From IMG/VR virus record IMGVR_UViG_3300036770_007547, positions 1 through 64,000 of that record: a DNA stretch of 64,000 nucleotides, one strand, 5' to 3'. Within the stretch, counting starts at the first letter, position 1. Every line of letters starts with the position of its first letter. A program made the translations under genes and the position numbers. Under the pieces are notes generated by a model. That model saw nothing but the letters and a program-made list of their open reading frames with translations. It had not been told where the DNA came from and made no database searches. Shown here one piece after another: positions 1 through 64,000 of this stretch.

Positions 1-407
1 TCCATGGTCAAAGGGTCACCGTCATTGAAGTCGGTCCACAAGGTACCGCCAATGAACAGATAGTCTCCGATGGTCCGGGTCTGTTTCTCCAGGAGGTACA
101 CATTGTGAAGATCTTGTTGATCCAGCATGCCCTGGATGCGGTCACGGCTCTTGCTGAAGTCGCCGTGATAGTGTTCGTGATTGCCCATGACCATGACCAC
201 GTGCGGGAACCGATCGCTGGCTCTGGCAAAGAAATCCCGGATGCGTTGGCTGCGAGCACCTTCAAACATGTTGTCAGCGTCAGGACTACCAACATCGGCA
301 GCCACGCAAATGTCACCGCTGAGGATCAACACATCCGCATCGTCGGGGTTTTCGATATAGAGATCTCCAAACTCGAGATGGAGATCACTGGTCACATACA
401 GTTTCAT
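1..407 (-). CDS. calcineurin-like metallophosphoesterase (truncated at window edge)
   Basis: Not in ORF track. Manual translation from ATG 407 gives MKLYVTSDLHLEFG...ILSGDIC...VMGNHEHY (DxH, GD, GNHE motifs). Confidence 0.9.
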   Translation of the reverse strand, partial: MKLYVTSDLHLEFGDLYIENPDDADVLILSGDICVAADVGSPDADNMFEGARSQRIRDFFARASDRFPHVVMVMGNHEHYHGDFSKSRDRIQGMLDQQDLHNVYLLEKQTRTIGDYLFIGGTLWTDFNDGDPLTM

Positions 408-754
408 TTCTGTGTCTGTTGCTGATAAAGTTGGTCAACGAGATCCGGTTCGCCAGATGCCAACACTGCTTGGCGTCCGGGGTAGCGATGTTGGAAACGC
501 TGTTCTATTTCACGCATGTCCTGCCCCTGGCATACAAAATCACCTGTGACAGCATTGTAGCACAAAACTTGTTGGTCGATCTTCTCCACATTCAACGCAA
601 TGAGATCGCCGCGTTTCAGAGCCGCACGGATCTGATCCTCTCGTAGCTGATCGGGGTCGTGAGCAGTCAAGGTTCGGCGATAGATCGCGGTCATGATCCA
701 ATTGGCCAGTACAGCCGAAGCCAGAGTATTAAAGATGAATGCCAACATGTCCAT
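404..754 (-). CDS. hypothetical protein with N-terminal TM helix
   Basis: Start trimmed to MDMLAF, 5 nt after TAAATA; ATGA overlap with next gene. Confidence 0.7.
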   Translation of the reverse strand: MDMLAFIFNTLASAVLANWIMTAIYRRTLTAHDPDQLREDQIRAALKRGDLIALNVEKIDQQVLCYNAVTGDFVCQGQDMREIEQRFQHRYPGRQAVLASGEPDLVDQLYQQQTQK

Positions 755-758
755 GCCC

Positions 759-1571
759 TTATTTAATCGCGGCTCTGAGGCCGTAACTGTGATACAAGTC
801 CTGTGTATGCGTCCAATATTGGTCGATGGCCAAAGGATCCACATTATACCTGTGCTGTAGCCAGTGATCGATATAACCTTGCTGGAGCCAGTTCAGGGCC
901 GGTACTGGCACAGATTCGCCAGCTTCAATGCATTGTAGCATATCTTCCACGGGTTTGTCAATGGAAAAATAGCGATTGTTGGCGCGGAAATGAATCATAA
1001 ATGGTTCGGCTGCCGACGGATCTGAATCGAGTCCAAGATCCGTTAACACATGGTCACACCAGTCGACCACAGATCCATCATAGAAACTTTCAAAGTCCAT
1101 CTCATAGCGCGGTATGATTTGTGTGCTATTTTTTACCCATGACTGGATCGTGGCCCCATCGCGATCAAAAAAGCACAACCGAGCCCAATCACGCAAGGCT
1201 CGATCATTGATTTCTCCGTCGGCGATCCTGCACAAATCGGGCCAGAAAAAACTCATTATGGGATGTGAACCCAGTTTATCTTGTGTGTCCTTGGCCAAAT
1301 CTTCGAGCACGAGATCGCCGCCATTGGTCCTAGAAATGCACATGGCCACATATTTGAGATAACTGCGAGGTGCCACGTTTATCCTGATACAGTCAGCATT
1401 GGTGCCTGTGGAATGATGGATGTCCACAAAAGGTGCCTGGCCCGAATCTACGCTGTCATAGATGGCACCTCGTGGTTGCTGCACTGTATAACCGGCCATG
1501 ACCGATAGCAAACAGCGCAAAAGATTTCCATGAGCACCGCTGGGATAGGTGATATAGATAGGAGCAGTCAC
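759..1571 (-). CDS. hypothetical protein, possibly sulfotransferase-like fold
   Basis: 270-aa ORF; N-terminal YPSGAHGNLL loop; function is a guess. Confidence 0.55.
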   Translation of the reverse strand: MTAPIYITYPSGAHGNLLRCLLSVMAGYTVQQPRGAIYDSVDSGQAPFVDIHHSTGTNADCIRINVAPRSYLKYVAMCISRTNGGDLVLEDLAKDTQDKLGSHPIMSFFWPDLCRIADGEINDRALRDWARLCFFDRDGATIQSWVKNSTQIIPRYEMDFESFYDGSVVDWCDHVLTDLGLDSDPSAAEPFMIHFRANNRYFSIDKPVEDMLQCIEAGESVPVPALNWLQQGYIDHWLQHRYNVDPLAIDQYWTHTQDLYHSYGLRAAIK

Positions 1572-1846
1572 GTCTGCCGCATGGATTCCATGGTTATCAT
1601 CTTGCCCAGTTCGCGATCAAAGTCCTGGTCATCAGTGATGATGTAGTGGCGCTCGTTGCTCTCGTCTCGACGTCGGTCATAGGTACGGAAGCTGACCACG
1701 CTGCCACCTATCACCCGTTTCACCGTGACTCGCAGGCCGTCGCTCCAGGCGGGTGATTCTTCGCAGGTTGTCAGAATCTGAGCCTTTTCTTCTTCGTTGC
1801 GCACGTCTTGTACCCAACGATAGATCCGTCGTTTAAGCCATTTCAT
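1568..1846 (-). CDS. hypothetical phage protein
   Basis: GGAG RBS before MKWLKRR; ATGA coupling to next gene. Confidence 0.7.
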   Translation of the reverse strand: MKWLKRRIYRWVQDVRNEEEKAQILTTCEESPAWSDGLRVTVKRVIGGSVVSFRTYDRRRDESNERHYIITDDQDFDRELGKMITMESMRQT

Positions 1847-1910
1847 CGCTGTCTCCGTGATATATACCTTGTGTAATGTTAACACAAATCAATATGCCAG
1901 TCAACTGATT

Positions 1911-3077
1911 ATGAGCTACGATCCCCGAACCTACTGTTGGTACGCATTCTCGGCCTATGACAGCAATCACAAATACTGCTGCTGTGTGGGTCGCGGCAAT
2001 TACCAAAACTGGACCCAACTCACCCAATCACCAAAGATACTGGAAATACGACAAAGCATCCAGCAGGGCCAACAGCATCCCGATTGCGAGCCGTGCTGGC
2101 GAGCTGAATCACTGGGGGCTGTGAGCACTCGGCAAGGCAGTTTGCAATGGGTGGATCGAACCATGCCCGAGGGTAACTATTATGATCCGCGCCTCAGGGC
2201 TATTTGGTTGGATACCGGCACTGCCTGCAATCTGTCTTGTCGTACTTGTAATGCTGAATGGAGCTCATCACTGGTGCGTGAATTTCGTGATCGATGGCCA
2301 GGCGCCACCCCGCCGCCGGTGCAGCAAGCCGATCTTGACTATTTGTTGGTCGAAGATTTTTCGGATCTACACTCAGTGATTGTCATCGGTGGGGAGCCTT
2401 TCCTGAACATCAAATATGCCGCAGTGTTAGAACGCATGGTTCAGCAGGGGCATGCAGGTCATATCAAAATCACCTCCTTTACCAATGGCACCCATGCCAT
2501 ACCTGCTCGATTGTTGGCACTAGCACCCAATTTTGAAAATTTCAATATTTTGGTCAGCGTGGACGGCGTAGGTCCTGCGTTTGATTACATACGCACCGGT
2601 GGTCGCTGGTCAGAGGTGGACCGAAACATCGGCCAGTTTTTTGATCTCAGAGACCACAACATCCTGGTAATGTTTACCACTGTGATCAGTGCGCTCAATG
2701 TGCTGACACTGCCACGCATCTATGACTATTTCTTGAGTCGTTTCCGAGTGCCCGACATTGGTGGCCCCGCGGAATGGCTGGAAGGTCGGGCCCTCTATCA
2801 AGAGGTTTTGGAGCGCGGGTGGATGGTCAACACTGTGTTACAGCAACCCAGTCATTATACCTTTGAGATGTTCACAGAATCACAGAAACAACAGATACGT
2901 CAGGCCTTGGTGCATCCTTACTATGATTTTGCTCCGGTACTGGCGGCCTTGGACCAGAGTCAACATCGTCCCGAACTGCTGGAGAAATTCTGGCAAGAAG
3001 CAGCTTGGACCCGTCACTATCACGGTCTTCATATCCGAGATCACTTGCCCGAATTGATGGCACTGTTGGAGTCATAA
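1911..3077 (+). CDS. radical SAM protein with N-terminal Cys-rich (twitch/SPASM-like) region
   Basis: CNLSCRTC (CxxxCxxC), GGEPF, TNGT, SVDG; extra Cys in YCW, YCCC, CEPCW. Confidence 0.9.
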   Translation: MSYDPRTYCWYAFSAYDSNHKYCCCVGRGNYQNWTQLTQSPKILEIRQSIQQGQQHPDCEPCWRAESLGAVSTRQGSLQWVDRTMPEGNYYDPRLRAIWLDTGTACNLSCRTCNAEWSSSLVREFRDRWPGATPPPVQQADLDYLLVEDFSDLHSVIVIGGEPFLNIKYAAVLERMVQQGHAGHIKITSFTNGTHAIPARLLALAPNFENFNILVSVDGVGPAFDYIRTGGRWSEVDRNIGQFFDLRDHNILVMFTTVISALNVLTLPRIYDYFLSRFRVPDIGGPAEWLEGRALYQEVLERGWMVNTVLQQPSHYTFEMFTESQKQQIRQALVHPYYDFAPVLAALDQSQHRPELLEKFWQEAAWTRHYHGLHIRDHLPELMALLES

Positions 3078-3101
3078 AAAAGCCTCCATTGCGGAGGCTT
3101 T
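3076..3101 (-). terminator. intrinsic terminator between convergent genes
   Basis: Minus strand AAAGCCTCC-GCAA-TGGAGGCTTTTTT. Confidence 0.8.
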
Positions 3102-3136
3102 GTGCGAGTGCCCTGGGGGACAGGGCAGCGAATCGC

Positions 3137-3403
3137 TTAGACCAGGCCCATGGCGATGGCCTTGTAGCCAGCAGCCACGAGGCGCCGACTGGGCTTGCCG
3201 ATCACATACTCGGTGACCTGTACGCCATTACCGGCCTTGCGGTTGTTGGCATACACAGCGTAGCCAGCGTGACGGATACGGCTGACCTCGGCTGAGAGGT
3301 TCTTGACACCAAACCGCTTGCTGGCGGCTGCGGGAGTCAGTGCTTCACCGTTGTAGAGAGCTTGGAAAACCTTGAAGGTCTTGGTTTCGGGATTGAATCG
3401 CAT
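3137..3403 (-). CDS. small winged-helix DNA-binding protein
   Basis: AAAGGA RBS; HTH-like LTPAAASKRFGVKNLSAEVSRIRHAGY; upstream TTGACA-N17-TATACT. Confidence 0.7.
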   Translation of the reverse strand: MRFNPETKTFKVFQALYNGEALTPAAASKRFGVKNLSAEVSRIRHAGYAVYANNRKAGNGVQVTEYVIGKPSRRLVAAGYKAIAMGLV

Positions 3404-3493
3404 GTGAGTCCTTTCTTGATCAAAGTTGGCTGTTGTGTAACAGCGTGTGTTAAGTATATGACACCTAGCACTGTGTGTCAAACTTTGTTTTGC

Positions 3494-4156
3494 CTAACTC
3501 TGCGATTTAGGCACAGTGCTCCAGACGATGATGGCTCGTTTTTTGTCAAGGCCATGCCCGGGAAAATCATCGCTGACATGGAAGCACCTACGATCTGCCG
3601 CAAAAAGACTGCCAGCGCGCCAGGCAAAAACCGCTGCGGGCGTGAGCCAGCGCAGGTCCAAACGATCTACATGGGTGAGATAGCGTTGATGAAACTCATC
3701 ATCGATGTCATGTGGTTTGGGATCAGTGGCTCGCACCCAATCGCCCACGGTTTTGATGTGATCATGTGCCTGCTCAAAAACGATGGTGTGGCTATCATAG
3801 TCTTCCAAGGGAATGATAAAGGTCCAGGCAGCATCTCGACTGCCATTTGGATCAAATCCGGCACTCATGACATCGGTGTGAATACCATATGGTGCCCGTG
3901 CATCCAGTACATGGGCCACATCCAATGTTAGATCTTGCCTAAATTCCCGGCGCAATCGAGTCTGCAAGACATCGAACAAGGCCGAATGGCGAGGATGACT
4001 GGACAAAAACGGATAGATTATGGCACTGTGCCCGGCACTGGAACCCCGATCATAGACTATGCTGTTGGGGTCTGCTTGATCTACTATCTGTGTTCTTGCA
4101 AGAGACAGCTCTTGCTCTGACAGGAATCCAGGTATGACACGATGTGGGAAGCGCAT
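3494..4156 (-). CDS. 2OG-Fe(II) oxygenase-like protein
   Basis: HxD (IHTD), distal His (FHVS), KRAI. Confidence 0.6.
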   Translation of the reverse strand: MRFPHRVIPGFLSEQELSLARTQIVDQADPNSIVYDRGSSAGHSAIIYPFLSSHPRHSALFDVLQTRLRREFRQDLTLDVAHVLDARAPYGIHTDVMSAGFDPNGSRDAAWTFIIPLEDYDSHTIVFEQAHDHIKTVGDWVRATDPKPHDIDDEFHQRYLTHVDRLDLRWLTPAAVFAWRAGSLFAADRRCFHVSDDFPGHGLDKKRAIIVWSTVPKSQS

Positions 4157-4164
4157 GCAGGTAT

Positions 4165-4560
4165 TTAACCGGCACGCTCAGTGACATGCCGACAATTACG
4201 ACGGAACTGCCAACCTGCACAGGTACAGGACCAGCCGGCAGCGTTTTTAGTAACGGTATAGACATTGCCACGGCTGCCCGGCACTTGCCAAGTTTGCACA
4301 GCGGTGTTGATGGTGCGGCCCTGCCCGGTCACGAATCGCAGGCCACGCACCAGGCTCATGTTGATCACTCGCACCGGCCAGGTCGAGTCACCGGTCATGC
4401 AGAACTCGCGATCAGTGAGCCAGCGGTGCGGCGCCAGTACTTCTCCACGCCAGACCGTCAGGCCTGGTCCCGGGGGTATCTGGCCCGATGCTTGAGGATT
4501 GGCCACAGTGACTTCGATGTGAGCACCCACTTCGGGCACGATCATGCTGGTCTGGCTCAT
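4165..4560 (-). CDS. SWIM zinc-finger protein
   Basis: GNVYTV...WSCTC...RRNCRHV (CxC...CxH). Confidence 0.75.
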   Translation of the reverse strand: MSQTSMIVPEVGAHIEVTVANPQASGQIPPGPGLTVWRGEVLAPHRWLTDREFCMTGDSTWPVRVINMSLVRGLRFVTGQGRTINTAVQTWQVPGSRGNVYTVTKNAAGWSCTCAGWQFRRNCRHVTERAG

Positions 4561-4679
4561 GCTACCAAGATCCAGTACAGGCTCAGTGGAACAGCATAGT
4601 AGGCCACGGCACGGGTAGCCGTGCTGAGCGCTTCTTGAATCCATCCAGCTACAATGAGTTGATGTTCCATGTCGGTCAT
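4557..4679 (-). CDS. 40-aa small membrane protein
   Basis: Below ORF-track cutoff; GGAG RBS; hydrophobic C-terminus; ATGA coupling. Confidence 0.5.
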   Translation of the reverse strand: MTDMEHQLIVAGWIQEALSTATRAVAYYAVPLSLYWILVA

Positions 4680-4680
4680 G

Positions 4681-5055
4681 CTAGGCTCCTTGATATCCGT
4701 AGTGTTGGGCATCGAGATCTGCGGCCGTGTTCATCCAAGCTCGTGGGTCCTGGATGCCGGCATCGGGGTAGAGCACTCGAGCCGGGTAGCGGATCTCGCC
4801 TTCGTATTCCAGTTGATCGCGCTCGTAGTCGGTGATGTGGTCGTCCTCAACCAGGCTCCAATCCACGATGTACTCCTCGGTCATGGCATCGGAGTACTCG
4901 ATCTGGTCACGCACTTGATCAACCAGCCGACCAGGTGCCACCTTTAATGGATCCACGCTCAGGATGAAGTAGTCCTCGCTGCCCTTGAATTTCCAGTAGG
5001 GCTCTTCGGGTGTGCCATAGTTCTCTCGATATTGTGTGGTGATCAGGATCTTCAT
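4681..5055 (-). CDS. hypothetical early phage protein
   Basis: AAGGAG RBS; acidic 124-aa ORF. Confidence 0.8.
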   Translation of the reverse strand: MKILITTQYRENYGTPEEPYWKFKGSEDYFILSVDPLKVAPGRLVDQVRDQIEYSDAMTEEYIVDWSLVEDDHITDYERDQLEYEGEIRYPARVLYPDAGIQDPRAWMNTAADLDAQHYGYQGA

Positions 5056-5064
5056 GAGTGCTCC

Positions 5065-5292
5065 TTAGGCGACAAAATCGTAGACAAAAGTGTAGTCGGT
5101 TTGGTAGGATCCAGCCACGCTCATCCGTACGCGATGACCAGCAGACTTGAGCAGAGCCCGGATCTCTCGTCCTTCATCGGGCATGGCACCGGTCACAAAC
5201 AAGGTACCGTTGTCGAACTCGGCACGCATGCCCGAATCCAGACGGCCGGCTATGATTTTGAGCACTTGGGTTTCGAACTTTGCTGGGGTCAT
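5065..5292 (-). CDS. hypothetical early phage protein
   Basis: GGAG RBS directly downstream of cassette promoter. Confidence 0.7.
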   Translation of the reverse strand: MTPAKFETQVLKIIAGRLDSGMRAEFDNGTLFVTGAMPDEGREIRALLKSAGHRVRMSVAGSYQTDYTFVYDFVA

Positions 5293-5322
5293 GGTTGGCT
5301 CCATATCGTTTACTATACCTAT

Positions 5323-5353
5323 ATTATACGAAATAGCCAATTTCTGGTCAACC
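5323..5353 (-). promoter_or_regulatory. early promoter cassette, copy 1
   Basis: GGTTGACC-N17-TATAAT. Confidence 0.85.
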
Positions 5354-5360
5354 GGCGTTT

Positions 5361-5639
5361 TTACACGGTTTGATCAGCTGGTTTTTTGAGCTGATGCCAG
5401 GTGAGATTTCGTTGGGCTTCGGCGGTGCCGTCGCGGAACTGGGCTAGATAGCGTTCACGCTGGCCGCGGGGTAGGTCCTGCAACATGCCCTTGATCATGC
5501 TCTGCAGGTATCCGGCTATGTAAGGCCAGGCCGAGGTCCGGTCTCCCCAGCTCGCGGCCTCGGCCTGTCGCACTGACTCGGACCAGGCATCCACGGTTTC
5601 TGATATTTCCTGGTACTGTTTGACGAAGTCGCGTGGCAT
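5361..5639 (-). CDS. hypothetical phage protein
   Basis: Start trimmed to MPRDFV; in minus-strand array. Confidence 0.7.
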   Translation of the reverse strand: MPRDFVKQYQEISETVDAWSESVRQAEAASWGDRTSAWPYIAGYLQSMIKGMLQDLPRGQRERYLAQFRDGTAEAQRNLTWHQLKKPADQTV

Positions 5640-5641
5640 GA

Positions 5642-5842
5642 CTATCCCTTGAAGGCCACCAAGGCCTGCAGGCACTCCCACTGCCCCCAGGTAAATGATG
5701 TCACACGGTCGTTGACAGTGACATCGAAGCCTTCACCGTTGTGCCACTCCGCGACTTCCATGAAGTCATGCTCACCAGCGGTATGGTCATAGGCACGCAG
5801 TTCGGTGAATCGGGCCTGGCGTTGGTATGTTTCCATGATCAT
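5642..5842 (-). CDS. hypothetical phage protein
   Basis: Coupled by GGAGTTGAATGA junction. Confidence 0.75.
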   Translation of the reverse strand: MIMETYQRQARFTELRAYDHTAGEHDFMEVAEWHNGEGFDVTVNDRVTSFTWGQWECLQALVAFKG

Positions 5843-6054
5843 TCAACTCCAAAATGTTCTTTGACATAACGATCGACCTGCTTGGTGATATCTTCTTCAC
5901 TCTCCAGATCAAGATAACGCCTGTAGAAATCTACGATAGATTCTCTTACGATCAACTCGGCGAACTTTTCAATATCCATCATTGCTGGCACAGCAGAATC
6001 ACCCCATTCACCCGCGCCCGCCTGTATAGCAAGTTCTCGGATTCGTTGGTTCAT
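5839..6054 (-). CDS. small MNxRI...EKFAELIVRE...HFGVE protein, copy A
   Basis: Paralog of 6284-6501. Confidence 0.8.
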   Translation of the reverse strand: MNQRIRELAIQAGAGEWGDSAVPAMMDIEKFAELIVRESIVDFYRRYLDLESEEDITKQVDRYVKEHFGVE

Positions 6055-6194
6055 CGGTAATCACTCCATCGCAGCCGTTTGATCCGCCAATCCATCCACA
6101 CTCCTTGAACGACCTTACTTTCACACAGCCACCAGGAACTATGATCAAGACCCATACCACCTGGGATATAACACACTCGGAAATGATCCATCAT
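6051..6194 (-). CDS. 47-aa Trp-rich hypothetical protein
   Basis: Manual ORF MMDHFRVCY...WSDYR; GGAG RBS; ATGA overlap. Confidence 0.55.
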   Translation of the reverse strand: MMDHFRVCYIPGGMGLDHSSWWLCESKVVQGVWMDWRIKRLRWSDYR

Positions 6195-6197
6195 TCT

Positions 6198-6287
6198 TCA
6201 ACTCCTTTTTCTTCCAAAATAAACACCCCAAGTAAAAACAACAAAGGTATAAGTTAATAGAATGAAAATTTTATACCATTCCATCAT
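6198..6287 (-). CDS. 29-aa single-TM peptide
   Basis: Manual ORF MMEWYKIFILLTYTFVVFTWGVYFGRKRS; coupled to upstream stop. Confidence 0.5.
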   Translation of the reverse strand: MMEWYKIFILLTYTFVVFTWGVYFGRKRS

Positions 6288-6501
6288 TCAACTCCGAAAT
6301 GATTTCTAATATGTTGAGCCGGGTCCCAATGGAGTTCGTTATGCTTTTGATACCACTCATCAGCGGCACTACAACATTCTCGAACAATCAACTCGGCGAA
6401 CTTTTCAACATCTAAATCTAATGTTCCATAGTCAATCCAATCAGAGCGTTGCATAGTGGTTGCTCCGGCCTGTTCAGCAAGTAGTCGAATTCGTTCGTTC
6501 A
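6284..6501 (-). CDS. small MNxRI...EKFAELIVRE...HFGVE protein, copy B
   Basis: Start trimmed to about MNERIR; paralog of 5839-6054. Confidence 0.75.
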
Positions 6502-6565
6502 TCATGATTCCTTCCCGGCTCGATCTTGGCACTCTTGCCAGGTCCGGGCCAGACACTCTTGCCAT

Positions 6566-6772
6566 TCAAGTGCGGTCATGGTCTTGGTCCTCGCACTCTT
6601 CGGTGATGTAGTCATTGCGGCGAGCAAACTCGGCCACATCAGCCTCGCTCATCCAGCCCAGAGCATCACGGGCCAGGCTTTCCCAATCGATCACGCCCTG
6701 CTCTGCAAGATCCAGGAGAGCCACAGTGGCCCTGCGGCTCTGGCGCGCATGTTTGGCACTCCAGGTCATCAT
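6566..6772 (-). CDS. hypothetical early phage protein
   Basis: GGAGG RBS; ATGA overlap. Confidence 0.7.
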   Translation of the reverse strand: MMTWSAKHARQSRRATVALLDLAEQGVIDWESLARDALGWMSEADVAEFARRNDYITEECEDQDHDRT

Positions 6773-7035
6773 ACCTCCAGCATGTTGCAAGGCACTCGAT
6801 AACGACCACTGGCAGTACGCACCACGGCGTTCTTGATCTTGATGGACTCCACAGTGCCGGTAACCCGGTGTCCCACGCGGTCCCGGAAGTACACAGTGAG
6901 ACCTGGTGTCAGTTCCCGGCGCACTTCACGTCCCAGCTGGGCCCGGGCAGATTGGATGGCCATGAACATGTTGTCGATGTCGGCATTGGTGAATGTGCCG
7001 GTGCGGATCTCACGGATGATGTCTTGGGCTGTCAT
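6769..7035 (-). CDS. hypothetical protein with SH3-like C-terminus
   Basis: AGGAG RBS; beta-rich GTVESIKIKNAVV...YRVP. Confidence 0.7.
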   Translation of the reverse strand: MTAQDIIREIRTGTFTNADIDNMFMAIQSARAQLGREVRRELTPGLTVYFRDRVGHRVTGTVESIKIKNAVVRTASGRYRVPCNMLEV

Positions 7036-7036
7036 C

Positions 7037-7270
7037 TTACCACTCCTTCTGATCAAACGGTGTGTCGCGATAGCCCGCGGTGTAGGCTATGATCTCGTCG
7101 GCGGTCATGTCAGCCAGGCCTACTCGCTCACTGGCATAGGTGTCGCCGCGGAAGAGGTGTGGGTCAAACGCACGACCATACCAAGCATCGGCACTGCCGC
7201 GGTCATAGGCACCGCCATGTCGCCGGTCGTAGAGTTCAGTGGTGTCAATGGTCTCAATTGTGTCAGTCAT
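7037..7270 (-). CDS. hypothetical early phage protein (RHGGAYDRGSAD motif)
   Basis: AAGGAG RBS downstream of cassette promoter. Confidence 0.8.
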   Translation of the reverse strand: MTDTIETIDTTELYDRRHGGAYDRGSADAWYGRAFDPHLFRGDTYASERVGLADMTADEIIAYTAGYRDTPFDQKEW

Positions 7271-7300
7271 TGCCAGCTCCTTTTGCTTACTGTATATCTT

Positions 7301-7331
7301 ATTATATCAAAAACACCATTTCTGGTCAACC
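7301..7331 (-). promoter_or_regulatory. early promoter cassette, copy 2
   Basis: GGTTGACC-N17-TATAAT; leader ACAGTAAGCAAAAGGAGC. Confidence 0.85.
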
Positions 7332-7577
7332 AAAAGTCTTCCAGGTGATCTCTTGATAGACCTTGTAGCCAGCGCTCTCCAGGAGGTTCACTGCTCTCTG
7401 AATTTCGCGCCGATGGTCTGCTGCCAGCTCAAGGCCCTCACGGGCCTCTTTCAGCGTAGGGGCCAGACCCATACGATTCTCTCCATTGGCCTTGAAGAAG
7501 TAGCCGCTCTCGCCGCCAGTCTCTGCTTTGGTGGCTTTGCGGATGGTGCCCAAGTCTTTGTAATTCTCTCCACGCAT
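7326..7577 (-). CDS. hypothetical early phage protein
   Basis: AAGGAG RBS; stop TGA lies inside the next -35 box. Confidence 0.75.
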   Translation of the reverse strand: MRGENYKDLGTIRKATKAETGGESGYFFKANGENRMGLAPTLKEAREGLELAADHRREIQRAVNLLESAGYKVYQEITWKTFG

Positions 7578-7607
7578 TTCTCGCTCCTTTTGCTTACTGT
7601 ATGCGTT

Positions 7608-7639
7608 ATTATATGAAAAAGATCCATTTCTGGTCAACC
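7608..7639 (-). promoter_or_regulatory. early promoter cassette, copy 3
   Basis: GGTTGACC-N18-TATAAT; same leader as copy 2. Confidence 0.85.
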
Positions 7640-7640
7640 G

Positions 7641-7916
7641 CTAGAGTTCGTAGATCCGAACAGTGGGATCTACAGCCATGAGCTGTCGGGCGGCCTGGGC
7701 CAGGAACTGATACTTGCGTCGGGCTTCGGCCGCCGAGATCTCACCATCGCAGTGCAGATTCTCGGGACTGAGTCTGCTGTCGATCAGTTCAGCGATGGTC
7801 TGGCGATCTTGGGCGTTCCGGATGCTGAGTTTTGGGTGTCCAAAGATGTCAGCGAACTGGTTTTCGCGCTCGACGAATGCTTCTAGACTGGTGGTGCGTT
7901 TGCCTCGGTATGCCAT
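7641..7916 (-). CDS. hypothetical early phage protein (LSPENLHCDGE motif)
   Basis: AAGGAG RBS downstream of cassette promoter. Confidence 0.8.
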   Translation of the reverse strand: MAYRGKRTTSLEAFVERENQFADIFGHPKLSIRNAQDRQTIAELIDSRLSPENLHCDGEISAAEARRKYQFLAQAARQLMAVDPTVRIYEL

Positions 7917-7946
7917 GTCTTGCTCCTTGTTGTTCACTATACTCGT

Positions 7947-7977
7947 ATTATATGAAAATGGCCTTTTCTGGTCAACC
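7947..7977 (-). promoter_or_regulatory. early promoter cassette, copy 4
   Basis: GGTTGACC-N17-TATAAT. Confidence 0.85.
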
Positions 7978-7982
7978 GCGAG

Positions 7983-7998
7983 GTTAGTGCGCACTAAC
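7983..7998. promoter_or_regulatory. perfect 16-bp palindrome, putative protein-binding site
   Basis: GTTAGTGCGCACTAAC; related copies at 32382, 32402 and 32858. Confidence 0.7.
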
Positions 7999-8086
7999 TC
8001 AGTAGAAACCATGACATTATGTGCGTTCGCACATAAATACCCATGCGAACACCCCTCGCATTCATATCACTCACAAGGAGATTCTA

Positions 8087-8230
8087 ATGACTGCTGTACT
8101 CAAACGATTTTGTTGTTTTCTGGAAAGCATAGGACGAGCTCGAGCTGCCACGGCCCTGAGCAATGCAGGTCTGCACAAAGAGGCCCGGGAACTGATGTTG
8201 GAACCTTGCACATGTGGTTGTCAAAAATAA
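8087..8230 (+). CDS. 47-aa small protein
   Basis: AAGGAG RBS; CATAAATA upstream. Confidence 0.65.
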   Translation: MTAVLKRFCCFLESIGRARAATALSNAGLHKEARELMLEPCTCGCQK

Positions 8231-8361
8231 TCGGTTGGTTGGGCAACAATTATGCCCGTAGCCTAGACCAATATCTGGCCCAACATCAACCCAAGAATCT
8301 CTATGACATCGAGCGTCTCACACGCGAACATGATCGAAGACTGTGCAACGGATATAGGTAG
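8212..8361 (+). CDS. small DUF3563-like protein
   Basis: LDQYLAQHQPKNLYDIERLTREHDR resembles DUF3563 pattern from memory. Confidence 0.5.
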   Translation: MWLSKIIGWLGNNYARSLDQYLAQHQPKNLYDIERLTREHDRRLCNGYR

Positions 8362-8489
8362 CCACAGCATGCTCGGTCATCTTCCTGCGATTCGTTTTGC
8401 CGTTTCTGATGTGGTGCAAGAGTGGTATGCGCCCTGGGTCAAGCTCTACTATCAGCTCAGATACCAAGAACACTGGAGATGGTATTATC

Positions 8490-8963
8490 TCAATTGGGAA
8501 CAGAACCAGGAATTTTTGCCCTGACCGGAGTCAGCAACCATCCTTGGCCCTGGCATCGGTGCAACCATTGATAGAAACAAGGTGTGATCTCCAGTCTCCA
8601 ATCACCGTTCACACCCAAATAAGTGGTAGGACCAGGCTCTCCACCGTGCTCGTGTTCGTACACACTGAGATGTGAAAATTCAGACAACACATCTATGCCA
8701 TCCACTTCCACACGTCGCAACAGTATGGCGGTTTCTCGATCGCTGTGATAGATCTTGTGGCGCATGGAGATTTCTACAACAACCGGCTGATCGATGTGTA
8801 CCCGAGTGCTCAACTCCAAGGGTCCTTGGATCCAGTCGTCGTACAAAACGTCTCCGCTCACTGCCACTCGAGTCCAAGGTTCACCATTGTCGACCCGGAC
8901 ATCAAGTTCGATGTTTACAGGAAGCCAGATCTCAGTAGCCAGCAGTTGTGAGAAATTGTTCAT
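8490..8963 (-). CDS. hypothetical protein
   Basis: 157-aa beta-rich ORF downstream of radical SAM gene. Confidence 0.65.
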   Translation of the reverse strand: MNNFSQLLATEIWLPVNIELDVRVDNGEPWTRVAVSGDVLYDDWIQGPLELSTRVHIDQPVVVEISMRHKIYHSDRETAILLRRVEVDGIDVLSEFSHLSVYEHEHGGEPGPTTYLGVNGDWRLEITPCFYQWLHRCQGQGWLLTPVRAKIPGSVPN

Positions 8964-10209
8964 ATTCAGGCAAGTAATCTAGTATGCGGTTGCCACGACG
9001 TGACTCCAACAGCTTGATGTAATGCACTAGATCTCGAACGCGATGCGATTCGTCTGGTGCCGATTCGAGATATTTTATATAGCTCTGGCAATCCTGATGG
9101 ATCTGGGAGCGCACCCAGTCCGGATGTCGTGTGTTCAAGATCTGTGGCTGGGTCGAGGTTGATTCCACCAGGGTCGACAAACGATCTTGGGCCATCCGTC
9201 GTAGATCCTGTGGCAGTACACTGATTCGCATCATGGCCGGTTCGTTGAGGAAATCACAGCTTTCCACGGCGATGCTGTTGTCCAAGGCGTAGCGATAAAC
9301 AGTGTCAAGGTGCAGTATGGAAAACAACGTGGGCGTGATGCGTATCTGCATGAGCCAGCCATGTGATTGGCTGACCAGGCGCCACCGTTCCAACAATGCT
9401 CGGACATCATTGATGTGGCTGGGCCAACGCAGATAGTCGTTGAGATCATGCAGGCACTCGATGCTGACCCCCACATTGACTTGATGGAATCTCTCGAGCT
9501 GGGTTATCAAGTCGTCGTCCCAGACCGTGAGATTGGTGGTGAAACCAATGGTGACTTTGTGGGAGAGATCCGAGTCTATCAGCGCCTGCAAGATGCGTTG
9601 GAAGGCCGGAGTTATCATGGTCTCGCCGCCAATGAAATGCAGATATGCCAGGTTGGGAGTCTGCGACAGCATGTCAACAAATTGAGACAGCAAGGTGTCA
9701 TCGTCACACCAGGCCGGTGGCGGCATGCTGTTTATGATGCCCAATTGCAAATGTTCGCGGGCCAGTCGAGAACTGCTGTGCGGTGTGCAGAATACACAGG
9801 CCGAATTGCAGTAGTTGCCTAGATCTATTTGCCAGTCCTGCGGCAACAATTCGGTGTCGCCGTGATGGTCCATGCTGTGCTTGAACTCGTGTCGCCAGGG
9901 CGAACTCACCACAGTTTTGTCAAAGGGATCACGTATCCCAGTTTTCAAGAGTTGTTTCTGCCGACCACTGGGCTTGCCGTGTGACTCCATGATCCGGCAA
10001 GGTTGGCAACCCGAGACTTCGTTGCCTTCCAGCAGATCCAAGCGCAACGGCGACAATTTTTTCTGGAACCAAGTCACTGGGCTAACATCTTGTATGCGAT
10101 ACTGGCCCACTCTCTGTGTTTTGTCGCACCAACGGCAGTATTCGAAACTGCCGTTGTTGTTGATCCTGGCATGAAACCAGGGACTGCTACAAAAAGTCTT
10201 GTCAAGCAT
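8932..10209 (-). CDS. radical SAM protein with N-terminal Cys-rich (twitch/SPASM-like) region
   Basis: [15 protein letters not shown]; FCSSPW, YCRWC, CQPC. Confidence 0.9.
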
Positions 10210-10792
10210 CCCGATTCACAATGACCCGATCTGCCAGACCATAATCCACGCTCTGCTGGGCTGTCATGAAGTTGTCGCGTTCCATGTCGGACTTCAATTC
10301 ATCAAAACTCTTGCCAGTGTGACGGACATAGATCGTGGTCAGCACTTCTTTCCAACGCAACAGTTCTCTGGCTTGGATTTCCACGTCTGTGGCTTGCCCT
10401 GATGCGCCGCCAAGGGGTTGATGGATCATGTGGCGAGCATTGGGCAGGATCGATCGATGTCCTTTCTCACCGGCTGCAGCCAACAACGAACCCATGCTTG
10501 CGGCCTGTCCCATGACAATGGTATGCACCGGACAACGGATAAACTGCATGGTATCATAGATGCTCATACCTGCGGTGACGCTACCGCCTGGGCTGTTGAT
10601 GTAGAAATTGATGGAACGCGCCGGGTCCTCGCTCTCCAGGAACAGCATCTGTGCCACGATGAGACTGGCTGAATGGCTGGAGACTTCGGTGTCCAGCATG
10701 ATGATGCGATCTCGGAGGAGACGGCTGTAGATATCGTAACTTCGCTCGCCCTTGGATGTGTGTTCCAGGACGATGGGTACTAGATTGGGCAT
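10202..10792 (-). CDS. clpP: ATP-dependent Clp protease proteolytic subunit
   Basis: [26 protein letters not shown] (Ser), HQP (His), ERD (Asp). Confidence 0.97.
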
Positions 10793-10810
10793 GTTGTTTC
10801 CCTTAAAAGA

Positions 10811-11371
10811 TCAACTGATGTGGTCGCAGATGTTGTATTTCAATGCTTCTTCGGCCGAAAGATACACATCCTGGGCCGGCAACAAAATTTGTCGGATAAC
10901 ATCGTCCTCGAGGCCGGTGCATTTTTTATAGAGACTGATCATGCGCAGTTGCGTGAGTTCGAATTCTTTCACTGTGGCAAACAGCTCATGGGCCTTGCCC
11001 GAATTGTGCCACGAAAATTGGTGGCTGAGGATCGAAGTGTTTGGTGTCAACACCCGGCGGCCTGGGGAACCTGAAATGAATATGCAAAGACCGGCCGATG
11101 CGATCGATCCCAGACCCACGGTCTTGATAGGGATGGTACTGCTGTTCATGACATCGATCAAGGCAAATGCGTCTGACAAATTACCGCCATCGCTGTTGAT
11201 CATCAACAGCAATTCTTTCTTTTTGCGTTTCCTGACATGATTTTCGTGCAGGATCCACTCGATTATGGGCTTGATGTTGTCTTCGTCCACGACCCCCATC
11301 AACACCATGATACCATGGTCTTGCAGGGCTTCGCCTGGACTTTCGTATTGTAGATCTTTGTCGGTAGTCAT
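10811..11371 (-). CDS. second, divergent ClpP-family protease
   Basis: INSDGG, IASAG, SHQF, QDVYLSAEEALKY. Confidence 0.88.
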   Translation of the reverse strand: MTTDKDLQYESPGEALQDHGIMVLMGVVDEDNIKPIIEWILHENHVRKRKKKELLLMINSDGGNLSDAFALIDVMNSSTIPIKTVGLGSIASAGLCIFISGSPGRRVLTPNTSILSHQFSWHNSGKAHELFATVKEFELTQLRMISLYKKCTGLEDDVIRQILLPAQDVYLSAEEALKYNICDHIS

Positions 11372-11434
11372 AGCGTCCTTGAAAGAAATAGCGGGCGTCA
11401 CCATTGGGCAACGGCCCGCTATACTTAGCCTAGG

Positions 11435-12049
11435 CTACTGGGCGGTATCAGGTTTGTTTGGCTGGCTCACACCCTGATCTTGCATGCGATCCAGTTCGCG
11501 GAAAGCCTCCTGTGCCCGGCGCTCGGCTCGCACAGTCTCTTCTCGACGATCCCGTTCGCGTGCCAAGGGATTGGCATCGCCAGTGGGCAAGGCCACCAGA
11601 ACAAAGGTGCGGAATCTCGAACCCTCGGCGATCATCTTGCTCTCGACCACTTCTACCCCAGTGATGTCAACATTGGGGCAAAAACTCTTGATGGCCATTT
11701 CGCTGAACTCGCTGTCAGTGTTCTGAGCGCCTTCTCTACGGAACAATCGGCTGTGCTGATTGACTCGTCCACCAGCGGCCATACAGATCTTGCCAAATGC
11801 CACGGTCTTGGCTTTGTCAGTGCTCATGGCCATGTCGGAACTGGTAGAGGTACCATTGGCATAGATGGCCGAAGTGCTCTTGGGCAGTTTGGTCATCCAC
11901 TCCGGAGCCTTGTCGATGGCATTTTCTGCCAGGCGCTCTTGGTACTTGCGCTCTTGGTAGGCGCGGTTTTCAAAGTTGTCCTTGGGCGCACTAGAACATG
12001 CGGCCAAAACCGATGCAACCAAAGGTACTAGCAGTAGTTTCTTGTTCAT
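11435..12049 (-). CDS. lipoprotein (LPP20-like)
   Basis: Lipobox LAAC; PEW motif. Confidence 0.75.
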   Translation of the reverse strand: MNKKLLLVPLVASVLAACSSAPKDNFENRAYQERKYQERLAENAIDKAPEWMTKLPKSTSAIYANGTSTSSDMAMSTDKAKTVAFGKICMAAGGRVNQHSRLFRREGAQNTDSEFSEMAIKSFCPNVDITGVEVVESKMIAEGSRFRTFVLVALPTGDANPLARERDRREETVRAERRAQEAFRELDRMQDQGVSQPNKPDTAQ

Positions 12050-12058
12050 TTGCTTTCC

Positions 12059-12196
12059 TTATCTTCCTACACTACGGACATAATCACCTGCGGCTTTGAG
12101 ATCCTCGCCAGCACCACTCATGGCGCCCCCGAGAGTCCCACACGCGGTGACCGAAATGGCCATTGCCAGCGCCAAAACAGATCTCAACAGTTTCAT
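12059..12196 (-). CDS. entericidin EcnA/B-like small lipoprotein
   Basis: Lipobox VTAC then GTLGGAMSGAGEDLKAAG; upstream TTGACA-N18-TAAAAT. Confidence 0.7.
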   Translation of the reverse strand: MKLLRSVLALAMAISVTACGTLGGAMSGAGEDLKAAGDYVRSVGR

Positions 12197-12256
12197 GGGT
12201 GCCTCCTTGGCTAAGTTTACAAACAATTTTACAACAATCACGATTTACATGTCAAT

Positions 12257-12832
12257 CTAGAACTTGTCCACCACCACCCATTTCTGGGGGCGCACCTCAC
12301 AGATGATGCCCTGATGCTGTCGTATGTCATTTTGGTCAAAAGTGGGTTCCACGAACCATTTACACACAGTGCCGTTGTGCCAGAATCGGTTTGGATAATT
12401 GGGATGTGGGCGGAACTGAGCCACGTCGCCGATCTCGCCCGGTCTCGTGGTTTTGATTGTTTTCAGTTCGGGACGATCCTTGCACACCAGTATCTGTTCG
12501 GAGGCCACAGCCGCACCGCCCAGTCGAGTCTTGACATCGGTCTCGGCGCGATACACTGCTATGGTACAAGCATCATGCTCGGTGCGATTACCACCTTTCC
12601 AGCTGTATTCGCCCATGGCCGTGTACCATCGGCTGCCCACTCGTACCCGGAAATCCACCACGCACTTTTTGGCGCCTGAAGGCAGTACGACTATGTCGCG
12701 CCGCACAGGGCTACGCTCGCTGATCACTGCTCGATTCTGGGTCACAGTCTTGTTCTGCAACACACATTGTTCGTTTTCTTGCGCCAGGGCCAACATCGGC
12801 AGCGCCATCAGCATCAACACAGCGGGTTTCAT
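12257..12832 (-). CDS. secreted Cys-rich protein
   Basis: Signal peptide ending ALA; six Cys. Confidence 0.75.
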   Translation of the reverse strand: MKPAVLMLMALPMLALAQENEQCVLQNKTVTQNRAVISERSPVRRDIVVLPSGAKKCVVDFRVRVGSRWYTAMGEYSWKGGNRTEHDACTIAVYRAETDVKTRLGGAAVASEQILVCKDRPELKTIKTTRPGEIGDVAQFRPHPNYPNRFWHNGTVCKWFVEPTFDQNDIRQHQGIICEVRPQKWVVVDKF

Positions 12833-13161
12833 GGGCAGTTGTTCCTTATATCCAACATGAGTTGATTCACCAACCAGTCCACACGCCCGGATCCAATGTT
12901 GTGACGCTGATGATATGTGGCGGGTTCGGTGATGACTTTCCAGAACTGCAATTGATTGGCGACCCGGGACTGTAGTTCTTGATCAGGCGTGGTTCTCATG
13001 CTTTCTAAAAATGCCATCTGTTGATGTTTGATGCGGCAATCTATCACGAATCTCTCGAGATCGCCCACCCACATCTGGGCCTGTGCATCAACGCATGACA
13101 GGCTGGCAAGCATAACGAATGCTCCAGATACGAGCCTTGATCTGGCTTTGGAGTTGGGCAT
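12829..13161 (-). CDS. putative secreted protein (start uncertain)
   Basis: Hydrophobic stretch then AQA; ATGA coupling. Confidence 0.55.
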   Translation of the reverse strand: MPNSKARSRLVSGAFVMLASLSCVDAQAQMWVGDLERFVIDCRIKHQQMAFLESMRTTPDQELQSRVANQLQFWKVITEPATYHQRHNIGSGRVDWLVNQLMLDIRNNCP

Positions 13162-13348
13162 ATTCAACCTCGCTTTGATTGGATTGTCTGGGCACCTGTG
13201 CCGTGGACTCCAGCCATCGGATGATGGAGTGCTGATTGTAGCAATCAATCGGCACCGAGTTCACTGCCACTGACGCACGCTGACTGTGATTTACCGCACA
13301 GCCCGATGCCAAAAGGGATATCGCACACAAAAGGAAAATCCTGTTCAT
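13088..13348 (-). CDS. small lipoprotein
   Basis: Lipobox LASGC; ATG 6 nt after -10 box. Confidence 0.7.
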   Translation of the reverse strand: MNRIFLLCAISLLASGCAVNHSQRASVAVNSVPIDCYNQHSIIRWLESTAQVPRQSNQSEVEYAQLQSQIKARIWSIRYACQPVMR

Positions 13349-13354
13349 GCACAC

Positions 13355-13385
13355 ATAGTACACGAACAGGATTTATTGGTCAACC
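13355..13385 (-). promoter_or_regulatory. early promoter cassette, copy 5 (leaderless)
   Basis: GGTTGACC-N17-TACTAT-N6-ATG. Confidence 0.8.
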
Positions 13386-13393
13386 AGTCCAGA

Positions 13394-13675
13394 TTACTCG
13401 GATTTGGCTGCGGGTTTGGACATGTAGGCCTTCATGATGCCTTCGCCGAACTTGTTGTAGTCAAATTTGGCAGCATCTTGCACATGCTTGATGGTCTCAC
13501 TCATCACTGTGGTAGTGGCATCAACAGTGGCCTTGGCTGCACGCTTGGTGTAGTCGGTCTGGCTGTCAATGAACTCGTTGAGTGCATCAGCGATCTTCGC
13601 ATCAACAACGAAGGTCTTGACGAATTGCTTTTTGGTGTTTTGTACTTGGTCGATCACGGTGTCTACTGCAAACAT
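13394..13675 (-). CDS. phasin-like amphipathic helical protein
   Basis: 93 aa, Ala/Thr/Lys-rich and helical; AAAGGAGA RBS; PhaR-box-like site upstream. Confidence 0.55.
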   Translation of the reverse strand: MFAVDTVIDQVQNTKKQFVKTFVVDAKIADALNEFIDSQTDYTKRAAKATVDATTTVMSETIKHVQDAAKFDYNKFGEGIMKAYMSKPAAKSE

Positions 13676-13736
13676 GGTGTTTCTCCTTTGATTAAGCGAG
13701 CTTGGTTGTTGGACCCGCCCCATGCGGCATCCAACT
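13676..13736 (-). promoter_or_regulatory. ROSE-like structured 5' leader
   Basis: Hairpin GTTGGA...TCCAAC then CTCGCTTAATCAAAGGAGA (UCGCU can pair with SD). Confidence 0.55.
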
Positions 13737-13764
13737 GCACTTCATGATTATATATGATACTTAT

Positions 13765-13776
13765 TGCACTGCACAA
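13765..13776. promoter_or_regulatory. PhaR-box-like site
   Basis: TGCACTGCACAA fits TGCRNYGCASMA (consensus recalled). Confidence 0.5.
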
Positions 13777-13820
13777 GATTTTATCTGCCCAGATAATGAA
13801 TTTTGGATGACATCCAAACG

Positions 13821-14012
13821 TCACCAGTGTCGTATGGTGTTGGCGATGATGAATCCGCATGTGACCACATGCACCACCACCCAAAAGGTCTTGAGCGCTA
13901 GAGCGACTCGAGCCTCTCGTAATGTGAGTATGGGCACCCGAGGTCGGTCTTGATCGTTGGTGCCCATGAGATGCCCGGTGGCCCGGGCCCAGATGCGTTC
14001 GAAGCTGTTCAA
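13821..14012 (-). CDS. small membrane protein
   Basis: C-terminal TM helix; overlaps aceA stop. Confidence 0.65.
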
Positions 14013-15289
14013 TGGAACTGCTCCTCTTCGGTACTGCCCTTGAGAGCTTGTGTGCTGGCATTGGCTTCGATGGTGGTGGTCACGCGATCAAAATAACCGG
14101 TACCTACTTCCCTTTGATGCCGTACAGCTTCAAAACCACGACTCGCATCCGCGAACTCACGCTCTTGTAGCTCCACGAAAGCAGACATGCCGTTCCTAGC
14201 ATAACCATGAGCAAGATCAAACATGCCATGATTAAGAGCATGGAATCCAGCAAGTGTGATGAATTGAAAACGGTAACCCATTGCTCCAAGTTCACGTTGG
14301 AAACGACCAATTGTGTCTGCATCTAGGTTTTTCCTCCAGTTGAATGATGGTGAGCAGTTGTAGGCCAGCATCTTGTTGGGATAATGCCGGTGGATGCCTT
14401 CGGCGAACCTACGGGCAAAATCAAGATCTGGAGTTCCAGTCTCGCACCATATGAGATCGGCGTAGGGCGCATAGGCCAGGCCTCGGGCCAAGGCTTGATC
14501 AAAACCTTTGCGGGTGCGATAGAATCCTTCTACCGTCCTCTCGCCTGTAAGAAAATCTTGATCGCGTGGATCAATATCTGAGGTAACAAGATCAGCAGCC
14601 TCAGCGTCAGTTCTAGCAAGGAGAATGGTAGGCACACCCAAAACATCAGCCGCGAGTCTCGCAGCCGTGAGCTTATTGATGGCTTCTTGTGTTGGTACAA
14701 GGACTTTCCCTCCCATGTGTCCGCATTTCTTGACCGAGGCCAATTGGTCCTCGAAGTGTACTCCCGAAGCTCCGGCTCGGATCATGGCCTTCATGAGTTC
14801 AAAAGCATTGAGCACACCACCAAAGCCAGCTTCGGCGTCGGCCACGATGGGAGCGAAGAAATCGTGATCGTTTTTATCTTCCATCCATTGGATCTGATCC
14901 GCACGTTCGAATGTGTGATTGATGCGGCGCACCACTGCGGGCACTGAATCCGCTGGATACAGGCTTTGATCTGGATACATCTCCCCGGCCAAGTTGGCGT
15001 CCGCAGCCACTTGCCACCCACTCAGATAGATGGCTTGGAGCCCTGCTTTGACTTGTTGCAGGGCCTGCATGCCCGTCAATGCACCCAGAGTGTTGATGTA
15101 ATCGTTTTCATTGAGCAGTCGCCAGAGTTTCTTGGCACCATTCGTGGCTCGAGTATGCACTTCGGGTTCGGATCCGCGCAGTCGTATCACGTCTTCGGCG
15201 CTGTATTCTCGTCTCACGCCTTGCCATCTCGGATCGCTGGACCACTGCTGTTGTAATTCGTATATTTGTGCCTGTTTGGTGTGATGCAT
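14009..15289 (-). CDS. aceA: isocitrate lyase
   Basis: [11 protein letters not shown] signature; [36 protein letters not shown]. Confidence 0.98.
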
Positions 15290-15378
15290 GTTCGTCCCCT
15301 AAATTTTGCATCTATTTATTTTTATGCAATGCAAAAAAAATTATTTCATAAATAGCTGCACTATAGGAGATACTCAAC

Positions 15379-15708
15379 ATGGAATTAGCTCTGGGACTGA
15401 TTGCTATCATCGCAATAGGAACCATCATTTGGTTCAATCGTGGAACCAAAAATCTTGATGTCAACGCCGACGGCAAGGTCGATCTCGCAGACGCCAAGGC
15501 TGCTGTGACCAACACTGTGCAAGGTGTAAAAGACGCTGCCGATCTCAACAAGGATGGCAAAGTCGATGCCGCTGATGTCAAGGTAGCTACCAAGGCTGTC
15601 AAGAGCACTGCTGCTGGTGCTGCTGGTGCTGCCAAGCGCACCGTGACACGCGCCAAAAAAGCCGTGGTCGCAAAAACCAATAAATCTGCTACGAAAAAAT
15701 CATCCTAG
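15379..15708 (+). CDS. membrane-anchored protein with two EF-hand-like loops and Lys/Ala-rich tail
   Basis: N-terminal TM; DVNADGKVD and DLNKDGKVD; AGGAGA RBS. Confidence 0.8.
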   Translation: MELALGLIAIIAIGTIIWFNRGTKNLDVNADGKVDLADAKAAVTNTVQGVKDAADLNKDGKVDAADVKVATKAVKSTAAGAAGAAKRTVTRAKKAVVAKTNKSATKKSS

Positions 15709-15979
15709 TCAGGCCCACTGAATCGATGCCGGCCAACAGCATGTAGTTGGCCAGCATCCCAAAACTTTGCCGGGTCCAAGCGGCCCAGGCATAGATCGCA
15801 CAACCCAAAATAAAGAACGGATATATCAATATCAGCGGAGGGTTGGGCACGGTGGCCGCCATCCACAAACTGCAACCGATACTCAAGGCCCAGGCCAATG
15901 CTTCTAGCACGAATCTCAATGGATAACTGCGGAAGTCTTGTTTGATCCATGCAAACGTGGGTCGCAACAAATCTATCAC
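15689..15979 (-). CDS. small multi-TM membrane protein
   Basis: Three hydrophobic helices; GTGA coupling to uvsE. Confidence 0.7.
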   Translation of the reverse strand: MIDLLRPTFAWIKQDFRSYPLRFVLEALAWALSIGCSLWMAATVPNPPLILIYPFFILGCAIYAWAAWTRQSFGMLANYMLLAGIDSVGLTRMIFS

Positions 15980-17001
15980 AACACATACTCCCGAGCAAAC
16001 GAATGGCTGGCTAGGTTCTTGCCTTTGCTTTCGCACATGATGTCAAACTCTGTGGAAAAAGTGGCTGCCCACTCATTGACTGCACGATTCCAGTAGAAAT
16101 CGCTGTGTGCTCGAAGTTTGCCTTTCTTGTAGCCCCGGGCCAACAGATCAGTCAAGTCCGGAGCAACATCTACATCGTGCCCGACCAGTATGTCCTCACG
16201 GCTGACACTGTAATGTATGACCGGGCGACGCAGACCACGCCAACTGTCACGAACTTTTTTGACACGGTCATCCTGGGCACTGATGTATTCCCCGGTCTTG
16301 ATCCAGTGGTGATGTATGTCTAACACCAGAGCGAGATGGTCTGCCAGTTCGAGGCTGGCGTCGAGTCCCCAGGACATTTCGTCGTTTTCGATGGTGATAC
16401 AATTTCGCGCCTCTGGTGAGAGACGCCCAAGTGTGTGGATGATACCGGCTGGACCTTTTCGACCCGAGATGTGGACGTTGATTTTAAAGTCCTGGAAGGT
16501 ACGTCCATAACCCATCCAGCGGGCCATATCTGCATGATATTCAAACTCCTCTATGCTTCTATTTACGATGTCTTCGCTTTCGCTGGCCAGAACACAGAAC
16601 TGTCCGGGATGGAAGCTGAGCCTTACACCCAAGCGACGAGCAGCTTCGCCGATGGGCGCAAATATACGCTCGCAATGGTCCTGGATCTCCCGGCGCTGCC
16701 ACCACTCGCGCCAGCTGGGCTCGGTGTAGCCCTGCAACATCTCTGAACCCAGGCGTACCATCCGCAGTTCCGGCTCCAGAGCGCCCACGGTCTCGACCAT
16801 GCGCAAGGCCGCAGCGGCATTGTGGTTCATGATGTCCCACTGGCGTTGTTCGGCTTCCTCGGGGTGCTCGCGCAGCCAGCGCATGGTGGTTGATCTACCA
16901 TTGAGTTCACGGTTGGAGGCATTCACTTTCATGCCCCCGCATTCCGAGGGATCAGTGAGCCATTTGCATGCGAAACCGATGCGAGAGTGTGTAGTAGTCA
17001 T
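15976..17001 (-). CDS. uvsE: UV damage endonuclease
   Basis: RIGFAC, RLSFHPGQF, TIENDE, VLDIHHH, RAHSD, MCESKGKNLA. Confidence 0.95.
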   Translation of the reverse strand: MTTTHSRIGFACKWLTDPSECGGMKVNASNRELNGRSTTMRWLREHPEEAEQRQWDIMNHNAAAALRMVETVGALEPELRMVRLGSEMLQGYTEPSWREWWQRREIQDHCERIFAPIGEAARRLGVRLSFHPGQFCVLASESEDIVNRSIEEFEYHADMARWMGYGRTFQDFKINVHISGRKGPAGIIHTLGRLSPEARNCITIENDEMSWGLDASLELADHLALVLDIHHHWIKTGEYISAQDDRVKKVRDSWRGLRRPVIHYSVSREDILVGHDVDVAPDLTDLLARGYKKGKLRAHSDFYWNRAVNEWAATFSTEFDIMCESKGKNLASHSFAREYVL

Positions 17002-17046
17002 ACCAGTATTGTAACACGGGCATGATTATGTTGCAACAGCAAACGG

Positions 17047-17391
17047 TCAGCGATTGAATCCGGCCGTTTCCCGTTCTATGTCGTTGTGATCAAACTCGGC
17101 CCAGTAAAGCTCGAAAGCAATGGTATCCTCTAGTGCTTCGAACTGATGGTACTCTCCGGGTGCCACTTTGGTATACTGCCCCGGATGCAAAATGGTTTCA
17201 TCCACGAGATCATAGTCCTTTTTCCAGACTCGCACCAACAAGCGACCAGATTCTACGAAAAATCCGTTCCATTTATGGCGATGGCAGTGCTTGCTACACA
17301 CACCGCCTTGTCGAGCTTCGATCCTATGGAATTCCAATACTCCATTGGCTTCCAAGAGTTCGGTATTTCCCCATACTTTTCCTGCCAGCAT
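17047..17391 (-). CDS. cupin (sugar-isomerase-like)
   Basis: KVWG, CSKHCHRHK, PGEYHQF. Confidence 0.8.
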   Translation of the reverse strand: MLAGKVWGNTELLEANGVLEFHRIEARQGGVCSKHCHRHKWNGFFVESGRLLVRVWKKDYDLVDETILHPGQYTKVAPGEYHQFEALEDTIAFELYWAEFDHNDIERETAGFNR

Positions 17392-17392
17392 T

Positions 17393-17962
17393 TTATTCTC
17401 CAGTTGATGATGACAAGAGACTCAGTACATTGTTCATGTTGTCACAGGTCACATTTGGTAAATCGGTATAGCTCTTGTCGGGTGTTTTGACAGCATCGAT
17501 GATGACCCACTGTACATCGGGATAGTCAACCATGACACGTCGTATCAGCCCCAGGCGATTCCTGAGACGATGTGCTTCAAATCTATCTTCCATGGGTGGT
17601 GGTAAACTGAGATCCCAGCCCAACATCAGTATCAGATCCGAAGATGGAGCCGCTAGATGCAAGCTCACTATGTCTTCGATGCCCAACACATATTCTTGAT
17701 AATCACCCTCGTAGAGACTGACACCACTGGGCCTTCCCAGGCTTTGAAAATGCTTGCGAGGCATGTAAAAATTGCACTGATCCTGGAAGCGTCGCTTCAA
17801 CAGTTCTTGACAGCGTGACATCTCGTAACAGATCACGTTGTCGGTGCCACAGGCACGCCAACTTTGCCAACTGCCCCAGAAAGGTCCGATGTCGTGCAGG
17901 GGCTTGAGATCCGTGCCCAGTCCTGGATCATAGTCGGCGGTGACCACCCAGTTCACTCTCAT
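17393..17962 (-). CDS. hypothetical protein
   Basis: ATGA-coupled in operon; LILMLGWD motif. Confidence 0.65.
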   Translation of the reverse strand: MRVNWVVTADYDPGLGTDLKPLHDIGPFWGSWQSWRACGTDNVICYEMSRCQELLKRRFQDQCNFYMPRKHFQSLGRPSGVSLYEGDYQEYVLGIEDIVSLHLAAPSSDLILMLGWDLSLPPPMEDRFEAHRLRNRLGLIRRVMVDYPDVQWVIIDAVKTPDKSYTDLPNVTCDNMNNVLSLLSSSTGE

Positions 17963-19038
17963 GATTGGGGTACCGCCATCAGTGCTTGCCATCTCGCGGC
18001 TCCCAAACACACCCATGCAAACGGTGTGTTTGGTTTGGGATCGCTGTTGAACATGATGTCACCACGTGTGCCGCTGTGTCCGGGCACTGTGGAACTGTGT
18101 CCCACTTTCCAGCGATCGATCCTGAGCGCCGGCATCGAAACCAAGTTGTTTTCATCGATCACGATCACTGGCTGTCGGTTCACTCCCAGGGCCAGTCGCT
18201 GTCGACGGCTGGTGCCAACAAACGCTGTCTCTTTGTCGTGTTTGCCGATGGACAACGATATTTCTTCGTCCCAGACACTGAGCGCTGAATCAGGATCGCT
18301 GGTGTTGACACCTATGCGTTTTTGTCTCACTGATAGAGTGTCAAAAAAGTCTCCGCGTCCCGACACTGTGATGTTCTGCAACACTCCCAGTTTTTGTATA
18401 TTGGTGACAGTGACATCGGGATTGAGACGATTGCCCATGATCAACGGAAACCCATTGATGTCCACGTTGCCAAATTCGATGCCCTGCGTCTTGGCCAGAT
18501 CCAAGACTTGTTGCACCAATGTGTCACGCCACTCTTGGGTGATACGTGACATGGTGGCATCCGCCATCTGTTCGCGCAACTGTTGCCAGGCCGGCGCATC
18601 AGTGTTGATGGTGTTTTTTACCACGAGATCTTGTACAGTGGTGGTGCCTTGTAACTCGGTGTCGTGTTCCACGGCCAGGGAGTGCGCCATGAGTGGATTG
18701 TTGACCAAAGTCACTTCATCGGTGACAGTGATCTGATTGGCCGTGGATTGATCGTGTATGCCGTTGGTGCGGAATCCTTCAAGGATGCGGGCATGATAAC
18801 GATCGATGGCCGCATCTAGATTGTTGAGCACCAATTGATTGACATCTACAGTGTTCAAGAGATCGGTGATTTTCTGGGAAAAATTCTGGGACACCAAGGT
18901 CTCGATTTTTTCCATCCACTCAGGATCCATGGCAAGATCGTTGATGAAATCGATCACGTGTTGCTGTACCATGGAATCCACGGCACGGGTTATCTGTTGC
19001 TGCAACAGTGCCGTGAGTTGATCGGGTTGTTTATCCAT
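17959..19038 (-). CDS. hypothetical protein, possibly virion fibre-like
   Basis: Helical N-terminus; RIGVNTSDPDSALSV fibre-type repeat. Confidence 0.6.
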   Translation of the reverse strand: MDKQPDQLTALLQQQITRAVDSMVQQHVIDFINDLAMDPEWMEKIETLVSQNFSQKITDLLNTVDVNQLVLNNLDAAIDRYHARILEGFRTNGIHDQSTANQITVTDEVTLVNNPLMAHSLAVEHDTELQGTTTVQDLVVKNTINTDAPAWQQLREQMADATMSRITQEWRDTLVQQVLDLAKTQGIEFGNVDINGFPLIMGNRLNPDVTVTNIQKLGVLQNITVSGRGDFFDTLSVRQKRIGVNTSDPDSALSVWDEEISLSIGKHDKETAFVGTSRRQRLALGVNRQPVIVIDENNLVSMPALRIDRWKVGHSSTVPGHSGTRGDIMFNSDPKPNTPFAWVCLGAARWQALMAVPQS

Positions 19039-19945
19039 GTTCTCTCCAAAGATCCAAGGTCACACAGTGGGGGCCACCGCCCAAAGTGCGGCAATGTCGC
19101 ATGGGTGTAAGGATCACATCAAACCCATGGGCTTCGAGTTGCCGTGCCAGCGGCACCTGTATGCTGTCCATGATCACTGTGCGGGCATCGATGCTGAACA
19201 CGTTCATGCCCACCCAAGCACTGCAATAAGGATAGTGGTGGAATTCTCTTGATTGGATGTCATCGACCCAGATCTTGTCCCAGTTTTTCAACACCGATGG
19301 TAGATTGTGTTCGTTGACGCGACTGGCATTGAGCATGACCACGCCCTCGCGCAAGGCCAGTATGGTGCTGTCGATGTGTACACCTTGATAGAAGTCACAC
19401 GCATGTATTCGTTTGTGCGGAAAGGTTTCCTGCAACCAAGTTATGGCAGCATCGTTGCCACTGCGGCTGCGGAGCACCAACCAATCATCGTTGAGACGGC
19501 ACACATTGGCAGCATCTAAACAAAGACCTTGATCTCGGGGCATGGTGATCAATGGTGCTGTAAGGAGAAATCTGTGTAGATTGTGTATTTCTTGATCACG
19601 GCAAGGATACATCATGGCCACATCTACCACGGTGGTATCGGCCACCAGTACTCGATCTCGCGGACAATAGTTGTACATGCCATCGGTGAGAGAAAAATCT
19701 TGGGGTTCGGGGCGATGCACTCGCACACCAGCATCGATCAACAACTTACAAAAAACCTCTAGATCTTGATTGGCTTCGTCTACGATCCAAGACGGTACCG
19801 GTCCCGATGGCACCGGGGCGTCGATCCATGATGTGAGTTCGGATTCACGAGAAAAAACTGGATCATGCTTGGGCCAATGGCTGCCCCAGGCCGAACCCAC
19901 TATGACTTCTCGCAGTTTGTCCCATTCGTTGCTGCTGGATATCAT
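19031..19945 (-). CDS. amidinotransferase (glycine/inosamine-phosphate amidinotransferase family)
   Basis: NEWDKLREVIVG, YCPRD, DAAN, HIDST, LGGGPHCVT. Confidence 0.9.
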   Translation of the reverse strand: MISSSNEWDKLREVIVGSAWGSHWPKHDPVFSRESELTSWIDAPVPSGPVPSWIVDEANQDLEVFCKLLIDAGVRVHRPEPQDFSLTDGMYNYCPRDRVLVADTTVVDVAMMYPCRDQEIHNLHRFLLTAPLITMPRDQGLCLDAANVCRLNDDWLVLRSRSGNDAAITWLQETFPHKRIHACDFYQGVHIDSTILALREGVVMLNASRVNEHNLPSVLKNWDKIWVDDIQSREFHHYPYCSAWVGMNVFSIDARTVIMDSIQVPLARQLEAHGFDVILTPMRHCRTLGGGPHCVTLDLWREHG

Positions 19946-20475
19946 ACATTCTCCCGTGATATCACACCGGTGATCTGGAGGGTATAACGATGTGTGCGCC
20001 CCAGGTTGGCTGCGAGATGCGGTGTGCTTCCGTGCCAGTACACCCCATCTCCGGCCTGCCAACCAGTGATGGGAGTGCCGTCTATTTCAAAATAATGACC
20101 GCTCTGCCAGGGTTCCATGAACAACACATATCTCCGTATGGTGTTTGTGTCTGACACATCATAGATGTTGCGAAACTTGCTGTAGGTGTCGCTGTGTTCG
20201 GGCAGAACATCTCCAGATCTCATGCGATACAGAGACCAGCTCCAGTGTCGCATGGGTATCTGTTCCCGTATCTGTTGCATCCAGCTTGGTTCACTGCGGC
20301 GCATGTCGTAGAGATCTCCAGTGAACCGGGTCTGGGTGAACCCCAGCCCCCGCCATTCGAGTGTGTCACTGGGGTTGTTGAATTCTTCGTGATCATACTC
20401 AAGCTCGCGATGGCTCAGTGCCCAGACCGGATCTAGATAGATCCTACCAAACTCAGCTTGCTCGGGTATTACCAT
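19942..20475 (-). CDS. 2OG-Fe(II) oxygenase-like protein
   Basis: PEHSD, PHLAAN, RYTLQITG. Confidence 0.75.
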   Translation of the reverse strand: MVIPEQAEFGRIYLDPVWALSHRELEYDHEEFNNPSDTLEWRGLGFTQTRFTGDLYDMRRSEPSWMQQIREQIPMRHWSWSLYRMRSGDVLPEHSDTYSKFRNIYDVSDTNTIRRYVLFMEPWQSGHYFEIDGTPITGWQAGDGVYWHGSTPHLAANLGRTHRYTLQITGVISRENV

Positions 20476-21694
20476 AATGGATCACTGTCATGCCCGGCAT
20501 GTCGGGCATCTGGCGCCAGGGATCAACGATCACCGAGCCTGGCAAAAATTCAAAGTAGTTGCGATCTTCGCCTTGCTCGCCGGTATAACCATATGTGATG
20601 TTGCGATTGTGCGCCATCAGGATCACTGCGGGTTTGGTAAATGTGGACATCACGCCAGTGTCATCGTCGGCCAAGGGATCTACATAGAACACCCCACGCC
20701 CGTGACGCTCTACATAATGTCCCACCAAAGTGGAATATGATCCGATGCAATAGGGAACATCGGGCTTGTAGGCCTTGCCATGTATCACGATGGGCAGATT
20801 GCCGTTTTCTTCGCTGGTGCGCACCAAGAAGTTGGCAAGATTCTGGGCTTGTATCTCTCGGGCATGCATGATGGTGTCAAACATGTCATAACCGAGATCG
20901 TATTCTTTGGCCAGCCAGCGCAGAGCGATGTTGTCCCGGGGATGGCATGCACCAGCATCACCCATGCCTGCGGTCATGTACTTGGGTCCCATGATACGCA
21001 TGGTGCTCTGGGCCAAGGCGTCTGTGACAACATCTACATTGATGTTGCCGATCCTCATGGCAAAGTCCTGGATCATGTTGACGATGCCCACCTTGGCCGA
21101 AATGAATGTGTTGTAGAAGATCTTGATGGCTTCGCACTCGTCCCAGGTTCCTGTCACGTATCTAGGATCGTTTTGCATGAGCGGCTGATAGATGTCGATG
21201 AGTTCCTGCATTTCGGCAGGGTCACCGCTTTCGCTGCCGATCATCACCATCTCAGGGTTGACCATGTCCCACTTCACTGATCCCATGGCGATGAGATAGG
21301 GATTGTACAGGAACTGATGCTTTTTGTTCAACAACGATGCAAAATGCCGGCGTGTGGTGCCAGGTAGCACCGTGGAAATCAACACCACTCGCTTGGGCGA
21401 GTCTGCGTATTGATTCACTGCCACCAGACTGTCTTTCACGGCCTGATGGCCAAAATCTCTTGGTTCCATGTGGCTACTGGGCACACTGCCATCATAGCCT
21501 TGTTCGTGTGGAGTGGGCACAGCGATGAAGATCCAATCACTTTCTCTCACAGTTTCTTCGATGCTACAAACCTTGACCGATTCGCTGCTGCGTGGGTAAA
21601 TATCGTACCCGCGCACAGTATACTGTTCTGCGAACACTTCGGCGCAATCCAGGCCAAGTTTACCAAGACCGATAAATCCAATATTTTTAGACAT
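20453..21694 (-). CDS. UDP-glucose/GDP-mannose 6-dehydrogenase family
   Basis: GLGKLG, IAVPTP, STVLPGT, KIFYN, GACHPRD, AYKPD. Confidence 0.93.
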   Translation of the reverse strand: MSKNIGFIGLGKLGLDCAEVFAEQYTVRGYDIYPRSSESVKVCSIEETVRESDWIFIAVPTPHEQGYDGSVPSSHMEPRDFGHQAVKDSLVAVNQYADSPKRVVLISTVLPGTTRRHFASLLNKKHQFLYNPYLIAMGSVKWDMVNPEMVMIGSESGDPAEMQELIDIYQPLMQNDPRYVTGTWDECEAIKIFYNTFISAKVGIVNMIQDFAMRIGNINVDVVTDALAQSTMRIMGPKYMTAGMGDAGACHPRDNIALRWLAKEYDLGYDMFDTIMHAREIQAQNLANFLVRTSEENGNLPIVIHGKAYKPDVPYCIGSYSTLVGHYVERHGRGVFYVDPLADDDTGVMSTFTKPAVILMAHNRNITYGYTGEQGEDRNYFEFLPGSVIVDPWRQMPDMPGMTVIHYGNTRAS

Positions 21695-23003
21695 GAATAT
21701 TCCTTTTGATGAAATCTATAACTTTCTCAATCGTATCACACATGATGACACAATAATTTATCGCTTTTTTCCGCATGGCAGCAAAAAACTACTGGACCTG
21801 GGAGAGCTGTGTGACAGCGGGCGAGATTGGACCGATTGGAACGACAGCCGATTCATGATCATGCACGATCAAGAGCCCTTGGATTTCGATGCTCATGCAC
21901 CCGACCACATCATCTCGGTGTTGCCCCAGTGGTTGCATCGACATGTGCCGGCCCTGGGATGGTACGGCGAAAATCAAAGATTCATCAGCGAGATCGCGCA
22001 ATACAATCTCGCCGCACTGTGCTTTTTGGTCACCAGCGATGTCAATTTGATCTGTCACAGCGAAAAGAACAGCCAGCATGTGCGACGGTATCGAAACATT
22101 GGACTCGAACCAGTGTACTATTGGAGCCATGCCATGATCGCTAGAGACTGGTATCGCTATGCCTGGCACGATCCTGCACTGCAATATCACGAACCGTATC
22201 AGCGCGATTTCTTGATCTACAATCGTGCTTGGTCGGGTAGCCGAGAATATCGCCTCAAGTTCGCAGATCTCGTGATAGAGTCGGGCTTGGTCAGCACCTC
22301 GCACATGGGATTCGCGCCCACTGATCAAGGTGGCAGCTATCTCGATCACCGATTCCACAATCATGATTTCAAGCCCACCAATGATCTCACAGTGTTGCCG
22401 TTGAATACCAGCACCCCGGATCACAGTGCCACATATGACTGGCGCGACTATCAACGCTGTTGGTGGGAGGTGGTGTTGGAAACTTTGTTTGATGATCCTC
22501 GTCATCATCTCACCGAAAAGATCTTGCGACCCATAGCCTGTGGCAAACCATTTATACTGGCTGCCACCCCGGGCAGTCTCGGATATCTAAGAGAGTATGG
22601 GTTCAAGACCTTTGACGGAATCATCGACGAGGGCTATGACAGCATCGTTGATCCTTTGTCGAGACTGCATGCCATCATCAAAACCATGAAAAGCATACAG
22701 AGCTGGGATCAACAGCAACGCAGCTACTATCATGGACGCCTGCAAGAAATATGCGCCCACAACAAAGAACTGTTTTTCAGTGATCGATTTTATCAGCATG
22801 TGTTGGGCGAATTCAAGCACAACTATGATGTTGCCGTTACAGTCAGCCGGCAACATCACCGAGGTCAGCGTTGGAAGATGGCGAGACGGTGGCTTTCAAG
22901 CCACCACCAGCACCGTCTTCGATTGGTCAGCGACAACGAACGCCGCACGCGAGACGACATCAAGAATTTGTTGCTGCGGTGCCATCACCGCGGCGATCAA
23001 TGA
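21693..23003 (+). CDS. GT10-like (GT-B) glycosyltransferase, paralog 1
   Basis: ET...LTEKILRPIA..KPFI...GFKTF..IDEGYD. Confidence 0.65.
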   Translation: MNIPFDEIYNFLNRITHDDTIIYRFFPHGSKKLLDLGELCDSGRDWTDWNDSRFMIMHDQEPLDFDAHAPDHIISVLPQWLHRHVPALGWYGENQRFISEIAQYNLAALCFLVTSDVNLICHSEKNSQHVRRYRNIGLEPVYYWSHAMIARDWYRYAWHDPALQYHEPYQRDFLIYNRAWSGSREYRLKFADLVIESGLVSTSHMGFAPTDQGGSYLDHRFHNHDFKPTNDLTVLPLNTSTPDHSATYDWRDYQRCWWEVVLETLFDDPRHHLTEKILRPIACGKPFILAATPGSLGYLREYGFKTFDGIIDEGYDSIVDPLSRLHAIIKTMKSIQSWDQQQRSYYHGRLQEICAHNKELFFSDRFYQHVLGEFKHNYDVAVTVSRQHHRGQRWKMARRWLSSHHQHRLRLVSDNERRTRDDIKNLLLRCHHRGDQ

Positions 23004-23343
23004 TACCATCCCAGCCATCACCGGGTGGTTCTTGCTTGAATTGTTCGATCCTGCGTGCCAGTTCCTGATAAAATGAAGCCAGTTCTCCACGCCACTTGGG
23101 AGTGAGATGCTCCAAGGCTTGCTCGCAAAAATTCCAGTTCTGTGAACGATAGTTCTTGAGCAGGTTGCTGTGCAGCTCTCGGAAATGATTGACCATGGGT
23201 ATTTCGTCCAGGTCCAGGCTGTCGACCACGCAGTATGCAGTGGTTGGTTGGTCAGCGTTGGGCAGCAGAAATGTGTCAAGTTCCAATACCACGTAGCGCT
23301 CGTCCACGTCTTCGAGTTTGTCTTTACCAAATATTATGTTCAT
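22960..23343 (-). CDS. hypothetical protein resembling the C-terminal helical domain of class III adenylate cyclases
   Basis: YRSQNW...FY..L..RI..F...PP..WDG pattern; no catalytic domain seen. Confidence 0.55.
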   Translation of the reverse strand: MNIIFGKDKLEDVDERYVVLELDTFLLPNADQPTTAYCVVDSLDLDEIPMVNHFRELHSNLLKNYRSQNWNFCEQALEHLTPKWRGELASFYQELARRIEQFKQEPPGDGWDGIIDRRGDGTAATNS

Positions 23344-23369
23344 GTGTTTGACCTTTTAAATATGTACCT

Positions 23370-24161
23370 ATGCAATTTGCCTTTGATCTAATTTCAGACC
23401 TACATGTGGACAGCTGGCGCCAGAGCCTGGACTGGGAACACCAAGCCACGAGTCCTGTGTGCATTATAGCAGGAAATGTCACGGGAGATCAAGCCGAGCT
23501 ACACCGTACACTCACCGACATATCCAAATGCTACAAAGCCACTATCTACATCGACGGCGAAGGCGAGCACATCAACGATTGCAGCGACATCGGCCGCAAC
23601 TATCACGACATAGATCGGTTGTGCCAATCCATAAACAATCTCGTGTATCTACAGGACAACTGTGTGATCATGAACGGGGTGGCGGTGATCGGAACCAATG
23701 GTTGGTGGACCTGGGACTTTGATCCCGACATCGATGTCGATCAAGCTCAGGCCTGGTTTTGTCATACCACGCATCATCACACCAACGTCACTGAAGTGAT
23801 ATCCAATCTGGCCAACAGCGAGGCCAAGTATCTCTCCAGCTCGGTGTTGAAACTGCAAAGACATCCCGAGGTGCGCAAGATCGTGGTGGTCACGAATTGT
23901 GTGCCCTATCATTGCTTGATCGAACACGACCAAGACCTACGATCGAAATATGATGTGGGAGTGATCGGCAACAAATGGATGCGGCAGGTGATTGGCAACG
24001 ATCTCGAGAGCAAGATCAGTCATTGGTGCGTGGGACGATATCCTGGCATGTTTGACAAGGTCATCGATGGTGTGAGATTTGTCAGCAACCCCCGAGGACA
24101 TGCACAAGCATCGTGGAACCAAACAGTTTATTTTCCACGACGCTTTGAGATTGATATCTAG
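23370..24161 (+). CDS. metallophosphoesterase-like protein with degenerate motifs
   Basis: SDLH retained; AGN for GD; DGEGEH for GNHE; SNPRG. Confidence 0.75.
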   Translation: MQFAFDLISDLHVDSWRQSLDWEHQATSPVCIIAGNVTGDQAELHRTLTDISKCYKATIYIDGEGEHINDCSDIGRNYHDIDRLCQSINNLVYLQDNCVIMNGVAVIGTNGWWTWDFDPDIDVDQAQAWFCHTTHHHTNVTEVISNLANSEAKYLSSSVLKLQRHPEVRKIVVVTNCVPYHCLIEHDQDLRSKYDVGVIGNKWMRQVIGNDLESKISHWCVGRYPGMFDKVIDGVRFVSNPRGHAQASWNQTVYFPRRFEIDI

Positions 24162-24472
24162 ACTTCTTCGGGCTCGAGTTTGATTTGCAAGGGATGGCCT
24201 TGGTTCCGAGCAGCATGAGTGATCTCGATGCCTTTTTGTTCGGCCACTTCGTAGGGCAACACTGCCACCACTGCTGAACCAGACTGATGTATGTCATGCG
24301 TGATCTGGGTGGCTGTGTCCAAGGTATATTCGAAATGCTCGATAAGGCTTTCGATTACAAATTCTATCGTGGTCTGATTGTCATTCATGTAGATGACCTT
24401 GAACATCGACGGCTCTTTGACGCCAAGCACAGCACGGGTTTTGATTTTTGTATTCGCGTCCAATTGTGACAT
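24158..24472 (-). CDS. clpS: Clp protease adaptor ClpS
   Basis: KVIYMNDNQTTIEFV, IHQSGSAVV, EVAEQK, HPLQ. Confidence 0.93.
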   Translation of the reverse strand: MSQLDANTKIKTRAVLGVKEPSMFKVIYMNDNQTTIEFVIESLIEHFEYTLDTATQITHDIHQSGSAVVAVLPYEVAEQKGIEITHAARNQGHPLQIKLEPEEV

Positions 24473-24513
24473 ATGGATTCCTCAGAAGTGGGCCCGAGTG
24501 GGCCCACTGTTAT

Positions 24514-24963
24514 TTAAGCCTTGTTGTTTTCGGATTGATACGCGATGGAGATCTTGCGTGGTTTCATCGCTTCGGGTACCACTCGTTCCAGCTTGATCCT
24601 CAAAATACCTTCCTGCATTTCCGCCGATTGCACTTCTACATAATCGGCAAGAGTGAACGTGCGGGTGAAGCTGCGACTGGAAATACCATGATGCAGATAC
24701 TCCACGTTTTCTTCCACACCAGCACCGTTGCCTTGGATGGTGAGGCGTCCTTCATGGAATTCTACCTCGATGTCGCCTTGACGGAATCCGGCTGCGGCCA
24801 CTCGGATCTCATAGCTGTCATCCCCGGTCTTGACGATGTCATAGGGAGGGTAGTTGTTGCCGGCAGCAGAATCGATCTGATTGGTGATGCGATCAAACAA
24901 TCGATCCACACCGATGGTGTTGCGATAAAACGGGGAAAGGTCAAACGCTGTGATTTTAGTCAT
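24514..24963 (-). CDS. small heat-shock protein Hsp20 (IbpA-like)
   Basis: YPPYDI, AAAGF, YLHHGIS.RSF.R.F.LA, GILRI. Confidence 0.95.
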   Translation of the reverse strand: MTKITAFDLSPFYRNTIGVDRLFDRITNQIDSAAGNNYPPYDIVKTGDDSYEIRVAAAGFRQGDIEVEFHEGRLTIQGNGAGVEENVEYLHHGISSRSFTRTFTLADYVEVQSAEMQEGILRIKLERVVPEAMKPRKISIAYQSENNKA

Positions 24964-25035
24964 GATGTCTTCTCCTTTGTTAAGCAAGTTGACTAATGTG
25001 TAGCCCGACTATCGGCACTACAATGTTATTTATAC
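24964..25035 (-). promoter_or_regulatory. late promoter plus ROSE-like leader of hsp20
   Basis: TATAAATA; hairpin TGTAG...CTACA; CTTGCTTAACAAAGGAGA. Confidence 0.65.
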
Positions 25036-25053
25036 AGCAGATATCGCGAACTG

Positions 25054-25272
25054 TCAAGATTTTCCGGCATTCCTGACTCGGTAATCACAACCAGCCCAGG
25101 TCATAAAAAACAAAGTGAAATGCTCGGGGTAGTTCAGTCCCAGACGGTATTTCAATCCGCGGGCCACTTTGGTGGTAAAAGGCACATGATGTATCCGGGC
25201 CCATTCGCGGACCTGATATTCCAACGTGTCAAAATCGACATCCACATCAAGGATGTCAAACTCAATGTACAC
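25054..25272 (-). CDS. hypothetical protein
   Basis: 72-aa ORF between rpsU and hsp20. Confidence 0.65.
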   Translation of the reverse strand: MYIEFDILDVDVDFDTLEYQVREWARIHHVPFTTKVARGLKYRLGLNYPEHFTLFFMTWAGCDYRVRNAGKS

Positions 25273-25273
25273 T

Positions 25274-25495
25274 CTAGTACATTCTTGGGGGCAGTTGCTG
25301 ACCTTTGATGTAACGCTCCCAGCGTTTTTTGGCCAGGCTTTTGGCGGTCTTGCGACGTGTGGTGGGTTTGACGTAGGTCTCTCGCTCGCGTAGATCCATG
25401 AGCAGACCCGAATTCTGTATCTTCTTCTTGAACTTGCGCAGAGCCTTTTCGACGTTGCCGTCGGTGACTATAACACTTCTTCCATGTAGAGCCAT
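25274..25495 (-). CDS. rpsU: ribosomal protein bS21
   Basis: NVEKALRKFKKK...RERETYVKPT. Confidence 0.92.
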   Translation of the reverse strand: MALHGRSVIVTDGNVEKALRKFKKKIQNSGLLMDLRERETYVKPTTRRKTAKSLAKKRWERYIKGQQLPPRMY

Positions 25496-25505
25496 GATTC
25501 TCCTT

Positions 25506-26702
25506 TTACAATGATGATGGGGTATTTACCAACTCGGTGTCGATATCTACACACTTTATTCCTCGATCGTGATAGTCGCGCAGATGATACATGTGCGGCA
25601 TCAACACTCGCTCGAGCTCGCTGTGCAAGGCACGAGCTCCGGTGCCCGAACCACGAGATCGATCCACCAAGGCTTCCAGCGCCGGCCTTGACAAGTTGAG
25701 ATCCACCCCATCTTGCTGGAAGATCCAACGATACTGATCCACTAGATTGTTGCGCACGTCAGTGAGTATGCGCATCATGTCTTCGCGATCCAAGAGATCG
25801 AGATTTATCACTGTGGGAAATCTTCCCACGAACTCGGGTATCATGCCAAACTTGACCAGGTCGTCGGGTGTCACTGCACTGAGAGACACCGACTTTTTCT
25901 CGGGCAAAGGATTCTGGAATCCCATGCTTGAGCCAATCAATCGACGTTGTATGATGCTTTCCAGCCCCACGAAGGCTCCACCGGCTATGAACAGTATGTT
26001 GGTGGTGTCGATCTCTAGATTCTCTCCGTTGGGATGTTTGCGTCCGGGCTGTGTGGGAACTCGGCATTCGGTGCCCTCTACCAGTTTCAGCAAGGCCTGT
26101 TGCACGCCTTCGCCACTCACGTCTCGGGTGATCGAAGAGCTTTCGCTTTTTCGAGCGATCTTGTCGATCTCGTCCACGAACACGATTCCTCGTTCGGCAC
26201 GTTCGATGTTGTAGTCAGCAGCCGCATACAATCTACTGATCAGACTTTCCACGTCATCGCCCACATATCCGGCTTCGGTGATGGAAGTGGCATCGGCGAT
26301 CACAAAAGGCACATCCAGATACCGAGCCACAGTGCGTGCCAACAGAGTTTTTCCCGAGCCCGTGGGACCCAGCATGAGTATGTTGGCTTTTTGTATTTCC
26401 GGCGATGACTTGTCGCGATTGATACGCTTGTAGTGATTGATCACGCTCACGGCCAACACTATCTTGGCACTGTCTTGACCGATCACATAGTCGTCCAAGA
26501 ACGTCTTGAGCTGTCTGGGATCATGGTTTCTTTGTTCAACCGAATCGTGTGCTTCGGAAGCTTCGGGGTCGGTCAGTAGTTCCTGGCACAATGACACACA
26601 TTCATTGCAGATGGCCGAATTTTCACTGACTATGAGTTTTTGTACTGCGTCCTTGTGCTTGCCGCAGAATGCACAAGAATCAAGTGCTTGCTGTTCTTTC
26701 AC
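25506..26702 (-). CDS. clpX: Clp protease ATPase subunit ClpX
   Basis: C4 zinc domain, GPTGSGKT, DEIDK, RDVSGEGVQQ, RKH, MGF loop, TGARAL. Confidence 0.97.
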   Translation of the reverse strand: MKEQQALDSCAFCGKHKDAVQKLIVSENSAICNECVSLCQELLTDPEASEAHDSVEQRNHDPRQLKTFLDDYVIGQDSAKIVLAVSVINHYKRINRDKSSPEIQKANILMLGPTGSGKTLLARTVARYLDVPFVIADATSITEAGYVGDDVESLISRLYAAADYNIERAERGIVFVDEIDKIARKSESSSITRDVSGEGVQQALLKLVEGTECRVPTQPGRKHPNGENLEIDTTNILFIAGGAFVGLESIIQRRLIGSSMGFQNPLPEKKSVSLSAVTPDDLVKFGMIPEFVGRFPTVINLDLLDREDMMRILTDVRNNLVDQYRWIFQQDGVDLNLSRPALEALVDRSRGSGTGARALHSELERVLMPHMYHLRDYHDRGIKCVDIDTELVNTPSSL

Positions 26703-28327
26703 TGATTCTCCTGATCAAGCCTTTTTTCTATCTGTTGACGTTCGGCATCGGTGAGCAATTCGGGGTCGTATTCACCGGTACTGATCTTGTTGATGAGATG
26801 TTCGATGTAGGCATTGTTGTAACTATAGCTGTCTGTTTGTGATTTGTCAACTTCGATCCATTTCGTACCGTTGAATTTGTAGAGCAAACTCGGCATCTGA
26901 TCGATGCGCACATACATGTCGCCCTTGACGGGGGTTTCGGGCCAAGCTGGACCAAATCCAACATCGCGACGTATGCGTGGATCGTCGAGATATTCCATCC
27001 AGCCTGGCTCGGGTATGCGACCCATGATCACCAGGCGTCGTTGCTCTTTGAGAGTTTTTCCGGGATTGTCGTTTTTCCAAAGATGTTGTGCTTGCTTGAT
27101 CACTGGATCTTCGCTGACCGGATCTTCTTCGGCGATGAAATCAGGCACTGGCGCCAACTCTTGTTGTAGCTGTGCCATGTGTTCGTCGCTCAACGATGCA
27201 GCCTCCGTGGACTCGGTGGGTTTGCTCCAATCGATGTCGGGATTCTGATAAAAGTATTTGCCATTTTCAGGCATCGCTGTGTGTGCTGGTTGTTTTGGCA
27301 CATAAGGTTCGGGTTCTTCGTCCGACACGTCATCCAGCACTTGATAGTCCACTAGACGTGGGGCCACATCTTCTCGAGATTGGTCTCGGGTATCTTGATC
27401 GACCACGGGTGTAGCGTCCAATTCATGAGATCCTTGGTCATCATGTACGGCATCCACATCCAAATCTTTGTCAACACTGGTATCATTAGCGGGTGCATCT
27501 GGAGTCTCCGGTTCGGTAACGATGGCTGCTTTTCTTTCCCGGTGCCATTTCAGGCTTTCGGTGGCGGCCAGCAACATCATGATGGCCAGTGGATCAAACA
27601 CTGCCACCAATAATACAATCATCCATCTCACTGCACGTTCCAGGAGATTCTCATCGGGATTGTCGCCGTAAAGCAAAGCGGCCACATAACGTATGGGACC
27701 GACTTCGGCCTCGATCTTTCTCAGATCTCGTGCCATGGGCGCTTTCTCTTCCTGGAGTTTTACTATGCGAGCCTGTGCGGCTTCGATGGTGCGAGTGAGA
27801 TTGTCTCGGTCTCGGGCCTGGCTGCGGCGCACAGCAAGAGCACGCTCAGCCGAACTTTGGGTATAGGTGCTTCCATCTCGACGAGTTATCTCTCGATCAT
27901 TGCCGGCCGATTGGATTCCGATCACTGCGTCATCCAATTGCTTGATCAGCGATCGTGCGTTTTCGATGGTGTCTCGCTCGTTTTTTATTTTCTCATCTAT
28001 CAGCGCGACCTGTGCGGCCACATCACCGGTGGGCACAGCTTGATCTAGGTGTGCTTTTGACAAAAATCCAAAAATTCCCATGCTGGTGATCAGCATGAGT
28101 GCTGCCACTGCGGGCACCAAATACAACTTCATGGCCAACTTGCACTGGCCCCAATGTTCGTGCAGCCAAACCGTGACCACCAGTTTGGCAGCTTCCAGCA
28201 CACCACCCATGATGATGATGGGCAACACCGAGGCCGAAAATATAGCCGTCAAGCCCACTATGCTGTAAAATGCGGCGATGACGCTCAAGGCCAGCGCCAC
28301 CAAGAACATGAGTGCAGTCAGGATCAT
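26699..28327 (-). CDS. membrane protein with long coiled coil and acidic linker
   Basis: Three N-terminal TMs, coiled coil, fourth TM; TAAATA 5 nt before ATG. Confidence 0.8.
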   Translation of the reverse strand: MILTALMFLVALALSVIAAFYSIVGLTAIFSASVLPIIIMGGVLEAAKLVVTVWLHEHWGQCKLAMKLYLVPAVAALMLITSMGIFGFLSKAHLDQAVPTGDVAAQVALIDEKIKNERDTIENARSLIKQLDDAVIGIQSAGNDREITRRDGSTYTQSSAERALAVRRSQARDRDNLTRTIEAAQARIVKLQEEKAPMARDLRKIEAEVGPIRYVAALLYGDNPDENLLERAVRWMIVLLVAVFDPLAIMMLLAATESLKWHRERKAAIVTEPETPDAPANDTSVDKDLDVDAVHDDQGSHELDATPVVDQDTRDQSREDVAPRLVDYQVLDDVSDEEPEPYVPKQPAHTAMPENGKYFYQNPDIDWSKPTESTEAASLSDEHMAQLQQELAPVPDFIAEEDPVSEDPVIKQAQHLWKNDNPGKTLKEQRRLVIMGRIPEPGWMEYLDDPRIRRDVGFGPAWPETPVKGDMYVRIDQMPSLLYKFNGTKWIEVDKSQTDSYSYNNAYIEHLINKISTGEYDPELLTDAERQQIEKRLDQENQ

Positions 28328-28331
28328 AAGA

Positions 28332-28613
28332 TTATTTATCGCTTCTTGGGTGGTTATCACTGCTTACAATAACCGCTAGCTTGGTGGCCACCCAAGTGGC
28401 CCAGCGCTCATCGGGCACGTCGAACCATACCGGTATCACCCCATGATTGTGAACGAGTTTGCGGCGCACTCGGGGCTGTGTGTGCCACTGGCTGCCGAAC
28501 CAATCCCGGCACTCGCGCATCACAGCATACCACTGTTCGATGGTATGTACCCACACATAGAATCGGTGCAGATCCGGGGTCGTTTTTTTAAGTGAGCTAG
28601 ATTCCATCGACAT
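28332..28613 (-). CDS. Trp-rich hypothetical protein
   Basis: ORF directly downstream of the structured RNA; start uncertain. Confidence 0.65.
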   Translation of the reverse strand: MSMESSSLKKTTPDLHRFYVWVHTIEQWYAVMRECRDWFGSQWHTQPRVRRKLVHNHGVIPVWFDVPDERWATWVATKLAVIVSSDNHPRSDK

Positions 28614-28635
28614 GACAATCAGAGATCTCTGTAAC

Positions 28636-28850
28636 AAGCACCATAAGGCTTTTCACCGTGGGCCACTCATTGGCTTACCCCCCAAGGAGTGGTGCTTTCC
28701 AGGCACATCACTTGAGTTTTGTACCTACCTCGATCGGGCCCTTGGTAGGTACTGAGCGGTGTCACACCCGCGATAGGAATTAAGTGGCTGAGCCATGGAC
28801 CAAGGCGCCTTTGTCCGCCAACCCCTATCTATCGTGCCCCATCACTGCCA
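28636..28850 (-). ncRNA. candidate multi-stem structured RNA, family unknown
   Basis: No long ORF; seven or more helices; G-U pairs work only on minus strand; TTGATC-N17-TAACAT promoter at 28855-28883. Confidence 0.7.
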
Positions 28851-28982
28851 GTAGATGTTACTAGATATCTCGTGATTGATCAAGACGGTCTGGCCAAACG
28901 ATCAGGTAGATATTTCTTTGATTGGATCTGTTTCCACATGCGTTTCAATCGCCATACCAAATAATGCAACCACTCGCGACGG

Positions 28983-29120
28983 TCAATCATTGTGTTCTCC
29001 TTTTTCAGATATGATTCCAAGGAATGCCATCATCAATCCCAGTCCCAACCACACCGGGTCCCGGTCCAGGAATGACACTATACAAAACATCAGAGATGAT
29101 GTATACAAAAGTCCGCTCAT
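28983..29120 (-). CDS. small two-TM protein
   Basis: Start trimmed to MSGLLY; ATGA coupling. Confidence 0.5.
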   Translation of the reverse strand: MSGLLYTSSLMFCIVSFLDRDPVWLGLGLMMAFLGIISEKGEHND

Positions 29121-29797
29121 GTGTTTGGAACTCCCAGATGTTTTTTTACCAATTGCGATATCACACCATGTCCCTGGATGCTGGGATGCCAGTTGTCTTG
29201 ATCGGTCACGAGATTGTTGGATCGGCAATACTCCATCATGCCGCCGTGACCTTCGAGGTCCACTCTCCGGTGTGCTCGTGTGTTCATGAAGTCCTGGAAC
29301 CAGGGCGACAGATTACGGGCAGTGTGCTCCAACATGTACATGAAATGATAATCAAATCCACGAAGTTCTAGATAGCTGATCATTCCCATCAAAGCCAGTT
29401 CATTGGTCCACTCTGCGGGCGGTATGCCCATGCGTTTGAGATGTTTGACTGGCCTGCATCCGTGTGTGCGCCAGTTCACCCCCAACACCGAAGACCAAGG
29501 AAAATTGGCACTGCCAGTGACGTCGTCGGCCTCGCACATCACATCCACTCGAGCCATGTCACTGATGTTGAACAATACCCGGGTATGTTCGGGACGAAAA
29601 TGTGGTTGCCGTTGCAGAAACATCATGACATTGTTGGCAACGGCGAAATTGCCACCGCCTGACAGGCCCAAATTGGCGTACATGTCAATGCCATCCAGCA
29701 AAAAATGCGACCAAACCTGGGGATCACGTCGAGCGGTATCTAGATCACTGCTACCAGCAGTGAAACTGCAACCAGCCACCAACAATGTGTTTATCAA
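29117..29797 (-). CDS. SGNH/GDSL-like protein
   Basis: AGCSFT, NLGLSGGGN, DNWHP. Confidence 0.7.
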   Translation of the reverse strand: MINTLLVAGCSFTAGSSDLDTARRDPQVWSHFLLDGIDMYANLGLSGGGNFAVANNVMMFLQRQPHFRPEHTRVLFNISDMARVDVMCEADDVTGSANFPWSSVLGVNWRTHGCRPVKHLKRMGIPPAEWTNELALMGMISYLELRGFDYHFMYMLEHTARNLSPWFQDFMNTRAHRRVDLEGHGGMMEYCRSNNLVTDQDNWHPSIQGHGVISQLVKKHLGVPNT

Positions 29798-31176
29798 ACC
29801 TTTTCACCTGATTCGAAACCGCGGAATCTCACGAATCTCGGGAATCGGAGGCTGTAACTTCCGTCTTGGTTTTGTGTGATGGCATCAGCTTCGACTTCAA
29901 CCACATGACCAAGAAGCGCCAATCGATCCAGCCAATACTGATCACGATCACTGTCACTGAAGCCACTGCCAACATTGACCCGGATGTCACGTCCATTGTC
30001 TTTCCCTTCGCAAATCATGGCGCCGAGGCGGCCGGCATTGCGACCGGTACCTTCCTCGAAACCCGTGATGTTGAGATCCACTGTGATGGTGGGCTTCCAT
30101 TTCATCCAAAAGCTGGTGCGTTTGCACTCGTAGGGAGCGTCCACGGCCTTGATCATGATGCCTTCGAATCCCTCTTTCACAGCATCCTCGGCGAATCTGC
30201 GCATGATGTCATGTCCCTCGGCTGTGTCGAGATCCACTTCCAGGCCCGGCATGATGCGCAGGCAATCGGTCTGTTCTTCGAGACGCTCACGAGCCTGGTC
30301 CAGGATGGCCAGTCGTTTGTGTTGCTGTGCGTTCCAATATCCGCGCTCGAAGTCGTCCAAGGGAATGATGTCAAAGATATGATAGATCATGCCATCTGTT
30401 CGAGCATCGCTCTTGCGATGTGCCTGGCGCATGAGCTTTTGGAAACTCTCGCCCACCACTTCTCCGTCTAACACGAATCGGCCATTTGAATTCAAGCCAT
30501 GCCGGAACAATGATCTTGCGTTTTCGATGGCTTCTGCGATCTGCGGAAAGTTTTCAAACGCCTTGCCGTTGCGACTGTACAATGTGGCAGAATTGCCATT
30601 GACAACTGCCAGCACACGAACGCCATCCAATTTGCACTCCAGACGCTTGCGGCCTTTCAGCTTGCGGGGTTGATCTGTGCTGTCCTGTGCCAGCTGGCAA
30701 GTGAACACTGGGATGGCCCACTCGGTGTTCTTGCACACCTTGTTGATGGTTTTTTCGCTGACGCCGCAACGGAGATCCTTGATCAACACTCGGCGAGCCA
30801 AGCCGTTCCACTCATCGCTGTCAAACTCCTGCATGATTTCCTCGATGGCTGCTCGAGCGTTGCCGCCTGTGACACTTCGTGTGCGCAGGCTTTCACACAA
30901 GGCCCAGAATCGCACCCAAGGATTGGGTCGGCCTTCAAGGCCCGAGCTTTCGGGCACCTTCTTGACGTTGTAAGCGAAGTAGGGATTGTAGGCCAGATAC
31001 GCACAGTACAAAAAACACTGGGCATTGGCCGATCCCAGTTTGGCGGCCATGACAGCCTTTTCGATCACACTTTCTTTGTGCAACCGGCTGTCTGAACTTT
31101 CGAGATCTCTAATCCAGTCACATGCCACTTTTAAGCCATTGAACTCCGTGGACGACCAGGGTCTTGATGTTTTCAT
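29794..31176 (-). CDS. ATP-dependent DNA ligase
   Basis: KLDGVR, LDGE, IFD, EGIMIK, WMKWK, VGSGF, LRFPRF; GGAG RBS before MKTS. Confidence 0.96.
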   Translation of the reverse strand: MKTSRPWSSTEFNGLKVACDWIRDLESSDSRLHKESVIEKAVMAAKLGSANAQCFLYCAYLAYNPYFAYNVKKVPESSGLEGRPNPWVRFWALCESLRTRSVTGGNARAAIEEIMQEFDSDEWNGLARRVLIKDLRCGVSEKTINKVCKNTEWAIPVFTCQLAQDSTDQPRKLKGRKRLECKLDGVRVLAVVNGNSATLYSRNGKAFENFPQIAEAIENARSLFRHGLNSNGRFVLDGEVVGESFQKLMRQAHRKSDARTDGMIYHIFDIIPLDDFERGYWNAQQHKRLAILDQARERLEEQTDCLRIMPGLEVDLDTAEGHDIMRRFAEDAVKEGFEGIMIKAVDAPYECKRTSFWMKWKPTITVDLNITGFEEGTGRNAGRLGAMICEGKDNGRDIRVNVGSGFSDSDRDQYWLDRLALLGHVVEVEADAITQNQDGSYSLRFPRFVRFRGFESGEKV

Positions 31177-31266
31177 AGAGATTCTCCAATTCAAAAAATG
31201 CATTGTCGGGGTCTTGCCATAACAGCATCAAGAACGCGCCCAAAGCCAAGTACACGAGTATTCGTA

Positions 31267-31701
31267 TCATGATCCGGTCACCAAATGCAGTTCGTTGCCG
31301 TTCCGTAACTCAAACGCTTCGATAAAGATGTGATGATCATCGCCGCTGTTGCGGATGGCCCAGTCAGCGGCACGATACACATCGCCCCAAGTAAAGCCGA
31401 AAACTGGCACACGCTCACCTTGATAGACCACTGTCGCATCACCAGGATAGGGATGGTCTTTGAGGAATCCATGCTCGGGTAGTTCGTACATGCTCCAGAT
31501 GGATTCGAGCTTGTGATCGGCCTTGAATCGACCATAGTAGTCCATCTTGCGATCAAAGTCTTGCTCTTCTTGCTGATAAGCACCAGCCAGTGCCTCGCGG
31601 ATGATCTCGACGGTCTTTTGGATCCCATCGGCGTGGGCAAAGCAAAGAGCGTTATGGATCCGGGTGAACTCTTCTGCGGTAAGGGTAACTGCGGTATTCA
31701 T
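31267..31701 (-). CDS. hypothetical early phage protein
   Basis: AGGAG RBS after cassette promoter; SGDDHHIFIE motif. Confidence 0.8.
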   Translation of the reverse strand: MNTAVTLTAEEFTRIHNALCFAHADGIQKTVEIIREALAGAYQQEEQDFDRKMDYYGRFKADHKLESIWSMYELPEHGFLKDHPYPGDATVVYQGERVPVFGFTWGDVYRAADWAIRNSGDDHHIFIEAFELRNGNELHLVTGS

Positions 31702-31730
31702 GTCTGGCTCCTAATTTCTAACTATGCTAT

Positions 31731-31762
31731 ATTATAGCCGAAATCACCATTATTGGTCAACC
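31731..31762 (-). promoter_or_regulatory. early promoter cassette, copy 6
   Basis: GGTTGACC-N18-TATAAT. Confidence 0.85.
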
Positions 31763-31911
31763 GGGGTTTCCAGGTCTTGTAGCCGCAAATATTCGGCGTT
31801 GAGTTCCGCGATACGCTGTTCGGTGCGGGCATTGCCTTCAAGGTCCAGCTCGCCACGGATTTCCGAAAGGTAGATCAGTTGTTCGACCACTTCGTTGAGA
31901 GTGTTAGACAC
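31750..31911 (-). CDS. 53-aa coiled-coil protein
   Basis: AAGGAG RBS, GTG start; stop inside promoter cassette. Confidence 0.6.
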   Translation of the reverse strand: MSNTLNEVVEQLIYLSEIRGELDLEGNARTEQRIAELNAEYLRLQDLETPVDQ

Positions 31912-32302
31912 GGATGTTGTCTCCTTTTTCAATGAATTGAACTGCTTCGTCGATGCACATCTTGGCTCGCACGATGTCGTCGTACCCCATGAGCTCTTGG
32001 GCGTCACTGAGGATCGAGAAGGCCTGACCAGCAGGATCAAAAAAGAAGCCACGCTCGTCGCCGCGGTAGAACCGCTGGATGGTGATCTTCACACGGTTCA
32101 GGGTCTGGCGTGCATCTTCCACTTCGCCCCAGTTCAGTTCGCGCCAGGCCGACATCATCATGCGAGTGATGATTTGCACAGCCGAGTCGCCTTCACGGAC
32201 GTAACTGGCAACGGCTTCTTCTACTTGCTCACGGGTGGCACCAAACATGCGGAGTTCGCGCAATTCTTGCTGGTCGAGTTCTTGGTAGATTGCTGTAGTC
32301 AT
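31904..32302 (-). CDS. hypothetical early phage protein
   Basis: AAGGAG RBS after cassette promoter. Confidence 0.8.
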   Translation of the reverse strand: MTTAIYQELDQQELRELRMFGATREQVEEAVASYVREGDSAVQIITRMMMSAWRELNWGEVEDARQTLNRVKITIQRFYRGDERGFFFDPAGQAFSILSDAQELMGYDDIVRAKMCIDEAVQFIEKGDNIRV

Positions 32303-32334
32303 CGTCTGCTCCTTGTTGTTTACTGTATGTCTAT

Positions 32335-32365
32335 ATTATATGAAATTGGTAATTTCTGGTCAACC
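32335..32365 (-). promoter_or_regulatory. early promoter cassette, copy 7
   Basis: GGTTGACC-N17-TATAAT. Confidence 0.85.
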
Positions 32366-32381
32366 TGAGAAAACCCAGCTG

Positions 32382-32417
32382 GTAAGTGCCCGCTAACTTA
32401 GGTCAGTGAGCACTTAC
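32382..32417. promoter_or_regulatory. tandem pair of 16-bp quasi-palindromes, 20-bp period
   Basis: GTAAGTGCCCGCTAAC and GTCAGTGAGCACTTAC. Confidence 0.65.
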
Positions 32418-32578
32418 CAACTCTGGACCAAGTGATTCGTTGGCGCATCCAGTGGCACCATGAAGGAGTGGGTGAGCAGTTCAAAATCTTGGATATCGGG
32501 CTGCTCGGGACCATCGGTCTTGACCCTCAACATCACTCACGCTGTAAAAATGAATCCCGATATCGCAGTGTTGAAACA

Positions 32579-32610
32579 AGTATACCAGAAATGGCCTTTA
32601 TTGGTCAACC
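32579..32610 (-). promoter_or_regulatory. early promoter cassette, copy 8
   Basis: GGTTGACC-N18-TATACT. Confidence 0.75.
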
Positions 32611-32617
32611 GCCCTTG

Positions 32618-32788
32618 TCATTGGGGTTCGGGACCAACGCCACAGGCGTAAAAGAAGAGATCCTGATCAAAGCGGCTGTTGGCTTCTTTGCAGGCTGACG
32701 CCACAGCGATGGCCGCTTGGAGACGGGCATGGGGGTCAAGGATCGAGTCGATGTATTTGGCGAGCAGTTCAAAGTGTTTCTTAGACAT
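32618..32788 (-). CDS. 56-aa early protein
   Basis: Manual ORF MSKKHFELLA...NSRFDQDLFFYACG; AGGAG RBS. Confidence 0.75.
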   Translation of the reverse strand: MSKKHFELLAKYIDSILDPHARLQAAIAVASACKEANSRFDQDLFFYACGVGPEPQ

Positions 32789-32821
32789 GCTGTGGCTCCT
32801 GGTTGTTTACTGTATGCCTAC

Positions 32822-32852
32822 ATTGTATGAAAATGGGATTTATTGGTCAACC
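32822..32852 (-). promoter_or_regulatory. early promoter cassette, copy 9
   Basis: GGTTGACC-N17-TACAAT. Confidence 0.85.
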
Positions 32853-32857
32853 ACCAG

Positions 32858-32873
32858 GTTGGTGGGCACTGAC
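32858..32873. promoter_or_regulatory. 16-bp quasi-palindrome
   Basis: GTTGGTGGGCACTGAC, at the same offset from the -35 box as the 7983 copy. Confidence 0.6.
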
Positions 32874-35090
32874 TTAGTTGAGCTGGGTGTCTAGCTGGAT
32901 ACCGGCTTGGTTGAGGCGCTGGATGTTGCGTCCTTCGCGGAGACTGGCCAGCACGCTCTGCCCGCTGAGTGTGGCTGTGTTGGCCAAGGCAGTGACGATT
33001 TCGTTGGCACCGCCTGGCGAGATGTCAACCCCGTATTCGTGCAGGGCTTCGGCCCAGATCATGGTACTGCTCTGGCTGTTGTTGCCCAACTGATTGAAGT
33101 CAACTTCGGCCAGGGCAAGATTACCGACATTGCGTTTCACATAGTCGGCCACCGCGATCCAAGTCTGGTTCAGTGCGTCACACTGGGTGGGATACTGTGA
33201 GACGATGTTTGCAATGGCTGTGGCCGCCGCTGGTATCAGTCCCGCAGTCATGGCATCCTCGCGAGCAGCCGCCAACGAAGCAGCCGGCGACGCTGGATAT
33301 GTGCCAGCACCGGGAAGACCCGATGGTATCACGATCTGATAACCGGTGTCTCCGGGCATGGGGTAATCCGGTGTTTCCAACACATAAGAAGTGGTGGTCA
33401 GAGCATAGTCCATCACGGTGTACACGCCGTTGCTGGTGCTTGATGCGCTGCCTCCGTCGGTGATCAAGGCAGCGAAGGCATTCAGCTGTTGCATCTGTCC
33501 CAGTACCGATACTGTAGAATCTATGTCAGCATTGAGTCCTATGCCACTGGGCACTCCGATCACATCACTGAGCAGTACACGACCGTTGGCGCCAGTTCCT
33601 TCACCCAGGCTCTGTTCATAGAAGTTGCGCACCGAATTGGGGATTGGCACTGACAGCGTGGATATGGCCGAAAGATCATCGTTGGTTTCCACTGTGATCA
33701 TGGCTCGGGCCAAGGCCGCGAGATTGGTGCTGGCGATTTGTTTGACTTGCTGTAGACTGCGTGCCAGGCATTTGTTGGCCAGGGCTTGATCTGATGGTAT
33801 GATCTTGCTCAATGTTTCCAGCCCGGTTTGATCATTGGCGCCAACATAGGCTTGTACCGGATCGGTGGCAAACACCGACACGAGATTGGTGTTCACGCTC
33901 CAGTTTGATCCCGATCCTAGATAGATGTTGTACAGTCCGTTCACAGTGGGACACAACAAGGTGTAATAGCTCTTGGGAAATATGCGCCGAGGGTCCAGCA
34001 GCTGGGCCATGTTGGTGATGCCCGAAGCGGTCACACCCAGCACTGTCAGTATCTGATCGAGATCTTCGCCGGTCACTGACAGCATGACTTGATAGGCCAA
34101 TTTTTCTTGTTCGTTGGTGAGAGCATTGGTACCAAAACTGAGTTCCCGGATGGCCGATTCATCGATGCCGGCTTCCAGCAAGAGATCTGCCACGTTGGGC
34201 AGTGTACCCCCAGTGATCAATCCAATCTGCGCCAACAGCGCACCAGGAAATCCCAGCTCGTCGAGATTGGCTAGATTTATCAGCTGGCCCAGGGCCGACA
34301 TGTCCGTGGACAACGACAATAGATTGTTGCTGACTTGATTGAGTCCACCAGTGGTCAAGGTATTCATGCCACCTTGGCTGGTGCTGAATGTGCGTGCTAG
34401 AACTGTGCTGGCCTCGCCGGCTTCGATCACCGAGTTGCTTTGGAAAACATAGCCCTGGGCTGTGCCAAAAATCTGGCAGAATCGACTGAGATCACCGTTG
34501 CCTAGTATGCGTTCTCCGGTGGCTGTGATCACAGAGGAGAATGCCGGGTACACAGTCAGTGTCACGGTCCATGTTGGATCTCCCACCAGGCTCCAGTATG
34601 TGGGATCGGTGGGAAGATTGCCAGTGGTCGAGCCCAGTGCTTTGTAGATCTTGCTGTTGTACAACACTCGGTCATCGGTGTCGTAGGTGGTTTCATCCGA
34701 GTACGGCAACGACGGTGCTTGGCCTTGTGTGTCTGTGGTGGCCGAAAAAACACGTCCTTGGTAAATGACTTGGCTGCCAGTGCTGTAAAAGATCTGGCTG
34801 TTGTAGTTGGGCGCCGGATAAAGTTGCGACAGAGTGTAGGTACTGGGCGCATTGTTGGTCAATGCCGGCAAGTTGGTGCTGCCCAGAGCTCGCAATTCAT
34901 CCAATGCTGCTGGTGCATTGGTGGTGCATTGTGTGACGATGTTGTCGTAGTCATCGATCACTGGTTCATTGATGTAGGCATCAAGAGCAGTGCCCAATCC
35001 AGCACTGATCACCAGCGCCACCCCGATGTCAGCGGGTGGATTGGCCAGCAGTCCAGCACCGGCTATGGTTTGTACACTAGACAGCGACAT
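32874..35090 (-). CDS. virion structural protein with two CBM5/12-like modules
   Basis: YSTGSQVIYQGRVF and YDTDDRVLYNSKIYKA; adjacent to PAAR gene. Confidence 0.7.
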   Translation of the reverse strand: MSLSSVQTIAGAGLLANPPADIGVALVISAGLGTALDAYINEPVIDDYDNIVTQCTTNAPAALDELRALGSTNLPALTNNAPSTYTLSQLYPAPNYNSQIFYSTGSQVIYQGRVFSATTDTQGQAPSLPYSDETTYDTDDRVLYNSKIYKALGSTTGNLPTDPTYWSLVGDPTWTVTLTVYPAFSSVITATGERILGNGDLSRFCQIFGTAQGYVFQSNSVIEAGEASTVLARTFSTSQGGMNTLTTGGLNQVSNNLLSLSTDMSALGQLINLANLDELGFPGALLAQIGLITGGTLPNVADLLLEAGIDESAIRELSFGTNALTNEQEKLAYQVMLSVTGEDLDQILTVLGVTASGITNMAQLLDPRRIFPKSYYTLLCPTVNGLYNIYLGSGSNWSVNTNLVSVFATDPVQAYVGANDQTGLETLSKIIPSDQALANKCLARSLQQVKQIASTNLAALARAMITVETNDDLSAISTLSVPIPNSVRNFYEQSLGEGTGANGRVLLSDVIGVPSGIGLNADIDSTVSVLGQMQQLNAFAALITDGGSASSTSNGVYTVMDYALTTTSYVLETPDYPMPGDTGYQIVIPSGLPGAGTYPASPAASLAAAREDAMTAGLIPAAATAIANIVSQYPTQCDALNQTWIAVADYVKRNVGNLALAEVDFNQLGNNSQSSTMIWAEALHEYGVDISPGGANEIVTALANTATLSGQSVLASLREGRNIQRLNQAGIQLDTQLN

Positions 35091-35092
35091 GT

Positions 35093-35380
35093 TTATCCCA
35101 CAAACACATCACCGCTGCCCGAAGCGATGCGGGTACATCCACCATAGGAATCACCCACTCGGGCAAAGGGGCGTCCGTTCACAAACACAGTGCCACTGCC
35201 ATTGGATATTGATGCCGAATGTGACGGACATTTTTTTCCTGGACGTTTGTGTACCGTGCTTTTGTCACCTTGACGGGCTGCACCACGTCCGTTCACAAAC
35301 ACATCACCGCTGGCAGAAGCGATGTTGTGTCCACTGCAATGTACCACGTTGCTGTCACCCTTCCTTGCGGCTGCGGGCAT
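35093..35380 (-). CDS. PAAR-repeat spike-tip protein (T4 gp5.4-like)
   Basis: PAAARKGD, GAARQGD, PFARVGD; His/Cys ligands. Confidence 0.92.
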   Translation of the reverse strand: MPAAARKGDSNVVHCSGHNIASASGDVFVNGRGAARQGDKSTVHKRPGKKCPSHSASISNGSGTVFVNGRPFARVGDSYGGCTRIASGSGDVFVG

Positions 35381-35570
35381 GTTCTCTCTCCATGAGTTCA
35401 TCAAACTTCGTACCCCAAGATTCCAGGTCCTGGTGCTCGGCATCGGTGTGTGGTGGGGGAGGTACTTGGGGATCGAACTCGATCACATGCTCGATGTCTT
35501 CGGGTATGTCTTCGAATCGATGATATGTACGCACCTCGCCGTCTACCATCACCACGAATCGGTGGGGCAT
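35355..35570 (-). CDS. hypothetical phage protein
   Basis: FEDIPEDIEHVIEF.P..PPPPHT; within operon. Confidence 0.7.
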   Translation of the reverse strand: MPHRFVVMVDGEVRTYHRFEDIPEDIEHVIEFDPQVPPPPHTDAEHQDLESWGTKFDELMEREHARSRKEG

Positions 35571-35571
35571 G

Positions 35572-35871
35572 CTATCCAGTGATGATCTGGCGGCTCACTG
35601 GTGCGATACCAGTGGTGGCTTGGATATAGCTGTTACGCACATCTTCGCGCACAGTGGCCACCATCACCAATGCCGCAGTATTTAGTTGCACGTTTTTTTC
35701 AAGATTGGCGGAAAACAGGCTGGGCATCATCTGCAGACCTTGGGGAGAGATCACGGTGCTGATGGGTTGATTGATCTCCAGCACCGAATCTTCGGATGCA
35801 GTGACTTTGCCCACGAACTCTTCGCCGGTGGTGAGTTTGAATGTGTAAATTTCGTTGGTTTCGATTTTCAT
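35572..35871 (-). CDS. hypothetical protein, possible Sm-like fold
   Basis: TFKLTTGEEFVGKV; ATGA coupling. Confidence 0.7.
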   Translation of the reverse strand: MKIETNEIYTFKLTTGEEFVGKVTASEDSVLEINQPISTVISPQGLQMMPSLFSANLEKNVQLNTAALVMVATVREDVRNSYIQATTGIAPVSRQIITG

Positions 35872-36143
35872 AAGGTTCCTGAATCAAGTGATTCCCGTAG
35901 TTCGATCTCGTCGCGTATCTGCTCGGGGGTCATGCTACTTAAACCTTGCCAACCGCCGGGCACGAATAACTTGCCGTTGAGATAGATCTGGGGCACAGTG
36001 CGATGATTCTGGGAGCGTATGAATTCCAGTGCTTCGGGCTGTTTCTCGACATCGACTTCGGTAAAGGGTATGTTGTTTTGCTTGAGGTAATTTTTTGCAT
36101 TCACACAGAACGGACACACTTGTTTGCTATAAACTATCAACAT
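35868..36143 (-). CDS. glutaredoxin
   Basis: CPFC, RTVPQIY, GG. Confidence 0.95.
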   Translation of the reverse strand: MLIVYSKQVCPFCVNAKNYLKQNNIPFTEVDVEKQPEALEFIRSQNHRTVPQIYLNGKLFVPGGWQGLSSMTPEQIRDEIELRESLDSGTL

Positions 36144-36158
36144 TGTTTCTATCTCCAA

Positions 36159-37283
36159 TCAAAGGCTGAGACCAGCCAGTGTGTTTTCGGTGACATCTTG
36201 TTTGGTGCCACCCACCACATAGCTCACGATCTCGGTTTCTTGCGGTGCCACTTGCACTTCGGCACCGGCGATCCATTTCTGCGTCCAAGGCAAAGGGTTG
36301 CTGCCGCCCTTGAAAATGCCCGACAATCCAATGGCAGTCATGCGCTTGTTGGCGATCCATTCGATGTAGTCGCACAACAGTTGCTCGTTGAGTCCGATCA
36401 TGCTGCCATCACGGAACAGATAATGTGCCCAGGCTTTTTCTTGTGCCACGGCATCGCGGAACATGCTGATCATTTCCTCTTCGGTCTCGACACGGATGCG
36501 CTGGTAATCGGCATCATCTGTGGGAAGAATCTTCAGTAATTGTTGGGTGCTGGCCAGGTGCACGTTTTCATCACGTGCGATAAACTTAATGATCTTAGCG
36601 TTGCCCTCCATCTTCTTGAGCTCTGCAAACGCCCACGAGCACGCGAAAGACACATAGAACCTGATGCCCTCGAGAACATTGACCGAGGCCAAGCACAACC
36701 ACAATTTTTTCTTGAGTTCATATTCGCTCACTGAGAATTTGACACCGTTGCATTCGTGATCACCGGCACCCAGCAGTTGATACCATTGGCTGTAACGGAT
36801 GAGATCATCGTAGTATTTCGAAATGTCGTTGCCGCAAGTGATGATGTCTTCTATGTCCAGCATGCCATCAAACACGCTGGCTGGATCTGAATAGATGTTG
36901 CGGATGATGTGTGTGTAACTGCGACTATGGATTGTCTCTGAAAACGCCCAAGTCTCGATCCATGTCTCGAGTTCGGGAAGGCTCACCAATGGCAAGAGAG
37001 CCAGGTTGGGGCTCCTGCCCTGCACCGAATCTAGTAGGATCTGGCGCTTGAGATTGGCTGTGAAGATGTGCTGTTCGTTGGCTGTGAGGTCTTTGAAGTC
37101 CTTGGCATCACGCAACACATCCACTTCTTCGGGTCGCCAGAAGAATCCCAACTGCTTGTCAGTGAGTTTGTCAAACTGTCGATATTTCAGTGTGTCATAT
37201 CTCTGCATGCCCACGCCACCCTCGGGATCAAGGAAGGCCAGGCTCTTGGTATGATCTTTGTGTTTTAAGTTGAGCACAGTCAT
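36159..37283 (-). CDS. nrdB: ribonucleotide reductase class Ia beta subunit
   Basis: FFWRPEE, LDSVQGR, ETIHSRSY, LEGIRFYVSF, RDENVH, VAPQETE. Confidence 0.98.
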   Translation of the reverse strand: MTVLNLKHKDHTKSLAFLDPEGGVGMQRYDTLKYRQFDKLTDKQLGFFWRPEEVDVLRDAKDFKDLTANEQHIFTANLKRQILLDSVQGRSPNLALLPLVSLPELETWIETWAFSETIHSRSYTHIIRNIYSDPASVFDGMLDIEDIITCGNDISKYYDDLIRYSQWYQLLGAGDHECNGVKFSVSEYELKKKLWLCLASVNVLEGIRFYVSFACSWAFAELKKMEGNAKIIKFIARDENVHLASTQQLLKILPTDDADYQRIRVETEEEMISMFRDAVAQEKAWAHYLFRDGSMIGLNEQLLCDYIEWIANKRMTAIGLSGIFKGGSNPLPWTQKWIAGAEVQVAPQETEIVSYVVGGTKQDVTENTLAGLSL

Positions 37284-37302
37284 TTTGAATTCTTTCTTGT
37301 TG

Positions 37303-39612
37303 TCAAATCACACAGCTTTCACACTGTTCTTGGGCCTGGAGATCGGTGCTTTGGCTCTCCATTAGAGTCTGCTTGTTGGAGAGTCGATCCAGGTCAATCT
37401 CGCCCGAACCATCATAGGTGTTGAAATAGTACAGTTGCTTGATGCCCCATTTGTAACACAGAACCAAATGCTTGACCATTTCGCTCATGGGAATCTTTTC
37501 ATCTTCATAGTGTTGGGGATTGTAAGAAGTGTTCACAGATATGCCTTGATCCACGTACTTCTGCAGTATGGCCATGATCTTGAGGTAGCCTTCGGGGCTG
37601 GTCTGATCCCACAGCAGCTCGTATTTGTTTTTGAGGCGGCGATATTCGGGCACCACTTGTTTGAGCACTCCGTCCTTGCTTTGCTTGACGCTGACGTAAC
37701 TCCTGGGAGGTTCTACACCGTTGGTGGCATTGGATATCTGTGCCGATGTTTCTGCCGGCATCAAGGCCATCAGTGTGCTGTTTCGGATGCCGTGTTCGCG
37801 CAGGCTGTGTCGCAGAGATTCCCAGTCCACGGCATCACGATGCGGCAGCAGTTCGTCCACGTCTCGTTTGTAAGTGTCCACCGGCAACACACCCGAGTGA
37901 TATCGAGTTTCGTGGCTGCGAGGACAAGCACCCAATTCGCGGGCCAAATCTGCGGATGCCTTGATGAGATAATAACTCCAGTGTTGTGCCCATCGATCTA
38001 TCAAGGCAAGATCGGGCTCACTGTAGGTCATGTCATTCTTGGCCATCCAGTAAGCGAGATTGATGATGCCCACGCCCAGGGGTCTGCGTCCTTCGGTGGC
38101 CAGCTGAGCGGCCAAGATGGGATAGTTCTGATAACTCAATAGAGCATCAAGTCCACGCACGGCCAAAGTACAAGCACGTTCCATGTCTTCAGGGTCGCGA
38201 AACACACCCCAGTTGATGGCGCTCAACGTACACAACGCGATCTCACCTTCGGGGTCGTTGACATCGGACAAGGGACGAGTCGGCAAATCAATCTCACAAC
38301 AGAGATTGCTCATTTTGATGGGAGCCACTTCGGGACGGAAGCTACCATGTGTGTTGGCATGATCCACGTTCATGAGATACACACGTCCAGTGTCCTTGCG
38401 TTCTTGCATGAAGCGTGTGAACAGGTCCAGTGCCTTGATCTTCTTCTTGCGAAGTCGAGTGTTCTTTTCCGCGGCTTCGTAGAGTTCACGGAAACGATCC
38501 ACATCAGTGAAAAATGCTTCGTACATTTCGGGAACGTCGTGTGGCGAGAACAGCGTGATGTCACCGTTGGTGAGCAGGCGCTCGTACATGACTTTGTTGA
38601 ATTGTACGCCATAGTCCATATGGCGTACTCGGTTGTCTTCGGTGCCTTTGTTGTTTTTCAATACCAGGAGATCTTCTACTTCATAGTGCCACAACGGATA
38701 ATAAAGAGTGGCAGCACCATTGCGCACACCGCCTTGGCTGCACGAGCGGGTAGCTGCCTGGAAAAGTTTGTAAAATGGTATGACACCGGTGTGATAGGCA
38801 TCGCCGTTACGGATGGGCGATCCAAGAGCACGAATCCGGCCTGCGCCTATTCCAATGCCTGCCTTCTGGCTCACGTATTTTACTATCGAACTTGCAGTGG
38901 CATTGATGGAGTCCAGGCTGTCATCGGCCTCGATCAGAACACAACTGCTGAATTGTCGTATGGGCGTGCGCACACCAGCCATAACAGGAGTGGGCAGAGA
39001 TATCTGATGCTGACTGATGGCATCATAGTAATCTTTGATCCACATCATGCGGCTCTCTCGAGCATAATGGCTGAACAAAGTGGCGGCGATAAGCACATAA
39101 GCCACTTGTGGCGTCTCCATGATTTCTCGGGTCACGCGATTTTGCACCAGATATTTGCCACGGAACTGTTCCATGGCAGCATAGGTGAGGTGCTCGTCAC
39201 GTTCGTGTCGTATGAATGAGTTGATGCGATCCCACTCTTCCTGTGAATACGAAGACAAGAGATCGGCATCATAGAAACCACTGGCCACGTTGCGCTTGAC
39301 AAGATCTATGATGTGGCAGGGTTCAAACTGACCGTACACTTGTTTGCGGAGATGATAACAGATCAACCTACCAGCCACGTACTGATAGTTGGGCGAGTCC
39401 TCGCTGATGAGATCGGCCGCACTCTTGATCAGGGTTTCCTGGATGTCTTTTGTGGGGATGCCATTGTAAAACTGCAGGTGGCTTTTGATTTCTACTTCGC
39501 TTGCGCTGACGCCGGTTATGTTTTCTGTGGCCCAAAACACGACTCGGTGCATTTTTTCTAGGTCCAACGGTTCTCTACTACCATCGCGTTTTTGTACTTG
39601 AATCTGTGACAT
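37303..39612 (-). CDS. nrdA: ribonucleotide reductase class Ia alpha subunit
   Basis: ATP cone, QFSSC, SNLCCEI, LYY, C-terminal CESC. Confidence 0.98.
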   Translation of the reverse strand: MSQIQVQKRDGSREPLDLEKMHRVVFWATENITGVSASEVEIKSHLQFYNGIPTKDIQETLIKSAADLISEDSPNYQYVAGRLICYHLRKQVYGQFEPCHIIDLVKRNVASGFYDADLLSSYSQEEWDRINSFIRHERDEHLTYAAMEQFRGKYLVQNRVTREIMETPQVAYVLIAATLFSHYARESRMMWIKDYYDAISQHQISLPTPVMAGVRTPIRQFSSCVLIEADDSLDSINATASSIVKYVSQKAGIGIGAGRIRALGSPIRNGDAYHTGVIPFYKLFQAATRSCSQGGVRNGAATLYYPLWHYEVEDLLVLKNNKGTEDNRVRHMDYGVQFNKVMYERLLTNGDITLFSPHDVPEMYEAFFTDVDRFRELYEAAEKNTRLRKKKIKALDLFTRFMQERKDTGRVYLMNVDHANTHGSFRPEVAPIKMSNLCCEIDLPTRPLSDVNDPEGEIALCTLSAINWGVFRDPEDMERACTLAVRGLDALLSYQNYPILAAQLATEGRRPLGVGIINLAYWMAKNDMTYSEPDLALIDRWAQHWSYYLIKASADLARELGACPRSHETRYHSGVLPVDTYKRDVDELLPHRDAVDWESLRHSLREHGIRNSTLMALMPAETSAQISNATNGVEPPRSYVSVKQSKDGVLKQVVPEYRRLKNKYELLWDQTSPEGYLKIMAILQKYVDQGISVNTSYNPQHYEDEKIPMSEMVKHLVLCYKWGIKQLYYFNTYDGSGEIDLDRLSNKQTLMESQSTDLQAQEQCESCVI

Positions 39613-39616
39613 TTTT

Positions 39617-40045
39617 TTATCCTAACAAATGGCGAACGACTTCGCTGCTGATTTTCTTACCGGGTTTGTTTTCTAGTGATTGGATATTTAACAACTGCCT
39701 GGGACACCAATTCAGTATATATTTTCCTTGGTTCACCAGGACTAAATTGCTGTCATTGCATTGAGCCAATTCGATATCGCTTATGTCGGGCCGTTCTAAC
39801 ATGATTACAGTATACATGATGCCCACGCCGCGAGCAAGATCACAATACATGTCATCGGCCAGAAGATCCCAGGGACCAGGCCAATCCCGATGATCGTCCC
39901 AGTGTAGATAGTGATTGACCATGGGAGCCTGCCACCACCAATCGTTGATGGCCAACAGCGATCTTTCCAGATCGCCGTCATGACATGACTGCCTTAGGGC
40001 ATACCACTCCTTGAGGCGCTCTTCGAATCGATTATTCCACATCAA
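39617..40045 (-). CDS. hypothetical phage protein
   Basis: 142-aa ORF; WPGPWDLL...YC motif. Confidence 0.7.
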   Translation of the reverse strand: MMWNNRFEERLKEWYALRQSCHDGDLERSLLAINDWWWQAPMVNHYLHWDDHRDWPGPWDLLADDMYCDLARGVGIMYTVIMLERPDISDIELAQCNDSNLVLVNQGKYILNWCPRQLLNIQSLENKPGKKISSEVVRHLLG

Positions 40046-41634
40046 TCGAGATTGGATATAGAATAGCTGATAGAGGCAGAAACACCAGTGGCTGTGGTGG
40101 TGTAATCAACTGTGAGTTGATTGCTGACTTGTGTGACGCTGAGGGCCACACCGATATCGGCGTTTTGTGTATATTCATCACTCCAAGTCAAAGGTGCTGA
40201 GCTGTCATCGGGTCCGGCCGTGATTGACAGTTTACCGTAACGCACATCGGTGCCGCGTCGGATACGATAATTGATTTCCAGGCTCTGTATCTCTTCGCTG
40301 TTGAGCTCGATGACCGGAGTCGCTGTGAACGTGGCATTTTCCAAGATGGCAGATATGCCTGCGGTTCGTTGATAACTGCCCATCTGTTGCAAGGTGCTGC
40401 CAACAAATGTTTCACCGGTGGTGACTCGTATATTGGGGATGAGTCGAGCATTGGCCGGCGATCGAGCGAACATGTCATTGATACTGACACTGGATTCATT
40501 GGTGAAAGATATGGCTGGAAAGGTGGGAGCTGTGGATCCCACACTGTTGCCCACGTTGTAAAAAGTGTTGTAGGCCGAAATGTTCAAGCTCACGTTCTGG
40601 AAGATCAAGGCCTCGGCGAAGATGATGTCAAACATGTTGTGCAACACGCGGAATCCCGTGGGACCTTCTCCGCCTTCGGCGTTGGCCTCGAGGTACACGG
40701 CCTGATACAGCGTGCTGAATCTGCTGTCGTTGACAGTGACACCGCGTATGTTTTGATCGGTCTTCATGGCGTAGGTACAATTGGTGAACGAGCACTGGGA
40801 AAAGTTTACCTGTATCACTGGCGTGGCGTAGCTGCTGAAACGCACGCATGCCACATCGTCGGGCACTTCGCTGCCCGAGTCTTCCAGCGCCAGCTGTGTG
40901 AGATTGCCCACAAAGCCCACTTGATTGAACTGGCACTGCGTGGCCGATTCAATCAGGAACACATCAGTGGCTCCCTGGCTTTCAAAACTCATGCCCGATA
41001 TCTCGATGTAGCGTGGTGCTGTGGCACCGTTGGTGCCCACGTTGATACCGCTTTGCTGTTTGCTGTCTACATATCGAGCCGTGTAAGCGGCATAGGTGTC
41101 GTCGCCGCGTTTTTGCAGCTGGATGATGGTACAGTTGGCACCTTCGCCCACCAACTTGGCATAGGTGGGTATGTTGATGGTGTCAGTGACTCGATAGGTA
41201 CCGGCTGGAAAATATAGGGTACGGCGTATCTGTGTGTTGGTTTCACGACAGTAGAGTTGGAACAAGGCACGATTGATGGCCGCAGTGTCGTCGGTGAGAC
41301 CATCTCCGGTGGCACCAAAGTCACGCACTGATGCGAAATCATCCAATTTGGCTTGCACTGTACGCACCACTGGATCACTGGCACTGGGACCGGTCTGGGC
41401 TGAATAGCCCACAGTGATGTCTTCATAGGTGTAAAAACTGTAGGCCGTGATATCACTGAATTCGGTGAGGATTTCGGTGTTACCGATCACCGGTGCGCCC
41501 TCGTCCAGGGTTCCGTTACCTATAAACAGTCGGCGACTGTCCAGACACCACCCAAACTCGCCGCCCGAAAGCTGCGGCAAATTTTCAGTGAGTCCTTTGC
41601 GATTGGTGATCCGCGATATCTGTACTATAGCCAC
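40042..41634 (-). CDS. tail fibre/tailspike-like protein with beta-helix domain
   Basis: Mtd_N-like LPQLSGGEFGWCLDSRRLFIGNG; pectate-lyase-3-like SVRDFGATGDGLTDDTAAI, YFPAGTY. Confidence 0.8.
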   Translation of the reverse strand: MAIVQISRITNRKGLTENLPQLSGGEFGWCLDSRRLFIGNGTLDEGAPVIGNTEILTEFSDITAYSFYTYEDITVGYSAQTGPSASDPVVRTVQAKLDDFASVRDFGATGDGLTDDTAAINRALFQLYCRETNTQIRRTLYFPAGTYRVTDTINIPTYAKLVGEGANCTIIQLQKRGDDTYAAYTARYVDSKQQSGINVGTNGATAPRYIEISGMSFESQGATDVFLIESATQCQFNQVGFVGNLTQLALEDSGSEVPDDVACVRFSSYATPVIQVNFSQCSFTNCTYAMKTDQNIRGVTVNDSRFSTLYQAVYLEANAEGGEGPTGFRVLHNMFDIIFAEALIFQNVSLNISAYNTFYNVGNSVGSTAPTFPAISFTNESSVSINDMFARSPANARLIPNIRVTTGETFVGSTLQQMGSYQRTAGISAILENATFTATPVIELNSEEIQSLEINYRIRRGTDVRYGKLSITAGPDDSSAPLTWSDEYTQNADIGVALSVTQVSNQLTVDYTTTATGVSASISYSISNLD

Positions 41635-41661
41635 TTGATGGTTCCTCGTCTGACTGGGTAT

Positions 41662-42378
41662 TTAGCCCTGCTGGAGGTAGTACTTTTCAACCCTTTGCCA
41701 CCAAAGCTGCCGGTACATTTCAAACGCACTGCCTTCCAGCACGAATTCTTGATATTCGGGGGGTTTGATGATGTTGAACTGATCATCAACATCGGGTCGC
41801 ACACACATCAAGATCACGCCCTTGCGTATGTCGGTTCCGTGTATTTCATTGTGCGCCTCGGCATAGGCACAGAGCTGTAAAAAGTAGTCCTCGATCCACT
41901 CGCGCTTTTTGGGCTTGTTGGTTTGCTTGTAGTCCAAGATCGCAGCCGAACCTTGGTGCAGGCCCGCGCCATCGGTGGTACCGGCATAGATGCCGGGAAA
42001 ATACAGGGGCACTTCCACACCCCAAAATTCGGTCACTTGTTGTAGACCTTGTTCGATGATGACATCGGCCATGGCATGACTGGCCCAGGCAAAAGGATTC
42101 GAGGGACGTTCTTTTTTGGTTCCTGATCGAACATAGTGTTCGAGGTAAGTGTGCATGCGTGTTCCGCGATTAGCAGCTTCGGTAGTGATCTTTTGGGCTT
42201 GTTCATGTCCAACTCTTCGTTTCCATTCGTTGAGTGCTTGTCGGCTTTCTTCGGATTTGGTGGCATCTAGGATGGTGGTCACAGATGGCAATTTCTCACC
42301 ACCGGGTGTGACATACAAGCGACGACCATCCACGGTCTCGCGCGGTATTGGATGATACTTGAATTTTTCTACTAGCAA
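41662..42378 (-). CDS. PD-(D/E)XK exonuclease (start approximate)
   Basis: LPSVTTIL, RGTRMH, YAGTTD, DYK, QLCAYA. Confidence 0.88.
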   Translation of the reverse strand: MLVEKFKYHPIPRETVDGRRLYVTPGGEKLPSVTTILDATKSEESRQALNEWKRRVGHEQAQKITTEAANRGTRMHTYLEHYVRSGTKKERPSNPFAWASHAMADVIIEQGLQQVTEFWGVEVPLYFPGIYAGTTDGAGLHQGSAAILDYKQTNKPKKREWIEDYFLQLCAYAEAHNEIHGTDIRKGVILMCVRPDVDDQFNIIKPPEYQEFVLEGSAFEMYRQLWWQRVEKYYLQQG

Positions 42379-42379
42379 A

Positions 42380-42709
42380 TTAGACCCGGAAACTTTCTCC
42401 GCAACCACATCGGTCGCGTTCGTTGGGGTTGATGAATTCGAAGCCCTCGTTGAGGCCTCGGCGTTGATAGTCGATGGTCATCCCATCAACATAAGACAAG
42501 TGTTCGGGATTGACATAAACCCTCACGCCCTTGTCGTCAAAATGCGCCACACAGTGTTGCAGCCCTTGTTCTTGGTCCACATACTCTAGAGCATAGGCCA
42601 GTCCCGAGCACCCGGTGGTGCGCACTCCTACCTTGATGCCAAGACCACGACCTCGTCGTTGTATGGCTTCTTGTATTTTTCTAGCAGCTAGATCAGTTAC
42701 TGAGATCAT
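42380..42709 (-). CDS. iscA: A-type Fe-S carrier protein
   Basis: TTGCSGLAY, NPN, CGCGESF. Confidence 0.95.
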   Translation of the reverse strand: MISVTDLAARKIQEAIQRRGRGLGIKVGVRTTGCSGLAYALEYVDQEQGLQHCVAHFDDKGVRVYVNPEHLSYVDGMTIDYQRRGLNEGFEFINPNERDRCGCGESFRV

Positions 42710-43079
42710 GTTTCTTGCGATAGTCTTCGATGGCGGCTTTGATGGCATCTTCGGCCAGGATCGAACAGTGTATCTTCACTGGCGGGAGAGCCAGTTCCTG
42801 AGCGATGTCGGTATTCTTGAGTTGGCCAGCTTCTTCGAGAGTACGGCCTTTGACCCATTCAGTAACCAGCGAACTACTAGCGATCGCACTGCCGCAACCA
42901 TAAGTTTTGAAACGAGCGTCGGTAATAACACCATCTTCCACCTTGATCTGTAGCTTCATGACATCTCCGCAGGCCGGGGCGCCCACCATGCCGGTGCCCA
43001 CGGCAGGATCGGCTTTGTCAAGGCTACCTACATTTCGGGGATTTTCATAATGATCTAAGACTTTTTGTGAGTAAGCCAT
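42693..43079 (-). CDS. iscU: Fe-S scaffold protein
   Basis: MAYSQKVLDHYENPRNVG, PACGD, YGCG, LPPVKIHCS. Confidence 0.97.
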   Translation of the reverse strand: MAYSQKVLDHYENPRNVGSLDKADPAVGTGMVGAPACGDVMKLQIKVEDGVITDARFKTYGCGSAIASSSLVTEWVKGRTLEEAGQLKNTDIAQELALPPVKIHCSILAEDAIKAAIEDYRKKHDLSN

Positions 43080-43339
43080 ATCTTTTTTGCCTCCACGAAG
43101 ATGGGAATCAATATCAAGGCCATCAAACATCCCAGTAAAGCACCCCAGGCAAAACTCTGACTCACAGCCCAACCCCCCATCCAGTCACTGACACCATTTG
43201 CGATACCGGCACCAAACACAGTACCGACACCACGGTGGAAATAGGCGGGCAAATATTTTTCGATGCCGAGGCCAAACAAAGCGCCCAGTATCATGACACC
43301 ATTGTCGATGATACCAAATATGATTCCTTCTATCAGCAT
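43055..43339 (-). CDS. small membrane protein, TMEM65/VIT1-CCC1-like
   Basis: FGIIDNGVM and ANGVSD in hydrophobic helices. Confidence 0.55.
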   Translation of the reverse strand: MLIEGIIFGIIDNGVMILGALFGLGIEKYLPAYFHRGVGTVFGAGIANGVSDWMGGWAVSQSFAWGALLGCLMALILIPIFVEAKKIWLTHKKS

Positions 43340-43340
43340 T

Positions 43341-43457
43341 TTATGATTTTTTAGCGAACATGTCTACGATTTTGGCCTGCACGATCTTGGCCCAAAACGG
43401 TTGCGGGAAGTTCCAACCCACAAATGCACCCACGGCTACCCAGAACAAAGTTTCCAT
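43341..43457 (-). CDS. 38-aa membrane peptide
   Basis: Manual ORF METLFWVAVGAFVGWNFPQPFWAK...; AAGGAG RBS. Confidence 0.7.
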   Translation of the reverse strand: METLFWVAVGAFVGWNFPQPFWAKIVQAKIVDMFAKKS

Positions 43458-43469
43458 GTCAAGCTCCTT

Positions 43470-43832
43470 TTAAATATTGGGTTTCTTCAGCCCTTGTTGT
43501 GCAGCACGCTTGGCCATGCTGTCCACGGTGTTGCGGGCTTGATCCACGGACATCTGCGCCGATCCTTCGTCGTCGCTGCCCTTGAACAACACTTTGCCAG
43601 TGACAGCATCGCCTTCTACGTTGGCTATCACATTCTTCAATGGCAACTGTTGGCTGAGATCCTTGAGTTGATCGACTGTGAGAGATATGCCCATGTTGCT
43701 GGCCAAGTTTAAAAAACTACCAGTGCTGATGCTCATGGCAGCATCGGTGTCCGCGGCACGGCCTATCAGAAATTGGCTCAGCGCGAGCAATCGGGCCGCA
43801 TTTGGATCTGTGGCCAGCTCGTTGATCATCAT
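43470..43832 (-). CDS. hypothetical late protein
   Basis: N-terminal INE motif; in late cluster. Confidence 0.7.
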   Translation of the reverse strand: MMINELATDPNAARLLALSQFLIGRAADTDAAMSISTGSFLNLASNMGISLTVDQLKDLSQQLPLKNVIANVEGDAVTGKVLFKGSDDEGSAQMSVDQARNTVDSMAKRAAQQGLKKPNI

Positions 43833-43835
43833 GGC

Positions 43836-44678
43836 TTAGCGCCTTTCGCGGCCCAGTGTTTCTTCGCCGCCTTCGGTGTCTTCTTCGTCGTCGGTTGCAA
43901 GATTGGCATCGAGATCGAGATCCGCGCCAAGGTCATCGGCTGCAGGTCCAGCATCGAGATCGGCTCCTAGATCATCTCCATCGGCTGCAGGTTCGGCGCC
44001 GGGTACCACAGGTGCTTGACCAGTCAATACTCCCTGGGCCGATTCCATTTCAGTTTTTCCGCTCTGCACAGCCTGCAGCAGATTGGTGAGTGCAGCCGAT
44101 GCCGAACTCTGGAACTGAGTGGCTTGATCAGCGCCCATGTCATTCTTGATGGAGTCTGACAGCGCAGGAAGATCTTTGAACTGCATCTCTGAAATTTCTT
44201 CCATCATCTTCTGTATGCGATCGATCATGTCTTGTGCGGCCAGCACCACTTGTGCTTGTTGCAGCTCGCTCTCTTTGACCATGCGCTTCATTTTGCGGCC
44301 CTCTTTCTTCATGAGAGCTATAGCGGTCATGGTTTTTTGCTCATCGGGATTGAGATTCTGTCCCTTTTCGGCCTTTTGCATGATCTGCTTGGTCTTGGGA
44401 TCATTGACATCTATGGCCATGGGAGCATCAAGCTCGTCGATGCGTGCCGACAGCGCCTGTTCCATGATCATCAACTGTAGATAAGCAGGATTCTTTTCGC
44501 TGACATGGAATCTAGGATCTCTGCGATGCTCGGACAAGAGTCCGCGCACGCGATTCAGCATGCCTGCGGCACGACGCGGTCCCACGTTAGAAAGATCAAT
44601 CTCTCGTCCGGATTGACTTTCTAGAATTTTGGTAAATTGTTCGGTTTGGCGCTGGGCGCCGAGTTCGTGCAATTTCAT
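43836..44678 (-). CDS. prohead core/scaffold-like helical acidic protein
   Basis: LHE and VKE motifs; acidic tail ending LGRERR. Confidence 0.6.
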   Translation of the reverse strand: MKLHELGAQRQTEQFTKILESQSGREIDLSNVGPRRAAGMLNRVRGLLSEHRRDPRFHVSEKNPAYLQLMIMEQALSARIDELDAPMAIDVNDPKTKQIMQKAEKGQNLNPDEQKTMTAIALMKKEGRKMKRMVKESELQQAQVVLAAQDMIDRIQKMMEEISEMQFKDLPALSDSIKNDMGADQATQFQSSASAALTNLLQAVQSGKTEMESAQGVLTGQAPVVPGAEPAADGDDLGADLDAGPAADDLGADLDLDANLATDDEEDTEGGEETLGRERR

Positions 44679-45135
44679 CGTTGAATCCTTTTATTTGCCA
44701 GTATTTAGCACGCCACACACATTTTTCCAGCTGTGTTTTGATGTGCTTGAGCTTGATACGCCGATCCTCTAGTTTGCTGAGCACTGTGAGACGGCGTTGT
44801 CGGTCCTTGAATCCCGGTAACATGCTGGTGCGTGTCTGTATGTCACAATCCATCCTACCGTATTCCTGGTCCAAGAATTTTATTTCCTGTGACAGTTTGA
44901 ATTGTCCGTATTTCTCAGCGATGCAATAGCTGACCGCTGATCTTGACGAGTAAAATCTACCCTGCAAAACATCGGCCTTGAACACCGATATCATGCCGTC
45001 ATCGCGCTTGAGCGACCATTTTCCAAACAGTTCAAATCCATCTTCGGTGGCCAAGATCATGTTTTCCACCGCCAAGTCAAGCTCGGGCGACAGCACACGT
45101 TCTAATTTTTTTGCGAGCTCGGCGTCTTGCATCAT
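44596..45135 (-). CDS. hypothetical protein
   Basis: ATGA-coupled 179-aa ORF. Confidence 0.7.
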   Translation of the reverse strand: MMQDAELAKKLERVLSPELDLAVENMILATEDGFELFGKWSLKRDDGMISVFKADVLQGRFYSSRSAVSYCIAEKYGQFKLSQEIKFLDQEYGRMDCDIQTRTSMLPGFKDRQRRLTVLSKLEDRRIKLKHIKTQLEKCVWRAKYWQIKGFNDEIARTRRPAPNRTIYQNSRKSIRTRD

Positions 45136-45395
45136 TTCACCACAAAGGTGGCCAATAGATATCCAATCACTGCCACCAAAGCCACTAGTATAGAACCTCC
45201 CCAGGTCAAAAGCTGATCTTGCCTTTTGCTGGACATGGTTTCTACCTTGTCATGCACTTCGCGGATCACTGTGGCGGTTTGATCTATCTTGGAGTCCATG
45301 GTTTCCAGCTTGTTTTCCAAGAATCGATAGCGTTCGGCACACAGCTCCACGTGCGCTTCCAAACTCTTTTTTTCGATATCTGATGTTTCCGACAT
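45132..45395 (-). CDS. coiled-coil protein with C-terminal TM (XhlA/holin-like architecture)
   Basis: LEAHVELCAERY, heptads, terminal hydrophobic helix. Confidence 0.7.
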   Translation of the reverse strand: MSETSDIEKKSLEAHVELCAERYRFLENKLETMDSKIDQTATVIREVHDKVETMSSKRQDQLLTWGGSILVALVAVIGYLLATFVVK

Positions 45396-45419
45396 TGTCT
45401 GGTCCTCTCAACTTGTTAT

Positions 45420-45839
45420 TTAGCTGGTAACAAGTTCGAACACTGTGTTGGCCGATTCCAGCACAGCGATGCGCGAAGGCAATTCTTGAAGTTCGTCGAG
45501 CCCAACGATCATGGGCACGCCTTCGGCATCCTGATGTAGATAGTAGAGTGGTTCGGTGTCATGGCCCAGAGTGGCCAGGTCTGTGACATCAAATTCAAAA
45601 TCCCACCATCCATCGCGATGACAAGGCACAGAGATGTTTTCAGGCAAGCATCTCAGGCTTATGATTTGATTGATGGTGTCCCAGTTGCGCTGTTGATTGC
45701 GAGCACGCTGCCAGGCAGCTTCATCATTGATTTTTTCGCCGGAGCGTGTTGTAAACGGTAGTTGTGCATGCTTGACCGGGCCACGCACTCCAGTCGCCGT
45801 TATATCAAACTGCGTCCGGCATCTCACACGATGCATCAT
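45420..45839 (-). CDS. hypothetical phage protein
   Basis: TQFDITATG, RNQQRNWDT; TAAATA upstream. Confidence 0.75.
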   Translation of the reverse strand: MMHRVRCRTQFDITATGVRGPVKHAQLPFTTRSGEKINDEAAWQRARNQQRNWDTINQIISLRCLPENISVPCHRDGWWDFEFDVTDLATLGHDTEPLYYLHQDAEGVPMIVGLDELQELPSRIAVLESANTVFELVTS

Positions 45840-45857
45840 AGTCGCGTTATTTAACGG

Positions 45858-45888
45858 CAAAGAAAAACCCCGGAATGATTCCGGGGTT
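45858..45888 (-). terminator. intrinsic terminator
   Basis: CCCCGGAA-TCA-TTCCGGGG-TTTTTCTTT. Confidence 0.85.
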
Positions 45889-45908
45889 GTTGGTCACGCT
45901 GGTGACTG

Positions 45909-46373
45909 TTAAGCGAGCTGGAAGCCAGGCTCAGTGACAGTGGTGCCAGAAACATCAACACCGCGCACAGTGCCCGAGCTGTCAGTGATTTGCACGTTGC
46001 CCAGAGCTTGCAGAGCCGACTGCAGAGTTGCAGCGGTCCATGCGTCTTGGGGATACACAGCAACACTGATCTGTCCGGTCGTAGCACCTTCGACTTGATA
46101 CATGGCGATGGTGGCAGTCTCTTGGATAGCCTGATTGATGTTCTTGACAACACCGGGATCAAACACACCAGAGGTGTATGTTCCAAGCTCGGCGCGCAGA
46201 TCGATCGCAGTAGCGCCAGTATCCTTGACCAGCACTTTGAAGAAGTCCAGCTTGGGGCCGGCCATCTGTACCAAAGCGTCGGTAGAACCGATGTTGCCGG
46301 TCTGGCTACCGTTGTTGATGTCCAGTGCAAATACTGGTTGCGAGTCACCGTTAAAGGGATTGAAAACAGCCAT
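45909..46373 (-). CDS. probable abundant virion protein
   Basis: Own TATAAATA promoter, AGGAGA RBS and terminator; G/A/T-rich. Confidence 0.7.
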   Translation of the reverse strand: MAVFNPFNGDSQPVFALDINNGSQTGNIGSTDALVQMAGPKLDFFKVLVKDTGATAIDLRAELGTYTSGVFDPGVVKNINQAIQETATIAMYQVEGATTGQISVAVYPQDAWTAATLQSALQALGNVQITDSSGTVRGVDVSGTTVTEPGFQLA

Positions 46374-46426
46374 TTTATTTCTCCTAGTTTGTGGGCTTTT
46401 GCCCTACACTTATTTATACCTTTGAT

Positions 46427-48370
46427 TTAATTCTGGGCTGTTGAGGTGTTTTTGGACTGGGATTTCCGTGCCCCAAAACCGCCTGCCATCCTGCTCACCA
46501 GCTTGGCGCGACCAGCCGGCGTGGCCAACACCCACCCTTCTTGACCGGGCTGTTGTTGATCCAGCTGGCGTTGTAGATCGATTTTGAGACGATGCACTAG
46601 ATTCCATGTGTCAAACGCTGCTTGCATGCCCTGCAAGTTGGCGCCTGTGAGATACTCGGCTATGTTGCGATATTTTTGTGGGGTCACGTTGGCCTCGAGC
46701 CATTTACCAAAGTCGGCCGGAGTGGCACGACTGTAATCTGTGCCTTTGAGGCTGTTGATGAATCGTTCCATCAATGCCGGGAGATCTGTGATTCGTTGAT
46801 CCCTCAGCGCAGTGGGATTGAAAAGACTGTTCATGGCCTGGGCACTGGTGCCCGAGCTCAATGCCTTGATCTGTTGCACCAACTGTTGATTGGGTTCTAG
46901 GTTTTTCAATCCCGGAACAGTGGCGCCGGCCACCATGAGTCCAGGCACCGACTTCAGCATGGCACCGGGATCGGTCACAGGTTGTTCGGCGCCCGCAGGA
47001 TCATCCATGCGTGTGTGTATGGCCAATCCTATGCGGCTGTTGCGTATGCGGCGACCCAACTCGCTGTCACGTGGAATACGATACACTATGCCGTCGTGTT
47101 TGTTGGGCTGGAAAACCAAGCGTCCATCTTCATCGCGCACCGGATCCGACGAGCTGTACAACAAGTCACCTTTGAGATAACCACGAAAGTCCCGGGGTGT
47201 GGCAGCTTCGAGATAGGGCCAAAGCTCGCGGTACACCGGCACCAGTTTTTCCACGCGATCAGCGGCTTTGCCTTGTGCGGCTGCTCGCTCATCTCGCTGT
47301 GCCATGATGGATGCTATTTCATCGGGACTTTTTGCCAGGCCCGATCCGCCAGCGGCTGCTGCACCACCTTTGTCGGTGAGCATGAATTGGCCACGGTCGT
47401 CACGACCAAATATCACAGCCGGGCTGCCATCCCACTTGATGGTGGCATGCTGTTCGCTGTTTTTGGCCGTGTCATTCACGATGGCCAAGGCTTCTTGTGC
47501 GCCTGCTGCACCTTTCTGGAACACTAGATCTTCTATGTAGGGTATGCGTGGACTTTTGGATTCCTGGAGACGTTGATTTTCCACCAGGGGCTGCATGCCT
47601 TGATTCACGATCCTGTCACGCAAACGCGCCATGATGTTGACTTCGTTGTATTCGGTGTAGACGTCTGTGGTCTCTGCTATGGGAGTTCCAGCCCGTTCCA
47701 TGTGATCTCGAAAGTCAGCCAACTTGGCATCTCGCTGGGCATCGTTTTTGAGCGCGGCCATGATGGTCTCCACGGATCGAAGATCTTTGGCCGTGGCCTG
47801 TGGATTCAACAGCATCTTGGCTATCTTATCGGGATCGTCGGTGATCAATTCATTGGTGGATCTATCCATCAACCCGGTGTTTTGATTGAGTTTGTAGCCC
47901 AGGGCCTTGCCCACGCTGTTGATGAGTATGTTGCGGCTGGCACCTTTGAAATCACTGTCGGGCGGTGATCCTGCCAGCATAAACTTGGCCCATTCCATCT
48001 TGGGCACAAACATAAAGTCGGTTTGGACGAATCCCGAATCAGCGCGGCCACGTATGGGTGTGAGGAAATGCACTGATATGCCGGACTTTTTGACCCAATC
48101 TCGCGGATCCTGGCCGTGCTGGGTCACATAGTCCGACAGCAGTCGTGCCAATTCGTCTTTTGACATCTGATTGGAATCCACGCCCAGGTCAAGGTCGCCT
48201 GAGGTGGGCTTCTGCCCGGTACTGCCCAGCATGTTTGCCTGCAAGGGAAGACCAGTCACAGTCTCCAACCAACTCACTGTGGGCTTGATGTCTGCTAGAT
48301 TGATGCGTTGGGTGCGAGCATTTCCCTGGGCATCACGGAATACATTTCCACCTTCATTCAGATTCTGCAC
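46427..48370 (-). CDS. Pol-beta-type nucleotidyltransferase fused to ATP-dependent RNA-ligase-like domain
   Basis: LGSTG...GDLD...QTD; KWDG, KGDLL, EGWV, KLVSR. Confidence 0.75.
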   Translation of the reverse strand: MQNLNEGGNVFRDAQGNARTQRINLADIKPTVSWLETVTGLPLQANMLGSTGQKPTSGDLDLGVDSNQMSKDELARLLSDYVTQHGQDPRDWVKKSGISVHFLTPIRGRADSGFVQTDFMFVPKMEWAKFMLAGSPPDSDFKGASRNILINSVGKALGYKLNQNTGLMDRSTNELITDDPDKIAKMLLNPQATAKDLRSVETIMAALKNDAQRDAKLADFRDHMERAGTPIAETTDVYTEYNEVNIMARLRDRIVNQGMQPLVENQRLQESKSPRIPYIEDLVFQKGAAGAQEALAIVNDTAKNSEQHATIKWDGSPAVIFGRDDRGQFMLTDKGGAAAAGGSGLAKSPDEIASIMAQRDERAAAQGKAADRVEKLVPVYRELWPYLEAATPRDFRGYLKGDLLYSSSDPVRDEDGRLVFQPNKHDGIVYRIPRDSELGRRIRNSRIGLAIHTRMDDPAGAEQPVTDPGAMLKSVPGLMVAGATVPGLKNLEPNQQLVQQIKALSSGTSAQAMNSLFNPTALRDQRITDLPALMERFINSLKGTDYSRATPADFGKWLEANVTPQKYRNIAEYLTGANLQGMQAAFDTWNLVHRLKIDLQRQLDQQQPGQEGWVLATPAGRAKLVSRMAGGFGARKSQSKNTSTAQN

Positions 48371-48611
48371 GTCGAACGGTCCTTACAAATTTGGTGGGAT
48401 CTCGGTCACGTATGGCATTCAATAATTTACGAGCGAGGTTTTCGGCTTGATCGGGCGGAAAGCTGGTTTCGATTTGTTCGATCAATCTAATGGCCGATGC
48501 GATGATGTTGCTGGCCCGGCTCTCGATGATGTAACGGCGATCTCGATCTGCGTATTTGTTTTCGTAGATCGTGTCCAGTTCTTCGAGGATGCTCCGTGTC
48601 TTTTTTTGCAT
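48354..48611 (-). CDS. hypothetical late protein
   Basis: KTRSILEEL; AATAAATA upstream. Confidence 0.75.
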   Translation of the reverse strand: MQKKTRSILEELDTIYENKYADRDRRYIIESRASNIIASAIRLIEQIETSFPPDQAENLARKLLNAIRDRDPTKFVRTVRRAESE

Positions 48612-48630
48612 GATTTTGGCCCCGATATAT

Positions 48631-49716
48631 TTATTGATTCTCGGGCGCCAAATAAACTGCCTTTATTAACGCACCACCGGTGTCGCGTATTTCCTGTGGC
48701 CAGCTTTCGACCATGTCCCAGCAACGATCGCGAACATGGTCAGACATGAGCAGGTCACGATTGGCCAGCAGTCGCGGCATCATGCTTGATCTCAGCTGGG
48801 CCGCACGCTCTCGATCCCGCAACAGATCTAGATTGGATTTCACGGCCCACCAACAGCGTTCAAACAGCGTGTCACGATACTGATAGCTGTGATCTATCAC
48901 ATCATCAAAGATGTCAAATCCCAGTTTCTCCCATTCAGCGGCTTGACCATAACCACCCACCCATATAGGAAGCGTGAGCCCCATCACGGAGAACGCGGTT
49001 TTTTCTGTGAATACTGCACCTCGATCATAGGCCACCGATTCGGTGATGAGAGATATCGCAGATTTTTCAAAAATGTCATGCAGGCCATTCACCCAACTCC
49101 AGGTATTGCCACCATAGTATTTCCAGCTGAGCGGGTCATCTTTGTCTTTGTCGGGATTTTCCGGGGGCATTTCGCCGGTGTATTCGATCCAACGCTGGGG
49201 CAATTCCACTGGTGCCAACAAAAATCCCCGCTGTCGTTGTGTCATCATGTCTTGCCAATCCAATGACTCCAGTTCTTGTATGATGGTGCTCATGTCGTAG
49301 CCACGGAACTTGCCGCTGTACGAATATGTGCAGTCCAGATCAAACATTTCCTGCAGTTTGAGCATGAGATAACGATTCACTTGCTTTTTGTTGATCATGA
49401 AATTGCAGGCGTATTCGGTCGTGACCGAATCGATCAAAGGGATGCGATCTTGTCGGAACATGCGTATCTGCTGTACCAACCAAGCCGGACAGGTATACAC
49501 AGGAGGACCACCTGGCCACTCAATGGCGCTCCAGAGATCGTTGACCACGTAACCAGCTCGCCCACGCTGGGGCCAGAATCGATCCAGGGCCGCGGTCTGG
49601 AACGCATCATAGACATGGAAAACATCGTTGCTGTCTATCACATCTACATCATGCAATGTTTCGTGGGGAATAGATGTTTCCCAACCTATGAATGTGGTGA
49701 TGAGTCTAAGTGTCAT
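48631..49716 (-). CDS. GT10-like glycosyltransferase, paralog 2
   Basis: ITES...FTEKT...PIWVGG...GFDIFDDVIDHSY. Confidence 0.6.
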   Translation of the reverse strand: MTLRLITTFIGWETSIPHETLHDVDVIDSNDVFHVYDAFQTAALDRFWPQRGRAGYVVNDLWSAIEWPGGPPVYTCPAWLVQQIRMFRQDRIPLIDSVTTEYACNFMINKKQVNRYLMLKLQEMFDLDCTYSYSGKFRGYDMSTIIQELESLDWQDMMTQRQRGFLLAPVELPQRWIEYTGEMPPENPDKDKDDPLSWKYYGGNTWSWVNGLHDIFEKSAISLITESVAYDRGAVFTEKTAFSVMGLTLPIWVGGYGQAAEWEKLGFDIFDDVIDHSYQYRDTLFERCWWAVKSNLDLLRDRERAAQLRSSMMPRLLANRDLLMSDHVRDRCWDMVESWPQEIRDTGGALIKAVYLAPENQ

Positions 49717-49739
49717 AATGTTTGTATTTATTGACAGTG

Positions 49740-51146
49740 TCAACCAGCTTTGATCTTGCCCAAAAGCTGCTTGAGTTTGGCGCTCTGCACTTCGGCAGTG
49801 ACCTTGCCAGTGTCGGGGTTGTCATCATTATCACCGCTGTCGTTGACACGACTGGTGCTCTTGATACTGTCAAGTATGTTGGGTTTACGCACCATCCCGG
49901 TGCTGCCACTCGAATCCTCTTCGCCTAGGTCGCGTATGCGCAAACTGTCGATGTCAAATTCAAGCTCGACTTTCTGCCCCACGCCCGAACTCGATCGTGT
50001 TTTCATGAGCTGTAGCTGATAGCGCCCGCGTTCGCGCATGGCCCGGCTGGTAAAGATACCAAACACATTGTCTGCGGTGTTGATCTTGGAGATACCCCCG
50101 GAAATGTGACTGTGATCAAACTCGATCTCTTCCACGGCTGCTCGATTCAACTGCGATGCTGTGACAAACAGCACATTGAGTTCTTTGGCTAGATTTCTCA
50201 GTTCTTCGCTCACATACTTGTCTTTGACGAACAAGTCGTTGGGCGATACCTTGGCGCTCACGGGCATCAAGAGATCTAGATAATCGATGCACAAGAAATC
50301 CACGCGCATGCCGGTCTGTATCTGCAGTTCTTTGAGATAGGCCCGTATGTCATTCACAGTGCTCTGTGCCGGCATGTACTTGATTCTCAGTTTACCGGCT
50401 TTCTTGGCCAGCATCTTGATCTTCATCTCCACGGTGTCGAGATCTTTGAAGATGTCTCGAGCCGCGGTATTGGTCATCATGCTGTCGATGCGATATCCGC
50501 AGAGGCCTTCTGATAGTTCCAGCGTGATGTACACGCCCGAAAGCCCGGCTTGCGTCCAGTTCACTGCGAGATTTTGCATGAACAGGCTCTTGCCCGAACC
50601 CGAACCACCTGCAAAGATCTGCAGCTCGCCACGATTGAACCCGCCATACAACAGTTTGTCTAGCGCAGGCCATCCTGTGCTGTTCTGTCCGTTGTTGCTC
50701 TTCAAGGACATCAGCCTCGCTCGCGGGTCATCAAAGTAGTCTGTGCCCATGTCTCGAGTGAGAGATATCTGCACAGCATCCTTGATCAGCTTTTCCACGG
50801 GACCAAAGTCACCTTTTTCCAAGAGATCCGCGCTCTTGAGGATGGCACGTTCCAGCTCCTGCCTGCGGGTAAAGGCTTCAAACTCTTCCATGAACCAATC
50901 GAAGTGCCCGTCGTTGAGATCGGGCACTTCGCTCAATCTGATGCCAGTGGCCGCCGAGATCTGCATGCGGTCGGGCATGGTTTTGTGATCGTCGCAGTGC
51001 TGTTTTATGAACAGCGCGGCCGGTCGTAGACTGCGATCAAAGTTTTCGGGATTGTAGATGTTTTGAACACGCACATAGCTCTGTGCGTCCATCAACATCA
51101 TTTCAAGGAACAGTCGTTGCACATCCACACTGTAGTCTTTTAACAC
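49740..51146 (-). CDS. replicative DnaB/gp41-like helicase
   Basis: GGSGSGKS, ITLELSE, IDYLDL, TASQLNR, MKTR. Confidence 0.95.
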   Translation of the reverse strand: MLKDYSVDVQRLFLEMMLMDAQSYVRVQNIYNPENFDRSLRPAALFIKQHCDDHKTMPDRMQISAATGIRLSEVPDLNDGHFDWFMEEFEAFTRRQELERAILKSADLLEKGDFGPVEKLIKDAVQISLTRDMGTDYFDDPRARLMSLKSNNGQNSTGWPALDKLLYGGFNRGELQIFAGGSGSGKSLFMQNLAVNWTQAGLSGVYITLELSEGLCGYRIDSMMTNTAARDIFKDLDTVEMKIKMLAKKAGKLRIKYMPAQSTVNDIRAYLKELQIQTGMRVDFLCIDYLDLLMPVSAKVSPNDLFVKDKYVSEELRNLAKELNVLFVTASQLNRAAVEEIEFDHSHISGGISKINTADNVFGIFTSRAMRERGRYQLQLMKTRSSSGVGQKVELEFDIDSLRIRDLGEEDSSGSTGMVRKPNILDSIKSTSRVNDSGDNDDNPDTGKVTAEVQSAKLKQLLGKIKAG

Positions 51147-51153
51147 AAAGGCC

Positions 51154-52212
51154 TCACTGATAAAGGAATTCTAGGCACCTCTCACCAAATCTCGCTAGAG
51201 CCTGGTTGGTGCGATCTCGATCGAAAAACCACTGTTGATTGTGCCGACATCGGGCATCAATCTCTTCTGGATACTTATATACCGCTTCTGCCAGCTGTCG
51301 CACAGCTTCGGCGGCTGCTTCGGCCCGGCGACGCGTTTTTCGTATACTGTCATAGCCTTCGTCGCAGAAATCATGCCAGGTCTGGAATCCAAGATCTCGC
51401 AATTTCTGCAGGCAGCCTTGATCCCCGAATATCACGAAAGGTCGTGCTTGTGCCAAGGCCTTCCAGGTCTTTTCGGTGAGATAGGGAGTGACTCCATCGA
51501 AGGCCGTGCTTTCCATGACACAGTACACACGGCTCTGTGCAAACATGTCATGATGCGGTAGATGATCCAGGGCCACGTTTTCGTTGCAGTCATAGAACAA
51601 AGGCAGTGCCCGATAGTTTTCAAAACGATCTATGCCCGCTTTGTTGAACCAAACTTCCAGGCCCAGGTCACCGAATCTTAGATTGGTTTCTAAAACATCC
51701 TGGCGATCATCGGTGACCATGCGTAGATCTCGATAGTGTGACAGTATCTCCAGCATCATCTCCCGATGCGGGTGCAAGTTCCCCACTGGGATCACCACAT
51801 CATAGCGGGCCTGGGACACCGAGGTACGATTGACTTCGTTCCACAACACTGCCGACGAGTATCTCTGCTGTGTGATCAAGTCCCAAAAGTCAAAGCCCAG
51901 GCTGCGGTTTCCATTCTCGTGATGCTCGGCATGTTCTTTTCCAGTGATGATCACAGTGTCTCGAGCCTGGTGCAAAGGGAAACAGTGGAAAGCATGACCT
52001 TCAAACACATTGCCCCACTGTTTCCAGGCAGTAGGATCTTGTCCGCGCCAATCTCTAAACACCGGGCCCCCGGGCTGATCAGAAATCGCTAGATCAGCGA
52101 ATCGTTGCTGTCGGCTGTGCATGGCAGCGATGCCGGCATAGATCCAGCTCTGTGTGTAAAGCCCCCAGTCGGGATTCTGTTGTTTGAGATAGGTCAGCGA
52201 CGTCAGTTTCAT
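51154..52212 (-). CDS. GT10-like glycosyltransferase, paralog 3
   Basis: VMES...LTEKTWKA...PFVIFG...GFQTW...DEGYD. Confidence 0.6.
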   Translation of the reverse strand: MKLTSLTYLKQQNPDWGLYTQSWIYAGIAAMHSRQQRFADLAISDQPGGPVFRDWRGQDPTAWKQWGNVFEGHAFHCFPLHQARDTVIITGKEHAEHHENGNRSLGFDFWDLITQQRYSSAVLWNEVNRTSVSQARYDVVIPVGNLHPHREMMLEILSHYRDLRMVTDDRQDVLETNLRFGDLGLEVWFNKAGIDRFENYRALPLFYDCNENVALDHLPHHDMFAQSRVYCVMESTAFDGVTPYLTEKTWKALAQARPFVIFGDQGCLQKLRDLGFQTWHDFCDEGYDSIRKTRRRAEAAAEAVRQLAEAVYKYPEEIDARCRHNQQWFFDRDRTNQALARFGERCLEFLYQ

Positions 52213-53189
52213 TGGCGCATCCATTTTTTGCGCGATATTTCGATGCGTATGCGCGAAGTCTGTCGATGTTGCATGATCATCATCACTGTGGCCAAGCGAC
52301 CCATGACCTTGACAGCATCGTTGACATCTTTGCAACCCTCGGGCCATTCAGGCATGCTCACAGCCCAGCCCAGTTCCAGGGCGCGGTCCACCAACTTCAT
52401 ACCAGCTTCGTCCTGATCGGGAACCACAGTGATCTCGCGCCCCAGGCTGCGTATCAGTCGCGCCTGCGCATCATTGATCTCGGCATGCAACACAGCCAAA
52501 CCAGAAATGCTGAGTGCATCAAACACTCCTTCCATCACGATCGCATGTTGCCAGTCGGGTCGTTGCAGGTCCGTGCCAAACACATAGCCTGACTGCATGT
52601 CATGGATGTAGCGAGGATTGTGATCATCGAAGAATCTGCGAGTGTGTCCCACTATGCGTCCATCATAGGTAAAAGGTATGATCACTCCTTGCCTGCGCCT
52701 AAATTTGTCACCGGGTTCACCAGTGATCATGCCACAGGGGTAATCCTCGGGCACATGCCTGTCGCGGAGATACTGCCAGTGTATGGGCATGTTCTCATCA
52801 ACGAGAGAAAAGTCTGGTGGTAAATCGCGATCTTCAAACTCTATGCCTTGCAAGATGTTGGCTGTGCGTTGACGGTCATCCAGGATACCCATCACGCTTT
52901 TGTGGCGCAGGCTTTCGAGATTGATGCGTTCGATCTCTTCTTGGGGCACGTTCAACCATGTCAGTAGTCGTCGTGCTTTGAAACTGAGATTCCTGCCCAG
53001 GATGAACGACGCAGTGAAGCCACAGTTGAAACAGTGATAGCTCCAACCTTGGTCTGTGGTCTTGACACCGCCGCGCTGACGTCGATCAGCGCTTTCGCCG
53101 TTGTGTACGCAACAGGGTGCGTTGAAGCTCACCCAACCTGATGCTGTGGATTTTTTCTTGCCAACGATGTATGGGAGTAAATCAATCAC
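52209..53189 (-). CDS. DNA primase (gp61-like)
   Basis: Zn finger PCC...HCFNC; TOPRIM EGVFDA, PDQDEAG, KDVND. Confidence 0.93.
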   Translation of the reverse strand: MIDLLPYIVGKKKSTASGWVSFNAPCCVHNGESADRRQRGGVKTTDQGWSYHCFNCGFTASFILGRNLSFKARRLLTWLNVPQEEIERINLESLRHKSVMGILDDRQRTANILQGIEFEDRDLPPDFSLVDENMPIHWQYLRDRHVPEDYPCGMITGEPGDKFRRRQGVIIPFTYDGRIVGHTRRFFDDHNPRYIHDMQSGYVFGTDLQRPDWQHAIVMEGVFDALSISGLAVLHAEINDAQARLIRSLGREITVVPDQDEAGMKLVDRALELGWAVSMPEWPEGCKDVNDAVKVMGRLATVMMIMQHRQTSRIRIEISRKKWMRQ

Positions 53190-53929
53190 TTGGATAGTGT
53201 AGCATGATCGATCTCTTTGATCAATAGATCACGGATAAGTTGGTGACCTTTTTCATTGGGATGGCCATTTTTGCACCACAGTCCCCGTTTGCCATTGCTG
53301 TTTTCTGGATGTCGGAAAAAGTCGGTCATGAGATCACGATCGTTCCATATCATGGTGTCTAGATCGATCGACGATCTTTGCGGAGAAACGCGAAATTGCA
53401 ACATAGGAATATTGTTGCGAGCCGCCACACCATCAAACAAAAGCACGGTTTGTAGATAGTTCAGTCTTGCTTGTTCGGTTCCCGTGGCCATGGTCAAGTA
53501 TCTTTTGTTGAGTTCTTTCCAATCACGGGGTACCACGTCGTCGGATGCTTCGGTCCAGGCCGAATGTATGAACTTGTTCCAGGGCGGATCATCGGGGTAG
53601 GATCTATGGGCATGATTGTACCAGCTCATGCGATCGGGTTCGGTGTGTGCTGCCAACACCAGGCACTGCGAGGGATCTGATTCGTGTTCCAACCACCACA
53701 AAAACGTCCAAATCTCGCTCTGCAGGCTGCCGCCGGGTATGCCAAAATTTTCCACCGGGACCTGATAGTGTTTTCCCAACAGGCCCAGGAAACAGTGATT
53801 GTTGCGATAGTGGTCGTTTTCAGACCAACAAGAATGTGCTGCGGGTTGTGTTTTTCGCAGTTCGGGATCCAGTAGTTCATCGCCGTACATCCACGAATCA
53901 CCAAACCCCACTATTTTTGTAAACTTCAT
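53186..53929 (-). CDS. SGNH/GDSL-like protein
   Basis: FGDSWMYG, NFGIPGGS, GHPNEKGH. Confidence 0.7.
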   Translation of the reverse strand: MKFTKIVGFGDSWMYGDELLDPELRKTQPAAHSCWSENDHYRNNHCFLGLLGKHYQVPVENFGIPGGSLQSEIWTFLWWLEHESDPSQCLVLAAHTEPDRMSWYNHAHRSYPDDPPWNKFIHSAWTEASDDVVPRDWKELNKRYLTMATGTEQARLNYLQTVLLFDGVAARNNIPMLQFRVSPQRSSIDLDTMIWNDRDLMTDFFRHPENSNGKRGLWCKNGHPNEKGHQLIRDLLIKEIDHATLSK

Positions 53930-54702
53930 CGATAAGTGATGAGATCTATGTTGCCATCGGTGATATCAAGCTCTAGCCTCAGCAAGGGATGGAATCCAGA
54001 TACATTGATGCCACGGCGTTGCGTGTTTGAATCCAAGGACAGTTGTTCCACAGTGTTGCCCGACTCTAGGTCTTGGAACGGGATGGTGTACCATTCACCA
54101 TCGGTGGTGGTGGCGCCTTGTACCTGCAAGCTGCCAGTGAATGTGTTGGTGTCGATCTGGAACGTGGTCAGGCGTGTGCCATCGGTGTTCAGTGTGCTGG
54201 AATAGTAGATGCTGGAGTCGGGGGCTTGATCCGGTATGGTGAGCACACGGCTGGCCACGAACGAGGGGAACACCGAATCCACGATGTTTACCACACCACG
54301 AGCTCCGCTGTTGTCGTCTACAAACACCGGTCGATCCAACACGCCCGATGCCATGGAGATGCTGTAACTGGCTAGATCAGGTTCGAGATTCAAGGTCTCG
54401 GCTGCGGTCACAGTGACCTTGGCCCGACCTGCAGTGGCACTGAGGACGTCTAGATCTTTGGCCAACAACAGTTGTTCACCATTTTGACTGATCACGCGGA
54501 AGGTGAACGTGGCTCCCGAGATGTTGACCGGCTTTTGATCTTGATTCAAGAACTGGAACAACAGTACATTGTCCACACCTCGGTTTATGGTTAAATTTTT
54601 GGCATACACAGGATTCCACCTCCGGTCAAAATAGCTGCCCGACACGTCAACCAAAAGTACAGTCTGGATTTGTTGATATAAATAGGCAGGGGTCGAGTAC
54701 AT
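53926..54702 (-). CDS. beta-sandwich virion protein (BppU-like N-terminus)
   Basis: RGVDNVLLFQFLNQDQKPVNI; CATAAATA upstream. Confidence 0.65.
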   Translation of the reverse strand: MYSTPAYLYQQIQTVLLVDVSGSYFDRRWNPVYAKNLTINRGVDNVLLFQFLNQDQKPVNISGATFTFRVISQNGEQLLLAKDLDVLSATAGRAKVTVTAAETLNLEPDLASYSISMASGVLDRPVFVDDNSGARGVVNIVDSVFPSFVASRVLTIPDQAPDSSIYYSSTLNTDGTRLTTFQIDTNTFTGSLQVQGATTTDGEWYTIPFQDLESGNTVEQLSLDSNTQRRGINVSGFHPLLRLELDITDGNIDLITYR

Positions 54703-54723
54703 AGGGATCTCCAACTGATATTT

Positions 54724-55101
54724 ATGGGCGAAAACATTTTAAAAACATTGAGCGAACGCTACCCCTTCATGACCATATGTGTTCATGCTGGAAACGAATA
54801 CATCGGGATCATACAAAACCGAGACGAAACAGTGACCACCTTGTATGACTTTGGTGCCATAACCAGCGAGCCTTTGAAGGAAGCCTATCTCGAACTGGCC
54901 TCGGATTGGTGGTGGGAAAGCAATCACAGCATACCCATAAACATTTTCCTCAAAACAGAATGGGACCCTTTCCGTTTCTGTCTGCGCACATTCAGCAACA
55001 AGGACCTAGAAATAATACACGGGCCTGTTTGCAGCATCAATGACATCAGTCGCCGGCGCAGTAAACGTCGCAGCATCACGCTGGTGCGTTATTCAGACTG
55101 A
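54724..55101 (+). CDS. hypothetical phage protein
   Basis: YPFMT, WWWESN..IPINIFL; TATAAATA upstream. Confidence 0.75.
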   Translation: MGENILKTLSERYPFMTICVHAGNEYIGIIQNRDETVTTLYDFGAITSEPLKEAYLELASDWWWESNHSIPINIFLKTEWDPFRFCLRTFSNKDLEIIHGPVCSINDISRRRSKRRSITLVRYSD

Positions 55102-55652
55102 TCCAACAAGTTCATGTGCAGGGCCACCAAATGGGCATAGCCCAGGGCATGGCTTTTCTTGAACACGAAACCGCGACTGTGATCACCGTCCCATACCGAA
55201 GCAAACACTTGGTCCCAGGGCTGATTCTGTAGATGTGCCTTGCCCGGGCGTATCACGGATATAAAAGCCGCCATGCGTGGTATAGAATCTGGTCGCATGG
55301 ATGCCAAGAGAGCATCATAATTTCCAATGTGTGCGATTTTCTCGGCCCAGACCGGATCTTTCCATAACCTCTGCCAGTTTGGTTCGCGATCCATCATGGC
55401 TTGATAGTGTTCGGCATCTCGCACCAGCTGATACACGCTCATGTTCAAGAGATCGATCTTGAAGTACCCGCGGCGATCGGCTTCGTCATAGGTGATGCTG
55501 GCACATCCGTTCACAGCATCATAGGGTATCCCGGTCACATACACACCGCTGTTGTGGTGTCGTCCGCTGGCGTCCAGCCTCGCAGGTATGCACCTCACAA
55601 GGTCAATCACTTGTTGTCGATCTGCTAGATCGATGTCAATGTCTGCGCTCAT
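55089..55652 (-). CDS. minimal family-C DNA polymerase (DnaE palm-like) protein
   Basis: ADIDID, HNSGV, FKIDLL, IRPG, FKKSHALGY in 187 aa. Confidence 0.8.
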   Translation of the reverse strand: MSADIDIDLADRQQVIDLVRCIPARLDASGRHHNSGVYVTGIPYDAVNGCASITYDEADRRGYFKIDLLNMSVYQLVRDAEHYQAMMDREPNWQRLWKDPVWAEKIAHIGNYDALLASMRPDSIPRMAAFISVIRPGKAHLQNQPWDQVFASVWDGDHSRGFVFKKSHALGYAHLVALHMNLLDQSE

Positions 55653-56350
55653 TACCAACCGGCCTTGGACAAAATTTCTCGAGCATATTCACGATCAGCG
55701 GGATATTCACGGAATCTGCGATCCCAGTAGTCAGCATCGATCCAGGGCCATATCATGGTCAGTTGCTCGGGATTGATGCGATTGAGATATCCTTGCCCGC
55801 TTTCACAATTATACAGCACCCAGGCACTGATGCGACCAGTGGTGATGGCAAAGGCGATGGCGTTGTCGTTGCCAAATCTCAGATAGTCGTGTGCGGGATT
55901 TTCAGTGTCATCTTGCCAACACATGCCATGCTCCACGGCTCGGGACAAGGCATCGTTGACATGCTCGGTTCGCAGATACTGGTACAACCACTCGCTGTAA
56001 ATGCTGTCTCGGCACCAATGATCGAGTTTTTTGTTTTCGCGTATCAACCAGTCAGTGAATCTGGGCACATTGATGGCTCGTATTTTCTGACAGTGACGGC
56101 CAAACTTCACGAAGGCACGATAATACGACGAGGCCGCGAAGTCTTCCCAGTTGCGGCTGCGACAACTACCTTGCGTGATTTCATAGAATCTCTGATAGGC
56201 CTTGAGCCCGATGTTTACCCCCACTTCGTCGCGTTCTTGATGTCGACGTTTGGGTTCGCACATGTGAACCAGCAGACTGCCTTCGCGCCGGAAACTGCGC
56301 TGGCAATGCTGGCACTGATACTCAGTCGTTGGCGCCGTGATCGCGTTCAT
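55652..56350 (-). CDS. protein with N-terminal C2H2-like zinc finger
   Basis: YQCQHCQRSFRREGSLLVHMC. Confidence 0.75.
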   Translation of the reverse strand: MNAITAPTTEYQCQHCQRSFRREGSLLVHMCEPKRRHQERDEVGVNIGLKAYQRFYEITQGSCRSRNWEDFAASSYYRAFVKFGRHCQKIRAINVPRFTDWLIRENKKLDHWCRDSIYSEWLYQYLRTEHVNDALSRAVEHGMCWQDDTENPAHDYLRFGNDNAIAFAITTGRISAWVLYNCESGQGYLNRINPEQLTMIWPWIDADYWDRRFREYPADREYAREILSKAGW

Positions 56351-56768
56351 ATTCTCGCAGTTCTCGGGCATCGATCATGGAAGCAAGAGTCTCGATGTCA
56401 TTGATCTTCCAGGCCGGGAACAAGTTCATCAATCTTTTTTTGACATCGTTGGCCGACTTCTTGTCGTCGCGACCTCGCAGCTTGATGTACTGATGATCAA
56501 ACGCTCCCAGGCCGGGACTCACTGCCGTGGCCGACAACCATTGCAGTTTTGGATGTCGATTTATGGCAAAAAAGTTTCGATTGAGATGATAGTTGGTGCT
56601 TTGTACATAGTACTCCTGCATGTCTTGGCTGGCAGAAACTGTGCTGCCCCAGCGTATCATTAGATAGTTGGAGAATCGCTTGCGTTCTTCGTCGGTGAGT
56701 TCGTCGTAGAATCCGCGATTCTTGCGATCCAACTGCGTCATCTCGTTGCGTATGTGTAGTTTATCCAT
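56322..56768 (-). CDS. clamp-loader small subunit (gp62)-like protein
   Basis: FSNYLMIRW..S, N, HPKLQW pattern; replication-cluster context. Confidence 0.5.
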   Translation of the reverse strand: MDKLHIRNEMTQLDRKNRGFYDELTDEERKRFSNYLMIRWGSTVSASQDMQEYYVQSTNYHLNRNFFAINRHPKLQWLSATAVSPGLGAFDHQYIKLRGRDDKKSANDVKKRLMNLFPAWKINDIETLASMIDARELREYERDHGAND

Positions 56769-56979
56769 TGCGGCGACTCATGCTGTTGATGACCCGGGCA
56801 TGCGCATCCAACTGTCGATGCACCCGGCGCAGATCTTTCTGCAAGGCTTCGATCGTGGCTCGCTGGCTTTCCACGATGTCTTGCAATCTCCGCAAGTCTT
56901 GATCATGCTTGCTGGCATCTAGTTTGGGGTTTGATTTTGCTGTGGGTTCCACTGTGGTGGATGATTGGTATTGTGTCAT
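56761..56979 (-). CDS. small coiled-coil protein
   Basis: Heptad pattern; within operon. Confidence 0.65.
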   Translation of the reverse strand: MTQYQSSTTVEPTAKSNPKLDASKHDQDLRRLQDIVESQRATIEALQKDLRRVHRQLDAHARVINSMSRRNG

Positions 56980-56981
56980 GT

Positions 56982-57482
56982 CTACCAGGCCTTGCTGTAG
57001 TCAACGATCTCGCAGTTGCGTGATATGTCCCGAACGAAATACACACACTCGGGCTCGGGATCGTCGTTGATAGGCACTGCCAAGATTTGACCGTTCTTGA
57101 GCTTGGGCGCATACCATGTCACTTCGTGATAGATGTCCACGATCTCGATGTCAGGGAAACTGGGCCGGAAACTTGACAATGGATTGAATTGGAAGGCCTT
57201 GAATCCTCGGTCATTGATCGATGTCAAAGGCAGCATTTCTAGATCTCCGAGATCGGGTTCTCCTATCAAGATCTGCCAATCCACGGGCATGCTCACGATG
57301 TCTTGATTGATCCTCAACACCAGTGCCGGAGCATTGAAGCTCTCCAAGAAGATCAAAGGAATGTAGTGATAGTCGGGATTGCCGGGATCGCTGTTGTCCA
57401 GGATGGCAAATCTCATGTCATCGATCTTGTCCGGCAGTGTGTCGAGGTCATAAGCGATGTTGTCTAGGGTCAGTATCTTCAT
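56982..57482 (-). CDS. hypothetical all-beta phage protein
   Basis: Start MKILTL, 7 nt after TTGACA-N17-TACAAT. Confidence 0.8.
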   Translation of the reverse strand: MKILTLDNIAYDLDTLPDKIDDMRFAILDNSDPGNPDYHYIPLIFLESFNAPALVLRINQDIVSMPVDWQILIGEPDLGDLEMLPLTSINDRGFKAFQFNPLSSFRPSFPDIEIVDIYHEVTWYAPKLKNGQILAVPINDDPEPECVYFVRDISRNCEIVDYSKAW

Positions 57483-57514
57483 TCTAGTTATTGTAGATGG
57501 TGATTGACGAAATG

Positions 57515-58972
57515 TCAATTCCATTCCAACCTTTCTTGTGTGAATGGATATTCGGCTTCACGATAGTAGGCTTTCCTCTTGGTGAGATGTCGTTTCGCAA
57601 ATTTGCATGTACTTGTTATGTCCCAGATCTGCACAAAGTCTTTGTCTTCGGCCTTGCGGATTCCACGTCCGATTGACTGGATGACTCGCACAAAACTCTT
57701 GCCAGGTTCCACCAGCACGAGATTAAAGATCCTGGGGATGTTGATGCCCACAGCGGCCACGCCATAGGTTGCGACAATGATTTTATCTGTTGCCTCCGCC
57801 ACCGAGTCATAATGATCCTGCCTTTCCCCGGCCTTGGTACCGCCGGATATGAATACCGCATTTGTGAGACGTGACACCAGCTCTTGTCCGGCCGCGATAC
57901 GATCCACCAACACCAGAGTGTTGCCAGTTTCGTTGACACGCTGTATGAGTTCGGCCATGGTGTCCAATCTACCAGGTTCTTCTAACAGGTACTTGAGCTC
58001 GCTCTGATAGTTGTTGTACTCCACATGATCCACCAACTGCACCACATTGACATGGCACTGGGCCAACACACCTTGCTCTTGCAGTTCCACTGCGGCCAGT
58101 CGGTTGATGACTGGCCCGATACTGACTTCAAGGGCACGGCTTTCAAACTGTTCTTTGGGTATGGTTCCGGTCAAACCCCACCTGATCGGCACTTGCGACA
58201 TCACGCCCGTGAGCAAGGTCTTGAGCGCATCGGCCTTGGCCATGTGTACCTCGTCCACGATCACACAGATCACACCTTCCAGGAATTCTCCGATGGTGAT
58301 GTCGGCCACTTGGTTGCGTGTGTTTTTTAACAGCACATTGAGGCTCTGCCAAGTGCAGATGGTATGCTGGTGTCCAAACTCTTTCCTGTCACCAAAGAAC
58401 ACGCCCACATCTAACTGCATGTTGCGATAGTCTTTCTCGGTCTGTGTGACAAGACTCTTGTTGGGCACGATCACGATGCTACGACCATGGCGCTCTACTC
58501 GCTGGCTCAGGGCCGCGGTCATGATGGTCTTGCCAGCACCTGTGGCCACCTCTTGCAGGCACTGCGGCGTGGACAAAAACGAGTTGATGATCTTGACTTG
58601 ATAGTCTCTGAGTCGTATGGGCTCACCGGCCGCGGGATGATTGGCGGGCCATGATATGTGAGCGAAGCTGTCTTCGTTGACACTGTCAAATTCAAAAAAG
58701 GTGGGATAATCTCGACGATCATCGAGCTCGATATCGTAGTCAAGGCTTTCCAATATTGGAAGTATCTCCGGCAAGAGATTGACATAGGTGCTACCGCCCA
58801 TCTGGAAATAGCTGACCTTGCCGTCCCAACGGCCCAGTCTCACAGCCGGGAGATATCGAGCATAAGGCACATCGTATTTGAACTGGTTGACCAGTCGTCG
58901 ACGTGCGTCGAGATCCAGTCCTTCGATTTTGACGTTGACTTCGTCGTGTATGATTAGAGTGGCCTGGCGCAT
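57515..58972 (-). CDS. uvsW: SF2 DNA helicase, UvsW-like
   Basis: LRDYQ, ATGAGKT, DEVH, GLTGT, QSIGRGIR. Confidence 0.9.
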   Translation of the reverse strand: MRQATLIIHDEVNVKIEGLDLDARRRLVNQFKYDVPYARYLPAVRLGRWDGKVSYFQMGGSTYVNLLPEILPILESLDYDIELDDRRDYPTFFEFDSVNEDSFAHISWPANHPAAGEPIRLRDYQVKIINSFLSTPQCLQEVATGAGKTIMTAALSQRVERHGRSIVIVPNKSLVTQTEKDYRNMQLDVGVFFGDRKEFGHQHTICTWQSLNVLLKNTRNQVADITIGEFLEGVICVIVDEVHMAKADALKTLLTGVMSQVPIRWGLTGTIPKEQFESRALEVSIGPVINRLAAVELQEQGVLAQCHVNVVQLVDHVEYNNYQSELKYLLEEPGRLDTMAELIQRVNETGNTLVLVDRIAAGQELVSRLTNAVFISGGTKAGERQDHYDSVAEATDKIIVATYGVAAVGINIPRIFNLVLVEPGKSFVRVIQSIGRGIRKAEDKDFVQIWDITSTCKFAKRHLTKRKAYYREAEYPFTQERLEWN

Positions 58973-59005
58973 GTTGCAAGTATACAGGCTTTATTTACAC
59001 AAGTC

Positions 59006-59036
59006 AAAAAAAGAGGATGATATCTCTATCATCCTC
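59006..59036 (-). terminator. intrinsic terminator
   Basis: GAGGATGATA-GAGA-TATCATCCTC-TTTTTTT. Confidence 0.85.
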
Positions 59037-59089
59037 AAAACCAGTCGCCTAGGAGCTAGACTGTGTTGGCGGCTGGGGTACTGCTGTCT

Positions 59090-60127
59090 TTAACCACCCA
59101 TCTTCATGCAAGTGGTCTCTGCCAGGCGTGTCCAGCGCTCGGCACTGAGCTTGCGCAAGTCTGCGATCTTCAGCGCCATACGCAGGCTCATCTCACGCAA
59201 ACGGGTCTGATTCTTCTCCATGAATGCCACCACTTCTTCTTGCTCGGCATCAGTGAAATCGTAGTTCTGGAACAGCATGCCGTCTTGTGCGATCTGGCGT
59301 ATGCGCAGGATCTTGTCGCGCATGGTGTCAAGTGTGAGATCGAGATAGTGACAGCGACTCTGGAGTGCGTCCAAGTGATCTCTCAGTTTCTGCGATTTCA
59401 TCTGGTCAAACTTGAGGTTGGTGATGAAAATCACCGAGCCTTTGAACTCGAACCGATCGGGGATGCCTTCACGACGCAGGGCCGAACTCTCCGAAAGCCA
59501 TGAAATGGTACGCTTCTTGCCCGAGTCTAAAGCACCTTTCAGCAAGTTCAAGCTCACATCATCGAGCAGAATGCTGTCACAGTCATCAAACACCAAGAGA
59601 CAGTTCTCGTCACTGTGATGGAACAGAGTCTGGTACAAGCCGATGGGAGTGGCACTGCCCTTTACCACTTGGGTTCTCAGTCGCTTGTTCGAGATGGTGT
59701 CAAACAATTGAGCCTTTTCCACTTCTTGCTCGATGCCAAATGATTTGCCAACTCCGGGCGGGCCCGACACGATCATGGCGCGAATGTCACCGCTGATACA
59801 GGCTTTGGTCATCTCGGTGAGGATGTCAAAACGCTCGCGGATGCGAGTCATCACTGCTTCGTCGGTTTCTTGGGTTTCGGCCACTGCCGCTGATTTGAAT
59901 GCCACGGTGTTGTCTGAGCTCACGCTGTCTCCATTAACGAATTCGATGTCATGCAGGCTGTCCACCCGCACCCGGATGTTGTCGGCGTAACCGGGAAAAG
60001 TTCCGCCATTGGCCACTACCACATTTCCACCCTTGGCATCGGTAACAAAATCACGCACCAGCGTGAAGCGCAGTCCCGACACATCTTGATTACGGTATGT
60101 ACCTTTTCGGATAACGACTTGGGTCAT
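59090..60127 (-). CDS. AAA+ ATPase, early
   Basis: GPPGVGKS, VFDDCD, FITN, LQSRC. Confidence 0.88.
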   Translation of the reverse strand: MTQVVIRKGTYRNQDVSGLRFTLVRDFVTDAKGGNVVVANGGTFPGYADNIRVRVDSLHDIEFVNGDSVSSDNTVAFKSAAVAETQETDEAVMTRIRERFDILTEMTKACISGDIRAMIVSGPPGVGKSFGIEQEVEKAQLFDTISNKRLRTQVVKGSATPIGLYQTLFHHSDENCLLVFDDCDSILLDDVSLNLLKGALDSGKKRTISWLSESSALRREGIPDRFEFKGSVIFITNLKFDQMKSQKLRDHLDALQSRCHYLDLTLDTMRDKILRIRQIAQDGMLFQNYDFTDAEQEEVVAFMEKNQTRLREMSLRMALKIADLRKLSAERWTRLAETTCMKMGG

Positions 60128-60157
60128 TTACTAGCTCCTTTGTTGTATTGTTCTATT

Positions 60158-60188
60158 ATTATATGCAAAATGGAATTATTGGTCAACC
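60158..60188 (-). promoter_or_regulatory. early promoter cassette, copy 10
   Basis: GGTTGACC-N17-TATAAT. Confidence 0.85.
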
Positions 60189-60383
60189 GCTGATCTTGTC
60201 AAAGATCTGCTGTTGTAAATATGCCACATCTTCGCGGTTGACATAAAAATCTGTGCGCGGATCCCAGTACTCGCCCGCTTTGGGGTCGTAGTACAGGACC
60301 TGCCCGTTGGGGTAATGGAACGGGCCTTCAAGTCCCGGGCGTTCGCTGTAGTTTTGATTGTGCTTGAAAACCGTGTAGCCCAT
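60183..60383 (-). CDS. hypothetical early protein
   Basis: GLEGPF...LYYDPKAGEYWDP; GGAG RBS. Confidence 0.75.
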   Translation of the reverse strand: MGYTVFKHNQNYSERPGLEGPFHYPNGQVLYYDPKAGEYWDPRTDFYVNREDVAYLQQQIFDKISG

Positions 60384-60411
60384 GGTCAACTCCAAAATTC
60401 AGTATGTTCAC

Positions 60412-60442
60412 ATTGTACCAGATCGGGAATTATTGGTCAACC
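60412..60442 (-). promoter_or_regulatory. early promoter cassette, copy 11
   Basis: GGTTGACC-N17-TACAAT. Confidence 0.85.
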
Positions 60443-60445
60443 ATG

Positions 60446-60472
60446 AAAAACCCTGCTCGGGGCAGGGTTTTT
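60446..60472. terminator. bidirectional intrinsic terminator
   Basis: AAAAACCCTGC-TCGGG-GCAGGGTTTTT. Confidence 0.85.
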
Positions 60473-60490
60473 GGCGGCGCAACAAAAATA

Positions 60491-61297
60491 TCAGGGGTTG
60501 AGACTGCGCAGATACTCTTCGCCCTCGTCGTCTACCATGTCCAACCAATAGTCGCCATTGGTGATGTCGATGTTTCCGGGCACGGCCTTGAGGGCCCGAT
60601 ACCATTGTCCTTGATAACGCACCGTGTCATTTTCGTTGTAGAATTGCCAACGGCTCCACACCGGCAAGGGCAGAGTGCGCCACGAACTCATGGTGCTGGT
60701 GGGCACATTTGCCTCTACATCACGAATGGCCATGACCATGACACCACGTGCGTCCCTGACCACAGTACCTGCGATGTAACTGGTGGTTGAGTTCCACTCG
60801 GGCATGTCAACACCGGGTTGCCAGCGCATGTCACATGTGAACACATCACCGTCTTGCAGAGTGTACACCCATTGTCCCAGGGTCTCGGATGTACGGATCA
60901 GCGACACTGGTGTTCCATTGATGGCAGCGTTTGCCCGCGGATCCGCACAGAATCCCTGGGGGGTCATCTCAGCATAAAAAGCACTGTAGGTGCCGTCGCC
61001 GCCGCTGACCATGGAAGGTATTTCGTGTTCGTAGTTGATGTGGATATAATTGGCCACGCTGCCGTACAACGTGAGCATGCCGCCGGTGACAGTGATCTCG
61101 TAGGGCTCGCTGCCCTGGCTAGCGATGTCTTTGGTCCAGGACCAGAGAACGCTGTTGTATTGCGTGCCCGGTGCCGGGGTCGAATTTACCGTGGGCACTG
61201 TGCCATCAAAAATAACGGTGCCACCCAGTTTTACAGTGCATCTCACCGGGTTTGAGCCGTGTCCGGTGCCTAGTTCACGGAATGTTCGTGTTGTCAT
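60491..61297 (-). CDS. protein with two C-terminal CBM5/12-like modules
   Basis: WNSTTSYIAGTVV and YNENDTVRYQGQWYRA; CATAAATA upstream. Confidence 0.7.
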   Translation of the reverse strand: MTTRTFRELGTGHGSNPVRCTVKLGGTVIFDGTVPTVNSTPAPGTQYNSVLWSWTKDIASQGSEPYEITVTGGMLTLYGSVANYIHINYEHEIPSMVSGGDGTYSAFYAEMTPQGFCADPRANAAINGTPVSLIRTSETLGQWVYTLQDGDVFTCDMRWQPGVDMPEWNSTTSYIAGTVVRDARGVMVMAIRDVEANVPTSTMSSWRTLPLPVWSRWQFYNENDTVRYQGQWYRALKAVPGNIDITNGDYWLDMVDDEGEEYLRSLNP

Positions 61298-61333
61298 TGT
61301 GCGATTCTCCAGTGCTGTATTTATGGCTGATTT

Positions 61334-62110
61334 TCAACACCAATATCTAGCCATAAAATCATCGTGGATTTCGTGTGGTTTGGGCTGTCCGTGGAATATC
61401 ACCAATCGTGTGTCGGGAGGAAGTATGCTGCCGCCTCCGGGACGAAGATAGGTGCGGGTTTTCATGTCCATGCCGCCTTCGCGCACTTGCCAGCGCCAGC
61501 TTCGTGCCACGCCATCATCAAAGAATCGCCGGACATCGGGCGTGAGATACGAGGTCATGTAGTCTTGATCACCGGGATATTTGCGCATGATATTGCCGAG
61601 CTGATGCTGCCGAAACGCTTTCCAGATATGCGGGAAGAACTCGGTGTCCCAGTACATCACCGAACTGTTCATACCCTGCCAATTTGGGCGCCAGAGATAG
61701 CGGAAGTCGCGTATGGTCCAGAAATACCGGGGACTCAGAGCCGTGATCCAGTCCAGATTGCCGGTGATGACCACGTCTAGATCCAGATAAAACATGCGTC
61801 CATGGAAATGCCGGGGATCAAACATCTGCATCTTGTACCACCAAGCTCGCTTGGGCCCGCTCACATTGCTCCAGATTTCGAGATCGTGGCGTATCATGTG
61901 TCCGGGCACCGGGCGTTCGGGTTCGGTAAACACATGCATGCGGATGGGATAGGAAAAATTCCGCTCCAGCATGCTGTGTAGTTTTTCCACGTATTCCCAA
62001 CCATACATGTCGCCGTGTATCACACAGGCGCAATCGATGCCATTGTTGGGATCGCGCAGTTCGGTGGGCGTCAATCTTTCGAGAGCTTTCCTGCCAGCCT
62101 TTTTAGCCAT
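61334..62110 (-). CDS. GT-A glycosyltransferase (GT8-like)
   Basis: WWYK, YLDLDVV, NSSVM, GDQDY, FHGQPKP. Confidence 0.85.
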   Translation of the reverse strand: MAKKAGRKALERLTPTELRDPNNGIDCACVIHGDMYGWEYVEKLHSMLERNFSYPIRMHVFTEPERPVPGHMIRHDLEIWSNVSGPKRAWWYKMQMFDPRHFHGRMFYLDLDVVITGNLDWITALSPRYFWTIRDFRYLWRPNWQGMNSSVMYWDTEFFPHIWKAFRQHQLGNIMRKYPGDQDYMTSYLTPDVRRFFDDGVARSWRWQVREGGMDMKTRTYLRPGGGSILPPDTRLVIFHGQPKPHEIHDDFMARYWC

Positions 62111-62931
62111 AGTCCTTGTCTAATCTCTTCTACTGTGTATTCGGTGTGACTGATCTCGATCAACCATTGATTCCGATCAGGCACTTCGGCATCTTCGATG
62201 TCTGCTATACTTATTGATACCGGATGTGCCAGGCTGGACTGATCCACAACAACGGGTGATCCGCGCAATGCAGCCTGTATGCCCACTCCACTGTTGTAAT
62301 TTATCACGGCGTGATAGTCAAACTTGAGATCGTAGGTGTCATACGTGGTGGGGAGTCTGCGCGGACTTTCGATGCGAACATCTCCTGCATAATTTATGCG
62401 TTTGTGATTGATGCGGCTGCGCGGGTGTGGTCGTATCACCACTGGACGGTCTGTGTATCTTCGCAGCTCTTGTATGGTGGAATTGATCCAGGATTCCTGG
62501 CTGACCATGCTGTCGGTCTGCAGACTCTGTTGATGCTGTGAAGCTATCAATATCGCGGGGTTGGTCTGTGATGTTTCAAACAAGGCCAAGCCCAGTTGTT
62601 CGGGTCTTTTGGCATCGAGATCTTCGGTGTGTCCATAATAACCATCGGCCGTGATGTTGTTGATGGCCACCTTCCAAGTGGTGCCACGATGCAGAGCGCC
62701 CACATCGACCACGATCACAGGACGGCCTTGATCGACATAGTGTTTGTAAACCGATTGATTGGGTTTCATCCTTCCGTGCCACAGCACGCTCCATATCACG
62801 GCAGCATCAGCATCATAAGAACCGTCCACGGTTCTGATACCGGCCGCCCGTGCGCTGTCCAACAGAGCTGACATGGCACTGCCGCTGTTCTGTGCGCATT
62901 GGAAAGGAAAATAGGCTAAGGTTTCGATCAC
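62071..62931 (-). CDS. KpsS/capsule-synthesis-like GT-B protein
   Basis: IRPHP, NYNSGVGIQAAL.G.PV. Confidence 0.6.
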   Translation of the reverse strand: MIETLAYFPFQCAQNSGSAMSALLDSARAAGIRTVDGSYDADAAVIWSVLWHGRMKPNQSVYKHYVDQGRPVIVVDVGALHRGTTWKVAINNITADGYYGHTEDLDAKRPEQLGLALFETSQTNPAILIASQHQQSLQTDSMVSQESWINSTIQELRRYTDRPVVIRPHPRSRINHKRINYAGDVRIESPRRLPTTYDTYDLKFDYHAVINYNSGVGIQAALRGSPVVVDQSSLAHPVSISIADIEDAEVPDRNQWLIEISHTEYTVEEIRQGLWLKRLAGKLSKD

Positions 62932-62969
62932 TAAATATCCTCGGTGGTATCGTTTAATTATTCATTGTC

Positions 62970-63824
62970 ATGGCATCTACAGCAATTAACTGGACCTATC
63001 TCAGCAAAAAAGGCGAGGACGAGTACATCAATCGACTGGCGCACAGCGCCGGTGTCGAGCCCACGGCCATCGAAAACTGGAACTATGGTGTCTGTCCCGA
63101 TCACGGATTGGTGTTGCGTGGCATAATGAAACACAAAATCATGAAACAGTGCTGGCATGATCGTAGACCTTTTCGATACATGGACACCGGATATTTTGGC
63201 AATGCCAAGAGCACTCGTAATCCCAGCGGATTCAAGCTGTGGCATCGCATCGTGGACAATGATCTGCAACATGGAAACTTGGTGGTCAAACGTCCGTTGG
63301 ATCGCTGGGAACAGCATGGTATACCTGTACATGCCCGCCGGCATGGCAGTAAAATCTTGGTTGTTGCGCCCGATGAGAAACCATGCTTGTTCTATGACAC
63401 CACCTTGGAAACCTGGTTGGACAACACAGTGTCGCGCATCAAACAACACACCGATCGTCCCATCGAAATCCGACATCGAGCACGCGATGCTGTCAAAAAC
63501 AATCGCACCAAAGACAAGAGCTTTGACGCTGCACTGGAAGATGATGTGGCCGCGGTGGTCACTTTCAATTCCACTGCCGCGGTGCACAGCGTGATCCGCG
63601 GCGTACCAGTGTATGTCACTGCGCCCACCAATGCAGCCGAGCCGGTGGCCAACGGTGATCTGAGCTCGATCGATGCTCCGGGATTTCCCGATCGTGACGA
63701 AATCATGGCCTGGCTGGCGCATCTCGCTTACGGTCAGTTCCATGTACGCGAACTTGAAAATGGCACTGCCATCAGATTGCTGGAAGAAACACAATATCTA
63801 ATCAAAAGAGGACTACAGTCTTGA
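62970..63824 (+). CDS. KpsS/capsule-synthesis-like GT-B protein
   Basis: DTGYF, VTFNSTAAVHSVIRGVPV. Confidence 0.6.
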   Translation: MASTAINWTYLSKKGEDEYINRLAHSAGVEPTAIENWNYGVCPDHGLVLRGIMKHKIMKQCWHDRRPFRYMDTGYFGNAKSTRNPSGFKLWHRIVDNDLQHGNLVVKRPLDRWEQHGIPVHARRHGSKILVVAPDEKPCLFYDTTLETWLDNTVSRIKQHTDRPIEIRHRARDAVKNNRTKDKSFDAALEDDVAAVVTFNSTAAVHSVIRGVPVYVTAPTNAAEPVANGDLSSIDAPGFPDRDEIMAWLAHLAYGQFHVRELENGTAIRLLEETQYLIKRGLQS

Positions 63825-64000
63825 CCTATACCATCGTTACCACGTTTCATGAACCCGGCTTGCAAAAATACGCACAACGCATGATCGACACCTTTGATCG
63901 ATATTGGCCACAGGATGTGAAACTGCGTGCCTATGCCGAAGACTGCGATCCCATGTCACCCAGTGATCGTATTGAAATTTTTGATTTGCACGAATGCTGT
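63821..64000 (+). CDS. probable glycosyltransferase, 5' part (truncated)
   Basis: TTG start overlapping prior stop; MTYTIVTTFHEPGLQKYAQRMIDTF..YWP open to window end. Confidence 0.55.
   Translation, partial: MTYTIVTTFHEPGLQKYAQRMIDTFDRYWPQDVKLRAYAEDCDPMSPSDRIEIFDLHECC

What the first reader, a model, noticed from the sequence alone, without database searches (positions are those of the whole stretch)
7983..32873. Four SlmA-site-like palindromes at the heads of early gene arrays
Seen: GTTAGTGCGCACTAAC (7983), GTAAGTGCCCGCTAAC (32382), GTCAGTGAGCACTTAC (32402) and GTTGGTGGGCACTGAC (32858). All are intergenic and just upstream of cassette -35 boxes; two sit exactly 5 bp from GGTTGACC. Established: the nucleoid-occlusion factor SlmA (TetR family) binds GTGAGTACTCAC-like sites, and DNA-bound SlmA blocks FtsZ assembly. 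GTGAGCACTTAC (32406-17) matches 10/12. Inference: replicating phage DNA could recruit host SlmA to stop cell division using DNA alone, or use it as a transcription modulator. A phage-encoded TetR/HTH operator is the alternative.
Basis: partly seen in the sequence, partly recalled or inferred. Interest (0 to 1): 0.75.

Follow-up and report, generated by a model that had tools for sequence, protein, structure and literature searches.

The report
SlmA-box-like sites on phage promoter cassettes
Four 16-bp palindromes sitting just upstream of early promoters in this uncultured jumbo phage are real, conserved protein-binding sites whose sequence grammar matches the binding boxes of the bacterial cell-division blocker SlmA, and the same boxes turn up in many unrelated phages that carry no gene for such a protein, so phages may be borrowing a host factor through DNA alone.

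Summary
They lie on the upstream side of minus-strand sigma70-type promoter cassettes. They are the only good matches in the 222,775-bp record apart from one.

They are double-stranded-DNA protein sites, not hairpins or terminators. Folding energies are weak. None of 20 deviations from consensus is compensated. Site orientation can flip. A terminator can lie on either side of a site.

Across 30 distinct sites in the clade the invariant core is GTNAG-N6-CTNAC. This matches the published SlmA half-site rule (G, T, A, G essential; position 3 free; position 6 a pyrimidine), but with 16-bp rather than 12- or 20-bp geometry.

The identical 16-mer also occurs in arrays in unrelated phages, mixed with strict 12-bp SlmA boxes and 20-bp composites. 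The E. coli-type 20-bp box gives at least 120 stretches in IMG/VR, against 4 for a reversed control.

No TetR-domain hit over the cut-off turned up in 51 site-bearing virus records. A host SlmA-type protein is therefore my favoured binder (about 0.4). The host is unknown and no binding was tested. A phage-encoded regulator or terminase small subunit remains a live rival.

The cassettes themselves resemble the PeSL cassettes of T4-like phages.

The parts
7983..7998 (.). Site 1, a perfect 16-bp palindrome GTTAGTGCGCACTAAC. It ends 5 bp upstream of the GGTTGACC of the minus-strand promoter. Its centre is at about -50.5. It lies in a divergent intergenic region.
   Evidence: a site is kept upstream of the orthologous gene (47% identical) in G001, at 234568, and the homologous divergent junction of G001 carries the identical 16-mer at 101733
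32382..32397 (.). Site 2. It reads GTTAGCGGGCACTTAC in promoter orientation. It ends 16 bp upstream of the GGTTGACC of the promoter at 32335-32365. Its centre is at about -61.5.
   Evidence: the homologous site in L018 has the opposite orientation
32402..32417 (.). Site 3. It lies 20 bp centre-to-centre from site 2, with its centre at about -81.5. It contains GTGAGCACTTAC, a full match to the degenerate 12-bp SlmA rule.
32858..32873 (.). Site 4. It reads GTCAGTGCCCACCAAC in promoter orientation and has one pentamer mismatch. It starts directly after the stop codon of the 738-aa gene and ends 5 bp upstream of GGTTGACC.
   Evidence: positionally conserved in G001 (66713) and, in degenerate form, in G002 (100445)
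7947..7977 (-). Sigma70-type early promoter cassette: GGTTGACC, 17 bp, TATAAT. It drives the 91-aa gene at 7641-7916.
32335..32365 (-). Sigma70-type early promoter cassette driving the 132-aa gene at 31904-32302.
32822..32852 (-). Sigma70-type early promoter cassette driving the conserved 56-aa gene at 32618-32788.
32874..35090 (-). 738-aa gene with a CBM_5_12 domain, preceded by a PAAR gene. It is the upstream neighbour whose stop codon abuts site 4. It marks the boundary between a long gene block and the early cassette array.
3140..3403 (-). Winged-helix protein of 87 aa (Pfam HTH_39). It is the only DNA-binding domain found among the 30 window proteins scanned against Pfam. I considered it as the binder and found it a poor candidate.

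Best explanation
The four palindromes are two-fold symmetric binding sites on double-stranded DNA for a dimeric helix-turn-helix protein. The core is GTNAG-N6-CTNAC.

They form the promoter-distal edge of mobile early-promoter cassettes: site, optional T-tract or terminator, GGTTGACC-N17-TATAAT, Shine-Dalgarno sequence, ATG. These cassettes resemble the PeSL cassettes of T4-like phages and are shuffled between relatives.

The site grammar is that of SlmA boxes in a 'one-dimer' 16-bp form. The most likely binder is therefore a host SlmA-type TetR-family protein that the phage recruits with DNA alone.

The consequence I favour is that, as phage genomes multiply, dispersed box-bound protein blocks Z-ring assembly, as multicopy SlmA-site plasmids do in E. 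coli. A local effect on the adjacent promoter is a second possibility.

Shown here: the sites, their conservation, their non-hairpin nature, the grammar match, and the absence of any TetR-domain hit over the cut-off. Inferred: the identity of the binder, the one-dimer geometry and any effect on division.
For: **A protein site, not a hairpin.**
- RNA folding energies are 0 to -5.7 kcal/mol, with z-scores no lower than -2.5 and mostly between -1.7 and +0.8. A genuine terminator in the same window gives -15.4.
- Of 20 deviations from consensus in 30 sites, none is compensated. Positions 3/14 and 8/9 are free.
- Orientation flips between homologous sites.
- A terminator can lie before or after the site.

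**Conservation.**
- G001 has 8 perfect sites, all promoter-linked.
- The positions of sites 4 and 1 are kept even though the downstream gene at site 1 is only 47% identical.
- One or two promoter-linked sites persist in the distant genomes G002 and G004.

**SlmA grammar.**
- G1, A4, G5, C12, A15 and C16 are invariant. T2 and T13 are present in 29 of 30 sites. Position 6 is a pyrimidine in all 30. This matches the mutational profile in PMC3020112.
- Arrays in unrelated phages mix the identical 16-mer with strict 12-mers (GTAAGTACTCAC, GTGAGTACTTAC) and 20-mers such as GTAAGTAAGTACTCACTCAC.
- L171 carries GTAAGTGAGCGCTTAC, which is 15 of 16 identical to the first 16 bases of the E. coli consensus site (PMC4423959).
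- The E. coli-type 20-bp box gives at least 120 IMG/VR stretches against 4 for the reversed control. These fall into 37 sequence clusters with GC from 36 to 66%.

**A host rather than a phage binder.**
- No TetR_N hit over the cut-off in G000-G005 and G006-G010.
- None over the cut-off in 40 further site-bearing records, 14 of them at least 90% complete.
- The complete 68-kb phage G006 shares only a sugar dehydratase and tail-fibre repeats with the jumbo phages.

**Precedent.** Tandem SlmA sites on a multicopy plasmid plus SlmA give a lethal division block (PMC3573117).
Against: - The host is unknown, so the presence of slmA is unverified.
- The clues to the host point to freshwater Burkholderiales-like bacteria. 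The phage isocitrate lyase scores best against PDB 3i4e (734 bits) and lower against E. coli 1igw (643 bits). The terminase relatives of one array group infect Ralstonia or an unnamed 'Gammaproteobacteria' host. The papers I read describe SlmA in E. coli and other Gammaproteobacteria.
- The 16-bp geometry has not been shown to bind SlmA. That one dimer spans pentamers 11 bp apart is my inference from the 20-bp consensus and from the published dimer-of-dimers description.
- Canonical 12-bp and 20-bp spacings are not enriched in the jumbo genomes.
- The sites are few: 4 in 222 kb. They are strictly promoter-linked, with spacings of 5, 16, 35-37 and 48 bp that keep one helical face. This suggests a role in transcription.
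- In E. coli, SlmA sites placed upstream of a promoter did not perturb it (PMC3573117).
- In Phage DSL-LC05 the equivalent array uses a different palindrome, and its terminase small subunit has a different N-terminus. This favours a phage-encoded binder, at least for the arrays.
- Other clades of the jumbo group carry other palindromes at the same place.
Confidence: 0.4

Rival explanations
1. The sites are operators of a phage-encoded regulator that is not a TetR protein and was not recognised here. It would tune or time a subset of early promoters by touching or blocking the RNA polymerase alpha subunit from about -50, -61 or -82. The likeness to SlmA boxes would be convergence.
For: - The linkage to promoters is strict and the spacing is helically phased.
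- Only a subset of cassettes carries a site.
- Other clades have different palindromes at the same position, as expected if a regulator and its operator co-evolve.
- G000 is only 64% complete, so the gene could lie in the missing part.
- G001 has a 51-aa helix-turn-helix gene directly behind one site-bearing promoter.
Against: - The promoters are near consensus and should need no activator.
- A site at -61 or beyond cannot occlude the polymerase.
- No shared DNA-binding protein links the jumbo clade with the unrelated phages that carry the identical 16-mer.
- The single winged-helix protein has the same recognition helix in G000 and G004, although their site repertoires differ. It is also less similar between G000 and G001 (60%) than between G000 and G004 (76%).
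- No HTH_3, HTH_17 or TetR_N hits were found.
Confidence: 0.3
2. The palindromes are only the stem-loop part of PeSL-type cassettes. They would serve as homology or structure for recombination that shuffles early genes, or as weak terminators, with no dedicated binding protein.
For: - The cassette architecture matches the PeSL description: a stem-loop, a near-perfect sigma70 promoter, a Shine-Dalgarno sequence and a start codon, with a clade-specific stem-loop sequence (PMC4122927, PMC2839356).
- The modules between cassettes differ between G000 and G001. The 144-aa gene has moved and the 132-aa gene is absent.
- Sites often abut the upstream stop codon.
Against: - The hairpins are very weak and the mismatches are uncompensated.
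- Separate canonical terminators sit beside many sites.
- The conserved feature is a base-specific pentamer pair rather than the ability to pair.
- The identical box occurs in arrays in unrelated phages that have no such cassettes.
Confidence: 0.15
3. The boxes are recognition sites of a terminase small subunit (pac or cosB type), as their position upstream of terS suggests in other phages. The jumbo-phage copies would be unrelated look-alikes or relics.
For: - In 38 of 120 loci with the 20-bp box, a conserved 149-aa TerS-like gene starts 113-382 bp from the boxes in all but three.
- Arrays often lie at contig ends.
- In Phage DSL-LC05 a different TerS N-terminus goes with a different array palindrome.
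Against: - The jumbo genomes have no homologue of that TerS.
- Their sites are single and promoter-linked in early regions, not at a packaging locus.
- The same boxes occur next to an unrelated 109-aa gene family in 15 loci, and next to neither family in 67 loci.
Confidence: 0.1

Closest known systems
SlmA-binding sites (SBS) of Escherichia coli and Vibrio cholerae. The 12-bp form is GTGAGTACTCAC and the 20-bp consensus is GTAAGTGAGCGCTCACTTAC.
   Same: - The half-site is identical: G, T, A and G fixed at positions 1, 2, 4 and 5, position 3 free, position 6 a pyrimidine.
- Site 3 contains a full match to GTRAGYRCTYAC.
- In other phages the same 16-mer sits in arrays with strict 12-bp and 20-bp boxes.
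- No cognate TetR gene is present on the phage, as expected for a host factor.
   Different: - The window sites place the two pentamers 16 bp end to end. Characterised sites use 12 or 20 bp, and this geometry has not been tested with SlmA.
- The sites are few, strictly promoter-proximal and on a phage.
- The host and its slmA status are unknown.
PeSL (promoter-early stem-loop) cassettes of T4-like phages
   Same: - The composite element has a short inverted repeat, a near-consensus sigma70 promoter, a Shine-Dalgarno sequence and a start codon.
- It is repeated before small early ORFs.
- The repeat sequence is clade-specific.
- Gene modules between cassettes differ between close relatives.
   Different: - Here the inverted repeat is a weak hairpin with base-specific, uncompensated conservation.
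- It coexists with separate canonical terminators.
- It keeps a helical register with the -35 box.
- The phage is an uncultured jumbo phage of about 345 kb with no close cultured relative, not a demonstrated T4-like phage.
KorB operators (OB) of IncP plasmids, and the dispersed SopB centromere repeats of phage N15. These comparisons come from memory and were not tested.
   Same: Short palindromes for one DNA-binding protein are scattered at variable distances upstream of many promoters of a mobile genome.
   Different: - No ParB-family protein was sought or found here.
- The sequence and spacing differ.
- This is a lead only.

Membership tests
SlmA-binding site (SBS) | Half-site G-T-(R)-A-G-(Y), with G1, T2, A4 and G5 required | tested here: met
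   In 30 clade sites G1, A4 and G5 are invariant, T2 is present in 29 of 30, position 6 is T or C in all 30, and position 3 is free. The rule is taken from PMC3020112.
SlmA-binding site (SBS) | Half-sites arranged as a 12-bp palindrome, or as the 20-bp composite of four pentamers | tested here: not met
   The window sites are 16-bp (GTNAG-N6-CTNAC). Only site 3 embeds a 12-mer. The 12-bp and 20-bp spacings are not enriched in G000 or G001. Both forms do occur beside the same 16-mer in other phages.
SlmA-binding site (SBS) | Bound by SlmA | not testable with these tools
   The complex-prediction job with E. coli SlmA and the site was not folded and gives no evidence.
SlmA-binding site (SBS) | The host encodes slmA | not testable with these tools
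   The host is unknown. The DNA comes from subsurface and lagoon metagenomes. The only bacterial-bin hit is a Haliscomenobacter MAG carrying 70%-identical relatives. Relatives cannot be drawn for a virus record.
TetR operator with a cognate phage-encoded TetR repressor | A TetR-family gene in the same genome | tested here: not met
   No TetR_N hit over the cut-off in 51 virus records. The weak sub-threshold hits are one in G003 and one in G040.
PeSL cassette | Sigma70-like early promoter with Shine-Dalgarno sequence and start codon, repeated before small ORFs | tested here: met
   Eleven cassettes in the window share GGTTGACC-N17-TATAAT and, in most, an AAGGAGC-type Shine-Dalgarno sequence and an ATG.
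PeSL cassette | A stem-loop acting as terminator immediately upstream of the promoter | tested here: inconclusive
   An inverted repeat is present but is weak (0 to -5.7 kcal/mol) and has no U-tract. True terminators are separate elements.
PeSL cassette | Association with indels and gene replacement between close relatives | tested here: met
   G000 and G001 differ by whole modules between cassettes upstream of the ligase gene.
Intrinsic (Rho-independent) terminator | A stable G+C-rich hairpin followed by a U-tract | tested here: not met
   Three of the four 16-mers do not fold in the mRNA sense, and none is followed by a U-tract. A real terminator in the same window folds at -15.4 kcal/mol.
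Terminase small-subunit (pac/cosB) site array | Clustered repeats next to terS, with a cognate TerS encoded nearby | tested here: not met
   This holds for other phages. The jumbo genomes have no homologue of that TerS, and their sites are single and lie in early regions.

The most novel reading that the evidence does not exclude
Many unrelated environmental phages, this jumbo phage among them, carry SlmA boxes. The 20-bp-box loci alone form at least 37 sequence clusters, with GC from 36 to 66%. The boxes sit singly beside early promoters or in arrays near the packaging genes. No TetR gene accompanies them. The phages would use them to capture the host's DNA-activated FtsZ antagonist, so that phage DNA itself stops host cell division or is positioned in the cell.
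Probability: 0.3. Interest if true: 0.85.

Novelty: new variant of a known kind. Interest (0 to 1): 0.68.

Why it matters
Phages are known to stop host cell division with proteins, such as Kil of lambda and Gp0.4 of T7 (from memory). Doing it with a few DNA boxes that switch on the host's own nucleoid-occlusion factor would be a new and very cheap takeover strategy.

The idea is directly testable, because multicopy SlmA-site plasmids already give the expected phenotype in E. coli.

Whoever the binder is, the work has two further results. It defines a widespread, strongly over-represented 12/16/20-bp box family in uncultured phages. It also extends PeSL-like promoter cassettes to a jumbo-phage clade.

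Tried and rejected
- **Hairpin, terminator or RNA element.** Rejected on weak folding energies, the absence of compensatory change, flipped orientation and the variable order relative to terminators. Rfam found nothing at 7300-8700.
- **Phage-encoded TetR.** None found.
- **Window winged-helix protein (HTH_39, 3140-3403) as the binder.** It is single-copy in G000-G004. Its recognition helix does not track the site repertoire, and it is absent from the array phages.
- **A 51-aa helix-turn-helix gene behind a site-bearing promoter in G001.** It has no orthologue in G000.
- **HTH_3 and HTH_17.** No hits.
- **Genes shared by G000 and G001 but absent from G002 and G004.** There are 12 and none is DNA-binding. 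They include isocitrate lyase, a PstS-like protein, a staphylococcal-nuclease homologue and methyltransferase and aminotransferase genes.
- **Structure prediction of E. coli SlmA with site 1.** Not folded, so it gives no evidence.
- **Host identification.** Every route gave no firm host:
  - no close phage in INPHARED;
  - a Haliscomenobacter MAG bin, which is implausible given the sigma70 and Shine-Dalgarno usage;
  - sequencing runs that give only the environment;
  - the protein atlas and cluster members, which carry no taxonomy;
  - the best metagenomic hits to the isocitrate lyase, of which the two I traced lie on phage relatives.
- **G006 as an N4-like phage with hairpin promoters.** Rejected: its 3008-aa ORF is a collagen-like tail fibre.
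- **Array sequences against cultured phages.** No match.
- **The 2011 PNAS paper listing the E. coli SlmA sites.** Not held.

Full report
**What the window is.** The window is the first 64 kb of an IMG/VR virus record of 222,775 bp, estimated to be 64% complete. It belongs to a large clade of uncultured jumbo phages of about 345 kb. There is no close cultured relative. The DNA is held in subsurface and lagoon metagenomes.

**Check of the observation.**
- The repeated cassette reads on the minus strand: GGTTGACC, 17 bp, TATAAT, a leader ending in AAGGAGC, then ATG. The palindromes therefore lie upstream of the -35 box.
- Sites 7983 and 32858 end 5 bp from GGTTGACC, site 32382 ends 16 bp away and site 32402 ends 36 bp away.
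- Eleven such cassettes lie in the window, and three carry a site.
- Only five places in the whole record match GTNAGTGNNCACTNAC with at most one mismatch. Four of them are these sites.
- The pattern was derived from the sites themselves, so the fair test is out of sample. The nearest relative G001 (315,778 bp; ligase 78% identical) has eight perfect matches where about 0.02 are expected. All eight lie upstream of cassette promoters.

**A DNA site for a protein, not a hairpin.**
- Folded as RNA in the mRNA sense, three of the four 16-mers do not fold at all.
- With flanks, the energies stay between -0.8 and -8.1 kcal/mol, and the palindrome's own stem contributes at most -5.7. The z-scores are unremarkable. 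A true terminator in the same window reaches -15.4 kcal/mol.
- I collected 30 distinct promoter-linked sites from G000, G001 and 80 related loci. Among 20 deviations from consensus, none is compensated by a Watson-Crick change. Positions 3/14 and the central pair 8/9 are unconstrained.
- Homologous sites can have opposite orientation: 32382 compared with L018.
- Where a canonical terminator accompanies the site, it lies between site and promoter in some relatives (L006, L017, L024, L031). In others it lies upstream of the site (L005, L018, L063). The site is therefore tied to the promoter on the DNA, not to the 3' end of the upstream transcript.

**Spacing.**
- The distance from the end of the site to GGTTGACC falls into classes of 4-5, 15-17, 35-37 and 48 bp.
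- With the -35 hexamer at -35 to -30, this puts site centres near -50.5, -61.5, -81.5 and -93.5, roughly on one helical face.
- The number of independent classes is small. The terminator is a module of about 31 bp, and an 11-bp indel separates the 5-bp and 16-bp classes. I therefore treat the phasing as suggestive only.

**Conservation.**
- The site after the 738-aa gene and before the conserved 56-aa gene is kept in G001. It survives in degenerate form, with both pentamers intact and 5-bp spacing, in the distant genome G002.
- The gene downstream of site 1 has an orthologue in G001 (47% identical) that also has a site upstream, at 234568.
- The homologous divergent junction of G001 carries the identical 16-mer at 101733.
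- Distant clades with 40% GC have only one or two such sites. At the same position they show other palindromes: GTAGTACT..AGTACTAC and GTGTTGY-N5-7-RCAACAC.

**The cassettes.**
- The architecture matches the PeSL cassettes described in T4-like phages (PMC2839356, PMC4122927).
- As there, the gene modules between cassettes differ between close relatives. G000 has extra units between the 56-aa gene and the ligase gene. The homologue of its 144-aa gene sits elsewhere in G001.

**Grammar of the site.**
- In the 30 sites G1, A4, G5, C12, A15 and C16 are invariant. T2 and T13 occur in 29 of 30. Position 6 is T (26) or C (4). Position 3 is free.
- This is the profile found by mutating the SlmA site: a strong preference for G, T, A and G at positions 1, 2, 4 and 5, a tolerant position 3, and any pyrimidine at position 6 (PMC3020112).
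- The difference is geometry. The characterised sites are the 12-bp GTGAGTACTCAC and the 20-bp consensus GTAAGTGAGCGCTCACTTAC (PMC4423959). The window sites span 16 bp.
- The 20-bp consensus can be read as four GTNAG pentamers at positions 1, 5, 12 and 16. SlmA is reported to bind as a dimer of dimers (10.1101/141812). From these two facts I infer that each dimer spans two pentamers whose centres are 11 bp apart, which is exactly the 16-bp arrangement. This step is inference, not a result.
- In the jumbo genomes only the 6-bp spacer is enriched, and only in G001 (10 found against 4.8 expected). G000 has 3. The 12-bp and 20-bp arrangements are at chance level.

**Evidence from elsewhere.**
- The exact 16-mer of site 1 occurs in 32 IMG/VR stretches. 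Its reversed control occurs in none.
- About half of these stretches are the jumbo cassette context. The rest belong to unrelated smaller phages. One is the complete 68,107-bp G006, whose portal is 50% identical to those of Caulobacter phages RW, KcrB, RLK and GB2A.
- In those phages the box occurs in non-coding arrays of 3-6 copies.
- The arrays mix three forms: the 16-mer, strict 12-bp boxes (GTAAGTACTCAC, GTGAGTACTTAC, GTGAGCGCTTAC) and 20-bp composites such as GTAAGTAAGTACTCACTCAC. One member, GTAAGTGAGCGCTTAC, is 15 of 16 identical to the first 16 bases of the E. coli consensus.
The reversed control gave 4.
- Of these 120 loci, 88 have the box in intergenic DNA. Many carry two or three copies. 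They form 37 sequence clusters with GC from 36 to 66%.

**Who binds?**
- No TetR_N domain over the cut-off was found in 51 virus records. These are G000-G005, G006-G010 and 40 more site-bearing records. Of the 40, 14 are at least 90% complete and range from 35 to 337 kb.
- G006 shares only a sugar dehydratase and tail-fibre repeats with the jumbo phages.
- The jumbo winged-helix protein is absent from the array phages and does not track the site repertoire.
- One box family shared by several unrelated phage lineages, with no shared DNA-binding gene, is most simply explained by a host factor. The only characterised protein with this grammar is SlmA.
- Against this, the host is unknown.
- The available clues point to freshwater Burkholderiales-like bacteria rather than enterics. 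The phage isocitrate lyase scores best against PDB 3i4e, which from memory is the Burkholderia pseudomallei enzyme. The terminase relatives of one array group infect Ralstonia or an unnamed 'Gammaproteobacteria' host. I could not check whether such hosts have an SlmA orthologue.
- In 38 of the 120 loci a conserved 149-aa TerS-like gene follows the boxes, within 113-382 bp in all but three.
- In the cultured relative Phage DSL-LC05 the same region carries eight copies of a different repeat (core TGACCCACTGG, in its fullest form the palindrome CTGACCCACTGGGTCAG). Its terminase small subunit has a different N-terminus. For the arrays, a terminase-recognition reading is therefore a serious rival.
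- That reading does not extend to the jumbo phages, which lack this TerS. Nor does it cover the 15 loci with an unrelated 109-aa neighbour or the 67 loci with neither.

**Function.**
- If a SlmA-type protein binds, two consequences are possible.
This is what a multicopy plasmid with tandem SlmA sites does in E. coli (PMC3573117).
- The second is a local effect on the adjacent promoter. Two facts argue against it. The promoters are near consensus. In E. coli, sites placed upstream of a promoter did not change its output (PMC3573117). In V. cholerae, however, SlmA does activate one promoter from a distance (10.1101/141812).
- I favour the first consequence with low confidence. I regard the promoter adjacency as partly a result of the site travelling as part of the cassette.

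**Verdict.**
- The SlmA-like reading is partly supported. The grammar match is real and independently reinforced. The geometry differs, and binder, host and effect are untested.
- The feature is best filed as a new variant combining two known kinds: PeSL-like promoter cassettes and SlmA-type boxes.

Noticed in passing
IMG/VR loci L164, L166, L169-L173, L175, L176, L180, L182, L184, L186-L189, L191; for example L172:290-440, L176:2050-2215, L184:4820-4970: Unrelated smaller phages carry arrays of 3-6 GTNAG-based palindromes (12-, 16- and 20-bp forms). The arrays lie in the non-coding region ahead of their packaging or early genes, often at contig ends. In one group they alternate at a 40-bp period with a second palindrome.
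   Followed up: partly
L172:260-405 (G006:270-403); L176:2075-2210: The second palindrome in those arrays is TGCACCAnnnTGGTGC. From memory this matches the NtrC enhancer consensus TGCACCA-N3-TGGTGCA. Its meaning was not examined.
   Followed up: no
L197-L316 (120 loci): The E. coli-type 20-bp box GTNAGTGAGNNCTCACTNAC is strongly over-represented in IMG/VR: at least 120 stretches against 4 for the reversed control. In 38 loci a conserved 149-aa TerS-like gene and a 512-aa large terminase follow. A G-rich block and an A/T run lie between the boxes and terS.
   Followed up: partly
L317:1350-1740 (Phage DSL-LC05, OR003940.1): A cultured relative has eight copies of a different repeat (core TGACCCACTGG, fullest form CTGACCCACTGGGTCAG) at the equivalent place, and a terminase small subunit with a different N-terminus. 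Part of this stretch is annotated as a CDS.
   Followed up: partly
window 14009-15289 (-): A phage-borne isocitrate lyase of 426 aa. It is 84% identical in G001 and absent from G002 and G004. It scores best against PDB entry 3i4e (734 bits), ahead of E. coli 1igw (643 bits). It is an auxiliary metabolic gene and a possible clue to the host.
   Followed up: partly
window 32398-32610 (-): The cassette promoter at 32580-32610 (-10 box TATACT) is followed by about 200 nt with no strong ORF. There is only a hypothetical 38-aa frame that ends inside site 3. This could be a small RNA or a micro-protein unit, and it is absent from G001.
   Followed up: no
window 8017-8036 and 8087-8230 (+): A second, unrelated palindrome TTATGTGCGTTCGCACATAA lies between site 1 and a divergent 47-aa ORF with a strong Shine-Dalgarno sequence. 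The ORF is clade-specific: G001 has an orthologue and G002 and G004 do not. The palindrome is unique in the genome.
   Followed up: partly
G002 (for example 52735, 52782, 53297, 65994, 131907, 283585); loci L040-L068: Distant clades of the jumbo group, with 40% GC, carry other palindromes upstream of their cassettes. GTGTTGY-N5-7-RCAACAC occurs 15 times in G002. AGTAGTACT-N-AGTACTACT occurs in L040, L055 and L068.
   Followed up: partly
window 60443-60480 (-): A canonical intrinsic terminator (AAAACCCTGC...GCAGGGTTTTT, -15.4 kcal/mol) abuts the -35 box of the cassette at 60442. Cassettes therefore come with either a terminator or a protein box at this position.
   Followed up: yes
window 32874-35443 (-); 8932-10209 (-); 15976-17001 (-); 20453-21694 (-); 4165-4644 (-): Other gene content: a PAAR-motif protein followed by a 738-aa CBM_5_12 protein, a radical SAM enzyme, a UvdE-like endonuclease, a UDP-glucose dehydrogenase and a SWIM zinc-finger protein.
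   Followed up: no
L157 (NCBI GCA_902725365.1, contig of 331,260 bp); L160: Near-complete relatives of this jumbo clade are deposited in NCBI as metagenome-assembled virus genomes with the same gene order around the isocitrate lyase.
   Followed up: no

What the first reader, a model, noticed from the sequence alone, without database searches (positions are those of the whole stretch)
13346..59007. Systematic leaderless genes in a phage that encodes bS21
Seen: five promoters put the start codon 6-7 nt after the -10 box with no SD. They are the lipoprotein (TTGACC-17-TACTAT-6-ATG 13348), uvsE (TTGCAA-17-TACAAT-6-ATG 17001), primase (TTGATC-17-TACACT-6-GTG 53189), the 57482 gene (TTGACA-17-TACAAT-7-ATG) and uvsW (TTGACT-17-TATACT-6-ATG 58972). 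Several late-type genes have TAAATA-N5-ATG (754, 4156, 28327). Cassette early genes, by contrast, have strong GGAG sites. Established: bS21 lies next to the anti-SD and affects initiation. Inference: two translation classes, possibly tuned by phage bS21.
Basis: partly seen in the sequence, partly recalled or inferred. Interest (0 to 1): 0.62.

Follow-up and report, generated by a model that had tools for sequence, protein, structure and literature searches.

The report
Leaderless genes in a jumbo phage
In this uncultured jumbo phage and hundreds of its relatives, about a tenth of the genes have a promoter placed directly against the start codon, so the messenger would have no ribosome-binding leader; the pattern is real and conserved, but it is equally common in relatives that lack the phage's ribosomal protein bS21.

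Summary
All five sigma-70-type promoters lie on the minus strand exactly as described, with the -10 box ending 6-7 nt before the start codon and no Shine-Dalgarno (SD) site.

In related IMG/VR phage contigs this geometry is conserved while the surrounding sequence diverges:
- Primase: 68 of 70 loci.
- 166-aa gene: 66 of 79.
- UvdE: 37 of 76.
- UvsW: 30 of 76.

The "late-type" TAAATA motif is a second and more numerous class. It ends 4-8 nt before the start of 18 genes in this 223-kb record and of 14-34 genes in six near-complete relatives. Those genes include virion and baseplate proteins, and the phage encodes a T4 gp55-like late sigma factor. About half of the assignable TAAATA sites and a quarter of the sigma-70 sites abut a start codon. 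The rest have a 16-45 nt leader with a strong SD.

T4, PA5oct, Atu_ph07 and Phosso show no such enrichment.

The bS21 link is not supported. Three complete relatives without bS21 have as many leaderless-configured genes as four records with it, and bS21's own gene is SD-led. No RNA data could be found, so transcription starts are inferred from promoter geometry, not mapped.

The parts
59013..59036 (-). Intrinsic terminator hairpin (10-bp stem, 4-nt loop). Its T-run overlaps the -35 of the uvsW promoter.
   Evidence: The same hairpin-plus-promoter layout recurs in many relatives.
58979..59007 (-). Sigma-70-type promoter TTGACT-17-TATACT ending 6 nt before the uvsW ATG. A TAAATA lies inside its spacer (58992-58997).
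   Evidence: It is conserved at a 6-7 nt gap in 30 of 76 related loci.
57515..58972 (-). UvsW-like helicase gene, leaderless-configured.
   Evidence: Pfam ResIII/DEAD/Helicase_C, plus a weak UvsW_N match below Pfam's cut-off. The ATG is the first start codon of the ORF, and an SD core is present in only 1 of 76 relatives.
57490..57518 (-). Promoter TTGACA-17-TACAAT (11 of 12 matches) inside the 3' end of uvsW, ending 7 nt before ATG 57482.
   Evidence: The -10 ends 5-9 nt before the ATG in 66 of 79 loci, exactly 6 nt in 57.
56982..57482 (-). 166-aa conserved protein of unknown function (phrog_11279), leaderless-configured.
   Evidence: tblastn aligns from residue 1 in all 79 loci. The PHROG profile is matched from position 1.
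53196..53224 (-). Promoter TTGATC-17-TACACT ending 6 nt before the primase GTG. It lies inside the upstream ORF 53186-53929.
   Evidence: It is conserved in 68 of 70 loci, at exactly 6 nt in 59, with an SD core in 0 of 70.
52209..53189 (-). Toprim primase gene. The GTG start overlaps the upstream stop (GTGA), so leaderless initiation and/or translational coupling may apply.
   Evidence: Among relatives, 27 of 28 GTG starts are overlapped by a long upstream ORF, while 37 of 41 ATG starts are not.
17008..17036 (-). Intergenic promoter TTGCAA-17-TACAAT ending 6 nt before the UvdE ATG.
   Evidence: It is leaderless-configured in 37 of 76 relatives; the others are SD-led or leadered.
15976..17001 (-). 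UV damage endonuclease UvdE gene, leaderless-configured.
   Evidence: Pfam UvdE, E 8e-31. The G001 orthologue starts at the same residue with TTGACT-17-TAAAAT-6-ATG.
13355..13383 (-). Intergenic promoter TTGACC-17-TACTAT ending 6 nt before ATG 13348.
13088..13348 (-). 86-aa putative lipoprotein, leaderless-configured.
   Evidence: The signal peptide with a cysteine lipobox begins at this ATG (read). There is no family hit and no orthologue in G001 or G002, so no comparative test was possible.
28333..28338 (-). Late-type TAAATA ending 5 nt before ATG 28327.
   Evidence: TAAATA ends 4-8 nt before the orthologous ATG in 43 of 57 related loci, and in G001 and G002.
26699..28327 (-). 542-aa protein with a hydrophobic N-terminus. 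It is late leaderless-configured and is the first gene of the array that ends with bS21.
25506..26702 (-). AAA+ ATPase with a ClpX-type N-terminal zinc-finger match, SD-led, lying between the late leaderless gene and bS21.
   Evidence: PHROG hits. The upstream sequence has GGAG before the GTG.
25274..25495 (-). Phage bS21 gene. It is preceded by TAAATA (25523-25528), a 27-nt gap and AAGGAG (25500-25505).
   Evidence: Pfam S21, E 7e-16. The layout is conserved in G001, G008 and G009.
3494..4167 (-). 220-aa gene with TAAATA (4162-4167) ending 5 nt before ATG 4156, which is the first start codon of the ORF.
   Evidence: No orthologue was found in G001 or G002.
404..765 (-). TAAATA (760-765) ending 5 nt before ATG 754. 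The gene and its start are uncertain, because the ORF also has an ATG at 844.
   Evidence: My gene caller did not call it.
45420..45853 (-). 139-aa gene with TAAATA (45848-45853) ending 8 nt before ATG 45839, just downstream of a hairpin plus T-run.
48631..49730 (-). 361-aa gene with TAAATA (49725-49730) ending 8 nt before ATG 49716.
23357..24161 (+). 263-aa plus-strand gene with TAAATA (23357-23362) ending 7 nt before ATG 23370.
   Evidence: The G001 orthologue has TAAATA 6 nt before its ATG.
60158..60186 (-). Example of the SD-led early cassette: TTGACC-17-TATAAT, then a leader of about 30 nt with AAGGAG. Further copies have their -10 ending at 7301, 7608, 7947, 31731, 32335 and 32822.

Best explanation
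The window comes from an uncultured jumbo phage of roughly 340 kb in the T4 superfamily. Its nearest cultured relatives are Phosso, Atu_ph07 and PA5oct. The phage starts translation in two ways.

In one class a promoter lies 16-45 nt or more upstream and the mRNA carries a strong AAGGAG Shine-Dalgarno site.

In the other class the promoter's -10 element ends 4-8 nt before the start codon. Transcription should then begin at or within about 3 nt of the A of ATG, giving an mRNA with no room for an SD. Such an mRNA would be translated by the leaderless (5'-AUG, 70S-type) pathway.

Two promoter types are used this way:
- Host sigma-70 promoters (TTGACx-17-TAnnnT-6-ATG) drive replication and repair genes such as uvsW, primase and uvdE.
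- A TAAATA element drives many late genes, including virion and baseplate proteins. It is most likely read by the phage's gp55-like late sigma factor.

Shown here:
- the sequence geometry;
- its statistical excess;
- its conservation across many relatives;
- the absence of SD;
- the ATG preference;
- the presence of a gp55 homologue.

Inferred: the transcription start positions, the timing of expression and the mode of translation.

The phage bS21 is a late, SD-led gene. Its presence does not track the leaderless class.
For: **1. Excess over chance.**
- 5 fixed-pattern sites against 1.0 expected, and 3 TAAATA-N5-ATG sites against 0.25.
- 60 strong sigma-70-like sites in the 223-kb record against 20.7 +/- 5.1 in simulations.
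- Leaderless-configured genes number 6 (sigma-70) and 18 (late), against 0.3 and 0.0 expected from internal in-frame codons.

**2. Conservation of register while flanks diverge.**
- Primase: 68 of 70 loci (59 at exactly 6 nt), SD core in 0 of 70.
- 166-aa gene: 57 of 79 at exactly 6 nt.
- UvsW: 30 of 76 at 6-7 nt, often straight after a terminator, SD core in 1 of 76.
- UvdE: 37 of 76.
- Late gene: 43 of 57.
- A few relatives have swapped the abutting promoter for a GGAG site, as expected of two alternative solutions.

**3. Bimodal promoter-to-start distances.** There is a sharp peak at 4-7 nt, almost nothing at 10-15 nt, and a hump at 16-35 nt, in three genomes.

**4. Unbiased hexamer ranking.** Among hexamers ending 4-8 nt before starts, only the SD family and TAAATA rank at the top. 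Over seven genomes TAAATA scores 187 against 191 for AAGGAG.

**5. TAAATA behaves as a promoter.**
- A gp55-like sigma factor is encoded (phrog_12791 E 2e-75, phrog_234 E 3e-24).
- The genes it precedes include virion structural and baseplate wedge proteins.
- Unit-first leaderless genes have another TAAATA upstream in 2 of 62 cases, against 74 of 230 for SD-led unit-first genes.
- Its TAA is the upstream gene's stop codon in only about 21 of 187 cases.

**6. AUG dependence.** 233 of 252 leaderless-configured starts are ATG. Primase GTG starts occur almost only where an upstream ORF terminates on them, 27 of 28, against 4 of 41 for ATG starts.

**7. 5' coding ends.** The first 30 nt of leaderless-configured genes are less structured than those of SD-led genes (p = 1e-5).
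Against: - No transcription start site has been mapped. No RNA run holding this sequence was listed, so the 5' ends rest on promoter geometry taken from E. coli sigma-70 and T4 late promoters, which is background knowledge.
- The host is unknown, so its promoter rules and its capacity for leaderless translation are assumed.
- Several of these genes could also be translated from read-through polycistronic RNA by coupling. The primase GTG overlaps the upstream stop. In about half of the relatives uvsW has an ATGA overlap instead of a promoter.
- Gene calls and candidate starts come from my own simple gene finder. Individual late-type cases (754, 54714, 109018) are doubtful.
- TAAATA lacks the first two bases of the T4 consensus.
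- The lipoprotein site has no relatives to test.
Confidence: 0.8

Rival explanations
1. Phage bS21 enters host ribosomes and tunes the balance between the leaderless and the SD-led class, so the leaderless architecture and bS21 belong together.
For: - bS21 is highly conserved in the clade. More than 100 relatives are 73-89% identical, and it is present in 12 of the 16 large records checked, including the window's own.
- It sits at the end of an array headed by a late leaderless-configured gene.
- bS21 contacts the anti-SD, and its absence alters handling of leaderless mRNA (PMC10491246).
- Late expression of phage bS21 has been reported in unrelated phages (PMC9723584).
Against: - Three complete or 99%-complete relatives lack bS21, yet have 8/14, 10/32 and 12/34 leaderless-configured genes. 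bS21-positive near-complete genomes have 9/31, 8/26 and 12/32.
- uvsW is leaderless-configured in bS21-less G002.
- bS21's own mRNA is SD-led.
- The published direction of effect is that loss of bS21 favours leaderless mRNA, so supplying bS21 should favour the SD class.
- No other translation factor (IF3, S1) was found.
Confidence: 0.12
2. The abutting promoters are real but contribute little. These genes would be made mainly from longer polycistronic transcripts, by termination-reinitiation coupling or by SD-independent internal initiation.
For: - Primase GTGA overlaps the upstream stop here and in 27 relatives.
- About 40 of 76 uvsW loci have an ATGA overlap and no promoter.
- Most genes lie on one strand in long arrays.
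Against: - A promoter that only fed downstream genes would not need its -10 held exactly 6 nt from one start codon across 60-80 diverged loci.
- A strong terminator sits immediately upstream of the uvsW promoter.
- 53 of 62 unit-first late leaderless genes have no other recognisable promoter within 150 nt.
- Where no upstream ORF overlaps, the start is ATG.
Confidence: 0.1
3. TAAATA just upstream of the start is not a promoter. It would be an A/U-rich, SD-independent ribosome-binding or enhancer element on a leadered mRNA.
For: - It occupies the same position as an SD, 4-8 nt before the start, and is mutually exclusive with SD.
- It lacks the first TA of the T4 late consensus.
- No transcription start data exist.
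Against: - The same hexamer occurs 16-45 nt upstream of SD-led genes, including bS21.
- It is present once per transcription unit: 2 of 62 against 74 of 230.
- It sometimes follows a terminator directly.
- The phage encodes a gp55-like sigma factor.
- The hexamer is rare genome-wide, 77 copies in 445 kb of both strands.
Confidence: 0.06
4. The pattern is a chance resemblance, or the start codons are mis-assigned.
For: Loose TTGNNN-N16-18-TANNNT matches are no more frequent than chance genome-wide: 269 against roughly 300 from my own base-composition estimate. A few individual sites (39802, 5304, 754) may well be chance.
Against: Shuffle tests, internal-codon controls, alignments from residue 1 and conservation in hundreds of loci all argue against it.
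Confidence: 0.02

Closest known systems
Leaderless genes with the -10 box adjacent to the ORF, as in Deinococcus-Thermus, and the leaderless middle and late transcripts of Thermus phage phiYS40
   Same: A -10 element lies a few nt before the start codon with no SD, and this is used as a regular mode of expression (PMC12340547, abstract seen). From my memory of Sevostyanova et al. 2007, whole temporal classes of phiYS40 mRNAs are leaderless. That paper is listed in the reference list seen but could not be read.
   Different: In those systems the host itself uses leaderless mRNAs widely. Here the host is unknown but looks proteobacterial, going by the tmRNA tag style and bS21 similarity. Half of the cases use a T4-type late motif read by a gp55-like factor. 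A strong-SD class coexists with the leaderless class.
T4 late transcription (gp55 sigma factor, TATAAATA promoter)
   Same: A gp55 homologue is encoded. There is a TAAATA core motif without a recognisable -35, and it precedes virion and baseplate genes.
   Different: T4 shows no excess of TAAATA-N4-7-ATG (16 against 19 for N10-13). Nor do PA5oct, Atu_ph07 or Phosso, while relative G001 has 34 against 8. The first two bases of the T4 octamer are not conserved here. gp33 and clamp dependence were not tested.
Lambda cI mRNA from the pRM promoter
   Same: A phage gene is transcribed from a sigma-70 promoter so that the mRNA begins with AUG. Its translation is sensitive to the uS2 and bS21 content of the ribosome (PMC10491246).
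   Different: That is a single regulatory gene of a temperate phage. Here there are dozens of genes per genome in a lytic-type jumbo phage, including structural genes.
Jumbo phages with mapped transcription starts (phiKZ, AR9)
   Same: They are large phages with distinct early and late promoter classes.
   Different: phiKZ has no leaderless transcript among 65 start sites (PMC8244752). AR9 leaders are 26-491 nt long (PMC5312081). Both use their own RNA polymerases.
bS21-encoding freshwater phages of Bacteroidetes (Chen et al. 2022)
   Same: They are phages of about 300 kb that carry bS21, with bS21 linked to late expression.
   Different: Those genomes have 31-34% GC, predicted hosts without SD usage, and bS21 on the opposite strand inside the TerL/capsid module. 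This record has 51% GC and strong SD sites, and its bS21 is co-directional behind a ClpX-like ATPase. It is a different clade.

Membership tests
Leaderless mRNA genes | The transcript's 5' end lies at, or within a few nt of, the start codon. | not testable with these tools
   No RNA run holding the sequence was listed. The 5' end is inferred only from the 4-8 nt promoter-to-start gap.
Leaderless mRNA genes | There is no Shine-Dalgarno site upstream of the start. | tested here: met
   An SD core within -20..-4 occurs in 1 of 76 (uvsW), 5 of 79 (166-aa gene) and 0 of 70 (primase) loci. No SD-led alternative start lies near the window's cases.
Leaderless mRNA genes | There is a strong preference for AUG as the 5'-terminal start codon. 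| tested here: met
   233 of 252 starts are ATG. Primase GTG is found almost only with an overlapping upstream ORF, 27 of 28. The window's own primase start is such a GTG.
Sigma-70-type promoter | A -35 TTGACA-like and a -10 TATAAT-like hexamer are separated by 17 +/- 1 bp. | tested here: met
   8 to 11 of 12 matches at the five sites. Hexamers and spacing are conserved in relatives while spacer sequences vary.
Sigma-70-type promoter | Host RNA polymerase initiates at the site. | not testable with these tools
   This needs in vitro transcription or start-site mapping.
T4-type late promoter system | The phage encodes a gp55-like late sigma factor. | tested here: met
   G000:155338-156165(-) matches phrog_12791 at E 2e-75 and phrog_234 at E 3e-24. 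Homologues are also present in G001 and G002.
T4-type late promoter system | The -10 element is TATAAATA. | tested here: inconclusive
   The core TAAATA is invariant. The preceding base is A, G or T, and the T4 'TA' prefix is not conserved.
T4-type late promoter system | It drives virion (late) genes. | tested here: met
   Genes preceded by TAAATA include virion structural proteins (phrog_11591, phrog_13484) and a baseplate wedge subunit (phrog_43). Timing itself was not measured.
T4-type late promoter system | It depends on a gp33 co-activator and the sliding clamp. | not tested
   No search was made for gp33 or gp45 homologues.
Ribosomal protein bS21 (PF01165) | The protein matches the family profile over the curated cut-off at canonical length. 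| tested here: met
   58-59 bits against a cut-off of 27, 73 aa. The best matches among solved ribosome bS21 chains have E about 5e-9.
Ribosomal protein bS21 (PF01165) | The protein is incorporated into host 30S subunits. | not testable with these tools
bS21 phage clades a-e of Chen et al. 2022 | GC of 31-34%, bS21 on the reverse strand within the TerL/portal/capsid module, and Bacteroidetes-like bS21. | tested here: not met
   GC is 51%. bS21 is co-directional behind an AAA+ ATPase. Similarity to the Flavobacterium bS21 chain (7jil, E 1e-4) is weaker than to the other ribosome bS21 chains (E about 5e-9).

The most novel reading that the evidence does not exclude
A widespread uncultured clade of T4-superfamily jumbo phages has fused about half of its gp55-type late promoters, and a quarter of its sigma-70 promoters, directly to start codons. 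If so, the phage depends on efficient leaderless (70S-type) initiation in a probably proteobacterial host where that pathway is normally minor. It would then actively shift host ribosomes towards leaderless mRNAs late in infection, using a factor still to be identified. bS21 would be at most an accessory.
Probability: 0.2. Interest if true: 0.85.

Novelty: new variant of a known kind. Interest (0 to 1): 0.66.

Why it matters
Leaderless mRNAs are usually seen as a host-lineage trait (actinobacteria, Deinococcus-Thermus, archaea) or as isolated phage curiosities such as lambda cI. Here a whole clade of environmental jumbo phages, more than 600 matching stretches in IMG/VR, keeps two clean initiation classes side by side. 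It also places a T4-type late promoter directly on the start codon of structural genes, which T4 and the nearest cultured relatives do not do.

If the 5' ends are confirmed, three things follow:
- It is a natural system for asking how leaderless and SD-led mRNAs compete on the same ribosomes during infection.
- It gives a rule for correcting start codons and predicting promoters in these genomes.
- It removes one attractive explanation for why phages carry bS21, and shows how to test what remains of it.

Tried and rejected
- **RNA evidence.** The look-up of sequencing runs listed no RNA run for 53100-59050.
- **Near-identical cultured phage.** megablast of 10 kb against INPHARED found nothing.
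- **Host from bS21.** The nearest cellular or MAG hits are 45-59% identical and taxonomically scattered, and the two best are short contigs that are probably mis-binned phage. No host call was made from this.
- **Pfam Sigma70_r2** gave no hit in three genomes. The gp55 homologue was found only through the PHROG profiles.
- **Single-protein search for relatives of the 542-aa late gene** found 7 loci. An alignment query was needed.
- **Loose promoter pattern.** Any TTGNNN-N16-18-TANNNT is at chance frequency and gives only a weak distance peak. Scoring the hexamers was necessary.
- **Doubtful sites.**
  - 5304 is better explained by the adjacent SD-led cassette.
  - The TTG at 54714 is probably not the start, because orthologues use an SD-led ATG four codons downstream.
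  - 109018 is SD-led in orthologues.
  - 39802 is an unverified pattern match inside a weakly scoring ORF.
- **A at position +4.** Enrichment is clear only for the sigma-70 class (65% against 45%) and is not significant over all leaderless-configured genes (p = 0.10).
- **phiYS40 paper.** It could not be opened, so what I say of it is from memory.
- **IF3 and S1 homologues** are absent.

Full report
**What the window is.** The window is the first 64 kb of a 222,775-bp IMG/VR virus record, which CheckV estimates to be 64% complete. GC is 51% and most genes lie on the minus strand. No near-identical cultured phage exists in the INPHARED collection. By UvsW similarity the nearest cultured relatives are Sinorhizobium phage Phosso (53.5%), Agrobacterium phage Atu_ph07 (51%), Pseudomonas phage PA5oct (48.6%) and the GAP32-type Cronobacter and Escherichia jumbo phages (about 48%). 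IMG/VR holds more than 600 stretches encoding a UvsW relative, the best 80 of which are 75-86% identical. Several of these contigs are complete or near-complete genomes of 316-353 kb. This is therefore a large uncultured clade of T4-superfamily jumbo phages.

**The observation.** All five sites are on the minus strand exactly as written. The gene names hold: UvdE, a Toprim primase, a UvsW-like helicase and bS21. The fixed pattern (-35 TTG, 17-bp spacer, TAnnnT, 6 nt, RTG) occurs five times in the window, all on the coding strand. Shuffles give 1.0 +/- 0.95, and none of 100 reaches five. The fifth reader site has a 7-nt gap. The extra match at 39802 is unverified. In the whole record there are 60 well-scoring sigma-70-like promoters, against 20.7 +/- 5.1 in first-order Markov simulations. 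They fall into two groups:
- A repeated cassette of TTGACC-17/18-TATAAT, a leader of about 30 nt and AAGGAG.
- Promoters whose -10 ends 5-7 nt before a start codon.

A 10-bp terminator hairpin with a T-run overlaps the -35 of the uvsW promoter. There are therefore only about 30 nt between the end of the previous transcript and the uvsW ATG, and none of them forms an SD.

**Comparative test of the sigma-70 class.** I fetched related loci for four of the five genes and asked where the best promoter lies relative to the homologous start codon.

| Gene | Loci with the abutting promoter | Detail | SD core |
|---|---|---|---|
| Primase | 68 of 70 (gap 5-7 nt) | 59 at exactly 6 nt | 0 of 70 |
| 166-aa gene | 66 of 79 (gap 5-9 nt) | 57 at exactly 6 nt; alignments start at residue 1 in all 79 loci | 5 of 79 |
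| UvdE | 37 of 76 | others SD-led or with a longer leader | 9 loci with an SD-preceded candidate start (one of them also has the abutting promoter) |
| UvsW | 30 of 76 (gap 6-7 nt) | many directly behind a terminator; about 40 others overlap the upstream stop as ATGA | 1 of 76 |

Spacer and discriminator sequences differ freely between loci, while the hexamers and the register to the ATG are kept. A few distant relatives carry a GGAG site instead of the abutting promoter. These are the signatures of selection on the distance between promoter and start codon. That distance only matters if transcription starts at the codon.

One further detail fits leaderless initiation, which needs a 5' AUG. 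Among primase loci, 27 of 28 GTG starts are overlapped by a long upstream ORF that stops on them, whereas 37 of 41 ATG starts are not. The window's primase is of the GTG-plus-overlap kind, so it may be made largely by coupling. The lipoprotein has no relatives in the genomes compared. Its case rests on the intergenic promoter and on the signal peptide beginning at that ATG.

**The late-type class is larger.** TAAATA occurs only 77 times in both strands of the record. Yet 19 copies end 4-8 nt before a candidate start codon of a called gene, against about one per offset elsewhere and almost none before internal in-frame codons.

The same sharp peak, an empty zone at 10-15 nt and a broad hump at 16-35 nt appear in two complete relatives. 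I ranked all hexamers that end 4-8 nt before candidate starts in seven genomes. The list is headed by the SD family and by TAAATA alone, 187 genes against 191 for AAGGAG. The TAA of the motif is the upstream gene's stop in only about 21 of 187 cases, so this is not a gene-junction artefact.

For the 542-aa gene at 28327, TAAATA ends 4-8 nt before the orthologous ATG in 43 of 57 related loci that are only 48-65% identical. Several other late cases are conserved in G001 and G002.

**Why TAAATA is a promoter.**
- The record and its relatives encode a T4 gp55-like late sigma factor.
- Genes behind the motif include two virion structural proteins and a baseplate wedge subunit.
- The motif also occurs 16-45 nt upstream of SD-led genes. 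bS21 is one of them, and there the layout (TAAATA, about 27 nt, AAGGAG, start) is conserved in three relatives.
- Some copies follow a terminator directly.
- Among genes that begin a transcription unit, those with an abutting TAAATA have a second TAAATA within 150 nt in only 2 of 62 cases, against 74 of 230 for SD-led ones. There is thus one copy per unit, placed either far from the start or directly against it.

From background knowledge of T4, the late octamer ends about 5-6 nt before the start site. A gap of 4-8 nt would then give a 5' UTR of roughly 0-3 nt.

**How much of the genome, and how specific to this clade.** In this record 6 sigma-70 and 18 late genes are leaderless-configured, about 11% of 217 called genes. 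The expectation from internal codons is 0.3 and 0.0. About half of the assignable TAAATA sites and a quarter of the sigma-70 sites abut a start.

The feature is not general to the T4 superfamily:

| Genome | TAAATA-N4-7-ATG | TAAATA-N10-13-ATG |
|---|---|---|
| Relative G001 | 34 | 8 |
| T4 | 16 | 19 |
| PA5oct | 39 | 43 |
| Atu_ph07 | 36 | 25 |
| Phosso | 8 | 4 |

In Atu_ph07 and Phosso, uvsW and the 166-aa homologue lack an abutting promoter, with a leader or a weak SD-like site instead. In PA5oct the 166-aa homologue is leadered, but uvsW has TAAATA 9 nt before its ATG. Published start-site maps of other jumbo phages show no leaderless transcripts in phiKZ and leaders of 26-491 nt in AR9. 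I found no paper in the searchable library that links leaderless mRNAs to the T4-type late motif.

**bS21.** The gene is a canonical-length bS21. It is strongly conserved within the clade and far from any cellular sequence found. Its best matches among solved ribosome bS21 chains are modest (E about 5e-9), and its match to the Flavobacterium chain is weaker. It differs from the Bacteroidetes-phage clades of Chen et al. in GC content, gene context and SD usage.

Its carriage does not track the leaderless class:

| Genome | bS21 | Sigma-70 / late leaderless-configured genes |
|---|---|---|
| G002 (complete) | absent | 8 / 14 |
| G006 (complete) | absent | 10 / 32 |
| G007 (99%) | absent | 12 / 34 |
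| G001 | present | 9 / 31 |
| G008 | present | 8 / 26 |
| G009 | present | 12 / 32 |
| This partial record | present | 6 / 18 |

The sample is small and not phylogenetically controlled. It does show that the architecture exists without phage bS21.

The literature I could read says that E. coli ribosomes lacking uS2 and bS21 favour the leaderless lambda cI mRNA. A supply of bS21 would therefore be expected to sustain the SD class, to which bS21's own mRNA belongs. No IF3 or S1 homologue was found.

**Host.** The host is unknown. The phage and five of the six fully fetched relatives carry a tmRNA whose tag ends in a pattern that, from memory, is typical of beta- and gammaproteobacteria. Promoters and SD sites are of the standard bacterial type. 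If the host is such a proteobacterium, leaderless mRNAs are a small minority there: 55 of 2,187 start sites in P. aeruginosa. That would make the phage's heavy use more notable. This step is inference.

**Limits.**
- No transcription start is mapped, because no RNA run was listed.
- Gene calls come from a simple home-made finder.
- Some individual sites are doubtful (see the tried-and-rejected field).
- Supporting features are modest. The 5' coding ends are less structured (p = 1e-5), and A at +4 reaches 65% in the sigma-70 class only.

**Verdict.** The leaderless and two-class reading is well supported by comparative evidence. The bS21 link is not supported. This is a new variant of a known kind: leaderless expression driven by both sigma-70 and T4-type late promoters, on a clade-wide scale.

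Noticed in passing
G000:C1:215689-216081 (-), outside the window; also in G001, G006, G007, G008, G009: The phage encodes a tmRNA with tag ANDEVFALAA (variants ANDEQFALAA and ANDELYALAA in relatives). It lies between two late leaderless-configured genes. From memory, the tag style suggests a beta- or gammaproteobacterial host.
   Followed up: partly
window 25506-26702 (-): An AAA+ ATPase with a ClpX-type zinc-finger N-terminus sits immediately upstream of bS21 and downstream of the late leaderless 542-aa gene. The 542-aa gene and bS21 lie in the same order and at similar spacing in G001; the ATPase itself was not checked there.
   Followed up: partly
window 58992-58997 (-): A TAAATA lies inside the 17-bp spacer of the uvsW sigma-70 promoter, 19 nt before the ATG. 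It is also present in the closest relatives (L004-L007, L063). It could be a second, late start giving a leader of about 13 nt without SD.
   Followed up: no
window 5323, 7301, 7608, 7947, 31731, 32335, 32822, 60158 (coordinate of the last base of each -10, minus strand): There is a repeated early promoter-leader cassette: TTGACC-17/18-TATAAT, a conserved leader of about 30 nt containing CAGTAAACAACAAGGAGC-like sequence, then a small ORF. At least eight copies lie in the window and more lie outside it.
   Followed up: partly
L002-L081, upstream of uvsW: In about half of the relatives uvsW has no promoter of its own. Its ATG overlaps the stop of the upstream gene (ATGA), again without SD. The gene therefore alternates between two SD-independent solutions.
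   Followed up: partly
G001 (relative), whole genome: ARAGORN reports 33 genes (tRNAs plus one tmRNA), including one with a CTA anticodon, labelled Pyl or suppressor-like. G002 has only 3 tRNAs. No stop-codon recoding was examined.
   Followed up: no
window 39800-39837 (-): A fifth exact match to the sigma-70-N6-ATG pattern opens a 61-aa frame inside a weakly scoring 142-aa ORF (39617-40045). It may be a small leaderless gene or chance.
   Followed up: no
window 8932-10209, 20453-21694; G000:216061-217113, 220246-221133: The genome carries auxiliary genes: radical-SAM proteins, a UDP-glucose dehydrogenase and a PstS-like phosphate-binding protein. The last two listed loci are late leaderless-configured.
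   Followed up: no
L121, L122 (MAG contigs labelled Chitinophagales and Polynucleobacter): The best 'cellular' bS21 matches (52-59% identity over the full length) lie on short 5-11 kb contigs of metagenome bins from one study. They are probably phage contigs binned with bacteria.
   Followed up: no

What the first reader, a model, noticed from the sequence alone, without database searches (positions are those of the whole stretch)
13394..15340. Possible PHA-granule exploitation module: phasin-like gene and isocitrate lyase with PhaR-box-like sites
Seen: TGCACTGCACAA (13765-76) upstream of a 93-aa amphipathic phasin-like gene, and TGCAATGCAAAA (15325-36) upstream of intact aceA. Established (consensus recalled): PhaR binds TGCRNYGCASMA-type boxes at phasin promoters and is released by PHB. 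PHB breakdown yields acetyl-CoA, which needs the glyoxylate shunt for anabolism. Inference: the phage reads host carbon-store status through PhaR and diverts PHB carbon. No malate synthase or PHA depolymerase is in this window.
Basis: partly seen in the sequence, partly recalled or inferred. Interest (0 to 1): 0.72.

Follow-up and report, generated by a model that had tools for sequence, protein, structure and literature searches.

The report
Host PhaR operator on phage genes
A family of giant phages of Burkholderiales carries, in front of a conserved small helical protein gene and of a captured isocitrate lyase gene, the same DNA operator that the host regulator PhaR uses on phasin genes. The phage therefore probably switches these genes according to whether the cell holds PHB carbon stores.

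Summary
Both boxes are at the stated coordinates. Counted in this window alone they are no more frequent than chance. Comparison with relatives shows they are real.

- **The operator.** The palindrome TGC-N3-GCA with matching flanks sits about 30 bases before the transcript start of the 93-aa gene (phl). It is exact in 43 of 67 distinct related phage promoters. It is the same motif found upstream of 23 of 33 bacterial Phasin_2 genes, and it matches the published PhaR operators of Ralstonia eutropha, Herbaspirillum seropedicae and Sinorhizobium meliloti.
- **Blind test.** A weight matrix built only from the bacterial boxes picks the phl promoter as the best site of the whole ~10-kb locus in 49 of 66 relatives. 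It also picks it as the best site of a complete 352,754-bp relative. In this genome the best site is the aceA promoter.
- **aceA.** The gene is an intact isocitrate lyase. It was acquired once from Burkholderiales and is driven by a T4-like late promoter (ATAAATA).
- **phl.** It is a core, separately transcribed gene with a covarying 5' leader hairpin. It is amphipathic and all-helical, but homology to phasins is not established; there are only weak, consistent hints.
- **What is not supported.** phl and aceA are not a conserved module: aceA lay within the 5-kb flanks of phl in 3 of 80 loci. No phaR, phaC, phaZ, aceB or Phasin_2 gene was found in this record or in four relatives that are 91-100% complete.

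The PhaR-gating reading is partly supported. PhaR binding itself is untested.

The parts
13394..13675 (-). phl: 93-aa, all-helical, amphipathic protein. It is a core gene of a jumbo-myovirus clade.
   Evidence: ORF and ribosome-binding site. Relatives: 63 clusters, 325 IMG/VR contigs, 368 clusters at 50% identity. AF2 model: pLDDT 83, helices 2-22, 26-70 and 73-85. Amphipathicity.
13336..13374 (-). Intrinsic terminator-like hairpin (17 pairs followed by a T-rich tail) directly after phl.
13683..13687 (-). Shine-Dalgarno sequence AGGAG of phl. It belongs to the block AGGAGAAA, which is conserved in relatives.
13708..13735 (-). Hairpin at or near the 5' end of the phl mRNA. The outer stem covaries. 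The inner stem is GCYG/CGGG-like and the loop AU(A/G)GG is conserved.
   Evidence: Across 43 distinct sequences, 91% of cells are paired against 77% in shuffles. There are 58 double-change cells against 18.5 in shuffles. Slid-partner controls reach at most 51%. Rfam gives only a sub-threshold ROSE_3 match.
13692..13702 (-). Conserved leader block (A)AACTYGCTTAA between the hairpin and the ribosome-binding site.
   Evidence: columns invariant or nearly invariant
13747..13752 (-). -10 hexamer TATAAT of the sigma-70-type phl promoter. The -35-like TTGTGC lies at 13771-13776, with an 18-nt spacer.
   Evidence: TAYAAT is present in nearly all relatives, 18-19 nt downstream of the box centre.
13761..13777 (.). 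PhaR-type operator at the phl promoter, centred about 30 bases before the transcript start. Core TGCAGTGCA on the sense strand.
   Evidence: 16 of 17 positions match YTKNTGCRNYGCANMAR. It scores 13.7 bits with the host-derived matrix, which is below the host minimum of 16.2. The homologous box is exact in 43 of 67 relatives.
13781..13796 (.). Second palindrome, TTATCTG-N2-CAGATAA, just upstream of the box. It is unique in this genome and its function is unknown.
   Evidence: 25 of 66 relatives have AGTGA-N3-5-TCACT at the same place, and host phasin loci have none.
14009..15289 (-). aceA: intact isocitrate lyase, 426 aa, with the catalytic KKCGH motif present.
   Evidence: Pfam ICL E 1.4e-108. 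Full-length match to solved ICL 3i4e, E 4e-220. It sits in a viral clade of 32 rows (support 96) nested among Burkholderiales ICLs.
14919..14935 (.). A third site, inside the aceA coding sequence, within one mismatch of the R. eutropha PhaR consensus. Whether it matters is uncertain.
   Evidence: 13.3 bits.
15313..15319 (-). T4-like late-promoter motif ATAAATA, 30 nt upstream of the aceA start codon.
   Evidence: In this genome the same motif precedes the tail tube, tail sheath, baseplate hub and virion structural genes.
15321..15337 (.). PhaR-type operator immediately upstream of the aceA late promoter. Core TGCATTGCA on the sense strand.
   Evidence: 17 of 17 positions match the consensus on both strands. 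It is the best host-matrix site of the whole 222,775-bp record, at 18.1 bits. Homologous boxes lie in front of aceA in a subset of relatives.
8020..8039 (+). Related palindrome with one extra central base (TGTGCG-TT-CGCACA), fused to a late-promoter ATAAATA. It lies upstream of two tiny ORFs, 8088-8231 and 8212-8361.
   Evidence: The homologous site in the complete relative G067 is an N3 box. It is the second-best host-matrix site of that genome, at 21.5 bits.

Best explanation
The window is the first 64 kb of a fragment of a jumbo myovirus (222,775 bp held, CheckV completeness 64%). Its clade is common in freshwater, lagoon and subsurface metagenomes and most likely infects Burkholderiales.

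**phl.** It is a core gene of the clade and forms its own transcription unit:
- a sigma-70-type promoter;
- a hairpin at the start of the mRNA that probably stabilises the message or serves as a binding site;
- a strong ribosome-binding site;
- a 93-aa amphipathic three-helix protein;
- a terminator.

**The operator.** A 15-17-bp palindrome with core TGC-R-N-Y-GCA overlaps the -35 region. It cannot be told apart from the operator that the host repressor PhaR binds at phasin promoters. The same palindrome abuts the late-type promoter (ATAAATA) of aceA, an isocitrate lyase captured once from a Burkholderiales host. In relatives it also precedes a small conserved ORF.

**Inferred mechanism.** The phage encodes no PhaR, so host PhaR would occupy these operators and repress the genes in cells without PHB. 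In cells with PHB granules PhaR is held on the granules, and phl and aceA are transcribed. The phage thus matches part of its programme to the host's carbon store.
- phl probably acts at the granule surface as a phasin analogue or competitor.
- Isocitrate lyase, working with the host's own malate synthase, lets acetyl-CoA from PHB or fatty acids be used for biosynthesis.

**Shown:** the anatomy, the conservation, the identity of the motif with bacterial phasin-gene boxes and published PhaR sites, the origin of aceA, and the late-promoter motif.

**Inferred:** PhaR binding, the direction of regulation, phl at granules, and the carbon flow.
For: **Motif conservation.**
- TGCRNYGCA is exact in 43 of 67 distinct phl promoters. 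Seven more have a variant with one extra central base, and most of the rest differ by one base.
- Background density in the same loci is 0.127 per kb.
- The box centre lies 18-19 nt before the TAYAAT -10 hexamer.
- The box persists in relatives with only about 35% protein identity.
- In some relatives it sits in the spacer between TTGACA and the -10 (L070, L080). The box is kept while its position shifts, as expected of an operator.

**Identity with the host operator.**
- 23 of 33 bacterial Phasin_2 genes have 1-3 boxes of the form AT(G/T)(T/C)TGC-N3-GCA(A/C)(A/C)A(T/A) upstream.
- Published sites agree: R. eutropha YTKNTGCRNYGCANMAR, with sites beside the -35 and at the transcript start (PMC12849132). 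H. seropedicae TG[N]TGC[N]3GCAA, confirmed by DNase I footprint and EMSA (PMC3206438). S. meliloti YGCRNYGCR, confirmed by EMSA, with an ICL-family protein among the PhaR-repressed set (PMC12542648).

**Blind test with the matrix built from 42 bacterial boxes.**
- The top site of the whole locus is the phl promoter in 49 of 66 loci, against about 0.8 expected.
- It is the top site of the complete 352,754-bp relative, at 24.3 bits; the host median is 21.8.
- The top site of this genome is the aceA promoter.
- The top site of the locus lies within 80 nt of aceA in 6 of 28 loci, against about 0.2 expected.

**Specificity.** There are only 2-3 intergenic boxes per genome, so this is not a general promoter element.

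**No phage PhaR.** None was found in this record or in four relatives that are 91-100% complete.

**Host.** aceA is 74-78% identical to Burkholderiales ICLs and nests among them. All 5 Burkholderiales genomes examined have Phasin_2 and PhaR.

**Hints that phl resembles phasins.**
- Phasin_2 is the only Pfam family hit repeatedly: 9 of 145 family members, best E 1.2e-4.
- Phasin models are the most often hit NCBIfam families, 2 of 145 members each.
- The only named cluster among the 100 nearest ESM Atlas clusters is a Phasin_2 cluster.
- The top Swiss-Prot fold hit is a haloarchaeal PhaP, at E 0.72.
- hhalign against short phasins gives P 0.0065, in the same register as the first run.
- Real phasins score above their own shuffles with the phl profile.
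Against: - No binding or expression data exist. No RNA run was listed, and the PhaR-DNA complex job was not folded.
- The host is inferred, not known.
- In this particular phage the phl box is a weaker match (13.7 bits) than any of the 42 host boxes (minimum 16.2).
- A variant with one extra central base (TGCG-N2-CGCA) replaces the box at homologous positions in 7 of 67 relatives and at window 8020-8033. The 33 host phasin promoters sampled show no such palindrome (only two marginal TGC-N4-GCA strings). PhaR may not tolerate that spacing.
- phl is not a detectable phasin homologue. The profile of 145 family members finds nothing in five Burkholderiales genomes. hhalign probability is 0.2-5.8%. 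The fold is a generic helical hairpin.
- aceA and phl are rarely neighbours.
- Many phage aceA genes lack a good box.
- Neither this record nor four near-complete to complete relatives (91-100%) carries any other pha gene.
Confidence: 0.55

Rival explanations
1. The palindrome is the operator of a phage-encoded regulator. That regulator could be phl itself acting as a small autoregulator, or an unrecognised DNA-binding protein. On this reading the likeness to the PhaR operator is coincidental.
For: - Small phage proteins that autoregulate through palindromes over their own promoter are common (general knowledge).
- The variant with one extra central base swaps with the N3 box at homologous promoters, as if a co-evolving factor were involved.
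- A second palindrome, unique in each genome, lies next to the box.
- 10 of 31 close family members give weak hits to the HU-type Bac_DNA_binding family, best E 0.0015.
- One family member is fused to a LacI-type helix-turn-helix domain.
Against: - The motif matches bacterial phasin-gene boxes in its flanks as well as its core. A matrix built only from the bacterial boxes ranks the phage sites first in whole loci and whole genomes.
- phl is predicted as long helices with no helix-turn-helix, and it has no net charge (13 K+R against 13 D+E).
- The HU hits are sub-threshold and cover only a helical stretch.
Confidence: 0.17
2. The operator is a real PhaR site, but phl has nothing to do with PHB granules. 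It could be an abundant protein of another function, such as a virion or internal protein, a chaperone-like factor or an anti-defence factor, that is merely timed by PhaR. Alternatively, the many operator copies on replicating phage DNA act as a decoy that titrates PhaR and derepresses host pha genes.
For: - No significant phasin homology.
- The generic helical fold also resembles T7 gp14-like internal virion proteins and others in the ESM Atlas search.
- The gene has features of very high expression: its own promoter, a 5' hairpin, a strong ribosome-binding site and a terminator.
- The protein is very strongly conserved, with 19 invariant positions in 31 sequences.
Against: - In bacteria, genes behind such operators are mostly phasins and other PHB-metabolism genes (PMC3206438, PMC12542648).
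- Several independent weak signals all point to phasins and to no other family.
- All three helices are amphipathic.
Confidence: 0.22
3. The boxes are chance matches or simply the -35 part of an ordinary promoter, with no operator function.
For: In the window alone the pattern counts equal chance. The left half of the box supplies a TTG-containing -35-like hexamer.
Against: - The right half of the palindrome is conserved as well.
- The box keeps its sequence while moving relative to the -35 and -10 in some relatives.
- It is about 30-fold enriched over local background.
- It also occurs at late-type promoters, which need no -35.
- The host matrix ranks it first.
Confidence: 0.04

Closest known systems
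PhaR (PhbF/AniA) operators at bacterial phasin promoters (R. eutropha phaP1, H. seropedicae phaP1/phbF, S. meliloti phaP1/2)
   Same: The palindrome and its flanks are the same: TGC-R-N-Y-GCA, as in TG[N]TGC[N]3GCAA and YTKNTGCRNYGCANMAR. It overlaps or abuts the core promoter of a gene for a small amphipathic helical protein. An ICL-family gene is in the PhaR-repressed set in S. meliloti.
   Different: - Here the sites are on a virus that has no phaR of its own.
- There is usually one box, centred about 30 bases before the transcript start. Hosts have two, flanking the promoter.
- One box is fused to a T4-type late promoter.
- A variant with one extra central base occurs.
- Binding is untested.
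Phasins of the Phasin_2 family (PF09361; PhaP1 of R. eutropha)
   Same: Small, all-helical, amphipathic and without net charge. Its promoter carries a PhaR-type operator. There are weak, consistent sequence and fold hints.
   Different: About half the length of PhaP1. No model reaches its cut-off. Profile-profile probability is at most 5.8%. The FDYxKFGEGIMKAY C-terminus, invariant or nearly so, has no phasin counterpart. Granule binding is unknown.
Isocitrate lyase genes reported in huge phages and marine viral genomes
   Same: aceA as a phage auxiliary metabolic gene has already been described. One study found 98 ICL genes in 98 huge phages, including freshwater and deep-subsurface ones (bioRxiv 10.1101/2025.02.27.640493). 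Another found an aceBA operon in a marine viral genome (PMC5332604).
   Different: Here there is no malate synthase. The reported malate synthases were likewise found only in marine, soil and plant-related habitats. Neither the promoter architecture (late motif plus PhaR-type box) nor a link to PHB turned up in the papers found.
Host-regulator boxes on phage auxiliary genes (cyanophage PhoB boxes at pstS/phoA and NtcA sites; recalled from memory, not checked here)
   Same: The logic is the same: a phage promoter carries the operator of a host nutrient-status regulator, so that an auxiliary gene follows the physiological state of the host.
   Different: A different regulator, a different signal (a carbon-storage polymer sensed by sequestration of the repressor) and a different host group. 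Here the main regulated gene is a conserved core gene of unknown function, not only an acquired metabolic gene.
T4-type late promoters (TATAAATA)
   Same: ATAAATA lies 21-59 nt before the starts of tail tube, sheath, baseplate and virion genes, and of aceA.
   Different: The motif is fused to an upstream palindromic operator at aceA and at the small-ORF promoter. The late sigma factor of this phage was not sought.

Membership tests
PhaR-type operator (PhaR regulon site) | Palindrome with conserved TGC/GCA triplets three bases apart and matching flanks (YTKNTGCRNYGCANMAR; TG[N]TGC[N]3GCAA) | tested here: met
   phl box 16 of 17 and aceA box 17 of 17 positions. The clade consensus ATGTTGCANTGCAACAT contains TGTTGC-N3-GCAA. 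The host-derived matrix ranks the phage sites first.
PhaR-type operator (PhaR regulon site) | Position overlapping or abutting the core promoter, so that a bound repressor blocks RNA polymerase | tested here: met
   The box centre lies 18-19 nt upstream of the -10 hexamer at phl. At aceA the box lies directly upstream of ATAAATA. Transcript starts are predicted, not mapped.
PhaR-type operator (PhaR regulon site) | Bound by PhaR protein and released in the presence of PHB | not testable with these tools
   The complex-prediction job was not folded. EMSA or footprinting is needed.
PhaR-type operator (PhaR regulon site) | The host encodes PhaR and makes PHB | tested here: inconclusive
   The host is not identified. 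The inferred host order, Burkholderiales, has PhaR and Phasin_2 in all 5 genomes examined.
Phasin_2 (PF09361) / TIGR01841 phasins | Score above the curated cut-off of the family model | tested here: not met
   The window protein has no hit. 9 of 145 relatives have sub-threshold Pfam hits, best E 1.2e-4. 2 of 145 hit each NCBIfam phasin model.
Phasin_2 (PF09361) / TIGR01841 phasins | Profile-profile homology to true phasins | tested here: inconclusive
   hhalign against 33 phasins: probability 0.2%. Against 16 short phasins: P 0.0065, probability 5.8%, same register. The family profile finds no phasin in five genomes.
Phasin_2 (PF09361) / TIGR01841 phasins | Small amphipathic helical protein | tested here: met
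   AF2 model with three helices, pLDDT 83. Hydrophobic moment 0.39-0.49, exceeded by at most 2.6% of shuffles.
Phasin_2 (PF09361) / TIGR01841 phasins | Binds the surface of PHA granules | not testable with these tools
   Needs localisation or granule co-purification.
Isocitrate lyase (PF00463, EC 4.1.3.1) | Family model above cut-off, full length, catalytic KKCGH loop | tested here: met
   364 bits against a cut-off of 26. Aligns over residues 4-425 to solved ICL 3i4e, E 4e-220, with KKCGH conserved.
Complete glyoxylate shunt (aceBA) on the phage | A malate synthase gene is present | tested here: not met
   No PF01274 match in this record or in four relatives that are 91-100% complete. This record is only 64% complete.
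Phage-borne PHA module (phaC / phaZ / phaR) | Any of PhaC_N, PHB_depo_C or PHB_acc_N encoded by the phage | tested here: not met
   0 of 5 records for each family.
T4-type late promoter | An ATAAATA-like -10 element upstream of virion genes | tested here: met
   37 copies in the genome, 16 of them 21-59 nt before ORFs of at least 60 aa that have a ribosome-binding site. These include tail tube, sheath, baseplate hub and structural proteins.

The most novel reading that the evidence does not exclude
A widespread clade of jumbo phages has taken over the host's PHB-sensing circuit. Host PhaR, released from DNA when PHB granules are present, licenses a phage-encoded minimal phasin. That protein coats or remodels the granules, and a captured isocitrate lyase uses the mobilised acetyl units. 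Infection would then be tuned to, and fed by, the cell's carbon store. This would be the first virus-encoded granule-associated protein and the first phage use of a storage-polymer sensor.
Probability: 0.3. Interest if true: 0.85.

Novelty: new variant of a known kind. Interest (0 to 1): 0.74.

Why it matters
PHB is a major carbon and energy reserve of Burkholderiales and many other environmental bacteria. How phages deal with stored carbon is essentially unknown.

A host PhaR operator on conserved phage promoters would give phages a direct read-out of the host's carbon reserve. That would add a new sensory input to the few known cases where phage genes carry boxes for host nutrient regulators.

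It also makes a concrete hypothesis testable with standard tools in C. necator or H. seropedicae. It assigns a first functional lead to a conserved protein family of unknown function found in at least 325 viral contigs. And it gives regulatory context to the isocitrate lyase genes recently catalogued in huge phages.

If phl binds PHB granules, a 93-aa minimal phasin could also be of biotechnological interest as a granule tag.

Tried and rejected
- **Cultured phage relatives.** Megablast of 10 kb and tblastn of phl against 50,697 GenBank phage records gave no match. tblastn of aceA found only one real phage with ICL (C48C1, 57.6% identity) plus bacterial contigs misfiled as phages.
- **PHROGs.** No family for phl or aceA. 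Five families were each hit by one or two of the 145 phl relatives.
- **Solved structures.** The profile search gave nothing meaningful.
- **Fold searches.** PDB, AFDB clusters, Swiss-Prot models and ESM Atlas returned only generic helical matches, all with E at least 0.3.
- **Profile of 145 family members against five Burkholderiales genomes.** No hit at E up to 1 other than a spurious one.
- **Rfam on 13300-15450.** Only ROSE_3 at 25.8 bits against a gathering score of 43. I rejected it as a family assignment.
- **Sequencing runs.** DNA runs only (a subsurface metagenome holds the sequence) and no RNA run listed, so expression was not examined and read laying was not used.
- **Complex prediction of a PhaR dimer with the phl operator.** Not folded by the tool. 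It is no evidence either way.
- **General phage promoter element?** Rejected. There are only 2-3 intergenic copies per genome. The general late motif is ATAAATA, and early promoters look like TTGAC-N-TGnTAYAAT.
- **CRP-like site for the second palindrome?** Rejected, because the spacing is wrong (sequences).
- **Unpublished genome.** Loci of G044 (L257, L272) were left out of all analyses.
Full report
**1. What the window is**

The window is the first 64 kb of a single 222,775-bp IMG/VR virus record that CheckV rates 64% complete. Near-complete and complete relatives are 316-353 kb, two of them with terminal repeats.

The genome encodes a tail sheath, tail tube and baseplate hub, so it is a jumbo myovirus. 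The sequence is held almost in full by a subsurface-metagenome DNA run, and in part by lagoon and lake runs. No RNA run was listed. No cultured phage in GenBank resembles it.

**2. The observation**

The 93-aa ORF at 13394-13675 (-) has a strong ribosome-binding site and is followed by a 17-pair terminator hairpin. aceA at 14009-15289 (-) is a full-length isocitrate lyase. It scores 364 bits with Pfam ICL and E 4e-220 against solved structure 3i4e, and the KKCGH catalytic loop is intact.

On sequence statistics alone the finding would have failed.

**3. The gene called phl**

The protein belongs to a large family that is recorded almost only from viruses:
- 63 clusters at 90% identity;
- 325 IMG/VR contigs, many of 300-350 kb;
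- 368 clusters at 50% identity;
- ESM Atlas clusters that are 88-100% viral.

It is strongly conserved, with 19 invariant positions among 31 sequences. These include much of a C-terminal FDYxKFGEGIMKAY block.

AlphaFold2 gives three helices (2-22, 26-70, 73-85) at mean pLDDT 83. All three are amphipathic.

The gene keeps its neighbourhood with UvdE (46 of 80 loci) and ClpP (47 of 80). aceA was found within the 5-kb flanks in only 3 of 80 loci, which come from nearly identical contigs. So phl is a core gene and aceA is a local insertion. They are not a conserved module.

**4. The promoter region is the real finding**

I aligned 130 nt upstream of phl from 67 distinct relatives. The order of conserved elements is:
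- a palindrome with consensus ATGTTGCA-N-TGCAACAT;
- an (extended) -10 element, TGTTACAAT or TATAAT;
- a hairpin;
- the block AAACTYGCTTAA;
- AGGAGAAA and the start codon.

The core TGCRNYGCA is exact in 43 of 67. Seven have a variant with one extra central base (TGCG-N2-CGCA), and most of the others differ by one base. Background density in the same loci is 0.127 per kb. The box centre lies 18-19 nt before the -10 hexamer, which centres it about 30 bases before the transcript start.

Relatives with only about 35% protein identity still carry the box. In L070 and L080 the box sits in the spacer of a TTGACA/-10 promoter instead. The sequence is kept while its position shifts, which is what an operator does and what a mere -35 element does not.

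The box is rare in whole genomes. In this record the only intergenic copies are at phl and aceA. In the complete relative G067 they are at phl and in front of a 54-aa ORF. It is therefore not a general promoter element of the phage.

**5. Whose operator is it?**

aceA pointed to Burkholderiales (section 7), so I took phasin genes from Pandoraea, Burkholderia, Ralstonia, Roseateles and Ramlibacter. All five phaP1-type promoters have two boxes of the same kind, one just upstream of the -35 and one just after the -10. Examples are TTGTGCAACGCACAA and ATGTTGCAGTGCAGCA.

In a wider sample, 23 of 33 Phasin_2 genes have 1-3 such boxes within 250 nt upstream, and N3 spacing is essentially the only spacing seen.

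The literature identifies these as PhaR sites:
- R. eutropha: YTKNTGCRNYGCANMAR, with sites beside the -35 and at the transcript start (PMC12849132).
- H. seropedicae: TG[N]TGC[N]3GCAA, confirmed by DNase I footprint and EMSA on eleven promoters (PMC3206438).
- R. sphaeroides: CTGC-N3-GCAG, as cited in PMC3206438.
- S. meliloti: YGCRNYGCR, confirmed by EMSA, with an ICL-family protein among the PhaR-repressed proteins (PMC12542648).

The window's phl box matches the R. eutropha consensus in 16 of 17 positions and the aceA box in 17 of 17. A third one-mismatch site lies inside aceA. Three of the four such sites in 222,775 bp therefore fall within 1.6 kb.

**6. A blind test**

I built a weight matrix only from the 42 bacterial boxes and scanned the phage DNA with it.
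- The single best 17-mer of the whole ~10-kb locus falls in the phl promoter in 49 of 66 distinct loci, against about 0.8 expected by chance.
- In the complete 352,754-bp relative the best site of the genome is the phl box, at 24.3 bits. The host median is 21.8. The second best is the small-ORF promoter, at 21.5 bits.
- In this record the best site is the aceA box, at 18.1 bits.
- The phl box of this particular phage is weaker, at 13.7 bits, which is below the lowest host box at 16.2. That is a caveat for this genome but not for the clade.

None of five phage records, four of them 91-100% complete, encodes a PhaR-like protein. If the box is read by PhaR, it is the host's PhaR.

**7. aceA**

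The window's ICL is 74-78% identical to ICLs of Burkholderiales such as Rubrivivax, Pandoraea and Burkholderiaceae. In a maximum-likelihood tree it falls in a viral clade of 32 rows (support 96) nested among Burkholderiales sequences. This indicates one capture followed by spread within the phage lineage. About 97 IMG/VR contigs carry a related ICL.

ICL in huge phages is already in the literature, as is an aceBA operon in a marine viral genome. The gene itself is therefore not new.

What is new is its promoter. ATAAATA lies 30 nt before the start codon. That motif precedes the tail tube, sheath, baseplate hub and virion genes of this genome, so it is a T4-like late promoter. The PhaR-type box lies directly upstream of it.

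Among relatives whose aceA has its own promoter, about half keep an exact TGC-N3-GCA core at the same place. With the host matrix, the best site of the locus lies within 80 nt of aceA in 6 of 28 loci, against about 0.2 expected. Three more loci have good sites there. Others have decayed boxes, or aceA lies inside an operon. The aceA-box link is real but partial.

**8. Is phl a phasin?**

It is not demonstrably one.
- No phasin model reaches its cut-off for this protein.
- The family profile finds no phasin in five Burkholderiales genomes.
- hhalign against 33 true phasins gives a probability of 0.2%.
- Fold searches return generic helical proteins.

Yet every weak signal points the same way.
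- Phasin_2 is the only Pfam family hit repeatedly: 9 of 145 relatives, best E 1.2e-4.
- Phasin models are the most often hit NCBIfam families.
- The only named cluster among the 100 nearest ESM Atlas neighbours is a Phasin_2 cluster.
- The top hit among 550,129 Swiss-Prot models is a haloarchaeal PhaP, at E 0.72.
- hhalign against 16 short phasins gives P 0.0065 over 39 columns, in the same register as the first run.
- True phasins score above their own shuffles with the phl profile.

With the operator in front of it, 'phasin analogue' is a reasonable working hypothesis. I put it at about one in three.

**9. The leader**

The transcript probably begins at a hairpin, 13708-13735 in the window. 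Over 43 distinct sequences:
- 91% of cells are paired, against 77% in shuffles;
- 58 cells show changes on both sides, against 18.5 in shuffles;
- sliding the partner column drops pairing to 51% or less.

The loop AU(A/G)GG and the following AAACTYGCTTAA block are conserved in sequence. A stabilising 5' hairpin or a protein or sRNA binding site are both possible. Rfam offers only a sub-threshold ROSE_3 match.

**10. Mechanism proposed**

Shown:
- the anatomy of the transcription unit;
- the conservation, position and rarity of the box;
- its identity with bacterial phasin-gene boxes and published PhaR sites;
- the absence of a phage PhaR;
- the Burkholderiales origin of aceA;
- the late-promoter motif.

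Inferred:
- host PhaR represses phl (host RNA polymerase, early) and aceA (late) in PHB-free cells and is titrated away by granules in PHB-rich cells;
- phl acts on granules;
- ICL, together with the host's malate synthase, turns PHB-derived or other acetyl-CoA into biosynthetic precursors.

No aceB, phaC, phaZ or Phasin_2 gene was found in this record, and no aceB, phaC or phaZ in the relatives.

**11. What does not fit**

- The variant with one extra central base replaces the N3 box at homologous promoters. This happens at phl in 7 of 67 relatives, and at window 8020-8033 where G067 has N3. It is not seen as a palindrome at host phasin genes.
- A second palindrome, unique in each genome, lies 10-25 nt upstream of the box. 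It is TTATCTG-N2-CAGATAA here and AGTGA-N3-5-TCACT in 25 of 66 relatives.

Both leave room for a second factor, possibly phage-encoded.

**12. Verdict**

- The PhaR-box idea is supported by independent comparative evidence.
- The phasin identity is unproven.
- The phl-aceA 'module' is not supported.

No report of a PhaR operator or a phasin-like gene on a phage turned up in the paper library. The nearest known kind, recalled from memory, is host nutrient-regulator boxes on cyanophage auxiliary genes. I file this as a new variant of that kind.

Noticed in passing
whole G000 record; in the window e.g. 15313-15319 (-), 15348-15354 (+), 46411-46417 (-), 54719-54725 (-), 61318-61324 (-): ATAAATA occurs 37 times in the genome. 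Sixteen copies lie 21-59 nt before ORFs of at least 60 aa that have a ribosome-binding site, including tail tube, tail sheath, baseplate hub and virion proteins. This is a T4-like late-promoter motif. Early-type promoters look like GTTGAC-N14-TGnTAYAAT (e.g. 7309, 60420, 17016 on the - strand).
   Followed up: partly
window 13781-13796; G067 346211-346226 (L295): A second perfect palindrome lies just upstream of the phl operator and is unique in each genome. It is TTATCTG-N2-CAGATAA here and TAGTGA-N4-TCACTA in G067. 25 of 66 relatives have AGTGA-N3-5-TCACT. It is absent from host phasin loci and its function is unknown.
   Followed up: partly
window 8020-8039 (+), ORFs 8088-8231 (+) and 8212-8361 (+): A palindrome with one extra central base (TGTGCG-TT-CGCACA) is fused to a late-promoter motif in front of two tiny ORFs. 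The flanking repeat CAGTAGAAACCATGA and a homologue of the second ORF occur in G067. There the box has N3 spacing and is the second-best host-matrix site of that genome.
   Followed up: partly
window 15379-15708 (+): A 109-aa protein divergent from aceA. It has an N-terminal hydrophobic helix, two EF-hand/dockerin-like calcium-binding loops (Dockerin_1 E 1.5e-7) and a lysine- and alanine-rich tail. It is preceded by CATAAATA. No homologue lay within 5 kb of phl in 80 relatives.
   Followed up: no
window 10202-10792 (-) and 10811-11404 (-): Two adjacent ClpP-like genes. The second has Pfam CLP_protease at E 1.6e-27. The first is a divergent paralogue, about 27% identical to the G067 ClpP by tblastn. 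Both are syntenic with phl in more than 40 of 80 relatives.
   Followed up: no
window 15976-17001 (-), promoter around 17016-17045: A UvdE-type UV endonuclease (Pfam E 7.8e-31; PHROG endonuclease E 6.9e-70). Its sigma-70-like promoter has a -35 region that is a spacer-less palindrome, TGTTGCAACA, followed by TGTTACAAT. This resembles half of the phl box.
   Followed up: no
window 8932-10209 (-), 17047-17391 (-): A radical-SAM protein (PHROG E 2.5e-10) and a small cupin (Cupin_2; PHROG 'cysteine dioxygenase' E 4.8e-13) lie among the auxiliary genes near the finding.
   Followed up: no
window 11435-12049 (-), 12257-12832 (-), 12829-13248 (-), 13088-13363 (-): A run of small proteins with signal-peptide or lipoprotein-like N-termini lies downstream of phl. 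They are conserved next to phl in 19-27 of 80 relatives and match no family.
   Followed up: no
proteins P0171 and P0078 (relatives from the 50%-identity library): One family member has a LacI-type helix-turn-helix domain (E 6e-14) fused to the C-terminal two thirds of the phl domain. Another is a tandem duplication of the domain. The fusion could be an assembly artefact. It could also hint that the phl domain serves as a partner or ligand-binding module.
   Followed up: partly
window 60469-60485: A site with one mismatch to the R. eutropha PhaR consensus (core TGG instead of TGC) lies about 28 nt upstream of the -35 of a sigma-70-like promoter at about 60412-60441 (-). It is probably chance.
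   Followed up: no
phage record OQ984149.1 (Phage C48C1, 156,191 bp): This is the only genuine GenBank phage in the collection with an ICL (57.6% identity), and there it is annotated as a hypothetical protein. Several 'phage' records that hit aceA are bacterial contigs.
   Followed up: no
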